A DNA stretch of 64,000 bases, taken from assembly GCA_965219445.1 (NCBI GenBank), contig CBDCNQ010000003.1:32001-96000 (forward strand), in the 5' to 3' direction. This document shows positions 1 through 64,000 of this stretch, one piece after another. A model generated the notes under the pieces. It was not told the origin of the DNA, searched no databases, and saw only the letters and a program-made list of their open reading frames with translations. The translations under genes were made by a program, and so were the position numbers. The stretch's first letter is position 1. Every line of letters starts with the position of its first letter. Source of the stretch: Longimicrobiales bacterium. Lineage in GTDB: Bacteria > Gemmatimonadota > Gemmatimonadetes > Longimicrobiales > Gaopeijiaceae.

Positions 1-217
1 CGCGCCGCCTTCGGGTGGCGTTTGTATGTTCATCCATTCGGAACTGGGGAGTCATCGATGTTCAGGACCGATGCGCAGCAGGCCCGCGGATGGACGATGG
101 CGGACACGTGGTCTAGCTCGCGAGGGTGGGCCGTCGAGGGGCGCCTCTAGAAAGCCCGGAGTGCGCATCCCTCGCCGAGCCGCCCGTCGCCGAAAGGCCG
201 GGCGGATTTTTTTTTCG

Positions 218-290
218 GGCCAGGTAGCTCAGTTGGTAGAGCACGCGACTGAAAATCGTGGTGTCGGTGGTTCGATTCCGCCCCTGGCCA
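218..290 (+). tRNA. tRNA-Phe(GAA)
   Basis: Acceptor GGCCAGG/CCTGGCC, anticodon arm CGCGA-CTGAAAA-TCGTG, T-loop GTTCGATTC. Confidence 0.95.
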
Positions 291-343
291 CTGCAGGATT
301 AGCGTGGTGTACACCGAATGGATGGCAACCGCTTGGATGTCAG

Positions 344-416
344 AGGTCCGTAGCTCAACTGGTAGAGCACCGGTCTCCAAAACCGGGGGTTGGGGGTTCG
401 AGTCCCTCCGGGCCTG
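344..416 (+). tRNA. tRNA-Trp(CCA)
   Basis: Acceptor AGGTCCG/CGGGCCT, anticodon arm CCGGT-CTCCAAA-ACCGG, GTTCGAGTC. Confidence 0.95.
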
Positions 417-438
417 TTTGAAAGCTGGTAGAGGAGTT

Positions 439-510
439 GCCCTCATCGTCTAACGGTTAGGACACCACTCTTTCAAGGTGGAGACCGGGGTTCGATTCCC
501 CGTGAGGGTA
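439..510 (+). tRNA. tRNA-Glu(TTC)
   Basis: Acceptor GCCCTCA/TGAGGGT, anticodon arm CCACT-CTTTCAA-GGTGG. Confidence 0.93.
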
Positions 511-562
511 TGGGGGGACCCGGTGCGTATTCGGGGATGTGCTGTTCAGTGATGCGTGAGTA

Positions 563-637
563 GGGGCTGTAGCTCAGTTTGGTTAGAGTGCCGGTCTGTC
601 ACACCGGAGGTCGCGGGTTCAAGTCCCGTCAGCCCCG
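563..637 (+). tRNA. tRNA-Asp(GTC)
   Basis: Acceptor GGGGCTG/CAGCCCC, anticodon arm CCGGT-CTGTCAC-ACCGG. Confidence 0.95.
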
Positions 638-676
638 TTGGAGACGCTGTTTGACAGAGATCAGGTTGATTGTGTT

Positions 677-749
<73 letters not shown>

Positions 750-793
750 CTGGTGCAAGCGTACTTGGGTTCGGGTGCACTAGGCACGAACTC

Positions 794-878
794 GCTCGGG
801 TGGCGGAATTGGTAGACGCGCAGGGTTCAGGACCCTGTGGGGGTTAACCTCGTGAGGGTTCGAGTCCCTCCCCGAGCA
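794..878 (+). tRNA. tRNA-Leu(CAG)
   Basis: Acceptor GCTCGGG/CCCGAGC, CAGGG-TTCAGGA-CCCTG, long variable arm. Confidence 0.95.
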
Positions 879-910
879 TGGGTCCGTGAGTGGAATTTGT
901 AAGACGCGTT

Positions 911-994
911 GCCCACGTGCTGGAATTGGTAGACAGGCTAGTTTGAGGGACTAGTGTCGGAAACGGCGTACAGGTTCGAGTCCTGTCGTGGGCA
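911..994 (+). tRNA. tRNA-Leu(GAG)
   Basis: Acceptor GCCCACG/CGTGGGC, CTAGT-TTGAGGG-ACTAG, long variable arm. Confidence 0.93.
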
Positions 995-1124
995 CTTTTC
1001 GCGGGCGCTTTTGGCGTAGGGCGGTGTCGGGACTGCGGACGGCCCTCACTGCGACGTACGAATGTACGCCTCATTCGGACCGCCTTGCCCTCCTACCCCT
1101 ACACCAAAATCACCTCGCGAAAAG
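995..1124. repeat. MITE/REP-like imperfect inverted-repeat element inside the tRNA array
   Basis: Nested inverted arms CTTTTCGCG/CGCGAAAAG and TTTTGGCGTAGGG/CCCTACACCAAAA around the core CACTGCGACGTACGAATGTACGCCTCATTC. Confidence 0.55.
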
Positions 1125-1161
1125 CATGGATCTTCGAGAGCATTGGCATTGTGGTTTGTTT

Positions 1162-1236
1162 GCGCCCGTAGCTCAGTTGGATTAGAGCGCCTGACTACGG
1201 ATCAGGAGGCCGGGGGTTCGAGTCCTCCCGGGCGCG
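1162..1236 (+). tRNA. tRNA-Arg(ACG)
   Basis: Acceptor GCGCCCG/CGGGCGC, CCTGA-CTACGGA-TCAGG. Confidence 0.95.
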
Positions 1237-1260
1237 TTTTTTTGGGCAGGTGAGAGGATG

Positions 1261-1334
1261 GGGCGCGTAGCTCAGTTGGTTAGAGCGCTACGTTGACATC
1301 GTAGAGGTCAGAGGTTCGAGTCCTCTCGCGCCCA
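1261..1334 (+). tRNA. tRNA-Val(GAC)
   Basis: Acceptor GGGCGCG/CGCGCCC, CTACG-TTGACAT-CGTAG. Confidence 0.95.
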
Positions 1335-1340
1335 TTTACG

Positions 1341-1413
1341 GGGGCCGTAGCTCAGTTGGGAGAGCGCAGCGTTCGCAATGCTGAGGTCAGGGGTTCGATT
1401 CCCCTCGGCTCCA
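1341..1413 (+). tRNA. tRNA-Ala(CGC)
   Basis: Acceptor GGGGCCG/CGGCTCC, CAGCG-TTCGCAA-TGCTG. Confidence 0.95.
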
Positions 1414-1419
1414 CTGTTG

Positions 1420-1492
1420 GCCACCTTAGCTCAGCTGGTAGAGCACGTCACTCGTAATGACGGGGTCGTCGGTTCAAGTCCGACAGGTGGCT
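1420..1492 (+). tRNA. tRNA-Thr(CGT)
   Basis: Acceptor GCCACCT/AGGTGGC, CGTCA-CTCGTAA-TGACG. Confidence 0.95.
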
Positions 1493-1507
1493 CTGTTGTT
1501 GTTTTTT

Positions 1508-1580
1508 TGCCCCGTGGTGTAATTGGCAACACGCCTGGTTCTGGCCCAGGAGAGTCTAGGTTCGAGCCCTAGCGGGGCAA
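1508..1580 (+). tRNA. tRNA-Gln(CTG)
   Basis: Acceptor TGCCCCG/CGGGGCA, CCTGG-TTCTGGC-CCAGG. Confidence 0.93.
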
Positions 1581-1594
1581 CTGTTGTGATCATG

Positions 1595-1678
1595 GGAGGG
1601 ATGGCCGAGTGGCTTAAGGCGACGCCCTGCTAAGGCGTTGGACGCAAGTCCGCGTGGGTTCGAATCCCACTCCCTCCG
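1595..1678 (+). tRNA. tRNA-Ser(GCT)
   Basis: Acceptor GGAGGGA/TCCCTCC, ACGCC-CTGCTAA-GGCGT, long variable arm. Confidence 0.95.
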
Positions 1679-1738
1679 TATTTTTGCCAGATCGCGAAGG
1701 GTGACGTGGGGTTTCAGTCCCCCGTTTGGTCTGAAATT

Positions 1739-1822
1739 GGATGGGTGGCCGAGCGGCTTAAGGCGCACGATTGGAAATCGTGTGGGTTAATACCCTCGTG
1801 GGTTCGAATCCCACCCCATCCG
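1739..1822 (+). tRNA. tRNA-Ser(GGA)
   Basis: Acceptor GGATGGG/CCCATCC, CACGA-TTGGAAA-TCGTG, long variable arm. Confidence 0.95.
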
Positions 1823-1888
1823 TTGGAGTATGATCGCGCCCCACGCGTTCCCGCGGGAACGTGTTTTTGGGCGGTGATGAGCGAATTT

Positions 1889-1962
1889 CGGGGCGTGGCT
1901 CAGTCCGGTAGAGCGCTGCGTTCGGGACGCAGAGGTCCCCGGTTCAAATCCGGGCGCCCCGA
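1889..1962 (+). tRNA. tRNA-Pro(CGG)
   Basis: Acceptor CGGGGCG/CGCCCCG, CTGCG-TTCGGGA-CGCAG. Confidence 0.95.
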
Positions 1963-2214
1963 CTTGAAATCGAAGAACTAACGGCTCTGAGCCCGGATTT
2001 GCGGGCTCGCGTTGGCGAGCACGCGGCGGCCGACGCAGGCGGACGCCAGAACCGTAGGTTCAGCCGAGGCGCGAAACTGTGGTCCGCTTTGCGGTCTAGC
2101 AGTCGACCGCCGAGACGAGCGAGGATCGCCGAAGGCGACCGCAGCTCACATCCGGGCGCGGCCGGAAATTCCCAGCCGATCCCGCCTGTGTTCGAAACAC
2201 AAGTTCGACGCCTT

Positions 2215-2297
2215 GGAGCCGTCGCATAATTGGTATTGCACCGGTCTCGAAAACCGGCGTCCTAACGGACTTGTGGGTTCGAGTCCCACCGGCTCCG
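2215..2297 (+). tRNA. tRNA-Ser(CGA); probable attL of an integrated island
   Basis: Acceptor GGAGCCG/CGGCTCC, D-arm GCATAATTGGTATTGC, CCGGT-CTCGAAA-ACCGG, variable arm, GTTCGAGTC. Confidence 0.9.
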
Positions 2298-2300
2298 CTG

Positions 2301-2333
2301 GGCCCTCCAGGTCTTTGACCTGGGGGGCTTTTT
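2301..2333 (+). terminator. Intrinsic terminator after tRNA-Ser(CGA)
   Basis: GGCCCTCCAGGTC-TTT-GACCTGGGGGGCT followed by a T-run. Confidence 0.8.
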
Positions 2334-2724
2334 CGAGCCACGGAGGCGTGTCCGGAGCTGGCATCGAGAGGGGGGTGTTGGGCGCTCGCAGAGACCCCTT
2401 GTTGACGGGTCTGCACCGCCCCCCCACGTTATCCCGATCCGGCGATGGGCCTTTCCTTTTCCTATCCCTGCTGGCAGTTTGTGGTGAAAGTCCAGCGTCG
2501 CACCGAGACCGATGATGCGCCCGTTTGGCAAGGCGAGGCGAGGGAGCAGACCGGCAGTATTCGACCGAGGAGCAACGCAGCCAGGCGAGATGCGGCGCCG
2601 GTCGAATGCAGCTGGACCTTCACCGCGGGCTGCTAGGGGCCGGAACACAGATTCCGGTTCGCAACACTCGATCCTGCGCCGGCGACCGCACATGGCGTAG
2701 GCATGACTCTTCCGGAGGAGGCTA

Positions 2725-3849
2725 ATGTTGTCGCATTTCATCCGACGCGGACATCGTGCACGGCGAGCGGGGTCGTGGAGAACCTTGTCCCGCTACTGCG
2801 CGCTCGGCGGTGTCGTGTTCGTCTGTGTGCTCGTCGGTTCGTTCTCGCTCGTAGCCCAGCAGTCACGAACCGTCGACGACGGCGTGTATACGGCCGAGCA
2901 GGCACAGCGCGGCCAGGCACTGTATACGGAGCAGTGCGCGGTGTGTCATGCCGAGTCGCTCGGCGGAGGCCTCGGACCACCGTTGTCGGGAGACACCTTC
3001 GTCGGGGTCTGGAGCAGACTGCCCTTGTCGGAGCTCGTCAGCAAGATTCACAACACGATGCCAGAAAACGAGCCCGGGCGGATGACGCGGCAGGAGGCGG
3101 CGACCCTCGTGTCCTATATGCTCCAGGTCAACGGGTTCCCAGCCGGCACGGCCGGGCTCGGTACTGACGAGGCCGAGTTGAGCCAGATCACCTGGCCAGC
3201 GGTGGCGCTGGCCCAGTCAGTGCCGGTCGGGATCCTGCCCGCAGGCTCAGCCAACACGGCGCAGTCGCTCGCGGCCCTGGCCGCCCAGGCAGCAGCGCTG
3301 GCGGCCCAGGCAGCGGCGCTGGCCGCCCAATCGGCTCCAGCGGGGCAGGCGTCACTGGGGGTGCCGTCCGCGCCGCCGTTTGGCAATCTTGCCCAGGTGA
3401 TGCGCGGCATCATGTTCCCGAGTTCGAATTTATTGTTTAACGTCCAGGGCTACGATCCCGGTGCCGACAGGACGGCATACGACGCGACTGCGCGCGATAA
3501 TTTCTCGTGGGTCGACTGGGGAGCGGGCATCTATTCGGGATGGCAGATGGTCGATTACGCCGCTATAGCGCTGGCTGACGCCGCACCCCTGTTCCTGACG
3601 CCCGGACGTCGGTGTGAGAACGGCCGGCCCGTGCCCGTAGAGCGAGCCGATTGGATACAGTACACAGAGGAGCTCGTGGAAGCGGGAAGGGCCGCCTACC
3701 GCGCATCGCAGACCAGGGATCAGAAGGCCGTAAGCGAGGTCACCAATGTGATCGCGGAGGCGTGCTACAACTGCCACGAGGTCTATCGCGACAAGCCTGG
3801 CGGGACCCCTGAGGATCCATCCAATAAGGCGGCCCGATGCGTCCCGTGA
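2725..3849 (+). CDS. Secreted di-haem c-type cytochrome
   Basis: Signal-like N-terminus, CAVCH in a 'GVYTAEQAQRG' class I domain, C-terminal CYNCH, (AALAAQA)x3 linker. Confidence 0.8.
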   Translation: MLSHFIRRGHRARRAGSWRTLSRYCALGGVVFVCVLVGSFSLVAQQSRTVDDGVYTAEQAQRGQALYTEQCAVCHAESLGGGLGPPLSGDTFVGVWSRLPLSELVSKIHNTMPENEPGRMTRQEAATLVSYMLQVNGFPAGTAGLGTDEAELSQITWPAVALAQSVPVGILPAGSANTAQSLAALAAQAAALAAQAAALAAQSAPAGQASLGVPSAPPFGNLAQVMRGIMFPSSNLLFNVQGYDPGADRTAYDATARDNFSWVDWGAGIYSGWQMVDYAAIALADAAPLFLTPGRRCENGRPVPVERADWIQYTEELVEAGRAAYRASQTRDQKAVSEVTNVIAEACYNCHEVYRDKPGGTPEDPSNKAARCVP

Positions 3850-4056
3850 TCGCGCGGTGGTTCGGGGCTTTGGGCCCTACTCCACCATCACGCGCCTGAC
3901 CGTGTCAGACCAGACCGAGAAGACGGCCACCTCCGAACGATGGGGGAGGCCGTCTCGCTTGACCCGGTCCTTCTCAATGGTGTTAGGAAGCCAGCAACCC
4001 CAGACTGTAGCCCATCTGGGGTGAGTATCTGTTATTCATCGGCGCGTGCGCTCATT

Positions 4057-4683
4057 CTAGTAGCACAGGTTCACGATCTCTCGCTCATGCAACGGCCTCT
4101 GCAGCTCGGAGTGCATGAAGTGGGCAACGTCCTCTCGTGAGATGTGACCAAGCGTTACCCCCGCCAGTTGTGTGAGCACACGGTATTCACCGGTCCGAGC
4201 GCCGTTGGTGAGTACCCCAGGGCGTATGATCGTCCAGTTCGCTTCACTCGCTCTGAGCAGACGCTCTTGTCGATCCTTGTCTTCGTACATCCGCTTGAGC
4301 ACCAAAGGAAGGATGATTCTGTCGTAGAAAAACCCACCATGCCCTCGGCTGTCTCCGGCACCCACTCCAGTGATTGCCAACAAACGAGTGTCTCGCCCTT
4401 TCACCGCTTCGAGCAGGTGTGCTATCGACTCCGAGAAGAGTGTCACGATCCCTCTACTCAGGCGAACGCCCAGGCATGAACAGACTGCATCTTGATTCTC
4501 TGCCAGGTTTCTCACAGCGGCTGGATCACGAGCGTCTCCCTCCTCCACAGTCAGGGCGTCTGACACCATGCCCATGCGAGCAGGGTCTCTGGCAAGTACG
4601 GTGACCAGGTGCCCGGACTCGGTGAGGTGGCCCACAAGAGCCCTACCGACTCCGCGGGTGCCTCCCAGCACGCCGACTCTCAG
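4057..4683 (-). CDS. NAD(P)-binding oxidoreductase (flavin reductase/NmrA-like atypical SDR)
   Basis: GGTRGVG Rossmann motif, WTIIRPG; RBS GGAGG precedes a CTG codon at 4683. Confidence 0.8.
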   Translation of the reverse strand: MRVGVLGGTRGVGRALVGHLTESGHLVTVLARDPARMGMVSDALTVEEGDARDPAAVRNLAENQDAVCSCLGVRLSRGIVTLFSESIAHLLEAVKGRDTRLLAITGVGAGDSRGHGGFFYDRIILPLVLKRMYEDKDRQERLLRASEANWTIIRPGVLTNGARTGEYRVLTQLAGVTLGHISREDVAHFMHSELQRPLHEREIVNLCY

Positions 4684-5077
4684 GGTGAGCCTCCTCCCGC
4701 CTCGATGGGCGTCTAACGTCTCGTGCTTCTGCTTCGCGGCCAAGATGCCCTCCGCAAGCGTAGCGCGCGAGCGGACACCCTCCGCTACGGTCGACGATCC
4801 TCCGATGTGGACGAGACCCTGGACCGCCATCGTTCCCATGAAGAGGTCTCAGCTTCACCTGTATGAGTACGCGCGCCACGAGGGCAATCACAGCTTGGGG
4901 AACTCACTCAGAGCCTCGGGGCCCTCATACCGTGATTCGGCTGCGCCTGGCCCCGGCCCCCGGGGCGCGCGCCTCAAGCGGAACGGCGTTCAGCCGGTGG
5001 TCCAACCTTGGACTCGTCGGCGACGCACAGCAACTCGACCAGCGGATTGGTCAGCAGCGTGGGATGGTCTAGCGAAT

Positions 5078-6247
5078 CTAGAACCGTCTGCCGCCTCCCG
5101 CAGAGCCACCACCAGTGGCGTTGTCCTGGGTGGCTGGATCGGGACCGCGGCCTTCGGCGAATGCCCTCTCCGCCGCTCGCGTGCTCGCGAGCGAACCGGG
5201 GACCCCGTAATTACCCTCATGACAGCCTCCCTCAAACACTCCAGTCGTCTCGTCACTGTTGTTCGTCAGCTCTAGTAGGATGGTCCAGGGTCGCGTCCAC
5301 GTCGTGGGATCTTCAATCGTAATTTCGACCGAGAGCGTATTATCATCGAGACGTCGATAGCGTTCGATGAGATGCAAGTTCTCCCGGGATCCTTGGAAGT
5401 TTGTCTTCTCGGTGAAATTAGTGATCTCGACGACCAGCATATCGCCCTCCCATCGGCCACGCGCGTCGCCGTGGTGCAGCCGAATGTGCTCTGGCAATGG
5501 CGGACGATCCGTGGTAGGAATGCTCCGACTGAATCCCATTCCCTGGTCGATGTCATAGTAAATCCCGACGGCCCCAGGAGACTGCACGACCCGCATCATC
5601 CCGCCCAACGATCCGGACTGGAGCACGACTGGAAGGTTGTACCCGAAACAGCGCGCCCTACCGCTTTGGTCTTCCGGGCCGTCGTGGCGGTTCAAGCGAT
5701 CCAAGTTGTAGTCGGGAGAAGGCTCCGCTCTCCTCGGTGACACAGGTCCCGGCCTCCCCCCCGAGGTGCCTTGCAGAAGGGCATCCAGAAACTCTCGTTT
5801 GGTGGCTCTCCTCTGCTCGGCCTCTAGCGTCAAAGGAGGAATCCTCCCGTCCGGAGGATCGATTACCTGCGATGTCCGCCTGCCCCGAACTGAGCTTGGG
5901 TCGCCGCGCCAGTGCTGGTTGTAAGCCCGGGCGACGTCCACTTCGGTCCCCGCCTGGTCGCGGCTGTCACGACCGAGACCCTGAGATATGTCGATGAATT
6001 CTCGTTCGGCTGCCGCGATTTCCTCTTCGGTCAGAAACTCCCTCGTGCCATACTCTTCGGCGCGCTGCAGGGGCACCAAGGCCGGATGGCTCCAGATCCC
6101 CTGGAGGTCCGGCTCACCCCACGGCGTTCGGAGCGAGCCCGCCGGTTGCGCCTGCTGAGACGTCACCGACTCGGGCCCTAGCGACGCGAACATGATCACG
6201 AGCGCCAGCGTGCCCACTAACGCAAACCCCTGACTCAACTTTGTCAT
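5078..6247 (-). CDS. Secreted hypothetical protein (PDLQGIW...CHEGNY family)
   Basis: 389 aa ORF, signal peptide, motifs shared with 6678-7655 and 44348-45388. Confidence 0.8.
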   Translation of the reverse strand: MTKLSQGFALVGTLALVIMFASLGPESVTSQQAQPAGSLRTPWGEPDLQGIWSHPALVPLQRAEEYGTREFLTEEEIAAAEREFIDISQGLGRDSRDQAGTEVDVARAYNQHWRGDPSSVRGRRTSQVIDPPDGRIPPLTLEAEQRRATKREFLDALLQGTSGGRPGPVSPRRAEPSPDYNLDRLNRHDGPEDQSGRARCFGYNLPVVLQSGSLGGMMRVVQSPGAVGIYYDIDQGMGFSRSIPTTDRPPLPEHIRLHHGDARGRWEGDMLVVEITNFTEKTNFQGSRENLHLIERYRRLDDNTLSVEITIEDPTTWTRPWTILLELTNNSDETTGVFEGGCHEGNYGVPGSLASTRAAERAFAEGRGPDPATQDNATGGGSAGGGRRF

Positions 6248-6666
6248 CTGCTGGGGGCACCGGTGCCGGACGAACCGAGGAACAATATGCGTCCATCAGG
6301 CAGCGTGAGATCCCTCCCGTTTGCTCTACGCGACCCGTCCTTAGACCGATAACCATCAACGACGATCTGCGTTCCTATTGGCAGTGACGTTCTCGTGAGG
6401 CCTCGTCTAAACAGCGCGTTCGGCGTCCCCGCTTCGATCGCCCACTCCTCGACTGCGCCGTTCGGCAGCGGCACCTCCACGTGGATCCATGCGTGAGGAT
6501 TGACCCACTCCACGCGAAAGACGGTCGCCTGCTCGAACCTCACGGGACTGTCGGCATCAAATTCCGCGGCAAACGCATGATGCGCCCGCGCCGGCACCGT
6601 GGCGTGAGCCAGCAGTGTAACGATACCGACACCCACGGGGATTGCATGGATTAATTTTACGCGCAT
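6244..6666 (-). CDS. DUF6152-like secreted protein
   Basis: Signal peptide followed by AHHAFAAEFD and WVNPHAWIHV; stop overlaps the next start (ATGA). Confidence 0.75.
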   Translation of the reverse strand: MRVKLIHAIPVGVGIVTLLAHATVPARAHHAFAAEFDADSPVRFEQATVFRVEWVNPHAWIHVEVPLPNGAVEEWAIEAGTPNALFRRGLTRTSLPIGTQIVVDGYRSKDGSRRANGRDLTLPDGRILFLGSSGTGAPSR

Positions 6667-6677
6667 CGGATTGCCTC

Positions 6678-7655
6678 CTATGGTTGCCTGGGCGGGTTTC
6701 CGGACCAGTGACGTTGGTACAACACTTGCTCATCCTGTGGGATGTTGCGCGTGATATCGACGGTCATAGTCTGGCCCTCCCACCGTTTGACCAACTGTTC
6801 CTTGCGAAGATGGCCCAGCAGCGTCTCTTCAACCATCTCCACGCATCGGAACTCCAGCAGTCGAGCATTCTCCTCCAGACGACGGTAGAGCGGCATGCTG
6901 ATCGTCCACGGCCGGGTGAACACTTTGGGATCCTCGATGGTGGCTTCGTAGCGGATGGCGTCGGGCCCGATTAGGGTGTATCGCTCGACCACATGCAAGG
7001 CATCGCTGTGGAAATTGCCGGCCCGGTCGAGCCACGTGTTCGACGTGAACGTCGACACGTCGACGACCAAGCTCTCCCCCTCCCATCGGCCGACCGAGTG
7101 TCCCATGAACGCTTCACCGGGATACTCCGGGACTTCATCCAAGTGAATGAAGCGTTCGGCACCTCTAAACTCGAAGAGCATCATGACCCGGTTAGGGCTC
7201 TGAATGATTTGAAACGGATAGGGGAGATACATGGCCCGAGGCACACCAGGCATAAAACACTTCAGCTCCGGGTCGCGGTCCAGCCAGTGCTCGGCGTTTT
7301 CTCTCTGTCTCGCTGCCGCCCATGGCTGGTACGGAATCTCATCACCCTCCACTACCCCGAGCCCCGGGGGGACCCAGCCCGCCGAACCCAGAGCCACCAC
7401 CGGTGCTGCGAGCACGGGGTAATCACTGTGCACTCCTGGGTGCGCCACCATCGGACGCGCTAGATGAGTTTGCAGGTCCCAGTTCGCCGTGTTGTTCGCC
7501 TGCCAAATTCCGCTGAAGTCGGGCTTCCCGTCCGCCGTACGTGGAATCTGAGACGCCGGAGCCTGCTCTGAAGTCAGCCCACAGGCCACCCAGATCAGGG
7601 GCATGAGGGTGATCGTCGCAATCGCTACCATCGAGTTTCTCAACAGGTGCTGCAT
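6678..7655 (-). CDS. Secreted/lipoprotein hypothetical protein (PDFSGIW family)
   Basis: DGKPDFSGIW, KCFMPGVPR, GHSVGRWEG, EFRC motifs. Confidence 0.8.
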   Translation of the reverse strand: MQHLLRNSMVAIATITLMPLIWVACGLTSEQAPASQIPRTADGKPDFSGIWQANNTANWDLQTHLARPMVAHPGVHSDYPVLAAPVVALGSAGWVPPGLGVVEGDEIPYQPWAAARQRENAEHWLDRDPELKCFMPGVPRAMYLPYPFQIIQSPNRVMMLFEFRGAERFIHLDEVPEYPGEAFMGHSVGRWEGESLVVDVSTFTSNTWLDRAGNFHSDALHVVERYTLIGPDAIRYEATIEDPKVFTRPWTISMPLYRRLEENARLLEFRCVEMVEETLLGHLRKEQLVKRWEGQTMTVDITRNIPQDEQVLYQRHWSGNPPRQP

Positions 7656-7819
7656 GCGATAGAGTCCTCTCTCAAACCGTCAAATGCCCGGCCCGCAGGC
7701 GCTTGACACAGCCGACGACACTCAGTTCCTCTCGGCGTACGAAATAGCTTCGACCACCTCAGAAGTCAACGACTCGGCAGAGGGAAAAGAAGAACTGGTG
7801 GCACCTACAAAGGACGGAG

Positions 7820-7872
7820 AACTGTTACCCAGGTCTCTTGACTTAACTGTCACCCAGGTCCTTTACCGCTCA
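7820..7872. mobile_element. Relic IS481-like terminal end
   Basis: Tandem AACTGT(T/C)ACCCAGGTC copies 25 bp apart ending ...ACCGCTCA, resembling IS481-family ends; no transposase present. Confidence 0.5.
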
Positions 7873-7881
7873 TCGGGTAGC

Positions 7882-8868
7882 TCAGCGGCCCGGATGGGCT
7901 TGAAACCACGCAATCGCCGCCGACGCAATGCCTTCATGCTCTCCGTCGAAGATCGTAACGCGAGCCCTCCCGGCGTGACGTCGTAGGAAGATCGGCCTAC
8001 CAAACGATGGGTCCTCCACCTCATCCTCTTCGGTTGGGCTCTCCAGGCGAGGATCGTGGCGCGTGAGCTCGGCGATCTCTTGCGCCGTGACTTGTGGCTC
8101 GCCCAGCGCCTCAGCGATGACGTTGAAGGCTGCAAGACTGTGCCAAATTGGAATGGGTTCGCCGTCGTGTCCGTCGAAGCGCCCAGCAGCGACGTCGAGA
8201 GGCACGTCGGTGGCGTTGGCGAGCTGATGAAGAGGGGAGCGCCGCTCCATCTCGGCAGAGATCGAGGCGTCCTCGGAGGGGTCACCTCCGAAGCACTGTT
8301 GCGTCATCTCTCCGTAGCGATCACCCGCGTGGAAATCGTACCACGCCCGTAAGTCGCTCAGGGGAACCCACGCGCTTGCGGCCGTCCATCGAGCCGGGTA
8401 ACTGGCAACCATGGCCAAGGTCATGAAGCCACCACCGGATATCCCGGTCACATAAACGCGACGTTCGTCGATTCGATAGCGCTCGACAACCCAGTCGAGT
8501 GCGTCAATTACATCCTGTCGGGCGATATCCGACGCACAGGCTTCGACGTTGTCGTTGCGCCCACGGAAGTCCGGAAAGAGGTAGATCCAGCCTCGATCCG
8601 CGACCATCTCTTCTAGATCTTGGCGCCGTTGCTCGAGGCCGGCGCTCCACGAGTGGAGCGAGACCACGATGGGCCGCTCCGAAGCCCCAGTCTCGAAATC
8701 CGGTGGCAGGATCAGGTAGGACGGCTGGCGGCTTCCGTCGACACTGCTTTCCACCTCAACGCGGTGCCGGCCCGGCTCAGCAGGGACCTGGCCTGAGAGT
8801 GGCTGCACCGAGGCAGAGAGGCTGACAACCAGCAACGTCACCAACCCAATCCTGGAAACCGCTTTCAT
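7882..8868 (-). CDS. Secreted S9-type peptidase / alpha-beta hydrolase
   Basis: SLHSWS, nucleophile elbow GISGGG, C-terminal FDGEHE. Confidence 0.85.
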   Translation of the reverse strand: MKAVSRIGLVTLLVVSLSASVQPLSGQVPAEPGRHRVEVESSVDGSRQPSYLILPPDFETGASERPIVVSLHSWSAGLEQRRQDLEEMVADRGWIYLFPDFRGRNDNVEACASDIARQDVIDALDWVVERYRIDERRVYVTGISGGGFMTLAMVASYPARWTAASAWVPLSDLRAWYDFHAGDRYGEMTQQCFGGDPSEDASISAEMERRSPLHQLANATDVPLDVAAGRFDGHDGEPIPIWHSLAAFNVIAEALGEPQVTAQEIAELTRHDPRLESPTEEDEVEDPSFGRPIFLRRHAGRARVTIFDGEHEGIASAAIAWFQAHPGR

Positions 8869-9249
8869 AGGACTCCTCCCACGCGAAGCACTGTCTAACG
8901 TCTCTGCGATTCTGCTGCTCGGCTAATATGGTGACCGCAAGCGTAGCGCGCGAGCCTTAGAGCTAAATCTACTCCACCATCACGCCCCGTACGGTCTCGC
9001 TCCAGAACGAAAGTGGCGGCTCCCCTGCCCGATCCGTCTCGACCTCGAACCACTCGTGCTCATACATCATCTCAAGGAACCACTCGTTCGCCCCATGGGC
9101 CGTCGGGATGCCATAGCGAGGAGATAGCCTGAAGGTGACCAGGCAGGAACTAGGGGGACTCAGCCGGAAAAGCACGGAGTAGGCAGTCTCTGAAACCCCG
9201 CGTAATACGGACTCTTCAGGACATACGCGGACGTAGCGGGAAAACTCCA

Positions 9250-9309
9250 ACCGGTCTCGAAAACCGGCGTGCTAACGGACTTGTGGGTTCGAGTCCCACC
9301 GGCTCCGCT
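9250..9309 (+). repeat. 3' fragment of tRNA-Ser(CGA), probable attR
   Basis: Matches 2240-2299; lacks the 5' acceptor strand and D-arm. Confidence 0.85.
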
Positions 9310-9312
9310 CTC

Positions 9313-9346
9313 GGCCCTCCAGGTTCTCGCCTGGGGGGCTTTTTTT
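9313..9346 (+). terminator. Intrinsic terminator, target of the group IIC intron
   Basis: GGCCCTCCAGG...CCTGGGGGGCT plus T-run; the intron starts 4 nt later. Confidence 0.8.
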
Positions 9347-9350
9347 GGTG

Positions 9351-11250
9351 GTGGGCCCGGCATGGGCGATGACTTGGAGGTGAAAGTCCTCCCGGAACCT
9401 GGTCGCAGGGACCGAAGGGAAGCGCAAGGCGTTCGTCGTGAGGCGTACGCTGAACGAAGCGTGAAACGAACCCGTGAGTCGACGAACAGGAACCGGATAC
9501 GAGGCGCTGCGGACCGGGGCGAGCGGACCACTGACCGCGAAGCTCCTGCGACCAAGGGGAAGCGGCGTAGATCCGGCGATTGTGCGGGGAAGGTCATCGT
9601 TCTTACCCGGGGAGGTCTCGCCTGACGCCTGAAAGGGTGACGCCGGCACTGCGCTGTTGGGCCTGCCGGCGGAGCGAGAAGTCAGCAGAGGCCATAGTAG
9701 GCCGACGAAGTGCATGATGCGCTTGGACCCAGCTTTGTCGGACGAAGGGCCGAACGGAGAGGAGAGCGTGACGACCGTGGACCTCGGCAAGGCCATGCGC
9801 CAGGAGTCCAGGCAACTGGAGCTCCCACTGGAGGATAGGGGTGAAGCCCCGAAGGTAGAGGGGAGTGGCGAAGCCGGAACGGTGGCCCATGGAGACGAGC
9901 GCTCAGGAAGCGAGCATCTCCTGATGCAGGAGGTGGTCGGGCGTGCCAACCTCGTAGGAGCGTTGAAACGCGTGCGGCAGAATAAGGGCAGTCCGGGCAT
10001 CGACGGGATGAGCGTGGAGGAGCTGCCAGAGTACTTGCGCAGGCACTGGGGGGAGATCCGACAGCGGTTGCTGGCGGGGACCTACCAACCGAAGCCGGTA
10101 CGAAGGCAGGAGATACCGAAGAGTGGGGGAGGGGTCCGGGAGTTGGGGATTCCGACCGTGCTGGACCGGTTCATCCAACAAGCCATCCTGCAGGTGCTGC
10201 AACCGAGGTTCGACCCGACGTTCAGTCGGCACAGTCACGGCTTCCGGCCTGGGCGCCGAGCGCACGATGCGGTGCGCGAAGCGCAGCAATACATCCAGGA
10301 AGGGAGACGATGGGTGGTGGATGTGGACCTGGAGAAGTTTTTCGACCGGGTGAACCACGACGTGCTGATGGGGCGGCTGGCAAAGCGGATCGAGGATAAG
10401 GCGATGCTGCGGATCCTCCGTCGCTACCTACAGGCCGGAGTCATGGCGAACGGGGTGGTGATGGAGCGGCACATGGGGACGCCTCAGGGCGGACCGTTGT
10501 CGCCGTTGCTGGCGAACGTGCTCCTGGACGAAGTGGACCAGGAGTTGGAGCTACGCGGACACGCGTTTGTCCGGTACGCCGATGACTGCAATGTATACGT
10601 GCGGTCGAGGCGGGCAGGACAACGTGTGATGCAGGCGCTGAGGCACCTGTACGGGAAACTTCGGCTTCAGGTCAACGAGGAAAAGAGCGCGGTGGCGCGA
10701 GTGTGGGATCGACAGTTCCTGGGCTACAGCTTCTGGGTAGCGGCAGGGAAGGTCGTGAAGCGCCGGGTCAGCAAGAAGGCCCTGACGAAGTTCAAAGAGC
10801 GAGTCCGGCAGATTACAAGCCGGAGCGGCGGGCGGAGCCTGCAACAGGTGGCGGAAGAGCTACGGCGCTACGTGCTGGGGTGGAAGGCATACTTCGGCTT
10901 AGCGGACACACCGGGGGTTTTCCGAGACCTGGACCAATGGATCCACCGCCGGCTGCGTACATTGCAATTACGCCAGTGGAAACGAGGAAGGACAGCGTAC
11001 CGGGAGTTGAGGGCTCGCGGTGTGAGCGAGAACCTCGCCTGGCGAGCTGCTCGGTTCGCGCGAAGCTGGTGGCACGTGGCTGCGCACCACGCCCTGCACA
11101 CGGCCTTGCCGGGGGCGTACTTCGACGAGCTGGGTGTGCCCCGGCTCACGCCGTACTGACCTCAACTCACCGAACCGCCAGGTGCGGACCCGCATGCCTG
11201 GTGGTGTGGGAGGGGAAGGACCGGGATCGCCGGTCCTCCCCTATCCCGAT
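9351..11250 (+). mobile_element. Group II intron, class IIC
   Basis: 5' GTGGGCCCGGCATGGGCG; short domain V GAACCGCC...GCATGC...GTGGTGTGGGAGGG with CGC triad; domain VI ending CTATCCCGAT; inserted after a terminator. Confidence 0.9.
9768..11159 (+). CDS. ltrA: Group II intron reverse transcriptase/maturase without endonuclease domain
   Basis: NKGSPGIDG, LGIPTVLDR, GTPQGGPLSPLLAN, RYADD, maturase X domain; start codon uncertain (9768 or 9795). Confidence 0.93.
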   Translation: MTTVDLGKAMRQESRQLELPLEDRGEAPKVEGSGEAGTVAHGDERSGSEHLLMQEVVGRANLVGALKRVRQNKGSPGIDGMSVEELPEYLRRHWGEIRQRLLAGTYQPKPVRRQEIPKSGGGVRELGIPTVLDRFIQQAILQVLQPRFDPTFSRHSHGFRPGRRAHDAVREAQQYIQEGRRWVVDVDLEKFFDRVNHDVLMGRLAKRIEDKAMLRILRRYLQAGVMANGVVMERHMGTPQGGPLSPLLANVLLDEVDQELELRGHAFVRYADDCNVYVRSRRAGQRVMQALRHLYGKLRLQVNEEKSAVARVWDRQFLGYSFWVAAGKVVKRRVSKKALTKFKERVRQITSRSGGRSLQQVAEELRRYVLGWKAYFGLADTPGVFRDLDQWIHRRLRTLQLRQWKRGRTAYRELRARGVSENLAWRAARFARSWWHVAAHHALHTALPGAYFDELGVPRLTPY

Positions 11251-11269
11251 GCGGTACGGTAGTCGGAGC

Positions 11270-13423
11270 CTACGGTAGCGTCAGCGCCACCAGCCGCCCC
11301 GGCTGGCCCCGTCTCGCGCTGCCCGACTGCACCACGATGTATTGCTTTCCTTCGTGCATATAGCTCATCATCCCGTACTGGCCGGGGCTCGGGAGCTCGA
11401 CCCTCGCCAGGACCTCACCCGTCCGCTTGTCGCGGGCATTCAGGACCGGCATGCCGTTCTCGTTCACTTCGGTAGTGCCCCGCAGGTCCTCCGTGGTTTG
11501 CAGGAGGAGGTCGCCCATGACCAACTGGATGGAGTTGCCGGTTCCTCCCGTTCTGGGAGTCTCCACTCCCGCCAGTGCCGGGTGGTCCCTGATGCGCTCG
11601 GGAGTCTCACCGATCGGAATGTCCCAGAGCTTTTCGCCTGTGTTCATGTCGTAGGCAGCGAGGGCTTGGTACAGCGGCTTGAAGACCGGCAGGCCCTCGA
11701 CCAGCGGCAGAGCCACGCGGGGGCCGCCGGGCGCAAACCGCGCCACCGTAGTACCTGTGGTCGGCGTATGCCGCTCCCGCCCCCTCCATGACTCCTCACT
11801 CTGTCCGGCCAATCCCCTCATTTCGTCCACACCGTTCGTGGGGGTCATGAACGAGGGAGCGCTGCAGCCGCGGTTGTGGGAGGCGTACATCATTCCCGTG
11901 GTGGGATCCGCGACGGGCGGATGGTAGGTGTTCAACCCGCCCGAGCAGCCGACATTGTTGAGGTAGTCCTCGTTGTGGGGGTAGGGGAGCGACGGTACGT
12001 AGAGGCCCCCGAGCCGGAACTGACTGAGGATAATCTGCGCCTGCGCGTTCAGATCCGGTGTGTAATCGATGACGAACTCGTCGGTGATCCCGTCCGTGAC
12101 GATGCGGTCCAGTGGTTCCGGCCGGGTCGGATAGGGCTGCGTGGCCGCTGTGTAGTTGCCGGGGACCTCGGTCTGGATGACCGGGCGCTCCACGATGGGC
12201 CAAATCGGCTCGCCGGTCTCCCGGTTGAACGCGAAGACGAGACCCTGCTTCGTGTTCTGGATCACCGCTGGAATCTCCAATCCGTCCACCGTGAGATCCA
12301 TCAGAATGGGCGCAGTCGGAATATCGTAGTTCCACTGGTCACTATGGTGGATCTGGAAGTGCCATCTCCGCTCGCCCGTCTGGACGTCCAACGCGAGGAG
12401 GCTGCCGCCGAACAGGTTGTGCCCCGGGCGATGGCCCGTATACGACTGGACGGTCGAGGCATTCGTCACGAGGTACACGAGCCCCAGCTCAGGATCGGCG
12501 GACGCGGGAGCCCACGACGACAGGTCGCCCGACCAGCGCCAGGCGTCGTTCTCCCACGTCTCGTGGCCGACCTCGCCGGGCCGCGGGATGACGTGGAACT
12601 TCCAGAGGTGCTCTCCGGTTCTGGCGTCGTAGCCCATGATGTCGCCCGGGACGTTCTCGATCCGGGTCTGGTCGTAGCTGGGCTCGTGGCCCACGAGCAC
12701 CACGACCACGCCGTTCACCACGATCGGCGGCGACGAGCTGGTGACCATGCCCAACTGCTGTGGGATCCCATGCTCCGGGTCGTACGGCCCGGTCGTCCTG
12801 TTCAGCCAGGGCTCCCAGTCTGCCACGAGGTCCGGGATCAGATCGACGCCGCCGGTCAGGGGAAAATCGTCCACAGGTATGGGGGTGCCCCAATCCTCCA
12901 GAGGCAGCCCAGTCTTGGCGTCCAGAGCCCAGAGGAAGTAGGCGGGCGAGGTGGTATAGATCACACCCCGTCCGTCGACCTCCGCGTAAGCGACGCCCTT
13001 CCCGAAATCCGTCCTCGGCGAGCGTAGGTACCTCATCGTCTCGGGCTCCCTGAACACCCAGAGTGTTTCGCCCGACGCGGCGTCGATGGCCACCACCTGC
13101 CGCCGCTGACCCATGACCGTGTACAACACGCCGTCCACGAAGACCGGTGTGGACCGGACCGTGTACTCGGGGTTCGCCCCGAAGTTGTCCCCCCGGAAGA
13201 TCCAGGCTACCTGCAGATCGGAGAAGTTGGACGCGTTGATCTGCCTGAGCTGCGGAGCGGAGCGGGTGTGCCCGGCGTCGCCTCCCAAGTAATGCCACTC
13301 CCCGTTCTCGACGCCCGTCATCTGCGCGGAACCCGCTGACGCGCCACTCAGGAAGGCCGCGAGCACGAGCACGGCGCAAACGTGGTGTTGTTTTGAGACA
13401 CTCCTTCGACCGGACTCTGCCAT
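11270..13423 (-). CDS. PQQ-dependent (glucose/quinate-like) dehydrogenase
   Basis: Signal peptide, QINASNFSDLQVAW, Trp-docking repeats, QWNYDIPTAP, GKQYIVV. Confidence 0.85.
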   Translation of the reverse strand: MAESGRRSVSKQHHVCAVLVLAAFLSGASAGSAQMTGVENGEWHYLGGDAGHTRSAPQLRQINASNFSDLQVAWIFRGDNFGANPEYTVRSTPVFVDGVLYTVMGQRRQVVAIDAASGETLWVFREPETMRYLRSPRTDFGKGVAYAEVDGRGVIYTTSPAYFLWALDAKTGLPLEDWGTPIPVDDFPLTGGVDLIPDLVADWEPWLNRTTGPYDPEHGIPQQLGMVTSSSPPIVVNGVVVVLVGHEPSYDQTRIENVPGDIMGYDARTGEHLWKFHVIPRPGEVGHETWENDAWRWSGDLSSWAPASADPELGLVYLVTNASTVQSYTGHRPGHNLFGGSLLALDVQTGERRWHFQIHHSDQWNYDIPTAPILMDLTVDGLEIPAVIQNTKQGLVFAFNRETGEPIWPIVERPVIQTEVPGNYTAATQPYPTRPEPLDRIVTDGITDEFVIDYTPDLNAQAQIILSQFRLGGLYVPSLPYPHNEDYLNNVGCSGGLNTYHPPVADPTTGMMYASHNRGCSAPSFMTPTNGVDEMRGLAGQSEESWRGRERHTPTTGTTVARFAPGGPRVALPLVEGLPVFKPLYQALAAYDMNTGEKLWDIPIGETPERIRDHPALAGVETPRTGGTGNSIQLVMGDLLLQTTEDLRGTTEVNENGMPVLNARDKRTGEVLARVELPSPGQYGMMSYMHEGKQYIVVQSGSARRGQPGRLVALTLP

Positions 13424-13680
13424 GGGGCCCTCCTGAGACTGACAACGGACAACTTATGAACGTACGAACGACCTAGTGCGAACGTATTTCGGGAGTTGGA
13501 GTGGCGCAACGAGAGCCTACAGCGCCGGGCCAGCCAACCGGATGACCCTTCTCGACGCCGTCACTGAATCTGGATTGCGGTGGCGGGGGAACGAACGCCC
13601 CAATACGTTGAGGACTGTCGGGGTCGACGTCCGGGTAAGGCGCGGACTCCCACAGTGATTCTTTTTGAAGGAGGTTGGCA

Positions 13681-14241
13681 GTGTTCACTCTGTCCCGTCG
13701 TACGGTAGCCTATCTGCTGTTGTGGATCTTGGTGATCCCACTTTCCCTCGTTTTCGCCCGGTTGTCTGACGCGCAACCAACCGACCTGGCCGTCGCTGCA
13801 GCGCAGCAGGAGCTTGCCTGCCCAGGGGACCGCATGCCGACCCCTTTCACGGGGACGACTGAATCGGGGGTTCCCTCGCCGGAAGCAGTCGTCAGGGGCG
13901 AGCCCCTGACTGGACGTTGGTGGGACCCGGGCTCCCGCTCGTACTGGCACTGTCACGGCGGCGGCCAATACATGGTCGTGATGGAAGGAACAGGGCGCGC
14001 TCAGAAGCGTGGAGAAAGAATGCGGGATCTCCATGTCGGTGACATCGAATTCGCGCGTCCAGGGATGGAGCACTGGCATGGTGCCTCGTCTTCAGAAGGG
14101 GCTCGATTCATCCACCAGGGCCTGAGGATCGACGGGGGAAGCGGCACATTCTGGTTGGAGGAGGTCAGCTCGGACGATTATACGGGAAACGCAGTCGGGA
14201 TTATGTCCCGAATGAGATTTCTGGAAACTGGAGAACGCTAG
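13681..14241 (+). CDS. Secreted cupin-domain protein
   Basis: SYWHCHGGGQ and EHWHGA cupin motifs; paralog at 29006. Confidence 0.8.
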   Translation: MFTLSRRTVAYLLLWILVIPLSLVFARLSDAQPTDLAVAAAQQELACPGDRMPTPFTGTTESGVPSPEAVVRGEPLTGRWWDPGSRSYWHCHGGGQYMVVMEGTGRAQKRGERMRDLHVGDIEFARPGMEHWHGASSSEGARFIHQGLRIDGGSGTFWLEEVSSDDYTGNAVGIMSRMRFLETGER

Positions 14242-14270
14242 GCTGGAGAACGCTGGAATAGAGGTGAGTC

Positions 14271-15341
14271 ATGGCCGCGCTTGATCGACGAAACTTCTTG
14301 ACCAGAGCTCTCGCTTCGCTCGGACTCGGGGCTACTGCGGTCGGCGACCGCGTGGCACTTCTCGCTCAAACAGATGCTCCCCAGGCACGCTACCGCATCG
14401 ACGTCCATCATCATTTCGGGCCGCCGACTTGGGTAGCTGCAATGATCGAGGGGGGCCAGCTGAGGTCACCGCAGAACCGCTCGGGGCTGATGAACCCGGC
14501 GAATACGACCTGGACGCCTGAGAAAACGCTCGAGGACCTGGATCGGGGCGACGGCGCCGCGGCGATGATTTCCATTACCAATCCGGGTCTCTACATCGGC
14601 GATATCGCGCAGACGATCCGCCTCGCCCGAGAGTGCAACGACTTCGCCGCGGGCGTCATACAGGCTCACCCCACTCGATTTGGGCTGTTCGCCGCAATGC
14701 CGCTCCCGGACGTCGATGCCACGTTGAGGGAAATCGAGTATGCCTACGACCAGATCAACGCCGACGGCATCGGGTTTATGACGAGCTTTGGCGACACATG
14801 GCTCGGTGACCTGGCCTACAGACCGGTGATGGAGGAGCTCAATCGGCGTAGTGCCGTCGTCTTTGTCCACCCGACCGCGGCGAACTGCTGTCGGGGTCTC
14901 AACTATGCGGTGGGCGTCGGCCCGGGAAGCATGGAATACGGAACAGACACGACCCGGGCCATCACCGGAGTCGTCGTCAACGGCTATGCCAATAGCTTCC
15001 CCGATATTCGCTGGATTTGGTCGCACGGTGGCGGTTCAATGCCGTTTTTGGCCGAGCGCATCGGTGGTTCGCGTCGGAACGAACGGATGCCGAATGGCTT
15101 CGTGGATGAGCTGAAGAAGATGTACTACGACCTGGCGGGGGCCACGAACCGGGGCGTGGTTGCCTCACTGCTGGAGCTTGTGCAGGCGGACCACATCATG
15201 TTCGGGACCGATTTTCCGCCCGGGGGAACCATGGCGGAGTATGCCCAGCGCCTCCGCGGCCTCAACATGTTCAGCGAGGCCGAGCTGCGGCTGATCGAGC
15301 GCGAGAACGCGGTGGCGCTTCTGCCGCGGATGGCGACTTAG
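14271..15341 (+). CDS. Tat-exported amidohydrolase family 2 (ACMSD/6-methylsalicylate decarboxylase-like)
   Basis: DRRNFL Tat motif, IDVHHH, FVHP, SHGGG, FGTDFP. Confidence 0.88.
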   Translation: MAALDRRNFLTRALASLGLGATAVGDRVALLAQTDAPQARYRIDVHHHFGPPTWVAAMIEGGQLRSPQNRSGLMNPANTTWTPEKTLEDLDRGDGAAAMISITNPGLYIGDIAQTIRLARECNDFAAGVIQAHPTRFGLFAAMPLPDVDATLREIEYAYDQINADGIGFMTSFGDTWLGDLAYRPVMEELNRRSAVVFVHPTAANCCRGLNYAVGVGPGSMEYGTDTTRAITGVVVNGYANSFPDIRWIWSHGGGSMPFLAERIGGSRRNERMPNGFVDELKKMYYDLAGATNRGVVASLLELVQADHIMFGTDFPPGGTMAEYAQRLRGLNMFSEAELRLIERENAVALLPRMAT

Positions 15342-15424
15342 CTTCAGGCAACGCGACCAAAATGAGGGCCGGGTTGGCGCCGCGTAGCCTGGCCACACGG
15401 CGCTAACCACTCACCTGCGGCTAC

Positions 15425-15556
15425 TTACTCGCCACCGTCGGTAGCGCGTCGGGCAGTGCCGCCGGGCAAATAGGTGGCCTTGATCATCTCGCGGTCCTTT
15501 CTATGCCCGTGAAGATAGACGTCGGCTATGTTCCGCGTGTTGGTGATGTCGTCCAG
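15425..15556 (-). pseudogene. C-terminal fragment of an amidohydrolase
   Basis: Translates to LDDITNTRNIADVYLHG..., a typical amidohydrolase C-terminus; the rest of the gene is absent. Confidence 0.6.
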
Positions 15557-15624
15557 TGAACGTCAGCCCCGCTGTTCACGAGCCTTGCCGCTCACAGCGC
15601 AGGTTGGCATCGTGGTAGGAGTAG

Positions 15625-16215
15625 ATGGTCATTCGAAATCGGAGAGCTTCGGGTCCAATGCAGGCCGATTCCAAGAGAAAGAATCCTGCTGTGGCGGGCG
15701 TCTTAGGGCTCGTTGGCGGCCCAATTGGCTTTCTGTACGTCGGGTGGCGTTACGCTCTGGCCGCGACCGTAGTCTTCCTGGGCTTCATCCTGTTCTTCTC
15801 GGCTCTGCTACTTGTCCCGTCCTGGTTCAAGTATGTCAATCTGCCGGTCTTCGCGTTCATGGCCTACAGGATTTGCCAGAAACTCAATGGCCTCGCTGGC
15901 CAGGGACAACACAGGGGAGCTTCTGCGTCTAACACGTTGCCAGTCGCGGTCTTCGCCATGACGAGCATGCTTCCTATGATTGCGGGGTTCGACGCGGCGG
16001 TTTTTGGGATCGCCACCGCGATCCCTCAGATCATGCGTGGTGACCTTGGCGGCGGCCTGTTTATGCTGTTGCTCGTGACCCCGCTCTCTGTCGTGCTGAA
16101 CTTCGTCTTCTTTGTAGTGATTGCCACAGGAATTGATCGGGTGGTCACCAGGTTGGTACCTGCAGCACCGACGTACATTTTTCCACCAGCAATAGCCGTT
16201 GGGGAGAAGACGTAG
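15625..16215 (+). CDS. Hypothetical membrane protein
   Basis: Several hydrophobic segments; KNPAVAGVL start resembles TM2-like proteins. Confidence 0.65.
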   Translation: MVIRNRRASGPMQADSKRKNPAVAGVLGLVGGPIGFLYVGWRYALAATVVFLGFILFFSALLLVPSWFKYVNLPVFAFMAYRICQKLNGLAGQGQHRGASASNTLPVAVFAMTSMLPMIAGFDAAVFGIATAIPQIMRGDLGGGLFMLLLVTPLSVVLNFVFFVVIATGIDRVVTRLVPAAPTYIFPPAIAVGEKT

Positions 16216-16254
16216 GCCACCCCGAAGACGTAGGCCCTCCCTCAGTCGAGCCCC

Positions 16255-17358
16255 TCAGTGGCCCCCCCCGATCTCGGGCGGCCTAAAGGGTGTGTACTTC
16301 ACCAGACGTCGCCGGCTTACCTCACCCGCGTAGATGTTGCCGTCGAAATCCACGCCGAGGAACTCGACTCCCGCGCCAACGTCATCCTCATGGTGAGGAA
16401 TGAAGTGTGTCACCCAAGCCTGTTCGGTCTTCAGATCACCGATCCGGATGCCCTTCTCCCACCCCAGGTTGCTGCGCCACGGGTCTGGAGCCCCCGTACG
16501 GAAGCCACCCGACAGGCCATCGCCTGCGAAGAGGATATCATTGCGGTCGATGAATAGCCCGCTCGGCTTACCGTAGTGCGTCCAGATGTAGAGGAGCGTG
16601 CCCTGCTGGTCGAAAACCTGGATCCGGCTGTTGCCACGATCCGCGACCAAGACACGACCTTGGGAATCCATCTTGATGTCGTGCGGATCACTGAAGCGCG
16701 CGGCCTCCTTGCTCTCCGAACCGACACCGCCCCCGACTTCCAGGAGGAAAGTCCCGTCTCTCGAGAACTTCACGATGCGGTTGTTGCCGCCTCGATGCCC
16801 ATCTGACACCCAGACGTCCCCGTTGGGAGCGATCGCCACGCCGGAGGGTCCATTGAAGTGGTTGGGGCCGTCCCCCCAGATCCCGGCCTCGCCCAGCCTC
16901 ATCACGACCTCGCCCTGCTGGTTGAGCTTGAGCACCTGGTGACCCAAGCCCATGCTTTCACCCAACGTCGCTCGATTGTCCCCATGCGATCCTCCCTCGG
17001 TCACCCACAGGAAGCCCTCGCGATCCAGGGAAAAGCCGTGAGGAAACGCGAAGAGCCCTGCTCCGAAGCTGTCCACGAGATTCCCATCGAGGTCGAACTT
17101 CATGATCGGATCCAGGTCGGTGCCGGCGCATTCGTTCGCCCCACAGCGGTCCAGGATCCACAAGTGCTGTCCGTCTGGATCGGGGAAGACACCGCTCACC
17201 GTTCCCATCACTCTTCCTTCGGGGAGCTTCTCCCATCCGAAGCTGGCCCGATATGGGTTGGTGGTGGAGGATTGGGCGTTCAATTCTCCACCCAACACTA
17301 CGGATGACAGGGCAAAGCCGATAACGAGGGTCGAGCCAACTCGGCGGGCGCGCAGCAT
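16255..17358 (-). CDS. NHL-repeat PAL-like beta-propeller protein
   Basis: FPHG, PHDI, VADRGNSRIQVFD repeats; signal peptide. Confidence 0.85.
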   Translation of the reverse strand: MLRARRVGSTLVIGFALSSVVLGGELNAQSSTTNPYRASFGWEKLPEGRVMGTVSGVFPDPDGQHLWILDRCGANECAGTDLDPIMKFDLDGNLVDSFGAGLFAFPHGFSLDREGFLWVTEGGSHGDNRATLGESMGLGHQVLKLNQQGEVVMRLGEAGIWGDGPNHFNGPSGVAIAPNGDVWVSDGHRGGNNRIVKFSRDGTFLLEVGGGVGSESKEAARFSDPHDIKMDSQGRVLVADRGNSRIQVFDQQGTLLYIWTHYGKPSGLFIDRNDILFAGDGLSGGFRTGAPDPWRSNLGWEKGIRIGDLKTEQAWVTHFIPHHEDDVGAGVEFLGVDFDGNIYAGEVSRRRLVKYTPFRPPEIGGGH

Positions 17359-17528
17359 CTGGACCTCCTTGGAAAACTGTTTCCCTGTTCAACCACCCCG
17401 GACGACACCTGATGCATAGGCTATGAGGCGTCAGCTGCCTGGGCAAGAAGTCCCGTAGTAGATCTCCCATTCCGTCATGGTCACCCAGCGTGGAAGGCCC
17501 GACTTTAGGTTGAATCTAGGGGAAGAGT

Positions 17529-17556
17529 TGCTTACTCTTACCGGTAAGAGTAAGCA
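17529..17556. promoter_or_regulatory. Palindromic operator upstream of vapBC
   Basis: Perfect 28 bp palindrome TGCTTACTCTTACCGGTAAGAGTAAGCA, 18 bp before the antitoxin start. Confidence 0.75.
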
Positions 17557-17574
17557 CACAAGCCCGGGAGATCG

Positions 17575-17805
17575 ATGAAGATCACAACCAAGGGCCAAGT
17601 CACGATACCGCAGGAAATTCGCGAACGGCTCGGTCTGCTTCCGCACACCGAAGTCGATTTTGAGGTACGCGATGACGTGGTCGTGCTGAAGAAGGTGGAG
17701 GCCCGCCGTCGAGGCCGCAGGATCGTTGAGCACCTCCGGGGCCGAGGCGAGGTACGGATGAGTACCGATGAGATCCTCGCGCTCACTCGAGACGAGGAGC
17801 AGTGA
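17575..17805 (+). CDS. vapB: AbrB/MazE-type antitoxin
   Basis: MKITTKGQVTIPQEIRERLGL; overlaps the toxin start (GTGA). Confidence 0.88.
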   Translation: MKITTKGQVTIPQEIRERLGLLPHTEVDFEVRDDVVVLKKVEARRRGRRIVEHLRGRGEVRMSTDEILALTRDEEQ

Positions 17806-18218
17806 GCGACACCCTCGTAGACAGCAACGTTCTTCTCGACGTCCTGACGGAAGATCCGACGTGGTACGAGTGGTCATCCGAAGCCATCGAGTCTCGAGCG
17901 GAGCGCTCCGTGCTCGTGATCGACCCGCTCATATACGCGGAGGTTTCCATCCGGTTCGAGCGGATCGAGGAACTCGAAGAAGCACTGTCGCCGGCCATGT
18001 TCCGTAGGGACACTTTGCCCTGGGAGGCTGCGTTCCTGGCGGGCAAGTGCTTCGTACGGTACCGCAGGCGCGGCGGCGTGAAACACTCTCCGCTGCCGGA
18101 CTTCTACATCGGAGCGCACGCGGCGGTGGCGGGGATGACGCTACTCACGAGAGACGAATCCCGATATCGCACGTATTTCCCATCACTGGATATTTTCGCG
18201 CCGCTCCGAAGCTCGTAG
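17802..18218 (+). CDS. vapC: PIN-domain toxin
   Basis: LVDSNVLLD, PDFYIGAHA, LLTRD. Confidence 0.9.
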   Translation: MSDTLVDSNVLLDVLTEDPTWYEWSSEAIESRAERSVLVIDPLIYAEVSIRFERIEELEEALSPAMFRRDTLPWEAAFLAGKCFVRYRRRGGVKHSPLPDFYIGAHAAVAGMTLLTRDESRYRTYFPSLDIFAPLRSS

Positions 18219-18267
18219 TCGCCTGCTTTTCGGTGCCGTGAAGGCATAGCCAACACAAACGCGGCTG

Positions 18268-19428
18268 CTAGTACCGGCTGACCGTCAGGCCGAACCCACC
18301 CGGTTGAGGCCGGTCGGAGGCGTTCTCGAAGTATGCGGTGGCACGGAGGAACGACCCGAGCGGAGCGACCACCGGCTCGCGAAAGATATACGGTGTCGGC
18401 CACTCCAGCCGGATGTCCTTGGCGAACAAGAGGATCTCGGTGCCGCCATCAGGCCTGCGAAGGGACACCTCGAGAGACTGGATACCCGGTTCGAGCCGGG
18501 GCAGCAGGGATAGAAGGCGGGTCTCCTCGACGATGGGTGTCTCGGACCGAAAACGCTGCATGGTCGCGCCGGCCGGAACCTCGCCCCTCGCCTCCAGGAC
18601 CAGGTCGGAGGGCACGCTCAGTGCTGTTGCCGGCTCATCGGAGAAGAACAATCCGAGCCTTCCCTCGTCAACCACGCGTTGATCGGAGGCCCCGTAGTGG
18701 ATCTCGGCGAGGACCCTCGCTCCTGCGGCTAGCCTGTAGGTTACGCCTCCAGGCAGGGCCATGAACTCGTGCCACGGTGTCCAGCTTCCCAACCATTGGC
18801 CGGTCCCGTCCACGAAGAAAGTCGCTCCACGTACGACGCGGCGATCGCCCGGCCTGAACTCGATCCCACGAACGCGGCGCTCGGAGGTCAGTTCGAGATC
18901 GAGGACGATCCGCTCGACGCGCTCTTCTTGCTCCGGCTCGACGACCCTCGCCTCGAGGGTTCGGATCAGGCTGGGCTCGCCAAGCTCCCATCGGTCGAAG
19001 TCAGTAGTTGCCGTAGGGGCCTCCAGCGCCTCATCGGGATCTCTCACGTTGAGGAATACTTCCCCCGCGTTTCGTGGACCGAGCCCCTCCACCCATGAGA
19101 TGACGAACTGTGTCTCCCGCAGCGTGAGCCCGTTGTCGTTGACGAACTCTCCGTAACCGGGGACGGCTGCCCACGGAGGCATGTGCCGGGCGAGGACGGC
19201 GGTGCGAATGGGATCCCGACTCAGCCAAGTCTCCTCGTACGTCACCAGCGGCGATGCCAACCCCTCGGCGACGTGACATGTCACGCAGTGAGCGTCGAGG
19301 ATGCGCACGATCTCACGCTCGAAGAGGACTGTGTTGGTCGTCGTCACGTGAGTCAGCCCGCGCGACGGCCAGAAGACCCATCCCGCCAAAACGGATAGGG
19401 CGACGATCACGGGGGCGGGCTTCTTCAT
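18268..19428 (-). CDS. Haem c plus degenerate copper type II monooxygenase-like protein
   Basis: CVTCH, MPPW, EIHYG; homologous to 23770-25107 but lacking the HH, HxH and Met ligands. Confidence 0.7.
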   Translation of the reverse strand: MKKPAPVIVALSVLAGWVFWPSRGLTHVTTTNTVLFEREIVRILDAHCVTCHVAEGLASPLVTYEETWLSRDPIRTAVLARHMPPWAAVPGYGEFVNDNGLTLRETQFVISWVEGLGPRNAGEVFLNVRDPDEALEAPTATTDFDRWELGEPSLIRTLEARVVEPEQEERVERIVLDLELTSERRVRGIEFRPGDRRVVRGATFFVDGTGQWLGSWTPWHEFMALPGGVTYRLAAGARVLAEIHYGASDQRVVDEGRLGLFFSDEPATALSVPSDLVLEARGEVPAGATMQRFRSETPIVEETRLLSLLPRLEPGIQSLEVSLRRPDGGTEILLFAKDIRLEWPTPYIFREPVVAPLGSFLRATAYFENASDRPQPGGFGLTVSRY

Positions 19429-19434
19429 GGTCCG

Positions 19435-20475
19435 CTACTCGGAGGCCGTGACCGTAAAGGTGTAGGCGAACGTATAGACCTCATCGCGACGCTGGAACTG
19501 TGCCCACGCACGGTAAAGCCCCGGCCTCGGCATCAGTCCCTCGAACGTGATCTCCGGCCCACCGCGCAACCTCGAAGCATCGACCCCCATTGGGAGCATC
19601 AAAGCCAACGGCCCGGTCTCCTCGTCGGAGTTCTCCAAGTCGAGCGGGTGGGAGTGGACGTAGTGGACCAGATCGTCACTCATGATCAGCATATGACCGA
19701 ATGAGCCGAGGTACGGCTGGAGATCCGTCACCGGGCGCCCGGTTTCTGTCTCGGTCAGCTCGAACTTCAGGTGACCGTACAGTCCTGCAACGAACCTGTC
19801 GGGATCATAGGTGGCCCTGGCGGTGAGATCGCCGACCGACTTCGTGGGAGTGGTATCGGCAGCCACGCGCGCCGCGTCGGCCATCAGATCGCCGTCATAG
19901 TTGGCTGTGACCAAGGGCCGGGCGATGAATTGGGACGACCCGCCGTTCGGGACGAAGTCGGAAAGCAGCTTGTAATATCCGTCTTTGGGAAACGTCACTT
20001 CAATGGACCAGGAGCCATCGGGACCCTGCTCCGGATGAAGGTGCTCGAAGTGCTCCATGTCCTGGCTGATGACGAACAGGTGATAGCGCCTGTCGTGCAC
20101 GGTCACGAAGTCCCTCACCTGCTCACCCGTGCCAGGGTGGAGGATCCGGAACCTCAACCTCGCAGCCTCACCGGCGCGGACCACCGCGGGTTCGGTCTCG
20201 AACTCCAGCTCGTAGTCGCGAACGTCGTAGGGGTTCGCCTCGACCAGCATCATGCCGTCGCGGGGACACGTCCCGCCGATCTCAGACGTATAGTCCGGAT
20301 GGATGGGGCACACGTAGGCGACTTCCTCATCGGGATCCAATATGGGGGGCCCCATCTGAATCTCCGTGACCGGCACGTCCGCGACCGGCAGGGCCCTTCG
20401 TACTACGATCACGACCGTCGTCACCGCGGCCACGAGCAGGACCAGAACGATCCCAGATGTCAGTCTGGAGTTCAT
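19435..20475 (-). CDS. Heavy-metal-binding domain protein
   Basis: YVCPIHP...GTCPRDGMML, HLF...FEHLHP, GHM...YVHSHP. Confidence 0.75.
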   Translation of the reverse strand: MNSRLTSGIVLVLLVAAVTTVVIVVRRALPVADVPVTEIQMGPPILDPDEEVAYVCPIHPDYTSEIGGTCPRDGMMLVEANPYDVRDYELEFETEPAVVRAGEAARLRFRILHPGTGEQVRDFVTVHDRRYHLFVISQDMEHFEHLHPEQGPDGSWSIEVTFPKDGYYKLLSDFVPNGGSSQFIARPLVTANYDGDLMADAARVAADTTPTKSVGDLTARATYDPDRFVAGLYGHLKFELTETETGRPVTDLQPYLGSFGHMLIMSDDLVHYVHSHPLDLENSDEETGPLALMLPMGVDASRLRGGPEITFEGLMPRPGLYRAWAQFQRRDEVYTFAYTFTVTASE

Positions 20476-20490
20476 TCGAGCCCGAGCCCG

Positions 20491-22453
20491 CTACCGGTGC
20501 GGGCTCGTGGCATTGCCCTCGTAGGTGCCCGACCCCTGACCCGGCAGCTCGTCGCTGCGCGGCCCCGTGTACCGGGCCACACGGAGTCCCGTGTCGCTAT
20601 CGGTCCAGTAGATGAGTCCATCCTTGAAGACCGGATAGCTTCGCGTGATGCCGTGGGGAAGGGTAAGCGCGTACCCGACCTCGCGCGGATTGTAGGGGTT
20701 CGAAATGTCGATCGCCCGAAGTCCGTGCCCGTACCAGCTCGTAAACACCAGGTTTCTGAAGATGGTGGGGTTGTGATTCTGCTGCGGAACCCTCCGCCGC
20801 GGCTCGCCGTTGGGCTCGGTGTTCGCCTGGGTCAGGCATTCATCCATCTGGTTGTCCGGGATAGCGAACGCTCCGACCATGACCGGTGTCGTTTCCGACT
20901 CGACCGAAACGATGCGGGCGTGCATCAACGGACATCCACCGTTTTCGTCGCTCAGCCATACATAGGCGGGCCGGCCGTTCGCATTGCCCCGTACTTGGGC
21001 AGGACGCTCGGGCACGAAGACGGCACTGTGAATGCCGGTCCGAGGAGCTGAAGGGGGGTTGCACATCGATCCGGGAACGCGTCATCAGGACCAGGTACCG
21101 TGCGGTTTTCGCGGCGTCCGAGGCGCCGGACTCGAGAAACGCCTCGAGGCCCGGATCGTCGTTGACGGCCATGTGCACGCAATCGCGGGCGATATCACCC
21201 AATCGCGTAGCGTCGAGGACTCCGCCGGCCGACGCCACGGTGGAGCGTGGGTTGCAACCGGCGGTGCCCGTAAGCAGATCCTCGTTTCGGGCATGGGCAA
21301 CGCCCGAGGAGTTCAGAACGTAAAAGCCTGCGTTGCCTCCCGCGACGTATACGCGCTCACCATCATCAGACACGGACAGCGAGTGTAACATGTTGTTTTG
21401 CCGCTCCTGGTTGTTACCCGGTCGGCCGGAGCGGTTGGTCGAGGCGCTGAAGTCGGCGAAGCGGCCATCGCCAAAAAGCCCGGTCTTGTCCGCGCGCTCG
21501 TTGAGTGGGGGGCCACCCACGTCCTGCAGGCTGAAGCCTGCGAGCACTGACGGATGCTCCAGCATTTCCCCGCTGTCTTCGTCCGTGACGCCCAGAACGA
21601 TCGCGTCGGGGATGCTGAGGCCGGGATTCGCCGGATCGGGCAGTCCGCCGCCCGAAAACATCGCTACGTAGACGAGGATGCGGTCGGGGTTCGCGGGGTC
21701 ATGCCAGAGGAAGAACTCGTGCGATGGTCCGCTGAAATCGTACGTCTCGCTCTGTTGGATGGGCAGGCAGGTATCCATGTCGATTTCGTAGGTTTGCAGC
21801 ACTCCGACCGTTCTCGTGCCAGCGTTGCGCACTAGAATCTGACGTTCTTCCCCCGCCGACGTCGCATAGATGAGAGAGCGAAGTTCACGGTCATCGAATC
21901 CCTCGTTGCCGATCGCCATCGCGGGAATCTCTCCCACCTGGACTGGGGGCATCGTCTCCGGATCCGGCTGGATCTTGAAGATGTTGATCGCGTGGGTCGA
22001 GCCCGGTCCGTTACGATGGCCGACGTATAGGCACTGACCGGCAATACCGAGCCCCCGTGCGTCCCCAGCTCCGTCGAGATCGCCACCGCGCCAGGCGCCG
22101 GTGCCTGGATCACGCTCCGAGGGGATGGTGAGGACCCAATGGATGCTCTCGAAATTCCGGAAGAGGTGGAGCTCCGTCTCGAGTACGGCGAATCCCGCCC
22201 GGGCGTCCGCCTCCGACGAGAAAGGATCCAGCTGTCCCTGAGCACCCACACGGACGGAGGGCATCTGACCGATCGGCGTGTCGAATGTGCTCGGCTGGCA
22301 TCCCGCCGGATCACCCGAGTAATCGACGCACTGCCGGTTGTCCGGCGACCCCGGTCGAAGGCCGCTTTCACTCGAGCAACTCGCGAGAAAAACGGCCATG
22401 AGGCAGCACGTCGCGAGGCCGCGGAATGAATGAGTAGCTCCTTGGGTGGCCAT
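20491..22453 (-). pseudogene. LVIVD-repeat lipoprotein, frameshifted near 21040-21058
   Basis: Lipobox LASC, HEFFLWHDP, HSLSVSDDG; C-terminus SWYGHGLRAIDISNP is in another frame. Confidence 0.7.
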
Positions 22454-22696
22454 CGATCCTCCCCTGGTCAGCGGTGGCGACCTCACGTCACCAATATCGC
22501 CGGCTCTGAGTGTACGATTGAAGCTGAGGGTAGACCTTGACATTGCTGGATTTCCATCATAAATGAGCGGCATGGGCTGCATCTCTTGACGAGAGCCCTT
22601 TTGATGGGTCGGGGTAAGGTGACGGGCTGGACAAAGCCGGTCAATATGAGGCCTCTTGCGCGAGGCGCTCGAGGGTTCTATCTGATTTGACGGGGA

Positions 22697-22736
22697 GCGC
22701 CAACCCTGTAGGTTAATCGCGCCAACCCTGTACGTT
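22697..22736. promoter_or_regulatory. Direct-repeat regulator site overlapping a putative promoter
   Basis: GCGCCAACCCTGTA(G/C)GTT twice with 22 bp period, TTGACG at 22687, in a divergent intergenic region. Confidence 0.5.
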
Positions 22737-22848
22737 TGATTGGGTACAAGAGTTAAGTTAGAGGTTCTTTACGTTCGTCCCGATGCGGGCACGTCAGCGA
22801 TCGGAACGGGGAGTTTCTGTACAAGAGAGTGAAGGAAGGAGGAGTTTC

Positions 22849-23751
22849 ATGAGGAGGACGCGTAACGTCGTTATGGCGTTGACGGCACTCACGATGGTGC
22901 CGTGGTCTCCTCTCGTGGGCCAGGTTGATAGGTTCGGGGGACAGGACGAACAGTTCGCCGACCAGTGGGCGCTCACGCCCTACCAATTCAGCCTGGTGAC
23001 CCTCAGGCCCAGGGGTCAGCCACTCATTCCCCTGTTCGAGGGTTGGTTCCCGAATCCGGATGGGACGTACGGCCTCTCCTTCAGTTACTTCAATATGAAC
23101 TTCGAGGAGACGTTCCACATTCCGATCGGACCGGACAACTTCCTCGAGCCCGCCGAATACAACGGGATGCAGCCGACGTACTTCATGACAGCGCAGCCCC
23201 GGGAGCGGGAGGGAGAACAGAGACACTATCGGCACCAGGCCGTCTTCACCGTGGACGTACCGGCGGATTTCGGGACGAATGATGTGATCTGGAACTTGCG
23301 TTACAAGGGCAAGGAGCTCCGCGTCCCGGGGCGACTCACGGTGGAAGGCAGTCGGATCGAAAATCTTACAGCCAGCACGAGCGCGCCGGAGGCACCGGTG
23401 CTCCAGTTCGAGCCCTCGGGCCCGGAGGGCAGAGGGCGATCCGGCGTAACGCTGGGTCCACTCACCGTCGCAGTAGGTGAGCCGTTGCCTTTGACTGTAT
23501 GGCTCGACCCGCTTTCCCGCACGGAGGGGGAGTTCATCGTTTTCTGGTTCGAGCACCAGGGACCTGTCGGCGTCGACTTCGAGGAGCGACGGTTCGACTT
23601 GCCGGCGGGCGGGGGCCAGGTGACGACGACCGCCAAATTCAGCGAGCCCGGGGAATACATGCTCCGGGTCACGGCGCTCGAAACGCTTTCTTCGATGGTG
23701 CAGCATTGCTGTTATACGAACAACTACGTGAAGATTACCGTCACCCCATAA
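22849..23751 (+). CDS. Secreted hypothetical protein (Ig-like C-terminus)
   Basis: Strong RBS, signal peptide, PLFEGW.NPDGT, C-terminal QHCCYTN. Confidence 0.8.
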   Translation: MRRTRNVVMALTALTMVPWSPLVGQVDRFGGQDEQFADQWALTPYQFSLVTLRPRGQPLIPLFEGWFPNPDGTYGLSFSYFNMNFEETFHIPIGPDNFLEPAEYNGMQPTYFMTAQPREREGEQRHYRHQAVFTVDVPADFGTNDVIWNLRYKGKELRVPGRLTVEGSRIENLTASTSAPEAPVLQFEPSGPEGRGRSGVTLGPLTVAVGEPLPLTVWLDPLSRTEGEFIVFWFEHQGPVGVDFEERRFDLPAGGGQVTTTAKFSEPGEYMLRVTALETLSSMVQHCCYTNNYVKITVTP

Positions 23752-23769
23752 CAAAAGGGGAAACACATT

Positions 23770-25107
23770 ATGGACCGCATGACAAACATGACAAAGCAGA
23801 GGGCGTCGCATGGCCTTTGGATCACGGCCCCGATCTTCCTTCTGATGGCTGTGCTCCAGCCGCAGCCCGCGTTCGGACAGGACGCCACGTGGGCTGAGCA
23901 TGTCGCACCTATCATGTACGCGTCGTGCGTGGAGTGTCATCAGCCGGAAGGCATCGGCCCCATGTCGCTTCTCGACTACGAGACGGCCAGGACATACGCG
24001 CCGTTGATCAAGTTCATGGTCGAGACGCGCCAGATGCCGCCGTGGCACATCGACAAAGACGTGGGGATTCAGGAGTTCAAGAACGACATCTCCCTCTCGG
24101 ACGAAGAGATCCAGAGAGTCGTCGCGTGGGCTGACGCCGGTGCGCCGCAGGGAAACATGTCGCTGGCTCCGCCCGTTCCCGTGATGCCGTCCGGCGCCGA
24201 CTGGCGGCTTGCAGAGCGGTTCGGCCCGCCGGATCTGATCATCAGGTCGGATCCGTTCGACGTGCCGGCGAGCGGCCTGGACAACTGGTGGCCCCATCAG
24301 GTGGAGGTGGAGGGACTCGACGGCCCTCGGTGGGTCATGGCGAACGAGACTAAGCCTTCCTATCCCTTGGGCAAGAGGGTCGTCCATCACGCGAACAGCA
24401 GCCTCATTACGGAGGACGGTCGGAACGGCTTTTCCAACTACGGGATCGGCAAGCCCTTCGACATCTACCCTGAGAATACAGGGGCGCTGATCCAGCCGGG
24501 AAACCGCCTGAGCTTCAACATCCACTACTACCCCAACGGTGAGGCCGTTGAGGGCGACGTCGTCGAAGTCGGACTATGGTTCTACCCGGAGGGCGAGGAG
24601 CCCCGGTTCAAGACGAGGGGCGATGTCTCCTGGAGCTCACAGCGGCAGTACGAAGGCGACGATGGCATGACTCTGCAGCAGATCGTCATCCCGCCCCACG
24701 GCCGTACGATAACTCAAGGGTTCCACGTGCTGGAAGAGAATACGCGAATCCACAGCTGCCGTGGCCACATGCACCTGCACGGTGCGGCACAGTCGATGGA
24801 AGCGATCTTTCCCGACGGTCACATGGAAATTCTGTGCAAGGTGAACTGGAACGGTGAATGGCACATCACGTACCTCTTCGAAGACGACGTGATGCCGTTG
24901 CTGCCCAAGGGCACGGTGCTCGTTCTCACGGCCTGGTATGACAACACGGCCGCCAATCCGGTGAACCCCGATCCAGACCAGTGGGTGATCTTCGGCAGGC
25001 GCAGTGCCGACGAGATGTCGCACATGTGGATCGGCGCCACCTATCTGAACGACGAGGACTTCGAATACCTGAAGGCCCAGCGGCCGCAGTTGCTTCTGGA
25101 GCCGTAA
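23770..25107 (+). CDS. Haem c-fused copper type II (PHM-like) monooxygenase
   Basis: CVECH; VVHHA and NIHY (CuH-type), GHMH and DEM (CuM-type) in PHM order. Confidence 0.82.
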   Translation: MDRMTNMTKQRASHGLWITAPIFLLMAVLQPQPAFGQDATWAEHVAPIMYASCVECHQPEGIGPMSLLDYETARTYAPLIKFMVETRQMPPWHIDKDVGIQEFKNDISLSDEEIQRVVAWADAGAPQGNMSLAPPVPVMPSGADWRLAERFGPPDLIIRSDPFDVPASGLDNWWPHQVEVEGLDGPRWVMANETKPSYPLGKRVVHHANSSLITEDGRNGFSNYGIGKPFDIYPENTGALIQPGNRLSFNIHYYPNGEAVEGDVVEVGLWFYPEGEEPRFKTRGDVSWSSQRQYEGDDGMTLQQIVIPPHGRTITQGFHVLEENTRIHSCRGHMHLHGAAQSMEAIFPDGHMEILCKVNWNGEWHITYLFEDDVMPLLPKGTVLVLTAWYDNTAANPVNPDPDQWVIFGRRSADEMSHMWIGATYLNDEDFEYLKAQRPQLLLEP

Positions 25108-25165
25108 GAGCCCTCGATACCCTCGGTCGACGGCCGGAGGTAGCGGCAAGGAGTCGTCAAGAAGA

Positions 25166-25207
25166 GCGCCCGGGCGCGGATCACTCCGCGTCCGGGCGCA
25201 TTTTCTT
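25166..25207 (+). terminator. Intrinsic terminator
   Basis: GCGCCCGGGCGCGGA-TCAC-TCCGCGTCCGGGCGC followed by ATTTTCTT. Confidence 0.7.
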
Positions 25208-25262
25208 ATGCTCTTTCGTATGCTTTCCTTCGGTGCTAGGCCCTGATTTCCAGTCGAGCCCC

Positions 25263-25916
25263 CTACCTGAGCATCCTCGGAAGTCCCTCTGCCTCGAGGA
25301 GGAGATAGACGTGTGCTTCGAGCTGCTGTAGGCCCGCCTCCCCTTCCAGCGCCAACCGCCCATCACCGTCCGAGTCCGCGCCTTCACCGATCTGGTACAT
25401 CAAGAGGCGCAACTGGGCGACGAGTGGCGAGGCCCGCCGCATCGACGGCGCCGCCTGCAGCGCCCGAGCGACAGCCGCCGCTTCTTCTCCGCGCCGCGCG
25501 ACTGTGCCAGCGATCGTGGTGATGTGCTGCGCGTGAGTGCGCACGCCCGCTGAGGCACCGTCCGAGTTCGCCGCCAACCCGATGTGGGTTGCCACGCCTT
25601 CGGTGGCGGGGATGAGACCGAAGCCCAGCCCAGGCCCCCGGCTTCCTTCAGCCGGGTCGAGTGCATGGAGAACGTGACCTGCGTGCCGTTGCATCGCCGC
25701 AAGGTTGCTGAGATCGCCGGCCGCAAAATTGGCATGCAGCATCGCGATTCCCAATTCGGTCGCGGCCGTGGCGGCGAGACCCTGTCCATCAGGGGCCCGG
25801 CCGAAGCTGGTGGCGACATGCCCAACGTGGGCATTCTGAGCCACCACCGAGGTTCCCGGGAGCGCCACGGAGAGCGTCACGACGAAGGCGCCGAAATCGC
25901 AAAGACGGATTTTCAT
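25263..25916 (-). CDS. Secreted His-rich helical hypothetical protein
   Basis: Signal peptide; paralog of 30395-31048. Confidence 0.75.
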   Translation of the reverse strand: MKIRLCDFGAFVVTLSVALPGTSVVAQNAHVGHVATSFGRAPDGQGLAATAATELGIAMLHANFAAGDLSNLAAMQRHAGHVLHALDPAEGSRGPGLGFGLIPATEGVATHIGLAANSDGASAGVRTHAQHITTIAGTVARRGEEAAAVARALQAAPSMRRASPLVAQLRLLMYQIGEGADSDGDGRLALEGEAGLQQLEAHVYLLLEAEGLPRMLR

Positions 25917-25928
25917 GGTTGGGTCTCC

Positions 25929-26957
25929 TTAGAAGTTGGGAACGTGTTTTTCGAGCATCCGCCTACGAACAACCGCCCCATAGACGTTCCCTTCGGAATC
26001 CACCCCGACGCCTTCCGCCCCACTGTGCTCGATCGAGGTGGATTCGATGTCCTCGATGAGGTACAGAACCGTACCGTCCCGCGCGTCACCCACGCGGATG
26101 CCTTTCTTCCATCCCGGGTTGTCGGTCCCCCACGATTCGGAATCGGCGACATAGATCATGTCATCGTCGGATATGGCGATGCCGCTGGGGCGACTGAACT
26201 GGTACCAGACGTCGAGGAAATTCCCCTGCTGATCGAAGATCTGAATCCGGTTGTTCATACGATCCCCGACGAACACGCGGCCTTGCGAGTCGAGGGCGAT
26301 CGTATGCGGCACGATGAACTCCCCCTCGCCCGAGCCCGTCGTTCCCCAAGACATGATGAACCTACCGTCGCTCGAGTACTTCGAGACTCGGTTGCCACCC
26401 TGACCGTGACCCTCAGTGACGAAGAAGTTGCCGTTCGGGGCCACCACCAGGTCCGTCGGCTGGGTGAGAAGCCTGGGTGGATCCCCCTGAGTGCCCTTCT
26501 GGCCGAGCGTCATCAGGAGCTCACCCTCCGCGGTCCACTTGAACACCTGGTGGCCGCGCTGATCGCTTGCCCACACGTTTCCTTCGTCGTCCACGTCGAA
26601 CCCGTGCGGGAAATCCATCATCCCCGAACCCCACGTCTTCAGTACTCTTCCGGAATGATCGAGCTTCAGGACCGGTGGTTCGGATCGTCCGGTGCACGAG
26701 TTCTGGAGGCAGCGGCCCAGAAGGTAGATGTTACCGTCGGGACCCTGTTCCGCTCCGATGAACGACGCCCGCTCATCGTACGGACCAGTGGGGAGCTCGC
26801 CCCATGGATGGACTCGCCCGTAGGGGTTAGGCAGTGCGTTGGTCGGGCTGATCTGCGACTGGTCCTGTAACTGGGCCAGCACCTCTCCCGACTGTAGCGC
26901 CGGTACTCCAACGAGCGCGGCACTTGCCAGGAGTGCCGTTCGAATCGAACGAAGCAT
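25929..26957 (-). CDS. NHL-repeat PAL-like beta-propeller protein
   Basis: FPHG, VPHTI, VGDRMNNRIQIFD. Confidence 0.85.
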   Translation of the reverse strand: MLRSIRTALLASAALVGVPALQSGEVLAQLQDQSQISPTNALPNPYGRVHPWGELPTGPYDERASFIGAEQGPDGNIYLLGRCLQNSCTGRSEPPVLKLDHSGRVLKTWGSGMMDFPHGFDVDDEGNVWASDQRGHQVFKWTAEGELLMTLGQKGTQGDPPRLLTQPTDLVVAPNGNFFVTEGHGQGGNRVSKYSSDGRFIMSWGTTGSGEGEFIVPHTIALDSQGRVFVGDRMNNRIQIFDQQGNFLDVWYQFSRPSGIAISDDDMIYVADSESWGTDNPGWKKGIRVGDARDGTVLYLIEDIESTSIEHSGAEGVGVDSEGNVYGAVVRRRMLEKHVPNF

Positions 26958-27151
26958 CGAACTCCTCCTTAAAGAGAACGACGAAGAGGACGGCGAGACG
27001 GCAAAGAGCCGTCCGGGCCTAGCCAAGGTAGAAGGGGATCTTGTGGAGCGCGAGGCCAGGAACGTAGCCGGGGTCGCATCGCCGCGTGGGTGAGAGTACG
27101 TTGCATCGTCCTGCTTTCAGGCCGACCCGCCCCGCGAAGTTGGAGGACCCC

Positions 27152-28873
27152 TTGAAGATTCGAACCCTCATGCTTGAACTCTGCCTTCCCTGGGCGATGC
27201 TCGCCATCCTCGTCGTGGGAACCGAGGCAGTGGCCCAAACGCAGCTACCGGAGTGGGAGCCGATCACGATGGAGCGGCTGCTGAACCCGGAGGACGGCGA
27301 CTGGCTGAACTACCGGCGCACCTATGACGTGTTCGGCTTCAGCCCCCTGGAACAGATCAACAGGACGAACGTTCAAGATCTTCGACCGGTCTGGTCCTAC
27401 TCGATGCGGGATAACAGCCGATGGATACCCACGCCGGTTGTCGCGAACGGGCTCATGTATGTCGCCGAGGGCAGCGGCCGCGTAGTCGCCTTCGACGTAG
27501 TCTCGGGTGACGTCGCGTGGATACACGAGCGGAGCTATCCCGAGGACATCCAGGTTTCCCAGGCCTACCGCCGGCACCGTGGTGTCTCCGTCTACGACGA
27601 CAAGATCTACTGGGGGACGGCCGACTCCTACCTGGTCGCCCTGGACGCGCGCACGGGGGAACAGATCTGGGAGGTCAGGACGGGTGACTACCATACGGGC
27701 ATAGGCCACAACCACCCTCCCTTGATCGCCGAAGGCAAGATCATCCTGGGATTCACCGGGGGTGACCGTGGCGCCCGCGGTACAATCGCCGCGCACGATC
27801 CCCAGAGTGGTGAGCTGATCTGGAAGACCTACACCGTTCCCGCCCCGGGTGAGCCCGGTTCGGAGAGCTGGAAGGATAGTGACTACCCACCACTCGGTGG
27901 GGCGACGTGGGGCACGCAAAGTTACGATCCCGAGTTGGGGTTCGTCTATTTCGGCACCGGTCAGCCGAGGCCCTGGTCTTCGACGCTTCGCGGTCTTGGC
28001 GATGCGTTGTACACGAACTCGGTCATCGCGCTCGACATCGAGAACGGCGAGATGCAGTGGTACTTTCAGGTCGTTCCGGAAGACAATTGGGACATGGACT
28101 CCCCGTACGAGAGCACCTTGGTCGATCTGGTCATCAATGGGGAAGTCCGTCAGGTCCTCATCCATACCAGCAAGATTGGTTGGGGCGTCGTGTTGGACCG
28201 GGAGACGGGCAACTTCATTCACTCATTCAGGACCGCCTACGACAATCTCATTATGGGTTGGACCGAAGAGGGGCGCCCGATCTTCAACCCGGATCAGATC
28301 CCTACACCGGCGGATGTCGACTCCGACAAAGTCTTCGAGGTGTGCCCGCACTATCACGGGGCGAGGAATCTGAATTCGCCGAGCTACAGTCCGCTCACGG
28401 GACTGTATTACATGGGCCTCAACAACAGCTGCATGGACGTCAATTTCGTCTCGGAGGAGCCGGGAGGGAGATACGCTGGCATGAGAGGCAGTCCCAAACT
28501 GGTGCCCGGCTACGACCACGTAGGGGAGTTCGTAGCCTTCGATCCGATCACGGGGGAGCGGGCATGGGAGTACCGACTGCCGAGCGGGGCCGCGATGACG
28601 GCCGCCGCGCTGGCGACGGCAGGTGGCGTCGTGTTCGGGGGAGCTGCGGATCGTCGGTTTTTTGCACTCGACACGGACACGGGGGAGGCCCTTTGGGAGA
28701 TGCGCTTGAACGGCGACATATCCGGTGCCCCGGTCACCTTCGAGGTCGGGGGGAGGCAGTATGTCGCTGTCGGCGCGGGTGGTCGTATCGCCCAGACAAC
28801 TTCGTACGCTCGGCTGACGGGTGAGAATATTCCGCAAGGAAGCGGCGTCATGTGGGTGTTCGCCCTGCCATAG
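27152..28873 (+). CDS. PQQ-dependent alcohol-dehydrogenase-like quinoprotein
   Basis: FSPLEQINRTNV, GGATW..SYDP, DNWDMD, GRQYVAV; no vicinal CC; TTG start after GGAGG. Confidence 0.88.
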   Translation: MKIRTLMLELCLPWAMLAILVVGTEAVAQTQLPEWEPITMERLLNPEDGDWLNYRRTYDVFGFSPLEQINRTNVQDLRPVWSYSMRDNSRWIPTPVVANGLMYVAEGSGRVVAFDVVSGDVAWIHERSYPEDIQVSQAYRRHRGVSVYDDKIYWGTADSYLVALDARTGEQIWEVRTGDYHTGIGHNHPPLIAEGKIILGFTGGDRGARGTIAAHDPQSGELIWKTYTVPAPGEPGSESWKDSDYPPLGGATWGTQSYDPELGFVYFGTGQPRPWSSTLRGLGDALYTNSVIALDIENGEMQWYFQVVPEDNWDMDSPYESTLVDLVINGEVRQVLIHTSKIGWGVVLDRETGNFIHSFRTAYDNLIMGWTEEGRPIFNPDQIPTPADVDSDKVFEVCPHYHGARNLNSPSYSPLTGLYYMGLNNSCMDVNFVSEEPGGRYAGMRGSPKLVPGYDHVGEFVAFDPITGERAWEYRLPSGAAMTAAALATAGGVVFGGAADRRFFALDTDTGEALWEMRLNGDISGAPVTFEVGGRQYVAVGAGGRIAQTTSYARLTGENIPQGSGVMWVFALP

Positions 28874-29005
28874 ACCAAACAGCTCGGTGCTTGACAGAGA
28901 CGGTGGCCCCGCTTCATTTGTGTTGCGATGGAAGAGTGGGCCCAAATTCCTGCCTAGCCCCGGACGCGTAGCCCGGTGGTGATTCCTGACTTGGGAGGTA
29001 GCAAA

Positions 29006-29611
29006 ATGGCGATCTCGCCGTGGCTTCGTAAATCGGTGTTGTTCATGCTCTGGTTTTCCCTGTTCACCGTAGTGGTCGTAATCGTGGCTTCCAACAAGCA
29101 ATATGGATACGCCCAGCCACCTGCGGATGCCCTGGCGGCGCAGGAGGCCCCTGGATGTCCAGGTGAGAGGATGGGAGTCCAGGCCACGGGCGAATACCGC
29201 AGCGCGATGACGGAGAACGGAGAATACAGGGATGGAAGCCAGATTGTGCACGTCAACGGGGAACCGTGGGGAGGCGCCGATTGGGCGCCGGGTGACCGCT
29301 CTTACTGGCACTGCCACCGTGGTGGCCAGCTCCTAGTGATGTGGGAAGGCGAGGGTCGTACGCAGGAACGAGGGCAAAGGGTTCGCATCATCAGACGGGG
29401 CGAGATGTCCTACGCCGCGCCCTGGCAGGAGCACTGGCACGGGGCGTCCCCAGACGAGCATGGCCATTGGTTGCAGTCTTCCCTCCAACCCACCGGAACT
29501 CACTGGATGGAGGAAGTGAGTGACGACGACTACCTGGGGAACGACATCGGGATCAACTCCCGGAATGAGTTCCTGGCCAACGGCGTCCGGGAGAAATATC
29601 CGGGTCGCTGA
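29006..29611 (+). CDS. Secreted cupin-domain protein
   Basis: SYWHCHRGGQ, EHWHGA; paralog of 13681. Confidence 0.8.
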   Translation: MAISPWLRKSVLFMLWFSLFTVVVVIVASNKQYGYAQPPADALAAQEAPGCPGERMGVQATGEYRSAMTENGEYRDGSQIVHVNGEPWGGADWAPGDRSYWHCHRGGQLLVMWEGEGRTQERGQRVRIIRRGEMSYAAPWQEHWHGASPDEHGHWLQSSLQPTGTHWMEEVSDDDYLGNDIGINSRNEFLANGVREKYPGR

Positions 29612-29617
29612 CGGCCC

Positions 29618-30394
29618 CTATCTACCGACCTCCACCTCTCCGGCTTGCCACTGCTCCGTCATCCACTCGCCGGCGGCCTGTAAGGGAGCGATGTAGCTTC
29701 CCATCATGTAATGACTGGCCCCTGCGAGCCGTATCATCCGCACTCTATGACCCCGCTCCGTAAGTAGTCTGGCGGTTTCCTCGGCGGGCTCGTATGGGAC
29801 GACTTCGTCGTCCGGACTGTGAATGAGGTGAACAGGCATAGTCCCGAGTCCATCCAGCGCATCGTCCCCTCGGGACGCCGCAATCGGGATAGCGCCGGTG
29901 AACAGGTCGGCGTGACGGGTGGCCAGGTACCACGTGCCCCGACCACCCATGCTGAAGCCCGTGACGAGGATTCGCCCGCGATCGATGACGTGATTCTCGA
30001 GCACATCGTTCAAGAGGGCCAGGACCGCCCGTTCCGAGTCCTCGTTCGCCCAGTTCCGCGCTGGAACGTCGGGTGCCACGATCACCGCCCCCCAGCCGCG
30101 CAGTGCCGGGTCGACGATCTGCTGCATGAAGGCGCTCCCGTAATACCTGGATCGACCTCCAGGATGCAGGGCGAGGATCAGCGGGCGTGGGTTATTGGGG
30201 CTGCCGTCGTACTCAGCCGGGAGTGAGATCGCGTAAAGCATCTCCTGTCCGCCGGCTAACTCGAAGACGGTCTCGGTCACGCGGGGAGCCGCTGGCGTTT
30301 GGGCAAACAGCTGTGTGACGGGCGCTCCCGAGACCAGCGCCCCCGACACGAGCAGCAACACGCCAGCGAGAAACCGGGTCAAAGGAGTATTCAC
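29618..30394 (-). CDS. Secreted esterase / dienelactone hydrolase-like protein
   Basis: GFSMGG, HSPDDEVVP, GASH. Confidence 0.85.
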   Translation of the reverse strand: MNTPLTRFLAGVLLLVSGALVSGAPVTQLFAQTPAAPRVTETVFELAGGQEMLYAISLPAEYDGSPNNPRPLILALHPGGRSRYYGSAFMQQIVDPALRGWGAVIVAPDVPARNWANEDSERAVLALLNDVLENHVIDRGRILVTGFSMGGRGTWYLATRHADLFTGAIPIAASRGDDALDGLGTMPVHLIHSPDDEVVPYEPAEETARLLTERGHRVRMIRLAGASHYMMGSYIAPLQAAGEWMTEQWQAGEVEVGR

Positions 30395-31048
30395 TCAGTT
30401 CAGCCCTTCGCCTTCGGCCATCAGTGTCATGTGTCGCCTCACCTGTTCGAGTCCGCCCTCACCCTCCGCTAACGAGATCGCCCCATCACCCGAGACATCG
30501 GTGCCGGCGGTGAGCTCTTCGCACAAGTCCCGTAGTTGTAGAACCACGTTGTAGGCTCGGTTGTAGTCACTCATCGGCAGGATTTGTCCCGCAAGGTCCA
30601 CGATCTGGTCTGCGCGCTGGGACACAGCTCTCGCGGCGGCTGCGACGTGCCCCGCGTGGGTCCGAACGTTTTCGGAAGCAGCGTCTGAACCTGTAGCCAA
30701 TTCGATGTGCCGAACGATTCCCTCGGCGGCAGCTTTCACCCCGAATCCCAAACCTGGGCCTCTTTCGAACTCCGCAGGATCGATCGCGTTCAGTACGTGC
30801 CTCGCGTGCTGTTTCATAGGATCGATGTTCGTGGGGTCGCGGGCCGCGAGCCGAGCGTGTTGCAGGGCTATTGCCGCCTCGGCCTCGGAGGTGGGCAACA
30901 GGCCCTCTCCCTCGGGAGTGGAGGCGAACGCCTCGAGGACGTGCCGGATGTGCGTATGGGAGGCATTGGCTTCCTGGGCGATCACGGCATCCGGGAGCAA
31001 TCCTCCGACCGCGGCAAGCGCGAGCGATAACACTAATCTGTGCGGCAT
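30395..31048 (-). CDS. Secreted His-rich helical hypothetical protein
   Basis: Paralog of 25263-25916 (H..HV...F...P.G.GL; GPGLGFG). Confidence 0.75.
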   Translation of the reverse strand: MPHRLVLSLALAAVGGLLPDAVIAQEANASHTHIRHVLEAFASTPEGEGLLPTSEAEAAIALQHARLAARDPTNIDPMKQHARHVLNAIDPAEFERGPGLGFGVKAAAEGIVRHIELATGSDAASENVRTHAGHVAAAARAVSQRADQIVDLAGQILPMSDYNRAYNVVLQLRDLCEELTAGTDVSGDGAISLAEGEGGLEQVRRHMTLMAEGEGLN

Positions 31049-31217
31049 GTGAGCCCTCCAACTGGAAGAGCGAGACGGGCACCAGGGCACTGTCGTCCCA
31101 GGGCGGGGGAACCAGGTCGTCCCGCGGGTGGAGTGATCTTGGCATGTGGGGGTGCCGCTCGGCAACTCCTGATCCGTGCCGACCGTCTGGGGGCTCCGGA
31201 CGTGGCGTCCTCTCCGG

Positions 31218-31934
31218 TCAGTCGTCGTCGCGGTCTTTCTGGTCGATCGCCTCGATCGTGACCCATCCCAGGGCTTTTGCCGCGGAGTACCGGTACGCGC
31301 GCTCACGAAACGCGACGAAGCTCACTGCAGAGGCCAGGATGCTCACCAAGAACACCTGAGAGCGGATGATCGGGAAGGGTCCAATCGACCCCACGCCGTC
31401 GAGGGCGGCGACGGGGGCCCAAAAGGGCAGGATGAAGGCCAGGAAGGCCAGCGGGATAATGAAGCCGCGGGCCACCCGGTACTGTTCACGATACACCTGG
31501 ATCATCTCGAAGACGTGGGGTGCACGGACCATGAGCTGGCACTCGACACCGTGCATGAACGCAGCGGCCACGACTGCGCGATCGTCGGGGTCTTCCTCCT
31601 CCCACAGGTCCGCAAAGGTGGGTCCTCCCCGCAAGGGATGGACTCTGCCGAGGGCCGCCAGGCGGTTTCTCACCGCCCTGCTCCCCAAGATCTCTACGGT
31701 CCACCGCCCCTTCTGCTTGTGGAAGAGCCCTCGTGAGATCGTATGCATGACAACGCCCAGCGCGAACGACACCGTCAGAGCGGCCAGGAAGACGAACATT
31801 GCCTGACTCCCGGTCCATGCCGGGATCCCCTCGACGTTGAACGTCGGTGACCATACATCGGCCAGCACAAGCAGGACCATCGAAGTGAACAGACCGTGGA
31901 CCAGGTTGGTGAGTGACAGGTAGATCGTTCGCAT
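31218..31934 (-). CDS. Hypothetical membrane protein
   Basis: About four hydrophobic helices. Confidence 0.65.
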   Translation of the reverse strand: MRTIYLSLTNLVHGLFTSMVLLVLADVWSPTFNVEGIPAWTGSQAMFVFLAALTVSFALGVVMHTISRGLFHKQKGRWTVEILGSRAVRNRLAALGRVHPLRGGPTFADLWEEEDPDDRAVVAAAFMHGVECQLMVRAPHVFEMIQVYREQYRVARGFIIPLAFLAFILPFWAPVAALDGVGSIGPFPIIRSQVFLVSILASAVSFVAFRERAYRYSAAKALGWVTIEAIDQKDRDDD

Positions 31935-32234
31935 CGGTGGAACTCCGGGGCGTTGGGGTGACGGAGTGTCTTCAGTAGGCCGTGCGATCTCGAACTCCAT
32001 GGAATAGGTTGAATGCCATGACTCCACTATAGGCCCTAGACCGCTCACGGGTATAGGCTTTAGACTGCTCGCGGTGGAGGGCATCCAAGATCCCATATCC
32101 GTATGCACCCGGTCGAACGAGGCGTCCCGCAAAGCGCGGTAAAGTTGAACAATGAATCATTTATGCGTATTGATAGTCGCTGAATCACAAGACATCGGGG
32201 CATCACCGATCCACGTTACGGAGCTTGTCCGATC

Positions 32235-33359
32235 ATGCGCAATTCAAGACCTCTAGTGGTTTCAATGCTCGTCGGTTTACTCGCCGTGTTCCTTCCCGGA
32301 CCAGCTTCGTCTCAGGATCTTGGACCGGTTGGCCCCAGCCCTTATGACGTCGTCGAAGGGTGGCAGAAGCCATTCGCCAAGCAGGGCTTCGCGTTCGGCG
32401 GTAATTCGGGTGTATTCGCCGAATCGCCAGATCGCATCTTCATCTCACAGCGTGGCGAAACCAGATTGCCCATCCCGATTCCCCCAGAATTCGCGGGATA
32501 TGCGGGATCCCTCGGGATCAACACTTTACGGGCTACCGATCTGCGCACGTGGCAGAACTGCCTGTATACAATGGATGGTGATGGCAATGTGATCGACGTC
32601 TGGGACCAGTGGGACTACTTGTGTGCCGGGTCAGAAGGACCTGGACCCCACAGGCTTCGCATAAACCCTTACGATCCCGAGCGTCGTGTGTGGCTCGTCA
32701 ACGAGACCTTTCACCAGATTTACGTGTTCTCCAACGACGGCAGCGAACTGCTGATGACGCTGGGTGAGAAAGACACCCCAGGAGACGACGAGACCCATTT
32801 CGGCAGGCCGCAGGACGTGGCTTTTTTACCGGACGGAAGAGTTCTGGTGGCTGATGGGCTGGACAATCATCGCGTCATCATCCTGGATAACGAGGGAAAC
32901 TATCTGTCAGAGTTTGGAGGGTACGGAGACGGGCCCGGTCAATTCAATGGCATTCACGCGATAGGTATCGGGCCCGATGGTCTGATCTTCGCCCTCGATC
33001 GCTCGGGGGGTCGAGTCAACGTGTTCAGGACCACAGACGATCCGAAAGAAGTCGAGTTTGTGGATGTTTGGGGCGGTTTTGGCCTGACTTTGGACATCAT
33101 TGTCAACGAGGATAGCATCTGGATAACCACCCTCGGACCGCTCAGGTTCGTCAAGATGGACTTCGAGGGTAATCGGCTATACACGTGGCATGTCCCCAGG
33201 GAACTACCGAATGGGTATCTCGAAGTGCACACGATTACGGTCGACTCCGAGGGTAATCTCTACGGAGGGGACAATCAGTATGGCCGGACTCAAAAGTTCG
33301 TAGCCAAGCCTGACGCAGATCCGGAATTGATCATCGGGCCGCCGTGGGTAGCACGTTGA
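32235..33359 (+). CDS. NHL-repeat PAL-like beta-propeller protein
   Basis: GPHRL, FGRPQDVAF, GIHAI, EVHTI. Confidence 0.85.
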   Translation: MRNSRPLVVSMLVGLLAVFLPGPASSQDLGPVGPSPYDVVEGWQKPFAKQGFAFGGNSGVFAESPDRIFISQRGETRLPIPIPPEFAGYAGSLGINTLRATDLRTWQNCLYTMDGDGNVIDVWDQWDYLCAGSEGPGPHRLRINPYDPERRVWLVNETFHQIYVFSNDGSELLMTLGEKDTPGDDETHFGRPQDVAFLPDGRVLVADGLDNHRVIILDNEGNYLSEFGGYGDGPGQFNGIHAIGIGPDGLIFALDRSGGRVNVFRTTDDPKEVEFVDVWGGFGLTLDIIVNEDSIWITTLGPLRFVKMDFEGNRLYTWHVPRELPNGYLEVHTITVDSEGNLYGGDNQYGRTQKFVAKPDADPELIIGPPWVAR

Positions 33360-33452
33360 CTACGGCACCGGACATAGCGGACAAGCCGCGTCCAAGGCGC
33401 ACGGGGCTGTAAACACGACTAAGGCCTGTGGGTCTGTAAGCTTTCTCTAAGC

Positions 33453-34382
33453 TTACGGGGTCGCCACTCCGCCACCGAGTCCGTGCTGTGACAGAAAACG
33501 CTGAATCGTCTCGAAGATCGCCACCGTCTGTTCCCGATCGAAGCCACCGTGACGCCCATTGGGAACGGTGTGTAGCACGTTCGGCACGCCGACCGCTTCC
33601 AGCCTCTCGTGCAGCGCGACGGCGTGCTGATACGGGACCGTCGGGTCCGCATCACCGTGGATCGTCAACGTGGGTGGTAGTCCCGCCCGGACGTACTTCA
33701 TCGGGGACACGCGTTCGGCGATCTCGAATCGGTTCGCCAGGCTACCCATCCACTCGACTGCGTAACCCCGGGTATTGGGACCCTCGAGCAAGTCACCGAC
33801 ATCAGTGATCCCATACCAGTTGATGATCGCTGCTACGCGTAGCTCTTCGGAGCCCGGACACTCACGGTCCAGACCCGCCGATGCGGGGATCATGCCGGTC
33901 GTCAAGGCAAGGTGGCCTCCTGCCGAGTTCCCGGTCGTCACGATACGCGACGGATCCAGGTTGTACTCGTCAGCGTTTCGAATGACCCAACGCAGAGCGC
34001 ACAGCCCGTCCTCCACCGCCGCCGGCGCACGCGCCACCGCACCCAGGCGGTACCCGACGTTGACCACAGCCCATCCCATCTCGAGATAGGGCAGGATGCG
34101 AAGCACGTTGGCTTCCTTCGACCCGCCAACCCATCCTCCACCGTGGATGTACATCAAAACGGGTGTTGAACCGCTGGCGCTCCGTGGGACGTACAGGTCG
34201 AGCTTGTTCTCGTGGCCGCTCGCGACGTGATACGTCACGTTGGGCGTCACCCGGTACTGATTGGACACATGAGCCAGGAATGAGCTCGTGTCCCCGAGTT
34301 GGGCATTCGCCTCGTTCGGCGGCGCCGCCACCAGAAGTGCGACACCAAGGAACATGACGAAGGGGCTAGACCGTCTAGACAT
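33453..34382 (-). CDS. Secreted alpha/beta hydrolase (HSL/BD-FAE-like esterase)
   Basis: IHGGGW, GNSAGG, HGDADPTVP, GRHG. Confidence 0.9.
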   Translation of the reverse strand: MSRRSSPFVMFLGVALLVAAPPNEANAQLGDTSSFLAHVSNQYRVTPNVTYHVASGHENKLDLYVPRSASGSTPVLMYIHGGGWVGGSKEANVLRILPYLEMGWAVVNVGYRLGAVARAPAAVEDGLCALRWVIRNADEYNLDPSRIVTTGNSAGGHLALTTGMIPASAGLDRECPGSEELRVAAIINWYGITDVGDLLEGPNTRGYAVEWMGSLANRFEIAERVSPMKYVRAGLPPTLTIHGDADPTVPYQHAVALHERLEAVGVPNVLHTVPNGRHGGFDREQTVAIFETIQRFLSQHGLGGGVATP

Positions 34383-34489
34383 GTTCTCCTCCCATCAGTT
34401 TTAAACCCTTGCCTGCCAAAGAAACCTACGGGGTGCACTCACCCCCCGAAGGTCTACTCACTCCTCTCGACCTTGGGTCAACTTCCAGC

Positions 34490-36700
34490 TTAGGGTTCGC
34501 CTAACCGGAACACGTAGAGGGCATTGGCCTCAGGACGACTCACGAATTCCGTCGCCAGGAACGTTGCTATGCGCCACGGACTCCCACCATTCCGCGCTGC
34601 CGTCATGGCAATGTACTGCACGCCGTCCACCTCGAAAGTCATCGGGAACCCCTGGACCGAAGTACCGAGCCGGGTCTCCCAGAGCACGTCTCCCGTTTGG
34701 ATGTCATGGGCCCTGAACCATCTGTCATAGGATCCGGCGAACGCGAGTCCACCCGCAGTCGTCAACGCTCCTGTGAGGAAGGGCGCCCTCTGTTCGATAC
34801 TCCACACCTCTTCCAACGTCTCCACATCGAACGCCGCGAGCTTTCCAACCATCCCGTCCGTTCCGGGCATCTCCTTCCACGCGCGCTCCCCCCCACTGCC
34901 GCCCCCTCTACCTGGCTCCAGGACAACTTCGCGTCCGGTCATGTCCATGCAGCTTTGGCTCAGTGGAAGCACGATGAGGCCCGCATCCGGAGAGTAACTG
35001 GACGCCTGCCAGTTTTTCCCCCCAGCCGTAGAGGGGCACACCGACACCCACTCGCCTAACCTCGCGTTCGTGATATCGTCCCTGTATTGCACCGCGCCCG
35101 TTTCGGGATTGATCGAGAGAATGTTCTGGAAGACCGTCTCCTTCATACCCAGGAACGTCCCGTCTCGCCTGTCGAGCTTCCAGAGTACGCCATGTTTGCC
35201 GGTGGTGAGGAGGGAAGGCACGCCGTCGATGTCCGCGAGAACCTGCTCGAATCCTTCGTCCATGTCCAAGGACTCGCCCGGAACGTGCTGGCGGTACCAC
35301 ACAATGCGTCCGGTCTCCACATCGAGGGCCAGGGTCGAGTTCGCGTAGAGCGTCGAGTCGGCGGTGGTGAGCCCTCGGCTAGCGGCCACCCACGGCTTCG
35401 CCTGCGCGGTACCGAAGTAGACCAGGCCTAGATCGGGATCCCAGCTGCCGCCATTCCACAGTTCCCCCCCCGCTCGTAGCTCGAACGGGAGGTCGCCCCA
35501 GGTGTCTCCACCCGGCTCGCCGGGCCGAGTGATCACCTCGGTCTGCCAAAGAAACTCGCCATTACGGACGTCGTGGGCGCTGACAAAGCACTTTTGTTCG
35601 ACGAATCTGCCGCAACCGTTGACCCCGTTGATCACCTTCCCGTCGGCTATGATGGGTCCCGCAGTGTTACTGACCCCCATCTCTGGAGTCTCCCAGCGAA
35701 CGACTCCGGTCGGAGCGTCCAACGCGACGATCGCTCCGTCGGGCGTGGACGCGAGAACGAGATCCCCCCAAAGAGCGACGCTTTGCACCCGTTGACCGAT
35801 GTTGGCGTCCTTTCTGCGGTACTCCCACAGGAGCGTGCCGTCTGTGCCGTCCAGCGCCTGCACGGAGCCACCCGCAGTGGTCAGGAAGAGAATGCCCGAT
35901 CTCTCGAGAGCTGCGGTCCGGTACCGGCTTCCATCGGGCAACGCCCAGACCCAGGCAAGCTGCAGGCGATGGACGTTCTCCGTATTGATCTGCGTCATGG
36001 GGCTGAAACCGGTCGACCCGGGAGAGCCTCGCCAATGCAGCCAGTCTCCATCGGGAGGCGAGGCCAGATCGGCGTCCGTCACCGGAGCAAACCGCTCCGG
36101 CGTGCGAAACGTCTCCGTGACGCTCGTGGCGGTTTCAGATAACGAGCCAAGAAATTCAGGCGGAGCCTGTCTCGTGTCCGGCGAACGGATCGTCCCGACC
36201 CGGCCGGGAATCGGAGGAATACCCCCCACAATCGTGGCTGCGGCCTGCGCACCCGGAATCACCGTTCCGCTGGAAGCCATGCTCAGTTGAGTTCCGCCCG
36301 CCGGTACCTCGTTCGCTCGCAGCAAATACGCCACAACCGAGGAGACCTGCTCGGTGCTCAGAGAGCCGGCAGCTTCGGGCGGCATGGTGGCCGCGATCAG
36401 CTCGAGTAGATCGCCCACCGGCCGGCCACCCCACTGGTTTCGGAAGTTTGGGCCGGCCAGCTCAGGAGCCTCGAACGAGCCCTGGAAATCCGTCAGGTGA
36501 CACACCGAGCACGTGCTCTGATACACAGCCGCCCCGGCCTCGGCCTGGGCGTTCGTGTAGGACCCCGAAGGCTGCTGCCCGGAGGCGGGGGTCGCCCATA
36601 GGATCACCACGCTCAGTGAGAGCGCAGAGAGAATGCACAGGCCGGCCCTTGTTAGATTCTCCGGGTACGAACGAACTAGCATCAAGTTGGGGAAATTCAT
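34490..36700 (-). CDS. Cytochrome c-PQQ dehydrogenase fusion
   Basis: N-terminal CSVCH domain followed by a PQQ propeller ([21 protein letters not shown]). Confidence 0.88.
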
Positions 36701-36895
36701 CTGTTTTCCCGCCTCCAGCGGATGGGCAACGGTGGGATCGCGCGCTGAGCGGCGCATCCATAAATAACCGAGCTCCGACTCAGAAGCCCCCCGAGATGCG
36801 CGTCGGACACTGGCACATTGAGGGTTGTCATACCCTTTCGTCAATGGCACCAGAGGGTTTGGCTCAGATCTCAGTGATCCACGACAAAGTGAATC

Positions 36896-39751
36896 TCAGG
36901 GATTCAACCAGTAGCTGACCTTGAGCATGAAGATGTTGTCGGGCTGCAGGCCGAACAGAGCACGTGCGTCCCGTCCAAGCTTGAACTCACCGACGCCGTC
37001 CTCCAGCCTACCCCCGCCTGTGCGTAACAGCTCCTGTGAGCGAGTTTGCTGCCACACGAGAAACAGGGTGCTCCCGGGGCGCCACTGCCATCGGAGCACG
37101 GCGTTACCGAGGAGTGACCGGAAGTTGAAGTCGAGAGGACTGACCTGGAAGGTCCCGGAGCCGGTGCCGTCGGGATCGACTGTGAACCCACCGTCATTAT
37201 TGCGGGTCACCGTGCCGACGTCCCGACCGTAGCGAAGGAAATCGAAGCTTCGCGGTGCGGTGAGCTCCATGAGTCCGGAGTAGTCCCCACTTGAAACGAA
37301 GGGCTGTGCGTACAGCTCGAAGGTGAGGTCAGGACTGAACGTAACGTTCAGCCGGGTCTCCACACCGACGGTGGTTTGGTCGAGAGGGGCGAACACGTAG
37401 CGCCGGCCAAAAGTTTGAGTGGCCGCCGGATCCGAGACGGTCGTGACATATTGAGCCGCCGCGCGAGTACGGCTCACATTCGTCCCGACCTGGAGCTCGT
37501 AGATCTCCAGGAATCGAACCCCCAGCGTGAGATTTCCACCTCGGCTCCTGCCCCCCTCGTCGTCCTCCGCCAACTCAAAGCCTGCCTGAAGCTGCCAGAT
37601 TTTGCGCCGATCGGTGTTGAAACCGACGCTCCCAGAATAACCGGAGGGCTGACGGGTCAGCGGACCGCCTCGGGTCAGCCTGTCGTTCCAGACCCCGAAC
37701 TGACGCGCGACGCGGGCATTGATTTGGTTGAAGCTCACGTGCTGTGCCCGAAGAGAGAGACTGGTCTCGGCCGCAACCACCTCGCCGCCGAAGTTGAGCC
37801 TACCGATCGTGCCTGCGTTGACACTCAACGTGCGAAAATGCCGCCCAGCGGTAGGCTGCTCGTACCCGAAACTCGACCTCATTTCCATCCGGTCGGCCCA
37901 GCTCTGAAAACCCAGGTCGTTTACTTCGTAGCCTGGACTGATCGCCGTCACCCCTAGGTCGCCCTGCCAAGTCCCCGCCTGCTTGACCAGGTCGAGCTTG
38001 CCGTAGAGGCCGTTGAGCGATGTGGCCGACGGGTCGAACTGGAGATGGGTCGCGTCCGGCCGGTCCAGGTAGCGTGCCGAACTCTCCTGCGCACGTGTGA
38101 TCGCATCGATGCTCCCGTTCACGCTGCTCCCCGATAGCTTCCCGGCGAGCAGCCATTTCTGGCTGTTCCATTCGATCCGGCCGTCCATCCCGATCGAATA
38201 CGCTGACGACCTCAACCGTGCCTCCAGCTCTTTGCTGCCGAGAGCACGATTCACGCTGGTCGCCACCAGCCCGAACGAACCCGTCCCTTGACGAATGTCG
38301 CGTCTCAGGCGCGCCGCCAGGTAGTTCGCCCGCGGCTCGACTTCCGTCCCCGCCTTCACGCCAGCCACATCCACCCAGGGGGCGCGCACCCGATCAGTCA
38401 CTGCATCCAGGATTCCCACCGACCAGCCGTTCGCCGTTTTTCCGGAGATCTTCATCGCCCCGAGAATGGTCGTTGAACCGGGAACGTCCATGTACTCCGC
38501 CTCGCCCGGCAGGACCCCTTGCGGAGGCCTTCCGATGCGCCTGGAGTAGACTAATTGCACCTCCGATCCGCCTGGCCGGCCCCCAAGGTCCCCAAAGCGG
38601 AAAATCTCGGCGCCCTCCACGAAGAAGGGCCGCTTCTCCTCGAACCGCGTCTCGAACGCCGTCAGGTTGATCACTGCCGGGTCCAGCTCGACCTGGCCGA
38701 AGTCGGGGTTGACCGTCGCGTCCAGCGTGAGGTTCGTTCCGAGCCGGTATTTCAGATCCAGTCCCGCGTTCCCGAAGAAGTCCGATCCGCTTCGGAACGG
38801 GTTGTCGAACCCCGCGGCCTCGCTACGCGGAATCTGCAAGTACTCTGCACGACCCGTGACGTAAGGAAGAATCTCCAGACGCTTTCCCTGCCCGATCCCC
38901 TCGATCCCGTCCAGATGGCCGAAGCGGGGTACCCCGCCGGGCTCACTGCGGGGAGTGAACGCCCAGGTGACGTCTTCGCCCTTACGCCTCAGCTTGCGCT
39001 CGGTCTGAAATCCCCAATGCTGAACTTCGTCCGCCCGGTATCGAAGCTGGCTGAACGGAATCCTCATCTCCACGAACCAGCCCTCGTCGGTGGTCATAGT
39101 TTCGACGTCCCAAACCGGGTCCCACGAGGTGTCCCCGAGCCCTCCTCCCGCCACTTGGATTTGATCTTTCTGGACTCCCGACGGCCACGTACCGAATCGA
39201 TAGGCGGTACGATGATCGTGATAGCTGTCAAACAAGACCACGAAGAAGTCTGAGTCGGGCACCCCCGCATCCCTCCGTGCCATACGGCTGAACACCTCTC
39301 CTTCGTCCCACAACCAGGCACCGACATAAATTGCATCGTCGTCATAGAGAAGACGGACCTCCGTCTCCTCGCTGACTGGCTGACCCTCGTCGGGAATCGT
39401 CTGACGGAAGTCGGTGATCGCGGGCGCGGTCATCCATACGACCTCGTCCAACAGCCCGTCGATCACAATCGGTCGGTCCGTTCGAACGGCCTGTGCCCGG
39501 GGTGCCAGCCCGTCGTGAGAATACGCCGCCGGGGCCTCGCTCTGTGTACCCGTATCCTCCGCGTCCAGCTCGGTGTCCTGGGCCAGCACCACTCGGGGGG
39601 CCCAGAGGAGCACGGAGCCCGCGACCGCGGCAGCGACACGCCGAGGCCGAGGCCTGATGCCCCGACGGCGGTGAGAAGGTACCCGAGAGCACTGGTGCGT
39701 GGGAACTCGGTCCTCGAGGGCTGTGTTGAGGCGGGCGACGGTGTCGGGCAT
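36896..39751 (-). CDS. CBM9/DUF5916 outer-membrane hydrolase-like protein
   Basis: IDGLLDE..W, EMRIPFSQLRY, NPDFGQVELD, EKRPFFVEG, C-terminal KVSYWL; start uncertain. Confidence 0.85.
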   Translation of the reverse strand: MPDTVARLNTALEDRVPTHQCSRVPSHRRRGIRPRPRRVAAAVAGSVLLWAPRVVLAQDTELDAEDTGTQSEAPAAYSHDGLAPRAQAVRTDRPIVIDGLLDEVVWMTAPAITDFRQTIPDEGQPVSEETEVRLLYDDDAIYVGAWLWDEGEVFSRMARRDAGVPDSDFFVVLFDSYHDHRTAYRFGTWPSGVQKDQIQVAGGGLGDTSWDPVWDVETMTTDEGWFVEMRIPFSQLRYRADEVQHWGFQTERKLRRKGEDVTWAFTPRSEPGGVPRFGHLDGIEGIGQGKRLEILPYVTGRAEYLQIPRSEAAGFDNPFRSGSDFFGNAGLDLKYRLGTNLTLDATVNPDFGQVELDPAVINLTAFETRFEEKRPFFVEGAEIFRFGDLGGRPGGSEVQLVYSRRIGRPPQGVLPGEAEYMDVPGSTTILGAMKISGKTANGWSVGILDAVTDRVRAPWVDVAGVKAGTEVEPRANYLAARLRRDIRQGTGSFGLVATSVNRALGSKELEARLRSSAYSIGMDGRIEWNSQKWLLAGKLSGSSVNGSIDAITRAQESSARYLDRPDATHLQFDPSATSLNGLYGKLDLVKQAGTWQGDLGVTAISPGYEVNDLGFQSWADRMEMRSSFGYEQPTAGRHFRTLSVNAGTIGRLNFGGEVVAAETSLSLRAQHVSFNQINARVARQFGVWNDRLTRGGPLTRQPSGYSGSVGFNTDRRKIWQLQAGFELAEDDEGGRSRGGNLTLGVRFLEIYELQVGTNVSRTRAAAQYVTTVSDPAATQTFGRRYVFAPLDQTTVGVETRLNVTFSPDLTFELYAQPFVSSGDYSGLMELTAPRSFDFLRYGRDVGTVTRNNDGGFTVDPDGTGSGTFQVSPLDFNFRSLLGNAVLRWQWRPGSTLFLVWQQTRSQELLRTGGGRLEDGVGEFKLGRDARALFGLQPDNIFMLKVSYWLNP

Positions 39752-39927
39752 GGCGCACAAGATGAGTCCGAGAGGTGTGGGGCTGCAAGCACCTTCTCAG
39801 CAGATCTAGCTCGCCTTTTCAGCAGTTGGCTCGCCAGCTACTTTGCCCCGGCCAGCCTCAGGCGGGCCGGTCGCCGTTCTTTACGGTGAGCCTGACATCG
39901 TCCACGGAACGAAAAGTGAGGGCCGAC

Positions 39928-40821
39928 ATGACACGCAAAAAGGCGAGCGACTTCGATCAGGGGCTTCTCGATCTGTTCGATAAGTACGTTCACGGTTTCA
40001 TCAACCGCCGTCAGTTTCTCGACCGTGCCTCGGCCTTCGCCGTAGGGGGTGTTTCCGCCGCCTCCCTGCTGGAGAGCCTGAGCCCCAACTACGACGATCG
40101 CCAGCAAGTGAGGAGTGACGACGCGCAGGTGAGCGGAGAGTACGTCGAGTACTCCTCGCCGCGGGGCGCCGGCACGATGCGCGGATACTTGGTGCGACCG
40201 GCGGGTTCGGACGGTGACTTGCCAGGCGTGGTCGTGGTTCATGAGAATCGAGGCCTCAACCCGTACATCGAGGATGTCGCACGCCGTGCAGCGCTCGCCG
40301 GATTCCTGGCGTTCGCGCCCGACGCGCTTACGCCGCTCGGCGGCTACCCCGGCAACGATGACGACGGTCGTACGCTTCAGGGCCAGCGGGATCGCGCCGA
40401 GATGCAAGAGGATTTCGTTGCGGCCGGAGGCTTCCTGAAATCCCACGAAGAGTGCACCGGGAACATCGGCGTGGTGGGCTTCTGCTACGGTGGTGGGATC
40501 TGCAACATGATGGCCGTGCGCATCCCTGACCTCGGGGCTTCGGTTCCCTTTTACGGAAGTCAACCCGCGGGAGAGGACGTAGACAGAATCAACGCGCCGC
40601 TGCTCATCCACTACGCGGGTCTGGACGAGCGAATCAACGCCGGATGGCCCACCTATGAGGCCGCGCTACAGGCCCACGACAAGACGTACACGATGCACAT
40701 GTACGAGGGCGTCAATCACGGATTCCACAACGACACGACGCCCCGTTACGACGAAGCAGCGGCCACGTTGGCATGGCGGCGGACCATCGACTTCTTCAAC
40801 CGGACGTTGCGCGGAATGTAA
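39928..40821 (+). CDS. Dienelactone hydrolase family (YghX-like)
   Basis: [32 protein letters not shown]. Confidence 0.9.
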
Positions 40822-40867
40822 GTCGCTTGCCCCATTGACCTCCGCAGCCGAGAGAGCGGTTGGTCCG

Positions 40868-40909
40868 CCGAGGGTTTTGGGGTCCCAAGTGGGACCCCAA
40901 AACCCTCGG
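40868..40909. repeat. Perfect 20 bp-arm palindrome between convergent genes
   Basis: CCGAGGGTTTTGGGGTCCCA-AG-TGGGACCCCAAAACCCTCGG. Confidence 0.85.
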
Positions 40910-40964
40910 GTTACGTGCCGCCCGACGTTCCCTTAGATCGGCGTCAGCTTCTGATCGGGCACAG

Positions 40965-42215
40965 TCACCAAGCCACACGCAGCTGCCGTCCCACGATCTT
41001 CGCAGGGTCGGCGCCGGGCCTCGGGACGAACTTTTGTACCCGGCCGGCGAACACTTCCGAAATGTACAGGTTGCCGTCCCGATCGGTCGTGATCGAGTGC
41101 GGGCCGTTGAAGTGCCCGTAACCGTCGCCCGGGGTGCCCCAGCCATAGATGTAATTTCCCGCCAGATCGTACTTCAGCATTCGGCCTGAACTGCCGTCCG
41201 CTACCCAAAGGAAGTCCTCTCCTGTCGGATCCTGGAGAATCTCGATCGCGTACGGGAGAGACTCCCCCCGCATGCCAGTCGGGAACATGAACTGGTAGTT
41301 CCCGTTCTCGTCGAACACCTGGATCCGCGCGTGAGCCCGATCCGACACATAGATCAACCGGTCCGCACTGATCGTGATGGCGTGGACGGTGTTGAACTCG
41401 TTGGGACCCGGGTTGGCGGGATCGGCCGGGGCCTCGCCCCAATCCATGATGAAGTTGTCGTTGGCGTCGAACTTCGCTACGCGCGTTCCGACGTAGCCGT
41501 CACTGATGAAGTACGTCCCGTCGGGCAGCCAGGCGATGTCCGTCGGGCGCGCGAAATTGTTCGGCCCGCGTCCGGGCATACTCCGCTCTCCATGTGTGAG
41601 CACCAGCTCCCCGTCGTAGGTGAACTTGTGGATCTGATGGAGGTTGTCGTCGACGACCCAGATGTGCTTCTCCGGGTCGTAGGGGTTCATCTTGATCTTG
41701 TGCGGTCCGCGCCCGCCCCGTACGTCGAAGAGTTGGTCGTGCTGCGGCCAATATTCGACAAGCTCTCCTTCGGAATTCACAGCGATCATGACGTGCAGGT
41801 ACCGCCGCTCATACCCGCGAACTCCGTTATCGTCGTTGGGCGACGAGTTCCCGCGGGAGGGGTCCAGGAGGGCGTAGGGTGTCCACGGATCCGCCCCTTC
41901 CGGGAGCGGGAGCTCTCCGCGCATGGCGATCCAGATTCGGTCTGTGCTCTCGGCAAAGACCGCCCCCATGGACCCCCAGGTCCAACCGTCGTGGGAGTGG
42001 TCGTCGTCCGGCAGAGGCTGCGGGAACGGCTCAGGTCGGCTGTAGTGGCCGAACAGCTCCTGCCCGTCATGCACCAGCATGCCTTCCTGCATGCTGCTCA
42101 TGGCCATGACTTCGCCTCCTGACCCGGTCTCCTGCGGTGTACAACCCGCAGTCAAGACGACCCCAAGGACCGCAACCAACGTCAGCAGCTTGGAACACCG
42201 ATACGATGAACTCAT
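40965..42215 (-). CDS. NHL-repeat PAL-like lipoprotein with the full PAL motif set
   Basis: Lipobox TAGC; GPHKI, SDGY, TVHAI, SDRAHARIQ, GPHSI. Confidence 0.85.
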   Translation of the reverse strand: MSSSYRCSKLLTLVAVLGVVLTAGCTPQETGSGGEVMAMSSMQEGMLVHDGQELFGHYSRPEPFPQPLPDDDHSHDGWTWGSMGAVFAESTDRIWIAMRGELPLPEGADPWTPYALLDPSRGNSSPNDDNGVRGYERRYLHVMIAVNSEGELVEYWPQHDQLFDVRGGRGPHKIKMNPYDPEKHIWVVDDNLHQIHKFTYDGELVLTHGERSMPGRGPNNFARPTDIAWLPDGTYFISDGYVGTRVAKFDANDNFIMDWGEAPADPANPGPNEFNTVHAITISADRLIYVSDRAHARIQVFDENGNYQFMFPTGMRGESLPYAIEILQDPTGEDFLWVADGSSGRMLKYDLAGNYIYGWGTPGDGYGHFNGPHSITTDRDGNLYISEVFAGRVQKFVPRPGADPAKIVGRQLRVAW

Positions 42216-42374
42216 AATGCCCTCCTCCCGGGGTGGTACTCCGGTATGCGACGGTTCGTAATCAAACACCTTTCCATGGTGTTACCCGCTGACCACCGGC
42301 CAGCGGAGTCTCAATCAAACGATCAGAATCCACTCTTTGTCCCCCACGCGCCAGTCCTCCTGGGCTTTTGCTCC

Positions 42375-44075
42375 CTAGTACACCACCGCCATCCCGTCCT
42401 TGTGCGGCGTCGACCCGCCGATCATCGCACCGGTGAGCCGATCGAACATGATCAGCTGAGCGCCTCCTACACCTCCGCGGGTCGTTCTCCGTTGGACCAC
42501 GTGACCCATCGCTTCGAGCCGGGTCAATACCGCCTCGTCGATGCCGGGTTCGACGGTCACTTCGAGCCCGCTGCCGTGATTGATCCGAGGGATCTCGACG
42601 GCTTGCTGGGCGTTCATTCCGAATTCGACGACGTTCAGGAAGATCTGCGCGTGCTGTTGGGGCTGAACCGCGCCACCCATGGCCCCGAACGTCATGAAAA
42701 ACTCACCGTCCTTGAACGCCATCGCCGGGATGATCGTGTGGAATGGGCGCTTGTGCGGCTCGACGACGTTGATGTGGCCGGGCTGGCGCGAGAAGAGTGC
42801 GGCCCGGTTCTGCAGCGGAAAGCCGGTTCCCGGAGCCACGAGTCCCGAGCCGAAGCCCGAGTAGATACTGTAGATGAACGAGACGGCGTTGTGGTCCTTG
42901 TCCATGACCTCGAGGAGGACCGTGTCTCCGTTGCCGAAGATGCCCGATTCGGGTCGCTCCATGGCCCTCTTCGAGTCGATGCGCTCGAACTGCTGCCGAG
43001 CGTACTCGGTGGAGATGATCTGCTGGGTCGGGAGATTGTTGAACTCCGGATCCCCGTTCCATTTCTGAATGTCTGCGTAGGCGAGCTTCTTCGCCTCGAT
43101 GATGTGATGGAGGTACTCCGCGGAGTTGTGGCCCATCGCGGCGAGGTCGACGTTTTCGAGGATCTGGATCATCTCGAGCGCGGCGATGCCCTGACCGTTG
43201 GGCGGCAGCTCGTAGAGCCGGTAGTTCTTGTAGTCGGCGAAGATCGGCTCGACCCACGTCGAGGTGTGATCCTCGAAGTCCTTCATGGTGAGGAAGCCGT
43301 CATGCTGGTCGGAGTACGCCACGATCGCTTCGGCGATCGGGCCTTTGTAGAAGGCGTCCCGGCCGTGCTCGGCGAGCAGCCTGAACGAGTGAGCCAAATC
43401 CGGGTTACGGAACACATCGCCGGCCCTGGGCGCACGCTCGCCGTCGAGGAGCAGCGCGGCCCTCGTCGACGACTCTTCATTCCGCTCGAGCCCCCGCCAG
43501 GAGCCAGCGATGATGGGCGAGACGGGGAAGCCATTCTCGGCGTAGTAGATCGCGGGCTCGAGAACGTCGGCCATGGTCATGGTCCCGTACTGCTCGAGCA
43601 CCTCGAACCATCCGTCGACCGCCCCGGGCACCGAGACGGAGTAGATGCCACGGATGCGATCCATGTCATGCTTGTCCAGCCTCGTGTTCAGCGCGTCGAG
43701 CGTCATCGAGTATGGAGCCCGCCCGCTCGCATTGATACCGACGAGCTTATCCTCTTCTGCCATGTAGATCATGATGAACGCGTCACCGCCGATGCTCGTG
43801 CTGTTGGGTTCGACCACAGTCAGCACGGCCGCGGTAGCGACGGCGGCGTCGATCGCGTTGCCGCCCTTCTTCAGGATGTCGAGTCCGGCGTTCGAGGCGA
43901 GCGGTTGGCTCGTGGCCACGACCCCGCGGAGCCCCATGGCCGGGGAACGCAGCGTCTCGTATGGGAATCCCTCGTCGTCCTGTGCCTCGCCGGGTTGTGT
44001 GCCTGGACCGACGAAGAGGGCGGGAAGCAGCAGGATGAGGGCCGTGGGCAGGTGCTCGACGGTGGTGCTCAGCAT
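42375..44075 (-). CDS. ggt: Gamma-glutamyltransferase
   Basis: GGNAIDAAVA, SVPGAVDGW, PPNGQG, GDTV nucleophile, KRPFHTIIP, MGG..QPQ. Confidence 0.93.
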   Translation of the reverse strand: MLSTTVEHLPTALILLLPALFVGPGTQPGEAQDDEGFPYETLRSPAMGLRGVVATSQPLASNAGLDILKKGGNAIDAAVATAAVLTVVEPNSTSIGGDAFIMIYMAEEDKLVGINASGRAPYSMTLDALNTRLDKHDMDRIRGIYSVSVPGAVDGWFEVLEQYGTMTMADVLEPAIYYAENGFPVSPIIAGSWRGLERNEESSTRAALLLDGERAPRAGDVFRNPDLAHSFRLLAEHGRDAFYKGPIAEAIVAYSDQHDGFLTMKDFEDHTSTWVEPIFADYKNYRLYELPPNGQGIAALEMIQILENVDLAAMGHNSAEYLHHIIEAKKLAYADIQKWNGDPEFNNLPTQQIISTEYARQQFERIDSKRAMERPESGIFGNGDTVLLEVMDKDHNAVSFIYSIYSGFGSGLVAPGTGFPLQNRAALFSRQPGHINVVEPHKRPFHTIIPAMAFKDGEFFMTFGAMGGAVQPQQHAQIFLNVVEFGMNAQQAVEIPRINHGSGLEVTVEPGIDEAVLTRLEAMGHVVQRRTTRGGVGGAQLIMFDRLTGAMIGGSTPHKDGMAVVY

Positions 44076-44347
44076 GGTTCTCCTCTCGGTATCAGTTGTC
44101 CTGCATACTACTCGCGCTCGATGTGTCCGTCGAGATCCGCACGGTCGGGATAGCCAACCCAAAAGCCCCTTGACGGGTGGGGAGAACGTGAGGGGCGGGA
44201 CCGAAGCGGTCAACGGCGTTACGGATCGACGAAATCGGGGTCGACATCGTATGAGTGGGCCGGTGGCCGAAAGCACGGTGCTGATCGCTTTTCGAGTGTG
44301 CGTGCGTTACATCTGTATACGATTCCCATCGGCTAGGAGAACGGGAG

Positions 44348-45388
44348 ATGAGCACACGATCTTCGACTACGCTTCTGGGGCTCTGCCTCGCGACGGCTGC
44401 GGCAGCGCTGCTGTCGCCCGCAGCGGCTCAGCAGTGGGTGATGCTCCGGACCCCCGACGGTCATCCGGATCTCCAGGGAAAGTGGAACAACGGGACCATG
44501 ACGCCCTTCCAGCGTAGAGGAGACCGTGGGCCGGTCTTCACCCCGGAGGAGGTTGCCGAGATGGAGCAGGGACATGCGGACCGTCTCGTCCGTGGCGCCC
44601 TGCCAAGCGACCCGAACCGTCCGGCCCCACCAACGGGTCAGGGAGTTGGTAGCTACAACGTGGTCTGGTTCGAGCAAGGCGATCGGGTGGCAGTCGTCAA
44701 CGGTGAGCCCCGGACCTCGCTCATCACCTATCCTTCCAACGGCCGGATTCCTGCGCTCACGGCCGAGGGCCAGGAGCGGAAGGACGAATACCATGGGTTC
44801 CGGTCGCAGTTCGGCCAGTACGACCATCCGGAGCTTCGGCCGATGGCGGAACGTTGCGTCGTCTATTACGGGTTGAGCCCCACCGGCCTCCTCGGGCCTC
44901 CGATGACGCCCACAGGGGGATACAACAACAACTTCCACGTCATCCAGACGGCGGACTACGTCGTGATCTACGCGGAGATGATCCACGACATCCGGATCAT
45001 CCGGCTCGGCGAGCCGAATCGGCTGCCAAGTCACGTGCGGCCCTGGTTCGGCGACTCCTGGGGCCGCTGGGAGGGCAACACGCTGGTGGTCGAGACCACC
45101 AACATCCACCCCGACATGGGCTACGATGAGCAAGCCGACAAGATCCCTAATTCAGAGGATCTGAGAGTGATCGAGCGCTTCACCCGAGTCGACGAAGACA
45201 ACATGCTCTACGAGTTCGAGATTCACGACCCGAGGACCTACACCGAGGTGTGGGGCGGGCAGGTGCCCTGGCGGAGGTTCGACGAGCAGATCTACGAATA
45301 CGCCTGTCACGAGGGCAACTACGCGCTCGCGAACGTCTTGAGTGGTGCGCGCTACCAGGAAAGGCAGGCGGCGGAAAGTCGGCCCTAG
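44348..45388 (+). CDS. Secreted hypothetical protein (PDLQG.W...CHEGNY family)
   Basis: DGHPDLQGKW, GDSWGRWEG, EYACHEGNY. Confidence 0.8.
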   Translation: MSTRSSTTLLGLCLATAAAALLSPAAAQQWVMLRTPDGHPDLQGKWNNGTMTPFQRRGDRGPVFTPEEVAEMEQGHADRLVRGALPSDPNRPAPPTGQGVGSYNVVWFEQGDRVAVVNGEPRTSLITYPSNGRIPALTAEGQERKDEYHGFRSQFGQYDHPELRPMAERCVVYYGLSPTGLLGPPMTPTGGYNNNFHVIQTADYVVIYAEMIHDIRIIRLGEPNRLPSHVRPWFGDSWGRWEGNTLVVETTNIHPDMGYDEQADKIPNSEDLRVIERFTRVDEDNMLYEFEIHDPRTYTEVWGGQVPWRRFDEQIYEYACHEGNYALANVLSGARYQERQAAESRP

Positions 45389-45829
45389 TCGGGGTGTCAA
45401 ATGCCGCCGGGCGCGTCCCACTCCCAAGTCTTGGAGACGAGTGTTCCGCGCATGCTGAACGAGCAATCCCTTGTTGGTTCGGTTTATCGAATAAGCTGAA
45501 CTAAGATGGTGCTTTGGTTCAGGCTCGCAAGCATCAAATACTGACCCGCAAGGGTCAGGCGGTGCGTCCCACCGCAAGTTAGAGGCATCGGACATCGAGC
45601 AGTCCGTGGATGGGCCGATCAAACACCAGTGCCCTCCCCTTGCTGATCATTGTTCGACTCCGTAGCGTCGGACTTGGCGCAGCTTCCTGCAACCGACAGC
45701 ACCTGACCACATGCACCGAACCGTTCGAAGAAAAGCTTGCATCAAAGGGGGCGTCCATAGACGACAGCACCTGACCACATGCACCGAACCGGAACCTGTC
45801 AACGCCAGTGAGACACTCTTGGAAATCAA

Positions 45830-46837
45830 TTAGAGAGCAATCTCCTGTGTCGTGAGGGATGGGGTGGGAGGATTGATCCAGACGGCCTCCGGGAGTGGTT
45901 TAGGCTTCGGCTCACCGGAGACGAAGCGCTCGGGATGAGCGGCCCATGCCTCACGGAGCACGGCCTTCCTGCAGGCGATGATCCGATCGGCGTGACCGAA
46001 GTGGACCTGTTCGGGGGTCAGCATCGAGATGCCGCCATGGCGGTGCTCGGCATTATACCAACGGAAGAACGAGCGACAGAAGGTCTTGGCTTGCCCCTGA
46101 TCCCCGAACCGGCCGGGAAACGAGGGATGGTACTTCAAGGTCTTGAACTGAGCCTCGGAGAACGGATTGTCATCCGAGACCTGGGGTCGGCCCAACGAGC
46201 GGGTCACGCCGAGATCGGCGAGTAGTTGAGCCGTGCATTGGCTCGTCATCGGAGCCCCTCGATCGGAATGCAGGGTCAGGAGGTGGGGCTGGACGCCATG
46301 CTTCAAGCAACTCTGCTGGATCAGCCGGCTGGCCAGGGCAGAGTTCTCCCGATCCGCCACCATCCATCCCACGACGTAGCGGCTGAAGATGTCCAGGATC
46401 ACGTAGAGGTAGAAGTAACTCCACTTCTTCGGCCCCAGCAGCCGGGTGATATCCCAGGACCAGACCTGGTTCGGGCCCCTCGCCATCAACTCGGGCTTCT
46501 GGTATTTGGGATGACTCCGCTGCGCTCGACGCTCCTGAACCGGCACCTGGGAAGCCAGAACGCGATACATCGTACGCTCGCTGCACAGGTAGACGTCCTC
46601 GTCGAGCAGCGTCGCCACCACCTCGGCTGGGGACCGGTCCACGAACCGCTCCGAACACAGGGTGTCGAAAATCTTGTCCCGCTCCCTCTCACTTAAGGCC
46701 CGGGCGGGGGTCGGGCGGGGCTGCTGATGCCCGGTCGATGCACTCCGACGACGGTAGAACGTGGCTCGCGGCACCCTGAGCGCATCGCACGCGGGCTTCA
46801 CCCCTACGTGCTTGGCTAGCTCCTGGGTCGCCTTCAT
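45830..46837 (-). CDS. IS3 transposase OrfB (DDE integrase core)
   Basis: PNQVWSWDIT, LDIFSRYVVGW, HSDRG, DNPFSEAQFKTLKY. Confidence 0.93.
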   Translation of the reverse strand: MKATQELAKHVGVKPACDALRVPRATFYRRRSASTGHQQPRPTPARALSERERDKIFDTLCSERFVDRSPAEVVATLLDEDVYLCSERTMYRVLASQVPVQERRAQRSHPKYQKPELMARGPNQVWSWDITRLLGPKKWSYFYLYVILDIFSRYVVGWMVADRENSALASRLIQQSCLKHGVQPHLLTLHSDRGAPMTSQCTAQLLADLGVTRSLGRPQVSDDNPFSEAQFKTLKYHPSFPGRFGDQGQAKTFCRSFFRWYNAEHRHGGISMLTPEQVHFGHADRIIACRKAVLREAWAAHPERFVSGEPKPKPLPEAVWINPPTPSLTTQEIAL

Positions 46838-47262
46838 GAGTTCGTCCCGTCCTCGAGGCTCAATCCCAGCAGCCCTGCAACTTTTCCCTGGACGTCGATG
46901 ATCAAGTGCGCCTTCTGGAGCTCCTTCTCGAGGCGAGTGTTCTCGCGCTCCAGCTTGCGCACCTTCTCCTCCAGCGGATTGCGCTCGCGCTTACGGCCTC
47001 GTTTCTTCGACAGCGCTTTCAGGGACCCGCTATGCGCCGCCTTGCGCCATGTCGTCAGGTGCGACGAGTACAAGCCCTCCCGCCGTAGGAGTCGGCCAAC
47101 CTCTCCGGGCTCCGTGCACCGGTCCGCTTCTTCGACGATCCGCAGCTTGTACGACGGAGCGAACCGCCGGCGCAGCGGCCTATCTACCACCTCCGAGTCC
47201 GCAGGAGCTGCCGCGCTTCGCTTACCGTCCCAGGTTGGTGGGGCTATTCCATTCTCTTTCAT
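46834..47262 (-). CDS. IS3 transposase OrfA
   Basis: RRRFAPSYKLRIV, LRREGLYSSHLTTWR, coiled coil; overlaps orfB (ATGA). Confidence 0.9.
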   Translation of the reverse strand: MKENGIAPPTWDGKRSAAAPADSEVVDRPLRRRFAPSYKLRIVEEADRCTEPGEVGRLLRREGLYSSHLTTWRKAAHSGSLKALSKKRGRKRERNPLEEKVRKLERENTRLEKELQKAHLIIDVQGKVAGLLGLSLEDGTNS

Positions 47263-47575
47263 TCTCTCTCGGTGTCTCAGCATCCTCGGTTTCTCTGCCT
47301 TCGCCCTACTCTAATTCCTTAGCTGCTCCGTGTCTCACGTAAGTTGGCAGAGAGGGAACCGTTCGAAGAAAAGCTTGCATCAAAGGGGGCGTCCATAGAC
47401 GACAGCACCTGACCACATGCACCGAACCGTTCGAAGAAAAGCTTGCATCAAAGGGGGCGTCCATAGACGTTCGTTCGACACTTGAGCCGAGGAAAGATTG
47501 GGGACGCAGAGTGCGGCCAAGAGCAGGGAGAGATGGCGCCTGATTGGTTCGAATCCTCCTGCGCTGCGGGGACGG

Positions 47576-49053
47576 TCAGCGGAGTTCGCGCACGCCGACG
47601 TAGAAGTTGGGGTCCACCCGGGTCCGACCCCCCGACGCCACCGATTGCCACTCCGTTATTGGGAATAGCCGTGTGTATCCGTCGCCATCCAGCGATACCC
47701 CAATAGGCATGTCGAAATCGGCCACGACGTTGTTCCATCGGTAGGAGATCGAGTCCCCATCCGTCCGATACTCGAAAGTCGGGATCATGGTTGTTCGTAG
47801 GTACTGATCGAACACTTTCGACAGGTCAACGCCCACCCGTTCGCTGATGTATCGCTCGACGTCCTCGCCGGTCACGATGGAATGCCGGAAGGTTGTGTTG
47901 AGGCCACGCAGAATGTCCCGCCAGAGAACGTCATCATCCACGACTTGGCGGAGGGTGTGCAGTAGATTGGCGCCCTTGTTGTACATGTCGTCGGACCCGT
48001 CGCTGTTGACCCCGAAGCTCCCGACCACGGGCAGTTGGTTGGTGATCCTCGTGCGCGTGCCGATCACGTATTCGGAGGCGCGTTCCTCGCTCCCGGTGAG
48101 ACACTCGACGTAGAGGTTCTCCGCATAGGTTGCGAAGCCCTCGTGGATCCAGTTTTCCGCCACGTCTGCGGCCGTGATGTTGTTCCCCCACCACTCGTGC
48201 GCCGACTCGTGTACGATGATGTAATCCCACGTGAGGCCTTGGCCCGTTCCGGACAGATCGTTGCCGAGGTACCCATTCTGGTAGCCGTTCCCGTAAGCCA
48301 CCGCGCTCTGGTGTTCCATACCGAGGTGCGGCGTTTCAATGAGCTTGAAACCGTCCTCGTACCAGGGGAACGGTCCGAACCATTCCTCGAAGCAGCGAAG
48401 GGTGGGGTGTGCCTGCGCCCACTGCCTCCGCGCAGCCGCCTCGTCTCCGCGAGTGGCCAGAAGTCCATCGTCAACGTGCCGAGTTCGCCCTGGTACTCCT
48501 CTTCCCAGTGGGCGTACTCGCCCATGCTCACGGTGATGTTGTAGCTGTTGATCGGATTGGCGACGAACCACTCGTACGTCGTGGTGCCATCACCATTCCT
48601 CGTCGTCGAGCGCAACCGGCCGTTCGAGACGTCCACGTAGGGATCGGGCACGGTGATGGCGATGCGTTGACTGTCGGGCTCGGCGGATTGCAGGTCCTTG
48701 GTCGGCCACCACACGCTGGCTCCGAGTCCCTGGTTGGCGGTGGCCACCCAGGGATTTCCGCTGCGGTCCTCCCGCCAGATGAAACCCCCATCCCACGGGG
48801 GGTTCTCTGCTGCCCTCGGGATGCCGTGGTAGTACGCGGTGACCTCCTTGGTCAGTCCGGCCGCCTGGTCGGATCGAAGCGCCACGAAGAACGCGTTGCC
48901 ATCCCTGCGGTACTCGATCGCCCGGCCGTCCTGCACGATGCTGTCGATCTCCATCGGCATCTGCAGGTCGATTTGCATTTCTGTGGCCGGCTCGAGCACC
49001 CGGTAGGTGATCCGGTTCCACCCCTCTATTCGCTCGTTCGCTGAGTCGATCGT
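47576..49053 (-). pseudogene. M1 aminopeptidase, main body (N-terminus displaced to 57074; frameshift near 48444)
   Basis: GASVWWP.KD, GMEHQS, HESAHEWWGN..WIHEGFA zinc motif, YNKG. Confidence 0.85.
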
Positions 49054-50089
49054 GAATCAACTCCTCAGCGGAAAGACGGCTTTGGGCCACGGTGATCTGG
49101 TCCAAGCGGACCCGGAGGCCTATACCCTCCTCGAGGAGGGTCTTCACCATTCGAGAGATTTCCTCTCTCGGCATTCCCTCCGTCGCCAGCACGTGAATCC
49201 GAAGCCCTTCAACGCTGTCGACGACGATACGTGCGGAAGCGATGGCCCTCGCCGACTCCAGAAGCGATTCGCCCCGTTCACGTAGTATCGCCCGCGGGTC
49301 AGCCCCGCCACCTGACTCGATCAGTTCCGTCGCCTCCCAGGCCGGTCGACCTCCCTTCATCGACAACCGGGTCACCCTGCGAGCCGTGGCCTCGAGTGTT
49401 GCACGAACAACGGCGGGGCCGGAGTCCCCCGTCAACGGCCAGGCGGCGATGAGCGGCACCGCATGTTCAGACATCGTGACCACCACCACCACCGCCACGC
49501 GCGAGCCACCAAGGGAAAATTCGGATACGCTCTCGAGCGCGAGGGTCGGCCCGTCGCCGCCCTCAGATGCGAAACGAATGTAAGAGCCGACAGCGCTCAG
49601 TGTGGCCAGGGCAGGTAACCGATCGCTGCCTGGAGAGTTGGCCTTCCCTGACGCGCCCCCGGCATAGCGACGGCCCCCGACGCTGAGGGTCAACTCGACT
49701 CCGACGACCCCCGGGCTGACGTCATGCACCTGGTGAGCTATGAGTCTGAAGCCCCCCGTTTCGGGCGTATCTGGTGTGGCCGTAACAGGGTCTTCGTGGG
49801 GCTCATCCCGGACCTGGAGGGACCCGTCGCCCACCGACGTAACCTGGATACGGAATAAGGCTCCTAGCGCGGGCTCGTCGGCGTTCGCCTGGAGAGCAGT
49901 ACGAACCGCCTCGAGCGTTTCCGAAACGGGCGGATCTCCCTCGACCAGAAGGCGCACCTCAGGCGCATTGGCCAGGTCACCCTCTAGGGAGGCGGAAAGC
50001 ACCCCCGGTAAAGCCTCCAGGAGGCGCTCCGCCCCATGCATCCACGTCGAAAATTTCTCCACTCGGGAGGCCCCCAACGCAATATCCAA
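49054..50089 (-). pseudogene. N-terminal part of hypothetical protein X, cut by the inversion
   Basis: Repeated unit AERLL..LPGV / RIHVLA...ITVAQ; ORF runs out of frame into peptidase DNA after SAEEL. Confidence 0.7.
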
Positions 50090-50285
50090 AGGCAGGAGGT
50101 ACTGATTCTTGGGATAGAGTCGGGTTTGTGCAAGTTCCGTCGAGTGGAGATTCCACCAAGGACGCCTGGCACGCCTGTAATCTCACTCGGGTTGCAGTTT
50201 ACGGCTCGACTCGGCATGGTGATCCCCTAGCAGGGCCGGAGGCACACATCGAGTGCCGGAGACACTTCACGAGGAGGTGACCTGG

Positions 50286-51197
50286 ATGCCGTCCGTCCAG
50301 ACGCGGGTGAAAGGAGCCGTACTCGCGGTCGCCCTCGGCGTGTGGGTCGGCGGGGGCGCGGCCCAGGATAGCGACGTTTCACTCGCCGGCGCCATCGATT
50401 TTCACGTGCACTCCGGCCCCGACTCCCGCCCGCGATCGATGACCGATCTGGAAGTGGCCCGTATGACGAGACGTGCCGGTCTGCGCGGCATCGTGCTGAA
50501 GAACCACTTCACCATGACGGCCGACCGAGCGGAGCTGGCGATGAGGCAGGTCGAGGGTCTCGAGATATTCGGCGGGGTCGTCTTGAACCGGGCCGTCGGC
50601 GGGCTCAACGCCGAAGCGGTGCGCCAGATGGTGCAGTTCGACGGCCGGCGGGGGAAGGTGGTCTGGCTGCCGACGTTCGACGCGGAGTATCCCGTCACCG
50701 CGCAGGGCGGGGCGGGTCCTTTCGTGTCGGTGACACAGGCGGGGGCGCCGGTCCGCGAGCTCGCGGAGATCTTCAGACTCGTGGCCGAGCACGACCTCGT
50801 GCTCGCCATGGGGCATTCGGCACCCGAGGAAGTGCTGGTCCTCATCCCCGAGGCGCGCCGCCACGGTGTCGAGCAGATCCTCGTGACGCACGCGTTCTCA
50901 CAGAACCCCTCACGCGCACAGATGCAGCAGATGGCGGACGCCGGCGCGCTTCTCGAGATCGACTGGCACGCGGTGGATCTTGGAAACCAGACCCTGGCCA
51001 CGTATGTCTCGGCCATCGAGGAGATCGGCGCGGAGCATTTCGTGATGTCGTCGGATCTCGGACAGGCAATTGGCCCGTCGCATGTCGATGGCCTGCGCGC
51101 CTACGTCACCGCGCTTCGCGGTGCTGGCGTCACCGACGACGAGATCGACCTGATGTTGCGACGGAATCCGGCGCGGTTGCTGGGTTTGGAGCCCTAG
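50286..51197 (+). CDS. DUF6282 / amidohydrolase-fold protein
   Basis: IDFHVHSGPD, LKNH, WLPT, MGH, VTH, SSDLGQ, NPARLL. Confidence 0.85.
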   Translation: MPSVQTRVKGAVLAVALGVWVGGGAAQDSDVSLAGAIDFHVHSGPDSRPRSMTDLEVARMTRRAGLRGIVLKNHFTMTADRAELAMRQVEGLEIFGGVVLNRAVGGLNAEAVRQMVQFDGRRGKVVWLPTFDAEYPVTAQGGAGPFVSVTQAGAPVRELAEIFRLVAEHDLVLAMGHSAPEEVLVLIPEARRHGVEQILVTHAFSQNPSRAQMQQMADAGALLEIDWHAVDLGNQTLATYVSAIEEIGAEHFVMSSDLGQAIGPSHVDGLRAYVTALRGAGVTDDEIDLMLRRNPARLLGLEP

Positions 51198-51267
51198 GAT
51201 AACTGGAGAGCCGCACCGATACGCGGGCCTCCGCATCCTCGGCTCGGGCCACCTCAACGAGCGATCC

Positions 51268-52065
51268 ATGACCCCGGCAACCCATCCCACCCCTCTGCAC
51301 CGCAACGGCCTCCGGCTGCTCATCGCCCTCGCGGCAGCTTCTCCCCTGCCCATGTCTGCCCAGGTCAATGTAGAGGCGCTCCGGAGTGACGATCCACCGC
51401 TCGGATACTCGGGCACTTTCGGTGGGGATTTGACCCTGCGGACCGGAAACGTGGACTTGGTTCAGCTCGGTCTGAACGCACGCCTCTACAACGTGACGGA
51501 ATCGGTAACCCGGCTCATCGTAGGAAACGGGGGACTCGGTTTTCTCGGCGGGAGCCGCTTCTCATCGTCAGGTCTGTTGCACTATCGCCAAACCTACCGG
51601 TACGACGGCCTCGTCTCGCCAGAGTGGTGGGGGCAATTGAACTACGACCAGCCTCAACTCCTCGACTTCAGAATGATCACGGGGGGCGGAGTGCGGATCT
51701 CCTTCGCCAGCGGAGATTGGGGGCAGTTCGGTATGGGCGCTGCTCTCATGTTGGAACACGAGCGACTGGACCTCCCCGTTACCGCAGTGCACGATGATCG
51801 CACCACCAACATCCGGGGGAGCTACTTCCTCGCGCTGCGTCTGGTACCAACCGAGAACCTCGTGATCACGTCTACGACTTATCTACAGCCCGCCGTCAGC
51901 GACTGGGGTGACACGCGGACGCTCGCGAATCTTCGTATCGCGACCTCCGTGACGGATGCGTTGGACCTCACGGTATCGTTCGATCTCCGCTACGACGGAG
52001 GACCGCCCGACGGCATCAGCGCGCTGGATACGAGCTTGAGAACCGGGCTCAGATATTCCTACTGA
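51268..52065 (+). CDS. DUF481-like outer-membrane beta-barrel
   Basis: Signal peptide, QVNVE, alternating beta strands, terminal aromatic residue (RYSY). Confidence 0.7.
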   Translation: MTPATHPTPLHRNGLRLLIALAAASPLPMSAQVNVEALRSDDPPLGYSGTFGGDLTLRTGNVDLVQLGLNARLYNVTESVTRLIVGNGGLGFLGGSRFSSSGLLHYRQTYRYDGLVSPEWWGQLNYDQPQLLDFRMITGGGVRISFASGDWGQFGMGAALMLEHERLDLPVTAVHDDRTTNIRGSYFLALRLVPTENLVITSTTYLQPAVSDWGDTRTLANLRIATSVTDALDLTVSFDLRYDGGPPDGISALDTSLRTGLRYSY

Positions 52066-52083
52066 GCGCCGCGGTGACAACCG

Positions 52084-53643
52084 CTATGCTTGCTCCAATG
52101 ACCCCGACTCGGACGGCTCCGCCGCCTGATGCAGTTTCATGTTAAGCATGCGCAGTGTCGCACCGACACCGGCGAGCACCTGGTTGGGGCTGACACCGCG
52201 CGTTCTCACTGTGCGTGGGCCATCCCGCCAGGTGATGAACACCTCGGTCAGCGCGCTGGTGCTGCCGCCCTTGGGGATGAGCAACTCGTAGTCCACCAGC
52301 TCCGGGAATTCGAAGCCGAGCGGAAAGACCTTCCGGATCGCGTCGACGAAGGCGTCAAATCCGCCGTTTCCCGATCCAGACGCGTCGTGGACCTCGTCGT
52401 TCACCTTCACCCGGATGCTCACGCTGGATGCGTGGTCCAGCTCACTGGTGATTGAACAGTCCAAGAGCTCGATGTGGCGGAAGTCCTTGCGCTCCAACAC
52501 GTCGGCGATGATGAACGGTAGATCCTCTGCCGTGATGGTTTCCTTCGAATCCCCCAGACTCACGATCCGTTTCAGCACTTCCGCCTGGTCTTCGGGAGAC
52601 AGGCTGATGCCCAGCTCCTCGAGGTTCTTCTTCAGCGACGCCTTTCCGCTCATTTTGCCGAGCGCGTAGCTGCGCCTACGATCGAAACGCTCTGGGCTCA
52701 ATGGCGTTTGATAAAGCCCCGCTTTGTGATCGCCGTCCGCGTGTATGCCGCTGGTCTGTGTGAACACGTCGGCGCCGATCACGGGGGCGTTGTCGGCGAC
52801 TCGCTTGCCCGAGAAGTTCTCCACCATCCGGCTGAGGGCGAGGATCTTGGTCTCGTCGATCGACAGGGTCATTCCCATCTTGTCGCGAACCGCGACCGCG
52901 ACTTCGGCGAGGGACACGTTGCCCGCCCGCTCCCCAAGGCAGTTCACCGTGCAGTGAATGGTGCGGATTCCGGCCTCGACCGCCCTCATGGCGTTGGCAG
53001 TCGCCAGCCCATAGTCGTTGTGCGGATGAAAGTCGAACGTCTCCTCGGGGAACCTCGCGATCATGTCGGACAGGCTCGCATGAACTTCATCCGGCGTCAT
53101 CACACCGAGCGTATCGGGCAACATGACATGCGCGACTCCCGTTCCCCGCAGTCCCTCCACGAGTCTGTAGACGTAATCGCGGCTGTCCCGATACCCGTTG
53201 GACCAATCCTCCAAGTACACGTTGACTGTAAGCCCCTGCTCACGTGCATATTCAACCGTGCGAAGAATGTCTTCGAGATGTTGTTCGAGGGTTCGCCGCA
53301 ACTGCATGCGGCAGTGCCGCTCGCTGCCCTTGGTGAGCAGGTTCATCACATGCGCGCCGGTCGATACGATCCAGTCCGCACTTCGGCGTTCGTCGACGAA
53401 TCCCAGGATCTCGACCCGGTCTAGGCAGCCTCCGGCAGCCGCCCAATCCGCGATCCGGGTGACGGCTTCTTTTTCACCTGCGGACACGGCGGCCGAGGCG
53501 ACCTCGATACGATCGACCTGCAGCGAGCCGAGCAAGGCCCCGGCGATGCTGACCTTTTCCGACGTGGAGAACGAAACGTCGCGGGTCTGCTCGCCGTCCC
53601 GCAGTGTGGTGTCCATCAACTCAACGTGATCGCTGGTATTCAT
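52084..53643 (-). CDS. cimA: Citramalate synthase / LeuA family
   Basis: DTTLRDGEQ, YLEDWSNG, HPHNDYG, GERAGN, C-terminal regulatory domain. Confidence 0.8.
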   Translation of the reverse strand: MNTSDHVELMDTTLRDGEQTRDVSFSTSEKVSIAGALLGSLQVDRIEVASAAVSAGEKEAVTRIADWAAAGGCLDRVEILGFVDERRSADWIVSTGAHVMNLLTKGSERHCRMQLRRTLEQHLEDILRTVEYAREQGLTVNVYLEDWSNGYRDSRDYVYRLVEGLRGTGVAHVMLPDTLGVMTPDEVHASLSDMIARFPEETFDFHPHNDYGLATANAMRAVEAGIRTIHCTVNCLGERAGNVSLAEVAVAVRDKMGMTLSIDETKILALSRMVENFSGKRVADNAPVIGADVFTQTSGIHADGDHKAGLYQTPLSPERFDRRRSYALGKMSGKASLKKNLEELGISLSPEDQAEVLKRIVSLGDSKETITAEDLPFIIADVLERKDFRHIELLDCSITSELDHASSVSIRVKVNDEVHDASGSGNGGFDAFVDAIRKVFPLGFEFPELVDYELLIPKGGSTSALTEVFITWRDGPRTVRTRGVSPNQVLAGVGATLRMLNMKLHQAAEPSESGSLEQA

Positions 53644-53869
53644 GCTTGTCTGGCCATCGTCCGGCCGGTCTCTCCGTGTCGTCGAAAAATCACCGAAGAA
53701 ACGGACTCTAACGGTTCAGGGATAGGCATCAAAGAGGGATGGTGACGGCGCCGGGTAGGGGAACCTCCTTGTCGGCCGCTGGGCACAATCGTACCATGCC
53801 TCTCAGCTCCGGTGGTCGGTTGGATCACCTATCCATGAGGTGTTCAAGTACTGCAAAAAGGGGGCTGTC

Positions 53870-54625
53870 ATGAGGTATCTGCTTGCCGTCGTCGCGTTGC
53901 TCCTGTCGAGCGGGACCGCGCTGGCCCAGTCGACGTCCGTGATGATCGACGACCTTACGACGACCGAGGTGCAGGCGGCGATCGACGCCGGCAAGACCAC
54001 GGCCATTTACTACGTTGGGGGGACCCATCAGAGTGGCCCGGCGGTGGCGCTCGGGAAGCACAATCTGCTCAGCGCGCACCTCTCCCGGCGCGTCGCAGAG
54101 ACGCTGGGTAACGCGCTCGCATATCCGCCGAATCCCTACGCCCCGGCCGGCGACCCGATCGAGAAAACCGGGCACATGCGCTTCGCCGGGACCATCAGCG
54201 TATCGCACGAGACGCTCGCGGCGGTTTCTCGCGATGTCGCCGTCAGCGCGCTGGCGGTCGGCTTCACCCATGTCGTTATGTTGGGCGACCATGCCGAGAC
54301 GCAGGGGGTCATCAGAGAGGTCGCCACAGAGCTAGACGCCGAGTGGCGGGCGATGGGCGGTCGCGTGTTCTTTATCCCGGTCTATGAGGAAGGTGAGGGA
54401 CGGATGCGGGAGATCCTGGCAGCGCGCAACGTGCCCACCAACCGGATGACGCCGATCGACGATGCCAGCGAAATGATGGCGCTCAGCGCGGACGGCCGGT
54501 GGGTGCGCCCGGACCAGCTCGCAGACGACATCGCCGCGGTCGCTTCGGAGGAGCTCGGCAGACGGTTCATCGACGGCAAAGTCGAGGTGGCGGTGGCGAG
54601 TATTCGGGAATTGGTAGGCCGATAG
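53870..54625 (+). CDS. Creatininase family protein, secreted
   Basis: LTTTEV, GGTHQSGP...GKHN, FAGTIS, GDH. Confidence 0.82.
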   Translation: MRYLLAVVALLLSSGTALAQSTSVMIDDLTTTEVQAAIDAGKTTAIYYVGGTHQSGPAVALGKHNLLSAHLSRRVAETLGNALAYPPNPYAPAGDPIEKTGHMRFAGTISVSHETLAAVSRDVAVSALAVGFTHVVMLGDHAETQGVIREVATELDAEWRAMGGRVFFIPVYEEGEGRMREILAARNVPTNRMTPIDDASEMMALSADGRWVRPDQLADDIAAVASEELGRRFIDGKVEVAVASIRELVGR

Positions 54626-54660
54626 ACGCGGCTGGCACTCCGGGAACTACGTGGCGCCCA

Positions 54661-55326
54661 TCAGGACCCCTTCTCCCGGAAGCCGATCCGGTGGTAAGGG
54701 TTCACGACGCTCGTCGCCACGTTCTTGAGGTGCGCGCTGACCCGTTTCAGATACCGCAGGTAGAGTGCCACGGTGGTCGCATGCCCCGACCGTCCCGACA
54801 ACGCCTCACCCGAGCACAAGGCCCGCACGTGCTCGTCCACCTGGGATGCGATGATGGTGTGAGACCCTATGATGCCCCTGGCCTTGGCTTCGTCGGATTC
54901 CTCGAGGCATGGCGCGATGTCGTCGAACATCCGAACCATGGACTTCTCGATCTCAGCCACTTCGCTGTGTAGCTCGAGCCCGTTGAACGGCCCCGGAACC
55001 GCACCCGCCAACTCCACGATGTTCTTGGTGTAGTCGCCGATTCGCTCGATATCGATGACGATCGCGGTAAGCACCAGCCCCAGGTTGATGTCCGGCTTGG
55101 ACGACACGGACATGTGCGTCACGATCTTCCGACGAACTCTCCGTTCGTACTTGTTGATCTGCTGATCACGCTTGTAGATGTCGGTCTCCAAGGCGCCCTC
55201 CGCGTGGAGCTGCTCGACGGCGTGGTCGAACATGTCGTGGGAGGCCCGAAGCATCAGAAGGGCCTCGTCGTACGCCTCCTGCAGCGGGCCTTGAGACCTG
55301 AACAGCGTGACAATTTCCTTCCACAT
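54661..55326 (-). CDS. PhoU-domain protein
   Basis: DIERIGDYTKNI, YLKRVSAHLKN. Confidence 0.85.
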   Translation of the reverse strand: MWKEIVTLFRSQGPLQEAYDEALLMLRASHDMFDHAVEQLHAEGALETDIYKRDQQINKYERRVRRKIVTHMSVSSKPDINLGLVLTAIVIDIERIGDYTKNIVELAGAVPGPFNGLELHSEVAEIEKSMVRMFDDIAPCLEESDEAKARGIIGSHTIIASQVDEHVRALCSGEALSGRSGHATTVALYLRYLKRVSAHLKNVATSVVNPYHRIGFREKGS

Positions 55327-55344
55327 GGCTTGCTAACCTTTCGG

Positions 55345-56457
55345 CTACAGAATGAAGTAGAGAATTGGGATGATGTGGAGCAAAACGTATATCGTCATCA
55401 CACCCGCCGAGCTGATCCTGGTCCGAGCCGCATACGCGCCGACCTTCTGTGCCATCCAGATGGGAGCCGCTCGCAGCGGATAGAAGATTGCGATCCCCAG
55501 CAGATTGAAGCAGAGGTGGGCAAGAGCCACGGTCACCGCAGCGGGGCTAGCTGTCGAGAATGAAGCCAGAATCGCGGTAATCGTCGTTCCGATATTGGCT
55601 CCGAGCGTGTAGGGGAAGATCTGCCTGAGCGACAGAACCCCGGTCCCTGCCAGCGGGACGATCAGCGAAGTCGTCGCTGAGCTGCTCTGCACCGCCGCGG
55701 TCGTCACGATACCGAGACCGAAGCTGGCGACGTCGTTCCGAAAGAGGACCCGATCGAAGAGTGCTGCCATCCTTTCCAGGAACACGCCCCGCATGAGGCG
55801 CATCAGCCGCTGAAGGGCAACGAAGAGGATGAGGAGCGCGATGCCGATGAGCGGCAACTCATAGGGAACCGCCCCGGCCACCCAATCGGAGAGCGGCCTC
55901 ACGGCGGCGTTGAGCGGGCTGGCGAGACTCATCCCACCGGCGCCCGCGAAGAGACCCTGTAGGATCACCGCCATCCTTTCTACCGGATGGAAGAAAACCT
56001 CCACCGGCAAGATGACCGCCGCCGCGAGGACATTGAAGAAGTCGTGCACCGTCGATGCCGCGAACGCCCGCTCGAATTCCGTAGGACGCGTGATGTGCCC
56101 CATGGAGACGAGCGTATTCGTGGTCGTGGTTCCGATGTTCGCGCCCATGAGCATGGGCACCGCCAGGCCGATCGTGAGCGCCTGTGATGCGACCAGGCCG
56201 ACGATGATGGTCGTGGTGGTGGACGAGCTCTGGATCAGGCTCGTCGCCAGAAACCCGATGAAGAGACCCGCCACCGGATCCGAGGCTGTGTTCAGAATCT
56301 GTTCTGCGAAGCCACGGCCGCCCATCCCGAACGCCGTGCTCATCAGCTCTATGCTGAAGAAGAACAGGTAGAGCAGAGCGAGAAAGTAGCCGACGAGGCC
56401 GATCGTTCGGGCCGGGCTGGTCTCTGGTGGGGGGTGCAAAGTGGTCAGTTCGGGCAC
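55345..56457 (-). CDS. Na+/Pi cotransporter family
   Basis: Twofold QSSS...GANIGTT repeats; start uncertain. Confidence 0.9.
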   Translation of the reverse strand: MPELTTLHPPPETSPARTIGLVGYFLALLYLFFFSIELMSTAFGMGGRGFAEQILNTASDPVAGLFIGFLATSLIQSSSTTTTIIVGLVASQALTIGLAVPMLMGANIGTTTTNTLVSMGHITRPTEFERAFAASTVHDFFNVLAAAVILPVEVFFHPVERMAVILQGLFAGAGGMSLASPLNAAVRPLSDWVAGAVPYELPLIGIALLILFVALQRLMRLMRGVFLERMAALFDRVLFRNDVASFGLGIVTTAAVQSSSATTSLIVPLAGTGVLSLRQIFPYTLGANIGTTITAILASFSTASPAAVTVALAHLCFNLLGIAIFYPLRAAPIWMAQKVGAYAARTRISSAGVMTIYVLLHIIPILYFIL

Positions 56458-56613
56458 CAGGGGCAGGTCCTCTTGTAAGGGCAGCGACGACACGGTGAGC
56501 GAGACGCGGAGAAAGTACAGGATTTCCACCACCCGGAAAGACCGCCCGTGATCGCTACACCGAGTCCGTGAGATCCTTGCAGCCTCAGGCGCCCTAGACG
56601 CATCTTGTGCGCC

Positions 56614-57081
56614 ATGTCTGACGCCTTCGAACGAAGCCCCCGGCAGCACATTCTGTTCCTTTGTGTCGCGAATTCCGCACGGAGCCAAATGGCCGAGGGC
56701 CTCGCCCGGCAGATTCTCGGCGAACGGGCCGAAGTGTCGAGCGCTGGCTCGAATCCCGCTTCGTTAAGTTCTCATGCGGTGGAGGCGATGGCCGAGATCG
56801 ATATCGACATCACTGGTCACTTTTCAAAGTCCGTGGACACGATCGATCTATCTGGCCTCGACCTGGTGGTGACGCTTTGCGCCGAGGAGGTCTGCCCGAT
56901 CCTGCCGGCACGAGTTCGGCGGCTGCACTGGCCGATCCCCGACCCCGCCGCACAAGACCGCGGTGAACCGAAAGCACATTTCCGCGCCGCCCGCGAGGTG
57001 ATCCAAGAGAAGATCGAGGCTCTGGCGGAGACGCTCGAGGACTCCGCGAAGACCTCGACGACCGACTCCAGCCATGTATAG
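56614..57081 (+). CDS. arsC: Arsenate reductase (LMW-PTP type)
   Basis: [32 protein letters not shown]. Confidence 0.88.
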
Positions 57082-57220
57082 AATCATCTTCCCCGTCGTC
57101 ATCTCGCTGGCCGCAGGGCTCCAGGCCCAGGCAGTCCAGTTCACTCACGCGGACACGCTACGCGGCTCGGACGGGCCGGCCCGTTCCTGGTGGGACGTGA
57201 CGTTCTACGATCTGCACGTC
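57074..57220 (+). pseudogene. M1 aminopeptidase N-terminal fragment
   Basis: Signal peptide plus FTHADTLRGS.GPARSWWDVTFYDLHV; joins in frame to 49053 on the - strand. Confidence 0.82.
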
Positions 57221-57987
57221 GTGTTCTTGGCCGTAAGGCACCGAGTACGTCCTCCACTGAGGACATGACCCGCAGCTCGCCGGTGACCAGCGCGGATCCT
57301 TCGGTGGTCGTGCCCCGCCTCACGCTCGTGGACTTTCACATTGTGTCCAACAAGATGGGAGGGGAGCAGGAGGTCGGCGTACGGATCACGCGGGCCAGCA
57401 GCTCCGTTGACGGTCACTGCCGGGCGCCTGGAGGGGGTGCGGCACTCTTGCGGCCGTTCGCGGAAGCGACCCTGGACGCCGTCGGTCGGCTTACCCAGCG
57501 GGGCCGAAGGCGATTATCCCTCGTGCTCAGGGATGTGCGACGCTTCAGGAGGCGGGGTGATGAGGGGGTAGTGGTGCTCGTTGAGGCGAAAGTGGACGGT
57601 CGCAAGACGCTATGGTCGGGTGCGGCGTTCTCCGCTGATTCGTTCGAACGGGCATCCGTCGCGGCGGTTCTCCAGGCTACGAACGCGTTCGTGGCGGGTG
57701 ACCTGGAAATCACACAAGCGGACCGCCCCCCGACCGGTCCGGCGGCTCCCCAGGACCGATCCCCTCAGGAGCCATCGGACTCACCCAAGCCGTCAGACTC
57801 CACCATACCTTCCGACTCGCCAAGGCCATCGGACTCGTCGAGATCATGGGATTCGTCGAGGGGATCGGATTCGCCAACGACGGTGGACTCGCCGAAGGCA
57901 CCGGCTCCGGACGACTATGTAAGTGAGGTGCTGTCGCGAATTCAGTCTACCCGTAGGCGGGACCCGGCGCGGCCCTCATCAGGCTGA
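57221..57987 (+). pseudogene. C-terminal part of hypothetical protein X with (xxDSxx)7 repeats
   Basis: Domain similar to the first unit of 49054-50089 (EATLDAV..AVLQATN); joins in frame to SAEEL. Confidence 0.7.
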
Positions 57988-58880
57988 CTATCGATAGGCT
58001 GACTTCGATTTTGCAGAGCGCGACCCACGAGGACCGTGATGTTGTCGCTGCCCCCATCGTCCAGAGCGTCCCGTAGTAGGTCTTCGCACACCTGCTTGGC
58101 GGAGGTCATGGATCGTAGCCGCTCGGCGATCAGTTCATCCGGTACGTGCTTGGTCAGTCCATCGCTGCAAAAGAGGTGTACGTAGTCCCAATCCTGGTCG
58201 ATTCCAGTGACAACGGGGGTCGCTTCCGAACCCCCGATGGCACTCGCGAGCACGTTGGAAAGCGGCGACTTGGACGCCTCGGTCCGAGAGAATACGTCGT
58301 CGTCGACCAGCACCTGAGCCAGCGTCTGATCCCTGGAGATCTGCGTCAGCTCACCGTCCCTCAGGATGTAGTATCGGCTGTCCCCAACCTGGAGGAGGTA
58401 GGCGCGCGGCCACACGAAGAGCATGAGCGTGAGCGTCGTGGCCATCGCCTTTCCCGACTCGGCGACGCGACGCTCGCGAAGATCCTCGTGGCAGTGGAGT
58501 GCCGCGTCGGCGAGGGCCTGGGTAAAGGCCTGATCGTCGGTAGGATCGGCCGTGTAATAGCAGTCCATGCTCCCAGCGGCGTACTGGCTCACGGCCTCCA
58601 GCGCCCGCCGGCTCGCGGCCTCACCCTCCGGTCCGCCTCCGACCCCATCGGCAATCAACATCAAGAAGGCGAGGCGCTCCGTCTCTCCGTGCAGCCTATT
58701 CGTGTCGGGCAGGCTGGTCTGATGCACCTCCATGCGTTTCTGGAGCGAGGAAATGAGAAAGTGGTCCTGATTCTCCTTTCGCACCTTCCCCGGGTGGGTG
58801 AGACCGTAGACGTCGATCTGGTCGTCGGTGGGCTTTCGGCCGACGGCCCGAGCCTTTTGCACATTTTCGATCACGGTCAT
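57942..58880 (-). CDS. PP2C-family Ser/Thr phosphatase
   Basis: RKENQD, IADGVGG, VGDSR, CSDGLT, GGSDNITV. Confidence 0.92.
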   Translation of the reverse strand: MTVIENVQKARAVGRKPTDDQIDVYGLTHPGKVRKENQDHFLISSLQKRMEVHQTSLPDTNRLHGETERLAFLMLIADGVGGGPEGEAASRRALEAVSQYAAGSMDCYYTADPTDDQAFTQALADAALHCHEDLRERRVAESGKAMATTLTLMLFVWPRAYLLQVGDSRYYILRDGELTQISRDQTLAQVLVDDDVFSRTEASKSPLSNVLASAIGGSEATPVVTGIDQDWDYVHLFCSDGLTKHVPDELIAERLRSMTSAKQVCEDLLRDALDDGGSDNITVLVGRALQNRSQPIDSQPDEGRAGSRLRVD

Positions 58881-59046
58881 TGGCCCCCCTTGGCGGCGCT
58901 CGAACTTGGCGGCAGATGGGCCATCCGGCCCCCATGCACGGTACCCTCACGGGGCTGGGGATTATGGGTGCCGGCATCCCACGCAGCAAGAGCGAGGCGG
59001 TGCCCGCTTTTTGTCATCCACGGGCCAGAGCCGGTAGAATGACCCC

Positions 59047-59965
59047 ATGCCTACGATCCACTCCCTTCCGGACGACCGCGACATCGAGGTCGCCGACGGC
59101 GAAACCATCCTCGCCGCCTCGCTGCGGGCCGATATTCCGCACGCCCATGCGTGTGGAGGTCAAGCTCGTTGTTCGACATGTCGGGTACTCGTACTCGAAG
59201 GCGTCGAGATGTGCGGTTCCCGTACGGAGCGCGAGGAGAGGCTCGCCGAGCAGTTACGCTTCGGTGAGAACGTGCGTCTGGCGTGCCAAACGACCGTGCA
59301 CGGGGACCTATCGATCCGACGGCCAGTCGTGGATAGGGTCGATCTTGCGCTGGCCAATCTTCTGGATCGGAGCCAGGCCACCGAACAGGTGGGGGAAGAA
59401 ATGCGTCTGGCGGTCCTGTTCGCGGACATCAGCCACTACACTTCATTCGCGGAACGCTTGCTGCCGTACGATGTGACCCATGTGCTGAACCGGTATTTCT
59501 TTCTTATGGCCGAAGTCATTCAGTCCCACGGTGGGCACGTCAGTGACTACATCGGGGACGGCCTGATGGCCCTGTTCGGCATCCATGGTGACGGCGACCA
59601 GGCGGCTCGCGCGGTCCGGGCAGGCCTAGGCATAGTTCGAGGTGCTGGGCGAACTCAACCCCTACGTCCAGACAATGTACGGACGAGAACTCGACATTCG
59701 GGTGGGCATCCACGTGGGGGACGCCGTAGTGGGCACGATCGGCATCGCTCCCATGGAGAAGCTGGCGGCCATCGGCGATGCGGTGAACTTTGCCAGCCGG
59801 ATCGAGGCAGCGAACAAAGAAGTCGAGACCCGCTTTCTCGTGTCGGAGGACACAGTGGCCCAGCTGGACGAGAGTTTCCAGATCGGTCGCAGCTTCGAAC
59901 TGCCCGTCAAGGGCAAGTCGGGGACGCACATGCTGTACGAAGTGGTGGGGCTCGGCTCCGACTGA
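59047..59965 (+). pseudogene. 2Fe-2S ferredoxin-adenylate/guanylate cyclase, +1 frameshift near 59634
   Basis: CGGQARCSTC...RLACQ, LFADI..YT, IGDG; RVGIHVG and GDAVNFASRIE are in the next frame. Confidence 0.85.
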
Positions 59966-59989
59966 TGCCTCGGGCGCCGCGACAGGGAC

Positions 59990-61597
<1,608 letters not shown>

Positions 61598-61804
61598 GAC
61601 GACTCCTGGGTATGGCGGAGAAAACTCGATGTGGAGCAAACGTTAGGCTCCGGCGTCCGATTCCCGCTTCTGCCGCGTGTCCAAGATGCGGAACGCGAGC
61701 GAAGTGTGCGACCCTAGCCGGTCGTCATCACGGCCGACGTGCGTTGGTGCGCATTCGACTGAACGTGAAGGGTGTAGACTTCTAGGATCCGTGCGGCAGA
61801 TCTT

Positions 61805-63220
61805 TCAGCGGGCGGCTTCAAAAGCCAGAAAATCCAGCACCGAGTCGTAGGTCGGGGCATCCCCGGCCGCCTGACCATCCAGGTTGGTTGCATTGACGTC
61901 AATGCCCAACTCCACCGCCAACTGTACGGCTTCGAGAGTGAGAGCCTCCAGCTCGTCCGGATCCGGATTGACGAAGGTACGCACTCTCCTCGAGCCACCC
62001 ATCCCGACTGCTGCCATGAGGGCAGTCGTCGCCTCGGTCCTGCCGCCGGCCCCAAGCGTCCCAGAGGAAGCCACATAGTTGACTTGATGCACGAAAAGAG
62101 GATCCGCCCCGTGCTCCACGAGAAGGCGCATGACCCCGGGTTGGCTGAACCGCGCCGCGAGCCAAAACGGTGTCGCTCCGATCAGAGCCGGGTGAAAGTG
62201 CCAATCGGCCGATGCACGGCGCGTGGGAGTCCAATTCGTGACTCGAGCGTTCGCATCGGCCCCATGCTCAAGAAGCGAACGCACCAGGTTCTCGTCTCGA
62301 CGCATGATCGCCGCATGGAGCGCAGAGAACCCAGCCCCAGCCGCGTTCGGGTCGGCGCCCTCGTCGAGCATGAATTCTACCAGATCGTTAAATGCGGAAT
62401 GGGCGGCCAGAACCGTGACACTGGCGCCCCGCGCATCGACATCATTTACGTCCGCACCCGCATTCACGAGCATCCTTGCGGAGGCGAAATCGCCCACCCG
62501 AGCCGCGAACGTCAGCGCCGTGTTGGCTCCGTGGGGGACGTCCTGCTGATTCCCCGTATGGGGGGGGACGGCCATGACCATGCTCCACGTCTCCGACCGC
62601 GCGTGCACGTCCGCTCCGTATTCGAGCAACACGCCCACCACATCGGAATGCCCTTGGGAGGCCGCCCACATGAGCGCGGTCTGGCCGCGCGTTGCGCTGA
62701 TGTTCGGGTCGGCGCCCGCGGCGAGTAGCTGCTCCACCACCTGGGGATTGCCCGTGCGAGACGCTGTCATGATGGGGGCCTCGCCGGAGAGGAGAGCCAC
62801 GTTCGGGTCCGCTCCGGCCGCGAGCAGGCTCCGAACCATCCGCGCACTTCCGTTCAAGCTCGCAATCCAGAGGGGCGTTGCGCCGAGCTCATTCGCCGCG
62901 CTTACGTAGGCGTTCGCTCGGATCAGGAGTTCGGCGGTCTCGACATCGTCCCAGTAGCTGGCCCAGTGAAGGGCGGTCGCTCCGTCCGGGGCGGTGGCCG
63001 TGACGTCCGCGCCCTGCTCGACCAAAGCCCGGACCGTCTCCCAGTCCCCATCCTTCGCCGCCTCGATCAAGGGCGGCGGGTCGGCGACACCGGCTCCCAC
63101 GAGAACCAGCGCCAAGCCCAAGGGAATCAACACGGCTATCCCTCTTCGTTCCAGCTTACGGGATCGTGGGCTCTGGCGCTCCCGGTGTCTATCAATCATC
63201 GGTACACTCCACGTACTCAT
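61805..63220 (-). CDS. Secreted ankyrin-repeat protein
   Basis: Repeated G.TALHWA / TALMWAA / GADVN units. Confidence 0.9.
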   Translation of the reverse strand: MSTWSVPMIDRHRERQSPRSRKLERRGIAVLIPLGLALVLVGAGVADPPPLIEAAKDGDWETVRALVEQGADVTATAPDGATALHWASYWDDVETAELLIRANAYVSAANELGATPLWIASLNGSARMVRSLLAAGADPNVALLSGEAPIMTASRTGNPQVVEQLLAAGADPNISATRGQTALMWAASQGHSDVVGVLLEYGADVHARSETWSMVMAVPPHTGNQQDVPHGANTALTFAARVGDFASARMLVNAGADVNDVDARGASVTVLAAHSAFNDLVEFMLDEGADPNAAGAGFSALHAAIMRRDENLVRSLLEHGADANARVTNWTPTRRASADWHFHPALIGATPFWLAARFSQPGVMRLLVEHGADPLFVHQVNYVASSGTLGAGGRTEATTALMAAVGMGGSRRVRTFVNPDPDELEALTLEAVQLAVELGIDVNATNLDGQAAGDAPTYDSVLDFLAFEAAR

Positions 63221-63226
63221 GGGAGA

Positions 63227-64000
63227 TCAGATCCCCGGGAGTGCATCGATCTGAAGCGCTCCGGTGCTCGCTCCGATCCTATCCACCGGCAGACCCTGCT
63301 TGTCCATGAGCGTGACAAGAAGATTGGCCATCCCCGGCTCATCGGAATACGTGAGATGTTGACCGCCTCGGAGGGTTCCCGCGCCACCTCCCATCACGAG
63401 GATTGGAAGGTTCTGGCCGGAGTGCCGCGTGCTATTGGAGATCCCCGCGCCATACAGGATGGTCATGTTGTCCAGCAGCGTTCCGTCCCCGTCGGGGGTC
63501 GCCCGAAGCTTGGCCAAATACCGGGAGAAGAGCTCGGTGTGGTAGCGGTTGATTCTCGACATGCGCTCGACCAGCTCCGGCTGGTTGTTGTGATGCGAAA
63601 GCGGATGGTGAGCGTCAGGTACGTCGATCTGCGGGTAGGGCCGCGGGCTCTGCTCTTTGCCGATCATGAACGTGATGACCCGCGTCAAATCGGCCTGGAG
63701 GGCCAGAACCTTCAAGTCCGTCATCAACTCCAGGTGGTCTTCGAACACGTGCGGCGCACCCTCGGGTTGCTCGAAGTTGGGCAGCTCGATATCGATCTGC
63801 TCCTCGGCCCTCTGAATTCGCCGCTCGACATCTCGGATGGCCTCCGTGTATTGCTCCACCTTTATCTGATCCTGTGACCCGAGCTCCCGGCTGAGGGCGC
63901 CTATCTTGTCGGTCACGGAGTCGAGTATGCTTTTCTGCTGCGTCAACCTCTCCTCCCGAGCCCCGCGCTCCGTGGAGCCGGCGTCGCCGAACAGTCGCTC
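63227..64000 (-). CDS. DUF1552 (HXXSHH) protein, 5'-truncated by the window edge
   Basis: ALQADLTRV, HHPLSHH, TLLDN, H..NLP. Confidence 0.85.
   Translation of the reverse strand, partial: ERLFGDAGSTERGAREERLTQQKSILDSVTDKIGALSRELGSQDQIKVEQYTEAIRDVERRIQRAEEQIDIELPNFEQPEGAPHVFEDHLELMTDLKVLALQADLTRVITFMIGKEQSPRPYPQIDVPDAHHPLSHHNNQPELVERMSRINRYHTELFSRYLAKLRATPDGDGTLLDNMTILYGAGISNSTRHSGQNLPILVMGGGAGTLRGGQHLTYSDEPGMANLLVTLMDKQGLPVDRIGASTGALQIDALPGI

Follow-up and report, generated by a model that had tools for sequence, protein, structure and literature searches.

Does this Longimicrobiales genome encode a bacterial counterpart of PAM, and if not, what is the haem-bearing copper monooxygenase that suggested one? 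The original prediction joined the monooxygenase, a set of PAL-type propellers and PQQ dehydrogenases into a single periplasmic pathway. PHM and DBH are non-coupled binuclear copper monooxygenases. Enzymes of this type are regarded as eukaryotic in the available text of PMC8812541, while bacterial PALs with real activity are described, without a natural function, in that of PMC10900485. The DNA studied comprises positions 32,001-96,000 of the forward strand of contig CBDCNQ010000003.1 (Longimicrobiales bacterium, GCA_965219445.1). This whole stretch of 64,000 nt is termed the window, positions are counted within it, and genes are named by the start of their coordinates (Table 1).

Table 1. Predicted features of the window and the basis of each assignment
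Position	Strand	Predicted feature	Basis or remark
11270..13423	-	Third PQQ-type dehydrogenase, outside 16255-42215	Family matches
16255..17358	-	NHL propeller, H/E type	Pfam NHL, motif
18268..19428	-	Monooxygenase paralogue without copper ligands	HHalign 99.8%
19435..20475	-	Secreted protein, YxCPxHP..CPxDGM heavy-metal-binding-like motif	Weak domain match
22849..23751	+	Constant partner, predicted second subunit, two Ig-like domains	Adjacency, predicted complex
23770..25107	+	Haem c-fused PHM/DBH-type two-copper monooxygenase, 445 aa	Motifs, homologues, fold match
25263..25916	-	Secreted His-containing protein, no known family	Paralogue 30395-31306
25929..26957	-	NHL propeller, H/E type (Tyr>His, last His>Glu)	Pfam NHL, motif
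27086..28873	+	PQQ-type dehydrogenase, no haem, no vicinal Cys	Family matches
32235..33359	+	NHL propeller, three His and Arg, Tyr>Leu	Pfam NHL, motif
34490..36850	-	PQQ-type alcohol/aldehyde dehydrogenase, N-terminal haem c, quinohaemoprotein-like	Candidate electron donor
40965..42215	-	NHL propeller, full PAL residue set (R-H-Y-H-R-H)	Alignment and motif

The predicted monooxygenase and its partner

The product of 23770 begins with a signal peptide followed by a class I cytochrome c domain (C53/C56/H57/M89), which holds the haem motif C53-x-x-C56-H57 and a conserved MPPW Met. Motif reading places the putative CuH ligands at H206/H207/H252 and the CuM ligands at H333/H335/M416, confirming the predicted succession of CxxCH, HH..H and HxH..M in PHM order; R331 precedes H333 by two residues, as R240 precedes H242 in PHM. 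The haem motif, the Met and all six copper ligands are retained in 92/94 homologous ORFs of the fetched loci, a level of conservation that, judged from sequence, is far beyond chance. Within its own genome the ligand set is intact in 19 of the 21 monooxygenase-family genes. The helical cytochrome domain is equally constant, with C23, C26, H27 and M59 (model numbering) invariant across 103 homologues, and the host encodes cytochrome c maturation genes. The R240-equivalent position is variable among relatives (R, Q, E and others).

Sequence identity with PHM is just 13-16%. Pfam and NCBIfam at default cut-offs gave no match for 23770, and a search of solved structures gave none with the sequence alone and matches only at E>0.1 with a profile; across its homologues Pfam assigns a cytochrome c domain to 101/103 and, by weak matches, Cu2_monoox_C to 74/103. 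The structural model (pLDDT 90) superposes on rat PHM with Z 19.9/19.6 and rmsd 2.8-3.0 Å over 246-247 residues, the best fit placing residues 112-401 onto PHM 45-328 (Z 19.9, rmsd 2.8), and PHM 314 corresponds to M386 of the model when read from the ends of the aligned range (400 to 328). The closest unrelated family reaches only Z 8.2, and DBH and PHM rank first in Foldseek. The original assignment to the PHM type is upheld by this fold match (Z 19-20, some 246 residues aligned), and by its model 23770 has a PHM-type copper monooxygenase fold with all six ligands, the fused haem c being the likely point of electron entry to the coppers.

With PHM (1PHM, 1OPM, 1SDW) and DBH (4ZEL) the modelled 23770 shares a double jelly-roll core (Z 19-20), the order of its His3 and His2Met ligands and a secreted location, and with PHM the Arg two residues ahead of the first CuM His. 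Unlike either, it is bacterial, has ascorbate/DOMON replaced by a fused class I cytochrome c, has a constant Ig-like partner predicted to lie over the CuM-side loops, is without the disulfide-rich frame and belongs to a family with a conserved His two residues past the CuM Met and up to 35 copies per genome. The literature searched, in which subscription journals are mostly not covered, contains no characterised bacterial haem-fused PHM. RNA run X1 yielded two 325-nt contigs at a depth of ~3, which were not accepted as expression of 23770 because the data consist of contigs only, the run was retrieved by matching the studied stretch and DNA carry-over is possible.

Two genes were overlooked in the earlier reading, the partner at 22783-23751 and the ligand-less paralogue at 18268-19428. 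The partner ORF was called from 22783, has an ATG at 22849 preceded by AGGAG and ends 19 bp before 23770. Its product is secreted and comprises two Ig-like β-sandwiches with the motifs FEGW..NxDG, GQPTHF and a C-terminal HCCYT (HCCxT). On the same strand it adjoins a monooxygenase in 15/15 copies in its own genome, 68/70 in four relatives and 74/80 loci from three phyla, and in 14 further genomes it is adjacent at 23/23 hits with matching copy numbers. About a quarter of monooxygenase hits (27/97) have no partner alongside, and three loci hold a partner without a monooxygenase. Identities of the two proteins covary across 14 pairs (Mantel rho 0.87), a co-divergence expected of neighbouring genes from tandem duplication alone.

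The predicted complex with 23770 scored 0.88 against 0.01 for the best control, on a scale whose mark was passed by 116/157 solved pairs and 2/215 mismatched pairs; partner pLDDT was at least 82 and contact agreement between runs at least 47%. Conservation of the partner is lower at its interface positions than averaged over the whole protein (0.46 vs 0.62). On this modelling the 22783 product is predicted to bind 23770 as a second subunit. Profile search and Foldseek found no specific solved relative of the partner, a wide structural search returned generic Ig folds only, with the N-terminal domain barely covered, and its Atlas clusters carried no name. Its C-terminal sandwich resembles PKD/Ig-like proteins (Z 8-10.7 to many unrelated proteins), from which it differs in being proposed, by prediction, as an enzyme subunit. 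One whole partner clade lacks the CC of the C-terminal motif; the idea that the cognate monooxygenases supply both Cys was dropped, their Cys pair lying on a hairpin outside the predicted interface.

NHL propellers, quinoproteins and other neighbours

All four NHL propellers combine a Pfam NHL match with an N-terminal hydrophobic stretch, in agreement with their predicted secretion, and 40965 is likely a lipoprotein. Its PAL-type residues are R117, H190, Y259, H296, D310-R311 and H391. The claim that the PAL set is complete stands, four residues aligning directly with rat PAL Y654, H690, R706 and H786 (numbered via a 491-residue offset between 3fvz and 5wm0) and the counterparts of H585 and R533, just before the alignment start, being assigned by motif only. 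The substitutions reported for the other propellers were also recovered: 32235 reads DGL, while in 16255 and 25929 the motif is DGH/EGH and the last His is replaced by Glu, such that the catalytic Tyr is missing from all three and the third Zn His from the latter two. With PAL (rat 3FVZ; Exiguobacterium ExiPAL) 40965 shares the Zn His, Tyr and Arg within an NHL propeller, whereas the H/E and Leu variants depart from PAL in lacking the Tyr. In contrast to PAL in PAM, 40965 is neither fused nor consistently adjacent to a monooxygenase and has no dedicated PHM link. It lies 15.9 kb from 23770, its orthologues in genomes G005 and G007 are 21-26 kb from any monooxygenase, and a back-to-back arrangement with a monooxygenase module occurs only in G006. 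Among the 40 NHL genes of the genome 16 are PAL-complete, and just 1/21 monooxygenases has such a gene within 300 bp.

Of the three PQQ dehydrogenases originally listed, one is indeed haem-fused, but only two fall within 16255-42215. The propellers resemble soluble PQQ dehydrogenases (4CVB, 7WMD, 4MH1, 9M2C; E 1e-83 to 1e-91), and 34490 bears a haem c domain like type II quinohaemoproteins (1KV9), from which it differs in the N-terminal position of the haem, the lack of vicinal Cys and a host that would import PQQ. Searches of the genome for the PQQ synthesis genes pqqC and pqqE found neither; a PqqU-type importer is present and carries the published signature F99/K274/R304/R365. In a paralogous clade the partner, the monooxygenase and a haem/PQQ gene form an operon, seen at 5/80 loci (one from Thermoanaerobaculia) and in G000, G005, G008 and G010. 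Given the importer and this operon clade, a quinoprotein is a plausible source of electrons for the monooxygenase haem; together with the fused haem c, they leave the proposed replacement of ascorbate standing as far as a plausible donor is concerned.

The paralogue 18268 retains CxxCH and MPPW without the HH, HxH and Met, and as CxxCH is present in 120/120 homologues it reads, at sequence level, as a conserved subfamily rather than a decayed copy. Directly upstream is 19435, whose assignment as a metal-binding protein holds at the level of its motif, the domain match being weak (E 0.0026, below cut-off). The same gene pair occurs in G006, and a search of the phylum sample did not find 19435 in 200 other genomes. 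Proteins described as His-rich contain only about 4.6% His; the 25263 type has four copies in the genome.

Genomic distribution and competing readings

The monooxygenase family numbers 21 genes in this genome, the NHL family 40 and the PQQ-like family 36. In G000 the distance of NHL and PQQ genes from monooxygenases is no shorter than that of other secreted families (p 0.19-0.8, label shuffle), in single-contig G005 they show no enrichment over random placement, and linkage of NHL to PQQ genes is not above the null. An apparent enrichment under a uniform-random null was rejected as an island effect because the label-shuffle null removed the signal; DUF5916 and cytochrome 2725 controls were equally enriched. 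Clustering of NHL and PQQ genes to this degree arises anyway from the secreted-protein islands of this genome. The reading of the window as one PAM-like pathway is thus not supported: as in the refuting case that the original prediction set out, its families are largely just abundant, and 40965 lies far off.

Across genomes, PAL-like NHL propellers are present in 15/15 pair-bearing genomes and 15/106 others (121 genomes), a pattern among kin that may reflect lifestyle. A single malate synthase G sits amid monooxygenase modules in 6/8 genus genomes having this gene, and isocitrate lyase was not found in 4/5 genus genomes searched. Malate synthase is missing from 12/14 other pair-bearing genomes of the phylum sample and was rejected as a general marker outside the genus, tblastn matching just 2/117 loci. 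The NHL co-occurrence, the operon clade and the malate synthase synteny are looser hints that favour a link of lyase and quinoprotein to the monooxygenase.

One form of such a link would be a closed redox module in which the haem c/PQQ dehydrogenase (34490) oxidises the alcohol or aldehyde arising from hydroxylation by 22783 and 23770 and lyase cleavage and passes the electrons back to the haem of the monooxygenase, one particular NHL protein (40965) acts as lyase and glyoxylate goes on to malate synthase G. Besides these hints, it could draw on G006, where orthologues of 23770 (85%) and 22783 lie back-to-back with those of 34490 (83%) and 40965 (89%), and on haem-fused PQQ-like genes, of which 2/6 have a monooxygenase no more than 200 bp away, compared with 1/30 others. 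However, neither the G000 nor the G005 comparison gives enrichment, the next downstream gene is PQQ-like in only 8/80 loci and NHL in 1/80, the operons of the paralogous clade mostly end with an H/E-type NHL gene without the PAL Tyr, and the genome-level co-occurrence is among kin. We consider this arrangement unlikely. A dedicated bacterial PAM, in which 23770 would act on glycine-extended peptides as hydroxylase and 40965 would set free amidated signals or natural products, appears very improbable. No catalytic residue of PHM or PAL is missing, Arg occupies the R240 position, and active bacterial PALs are known in the available text of PMC10900485, but the 15-35 monooxygenase paralogues per genome fit substrate scavenging better, PAL-complete propellers are almost never close by, and neither a RiPP transporter nor a dedicated protease stands beside the pair. 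The lack of a precursor noted originally also persists, as four of 40 short ORFs with an RBS have a C-terminal Gly, each of them shadow-frame-like, although peptide substrates might come from the environment.

We also regard as improbable that the pair is no oxygenase and instead serves electron transfer, sensing or copper handling as a haem-copper complex, with the vicinal Cys of the partner binding Cu(I) or forming a redox disulfide. The 18268 subfamily, which keeps the haem and the fold, adjoins a heavy-metal-binding protein and is fused to CusF in 2/120 homologues, would fit such a role, as would the partner CC, kept in 95/99 locus ORFs with the adjacent H264 inside the predicted interface. 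Against it, almost no homologue departs from the asymmetric His3 / His2Met ligands that mark non-coupled binuclear monooxygenases, and the monooxygenases of the CC-less partner clade retain all copper ligands.

A model for a probable two-subunit haem-copper hydroxylase

The best reading of the family is as expanded periplasmic two-subunit haem-copper hydroxylases, and 23770 with 22783 probably forms one, likely hydroxylating C-H bonds of small organics for catabolism. O2 would be activated at CuM and the second electron supplied from CuH, while the His/Met haem c would re-reduce the coppers instead of ascorbate, itself fed by a periplasmic cytochrome pool that may include quinohaemoproteins on scavenged PQQ. 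The partner, placed over loops beside the CuM Met, may shape or close the substrate cleft, and the 15 pairs of the genome would represent diversified isoenzymes. In the available text of PMC12164859, PHM Arg240 forms a salt bridge to the substrate carboxylate. Since Arg occupies this position, the substrate of the 23770 clade may bear a carboxylate, for example an N-acyl- or N-alkyl-glycine; as the residue varies, a glycine-type substrate cannot apply to the entire family. The carbinolamide product would then either decompose by itself or be split by a PAL-like lyase, one of a common pool not dedicated to the locus.

More speculatively, and with considerable doubt, Gemmatimonadota, Acidobacteriota and some Gammaproteobacteria may possess a large catabolic system that is periplasmic and depends on O2. 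Its heterodimeric haem-copper monooxygenases, belonging to the PHM line and regaining electrons from quinohaemoproteins that use scavenged PQQ, would attack N-linked C2 units in dissolved organic matter by hydroxylation, and diversified PAL-like lyases would yield glyoxylate or aldehydes for malate synthase G or the dehydrogenase. If true, the two halves of animal PAM would both have their prokaryotic source in such a system, which would include an ascorbate-free, self-reducing PHM. A bacterial PHM would offer a possible ancestor of PAM and perhaps a biocatalyst for amidation without ascorbate. With as many as 35 copies in a genome, the family implies a major part in the carbon or nitrogen supply of uncultured hosts. 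In a soluble, haem-bearing bacterial PHM the long-disputed route of electrons to CuH and CuM could also be followed optically, and such an enzyme would inform the question of open-versus-closed chemistry, and for its expression the overlooked partner is probably needed as a co-expressed subunit.

Constant adjacency of the monooxygenase and its partner

The haem c-fused, PHM/DBH-type monooxygenase 23770 and the partner gene 22783 belong to families that are constantly adjacent. Each of the 15 partner paralogues in the source genome has a same-strand monooxygenase no more than 149 bp away, and across four relatives a monooxygenase adjoins 68 of 70 partner genes. Conversely, 70 of 97 monooxygenases in these relatives have an adjoining partner, the 19 weakest-scoring ones all standing without; for these counts, 15 of 85 and 11 of 108 match rows, being secondary fragments or weak matches, were merged or dropped. 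Loci retrieved with the partner profile, which are non-independent, have an adjacent monooxygenase in 74 of 80 cases. Two of the remaining six lie at contig ends, one has a monooxygenase 1 kb away and three have none, a PAL-complete NHL propeller (R-H-Y-H-R-H residue set) lying directly upstream of the partner in these three. This order, with no monooxygenase within 6 kb, is seen in three related Vicinamibacterales loci (L072, L083, L090). Across 121 sampled genomes of the phylum, the partner and a full-length monooxygenase occur in the same 15, with distant N-terminal matches only in five more, and every partner match outside the source genome (23/23) adjoins a monooxygenase. Identities of the two proteins co-vary (rho 0.87, 14 pairs, one identical duplicate excluded).

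The partner is modelled as two Ig-like sandwiches (pLDDT 91), for which structural searches returned no specific relative. Together, 22783 and 23770 are predicted to form a heterodimer with a complex score of 0.88, the best of three controls scoring 0.01; the mark set for this score is reached by 116 of 157 solved pairs and 2 of 215 mismatched pairs. Contact agreement between runs was at least 47%, with partner pLDDT at least 82. The prediction favours, rather than demonstrates, binding of 22783 to 23770. On the monooxygenase side, the predicted interface is formed by residues 134-146, 271-286 and 370-383 in mature numbering, and the third of these ranges stops three residues short of the CuM Met. 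On the partner side it extends as far as H264 of an HCC motif. These ranges suggest that the partner may cap the substrate cleft. In G007, monooxygenase and partner matches share an 837-aa open frame (C6:96363-98570), possibly a natural two-subunit fusion. A divergent clade (C3:153347-158499 and C5:1390693-1393145 of the source genome; L110-L112) has partners without the vicinal CC and monooxygenases in which SNM/ANM replaces DEM, with Glu at the R240 position and a Cys pair of their own.

Features discussed, in window coordinates unless a contig or locus is named
Feature	Coordinates	Strand	Remarks
Window	G000:C3:32001-96000		genome 4.56 Mb; GC about 62%
Partner	22783-23751	+	ends 19 bp before monooxygenase 23770
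Monooxygenase 23770	23770-25107	+	hydrophobic N-terminus
PqqU-type TonB-dependent receptor	G000 C5:1128051-1130246 (L116:2052-4247)		E 7e-71 to PqqU; next transporter 4e-17
Partner-monooxygenase-haem/PQQ operon, then sole malate synthase G	L117:2238-9491 (G000:C5)		block kept in six genus genomes (L118-L122)
Group II intron reverse transcriptase/maturase	9657-11159	+	ordinary mobile element
Integrase-core IS transposase	45830-47283	-	ordinary mobile element
Secreted His-containing paralogues	25263-25916, 30395-31306	-	helical-looking; no Pfam family; 4 copies in G000
Ferredoxin-adenylate cyclase region	59047-60045	+	ORFs seemingly out of frame; possible frameshifts
M1 peptidase region	47576-50089	-	ORFs seemingly out of frame; possible frameshifts
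Secreted LVIVD-repeat-like gene	20491-22582	-	split by frameshift in C run near 21040
Ligand-less module 18268/19435	18268-20475	-	conserved pair; also L115

A predicted PHM-type fold

Searches of Pfam, NCBIfam and PDB sequences with 23770 gave no match at default cut-offs. Its sequence contains C53xxC56H57, MPPW (M89), H206H207, H252, H333xH335 and M416. Homologues in the alignment, built from 102 of 120 listed matches (5106 matches among 8000 scored), match cytochrome c in 101 of 103 cases and, weakly, Cu2_monoox_C in 74 of 103. The AlphaFold2 model (pLDDT 90.1, pTM 0.87) has a helical domain (11-92) and two beta-sandwiches, and DBH and PHM take the top ranks in Foldseek. A structural aligner superposes it on PHM with Z 19.9 and rmsd 2.8 A over 246 residues (identity 13-16%), PNGase F being the next family (Z 8.2); a PHM-type fold is thus predicted. 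By motif order and the ends of aligned ranges, the ligands were assigned to those of PHM, H107/H108/H172/H242/H244/M314. The six ligands, Met and haem motif are intact in 19 of 21 source-genome paralogues (the other two are 18268 and a gene truncated by a contig end) and in 92 of 94 ORFs of the fetched loci, where both exceptions are truncated. By motif position, R331 corresponds to the carboxylate-binding residue of PHM in the clade of 23770; Q, E or another residue stands there elsewhere in the family. PMC12164859 names H107, H108, M314 and R240 of PHM. We infer that 23770 works like PHM/DBH through copper chemistry, with the haem as its reductant and a catabolic role. The literature searched contained no characterisation of a bacterial haem-fused PHM, and PMC8812541 describes PHM distribution as eukaryotic.

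A secreted-gene island

The original prediction read 16255..42215 of the window as one candidate PAM-like pathway, in which PQQ dehydrogenases supply electrons to the monooxygenase and PAL-type lyases complete the reaction. In the source genome, 21 genes belong to the monooxygenase family, 40 to the NHL and 36 to the PQQ-like family; monooxygenase matches also occur in each of the 11 further genomes of the genus (2-35 per genome). Compared with uniform placement, more NHL and PQQ genes than expected lie close to monooxygenases, and the same holds for the DUF5916 and cytochrome 2725 controls. When labels were permuted among the 134 secreted-family genes, this linkage disappeared: within 2 kb of a monooxygenase lie 7 of 40 NHL (4.9 expected, p 0.19), 6 of 35 PQQ (4.3 expected, p 0.26) and 3 of 16 PAL-complete NHL genes (2.4 expected). 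With split pieces merged, the corresponding NHL counts are 2 of 29 in single-contig G005 (1.1 at random) and 1 of 38 in G007. NHL and PQQ genes therefore have no specific linkage to monooxygenases, and the cluster is an island in a stretch abundant in secreted-protein genes rather than a demonstrated pathway; 23770 does not belong to a PAM in the sense of two linked enzymes. Named related loci are from Gemmatimonadota, Acidobacteriota and a few Gammaproteobacteria, which makes a Gemmatimonadota host likely. A contig of run X3 is one base shorter at the C run in the LVIVD-repeat-like gene and identical elsewhere, so the split reflects strain variation or an assembly slip.

The NHL residue calls were borne out: PAL-complete in 40965, which matches Y654, H690, R706 and H786 of rat PAL, Tyr>Leu in 32235, and Tyr>His with last His>Glu (H/E type) in 16255 and 25929. 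The source genome has 43 NHL matches, 40 of at least 250 aa, of which 16 are PAL-complete and 18 H/E. The H/E subtype (R-H-H-H-R-E; 16255, 25929 and 16 more) occurs as often as the PAL-complete one, and its His3/Glu metal site points to a separate, undescribed family of lyases or hydrolases. Bacterial PAL activity is established, its natural function being unclear (PMC10900485).

Possible electron supply and hints of a wider pathway

Some arrangements are consistent with a lyase/quinoprotein pathway. In G006, orthologues of 22783/23770 stand back-to-back with those of the haem c-fused dehydrogenase 34490 and of 40965, an arrangement not found in G005 or G007. Another clade has partner-monooxygenase-haem/PQQ(-H/E NHL) operons, an orthologue of 25929 (70%) lies no more than a few kb from the pair in six loci of Acidobacteriota, and NHL propellers occur in 15/15 pair-bearing versus 15/106 other genomes of the phylum sample, kin not being independent. 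The sole malate synthase G of the source genome lies 230 bp downstream of one such operon, and in 6 of 8 genus genomes having the enzyme it is within about 7 kb of monooxygenase modules, often between them. Isocitrate lyase was not found in four of five genomes searched, the fifth giving a partial match. This synteny is post hoc and confined to a single genus, and malate synthase is absent from 12 of 14 other pair-bearing genomes of the phylum sample, which weighs against a general pathway marker.

Cytochrome c maturation genes are present. The dehydrogenases 34490 and 27086 are nearest to soluble PQQ alcohol dehydrogenases; pqqC was found neither in the source genome nor in 12 relatives of its family (0/15 pair-bearing versus 26/106 other genomes of the phylum sample), and pqqE gave no match over cut-off in the source genome. 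The PqqU-type receptor keeps F99, K274, R304 and R365, the signature given in PMC12124388, which reports PqqU from both Vicinamibacteria and Gemmatimonadetes. With such an importer, the dehydrogenases could be true quinoproteins using imported PQQ, and may donate electrons to the monooxygenase. Alongside it the source genome encodes 36 PQQ-like genes, and PQQ synthesis genes were not found there.

The paralogue 18268 (HHalign 99.8%) follows 19435, a protein with a heavy-metal-binding motif, in the window and in G006. All 120 listed homologues of 18268 keep CxxCH and have lost the copper ligands, and two are fused to CusF. This haem c/PHM-fold protein and 19435 may form a pseudo-enzyme or an electron/copper relay.
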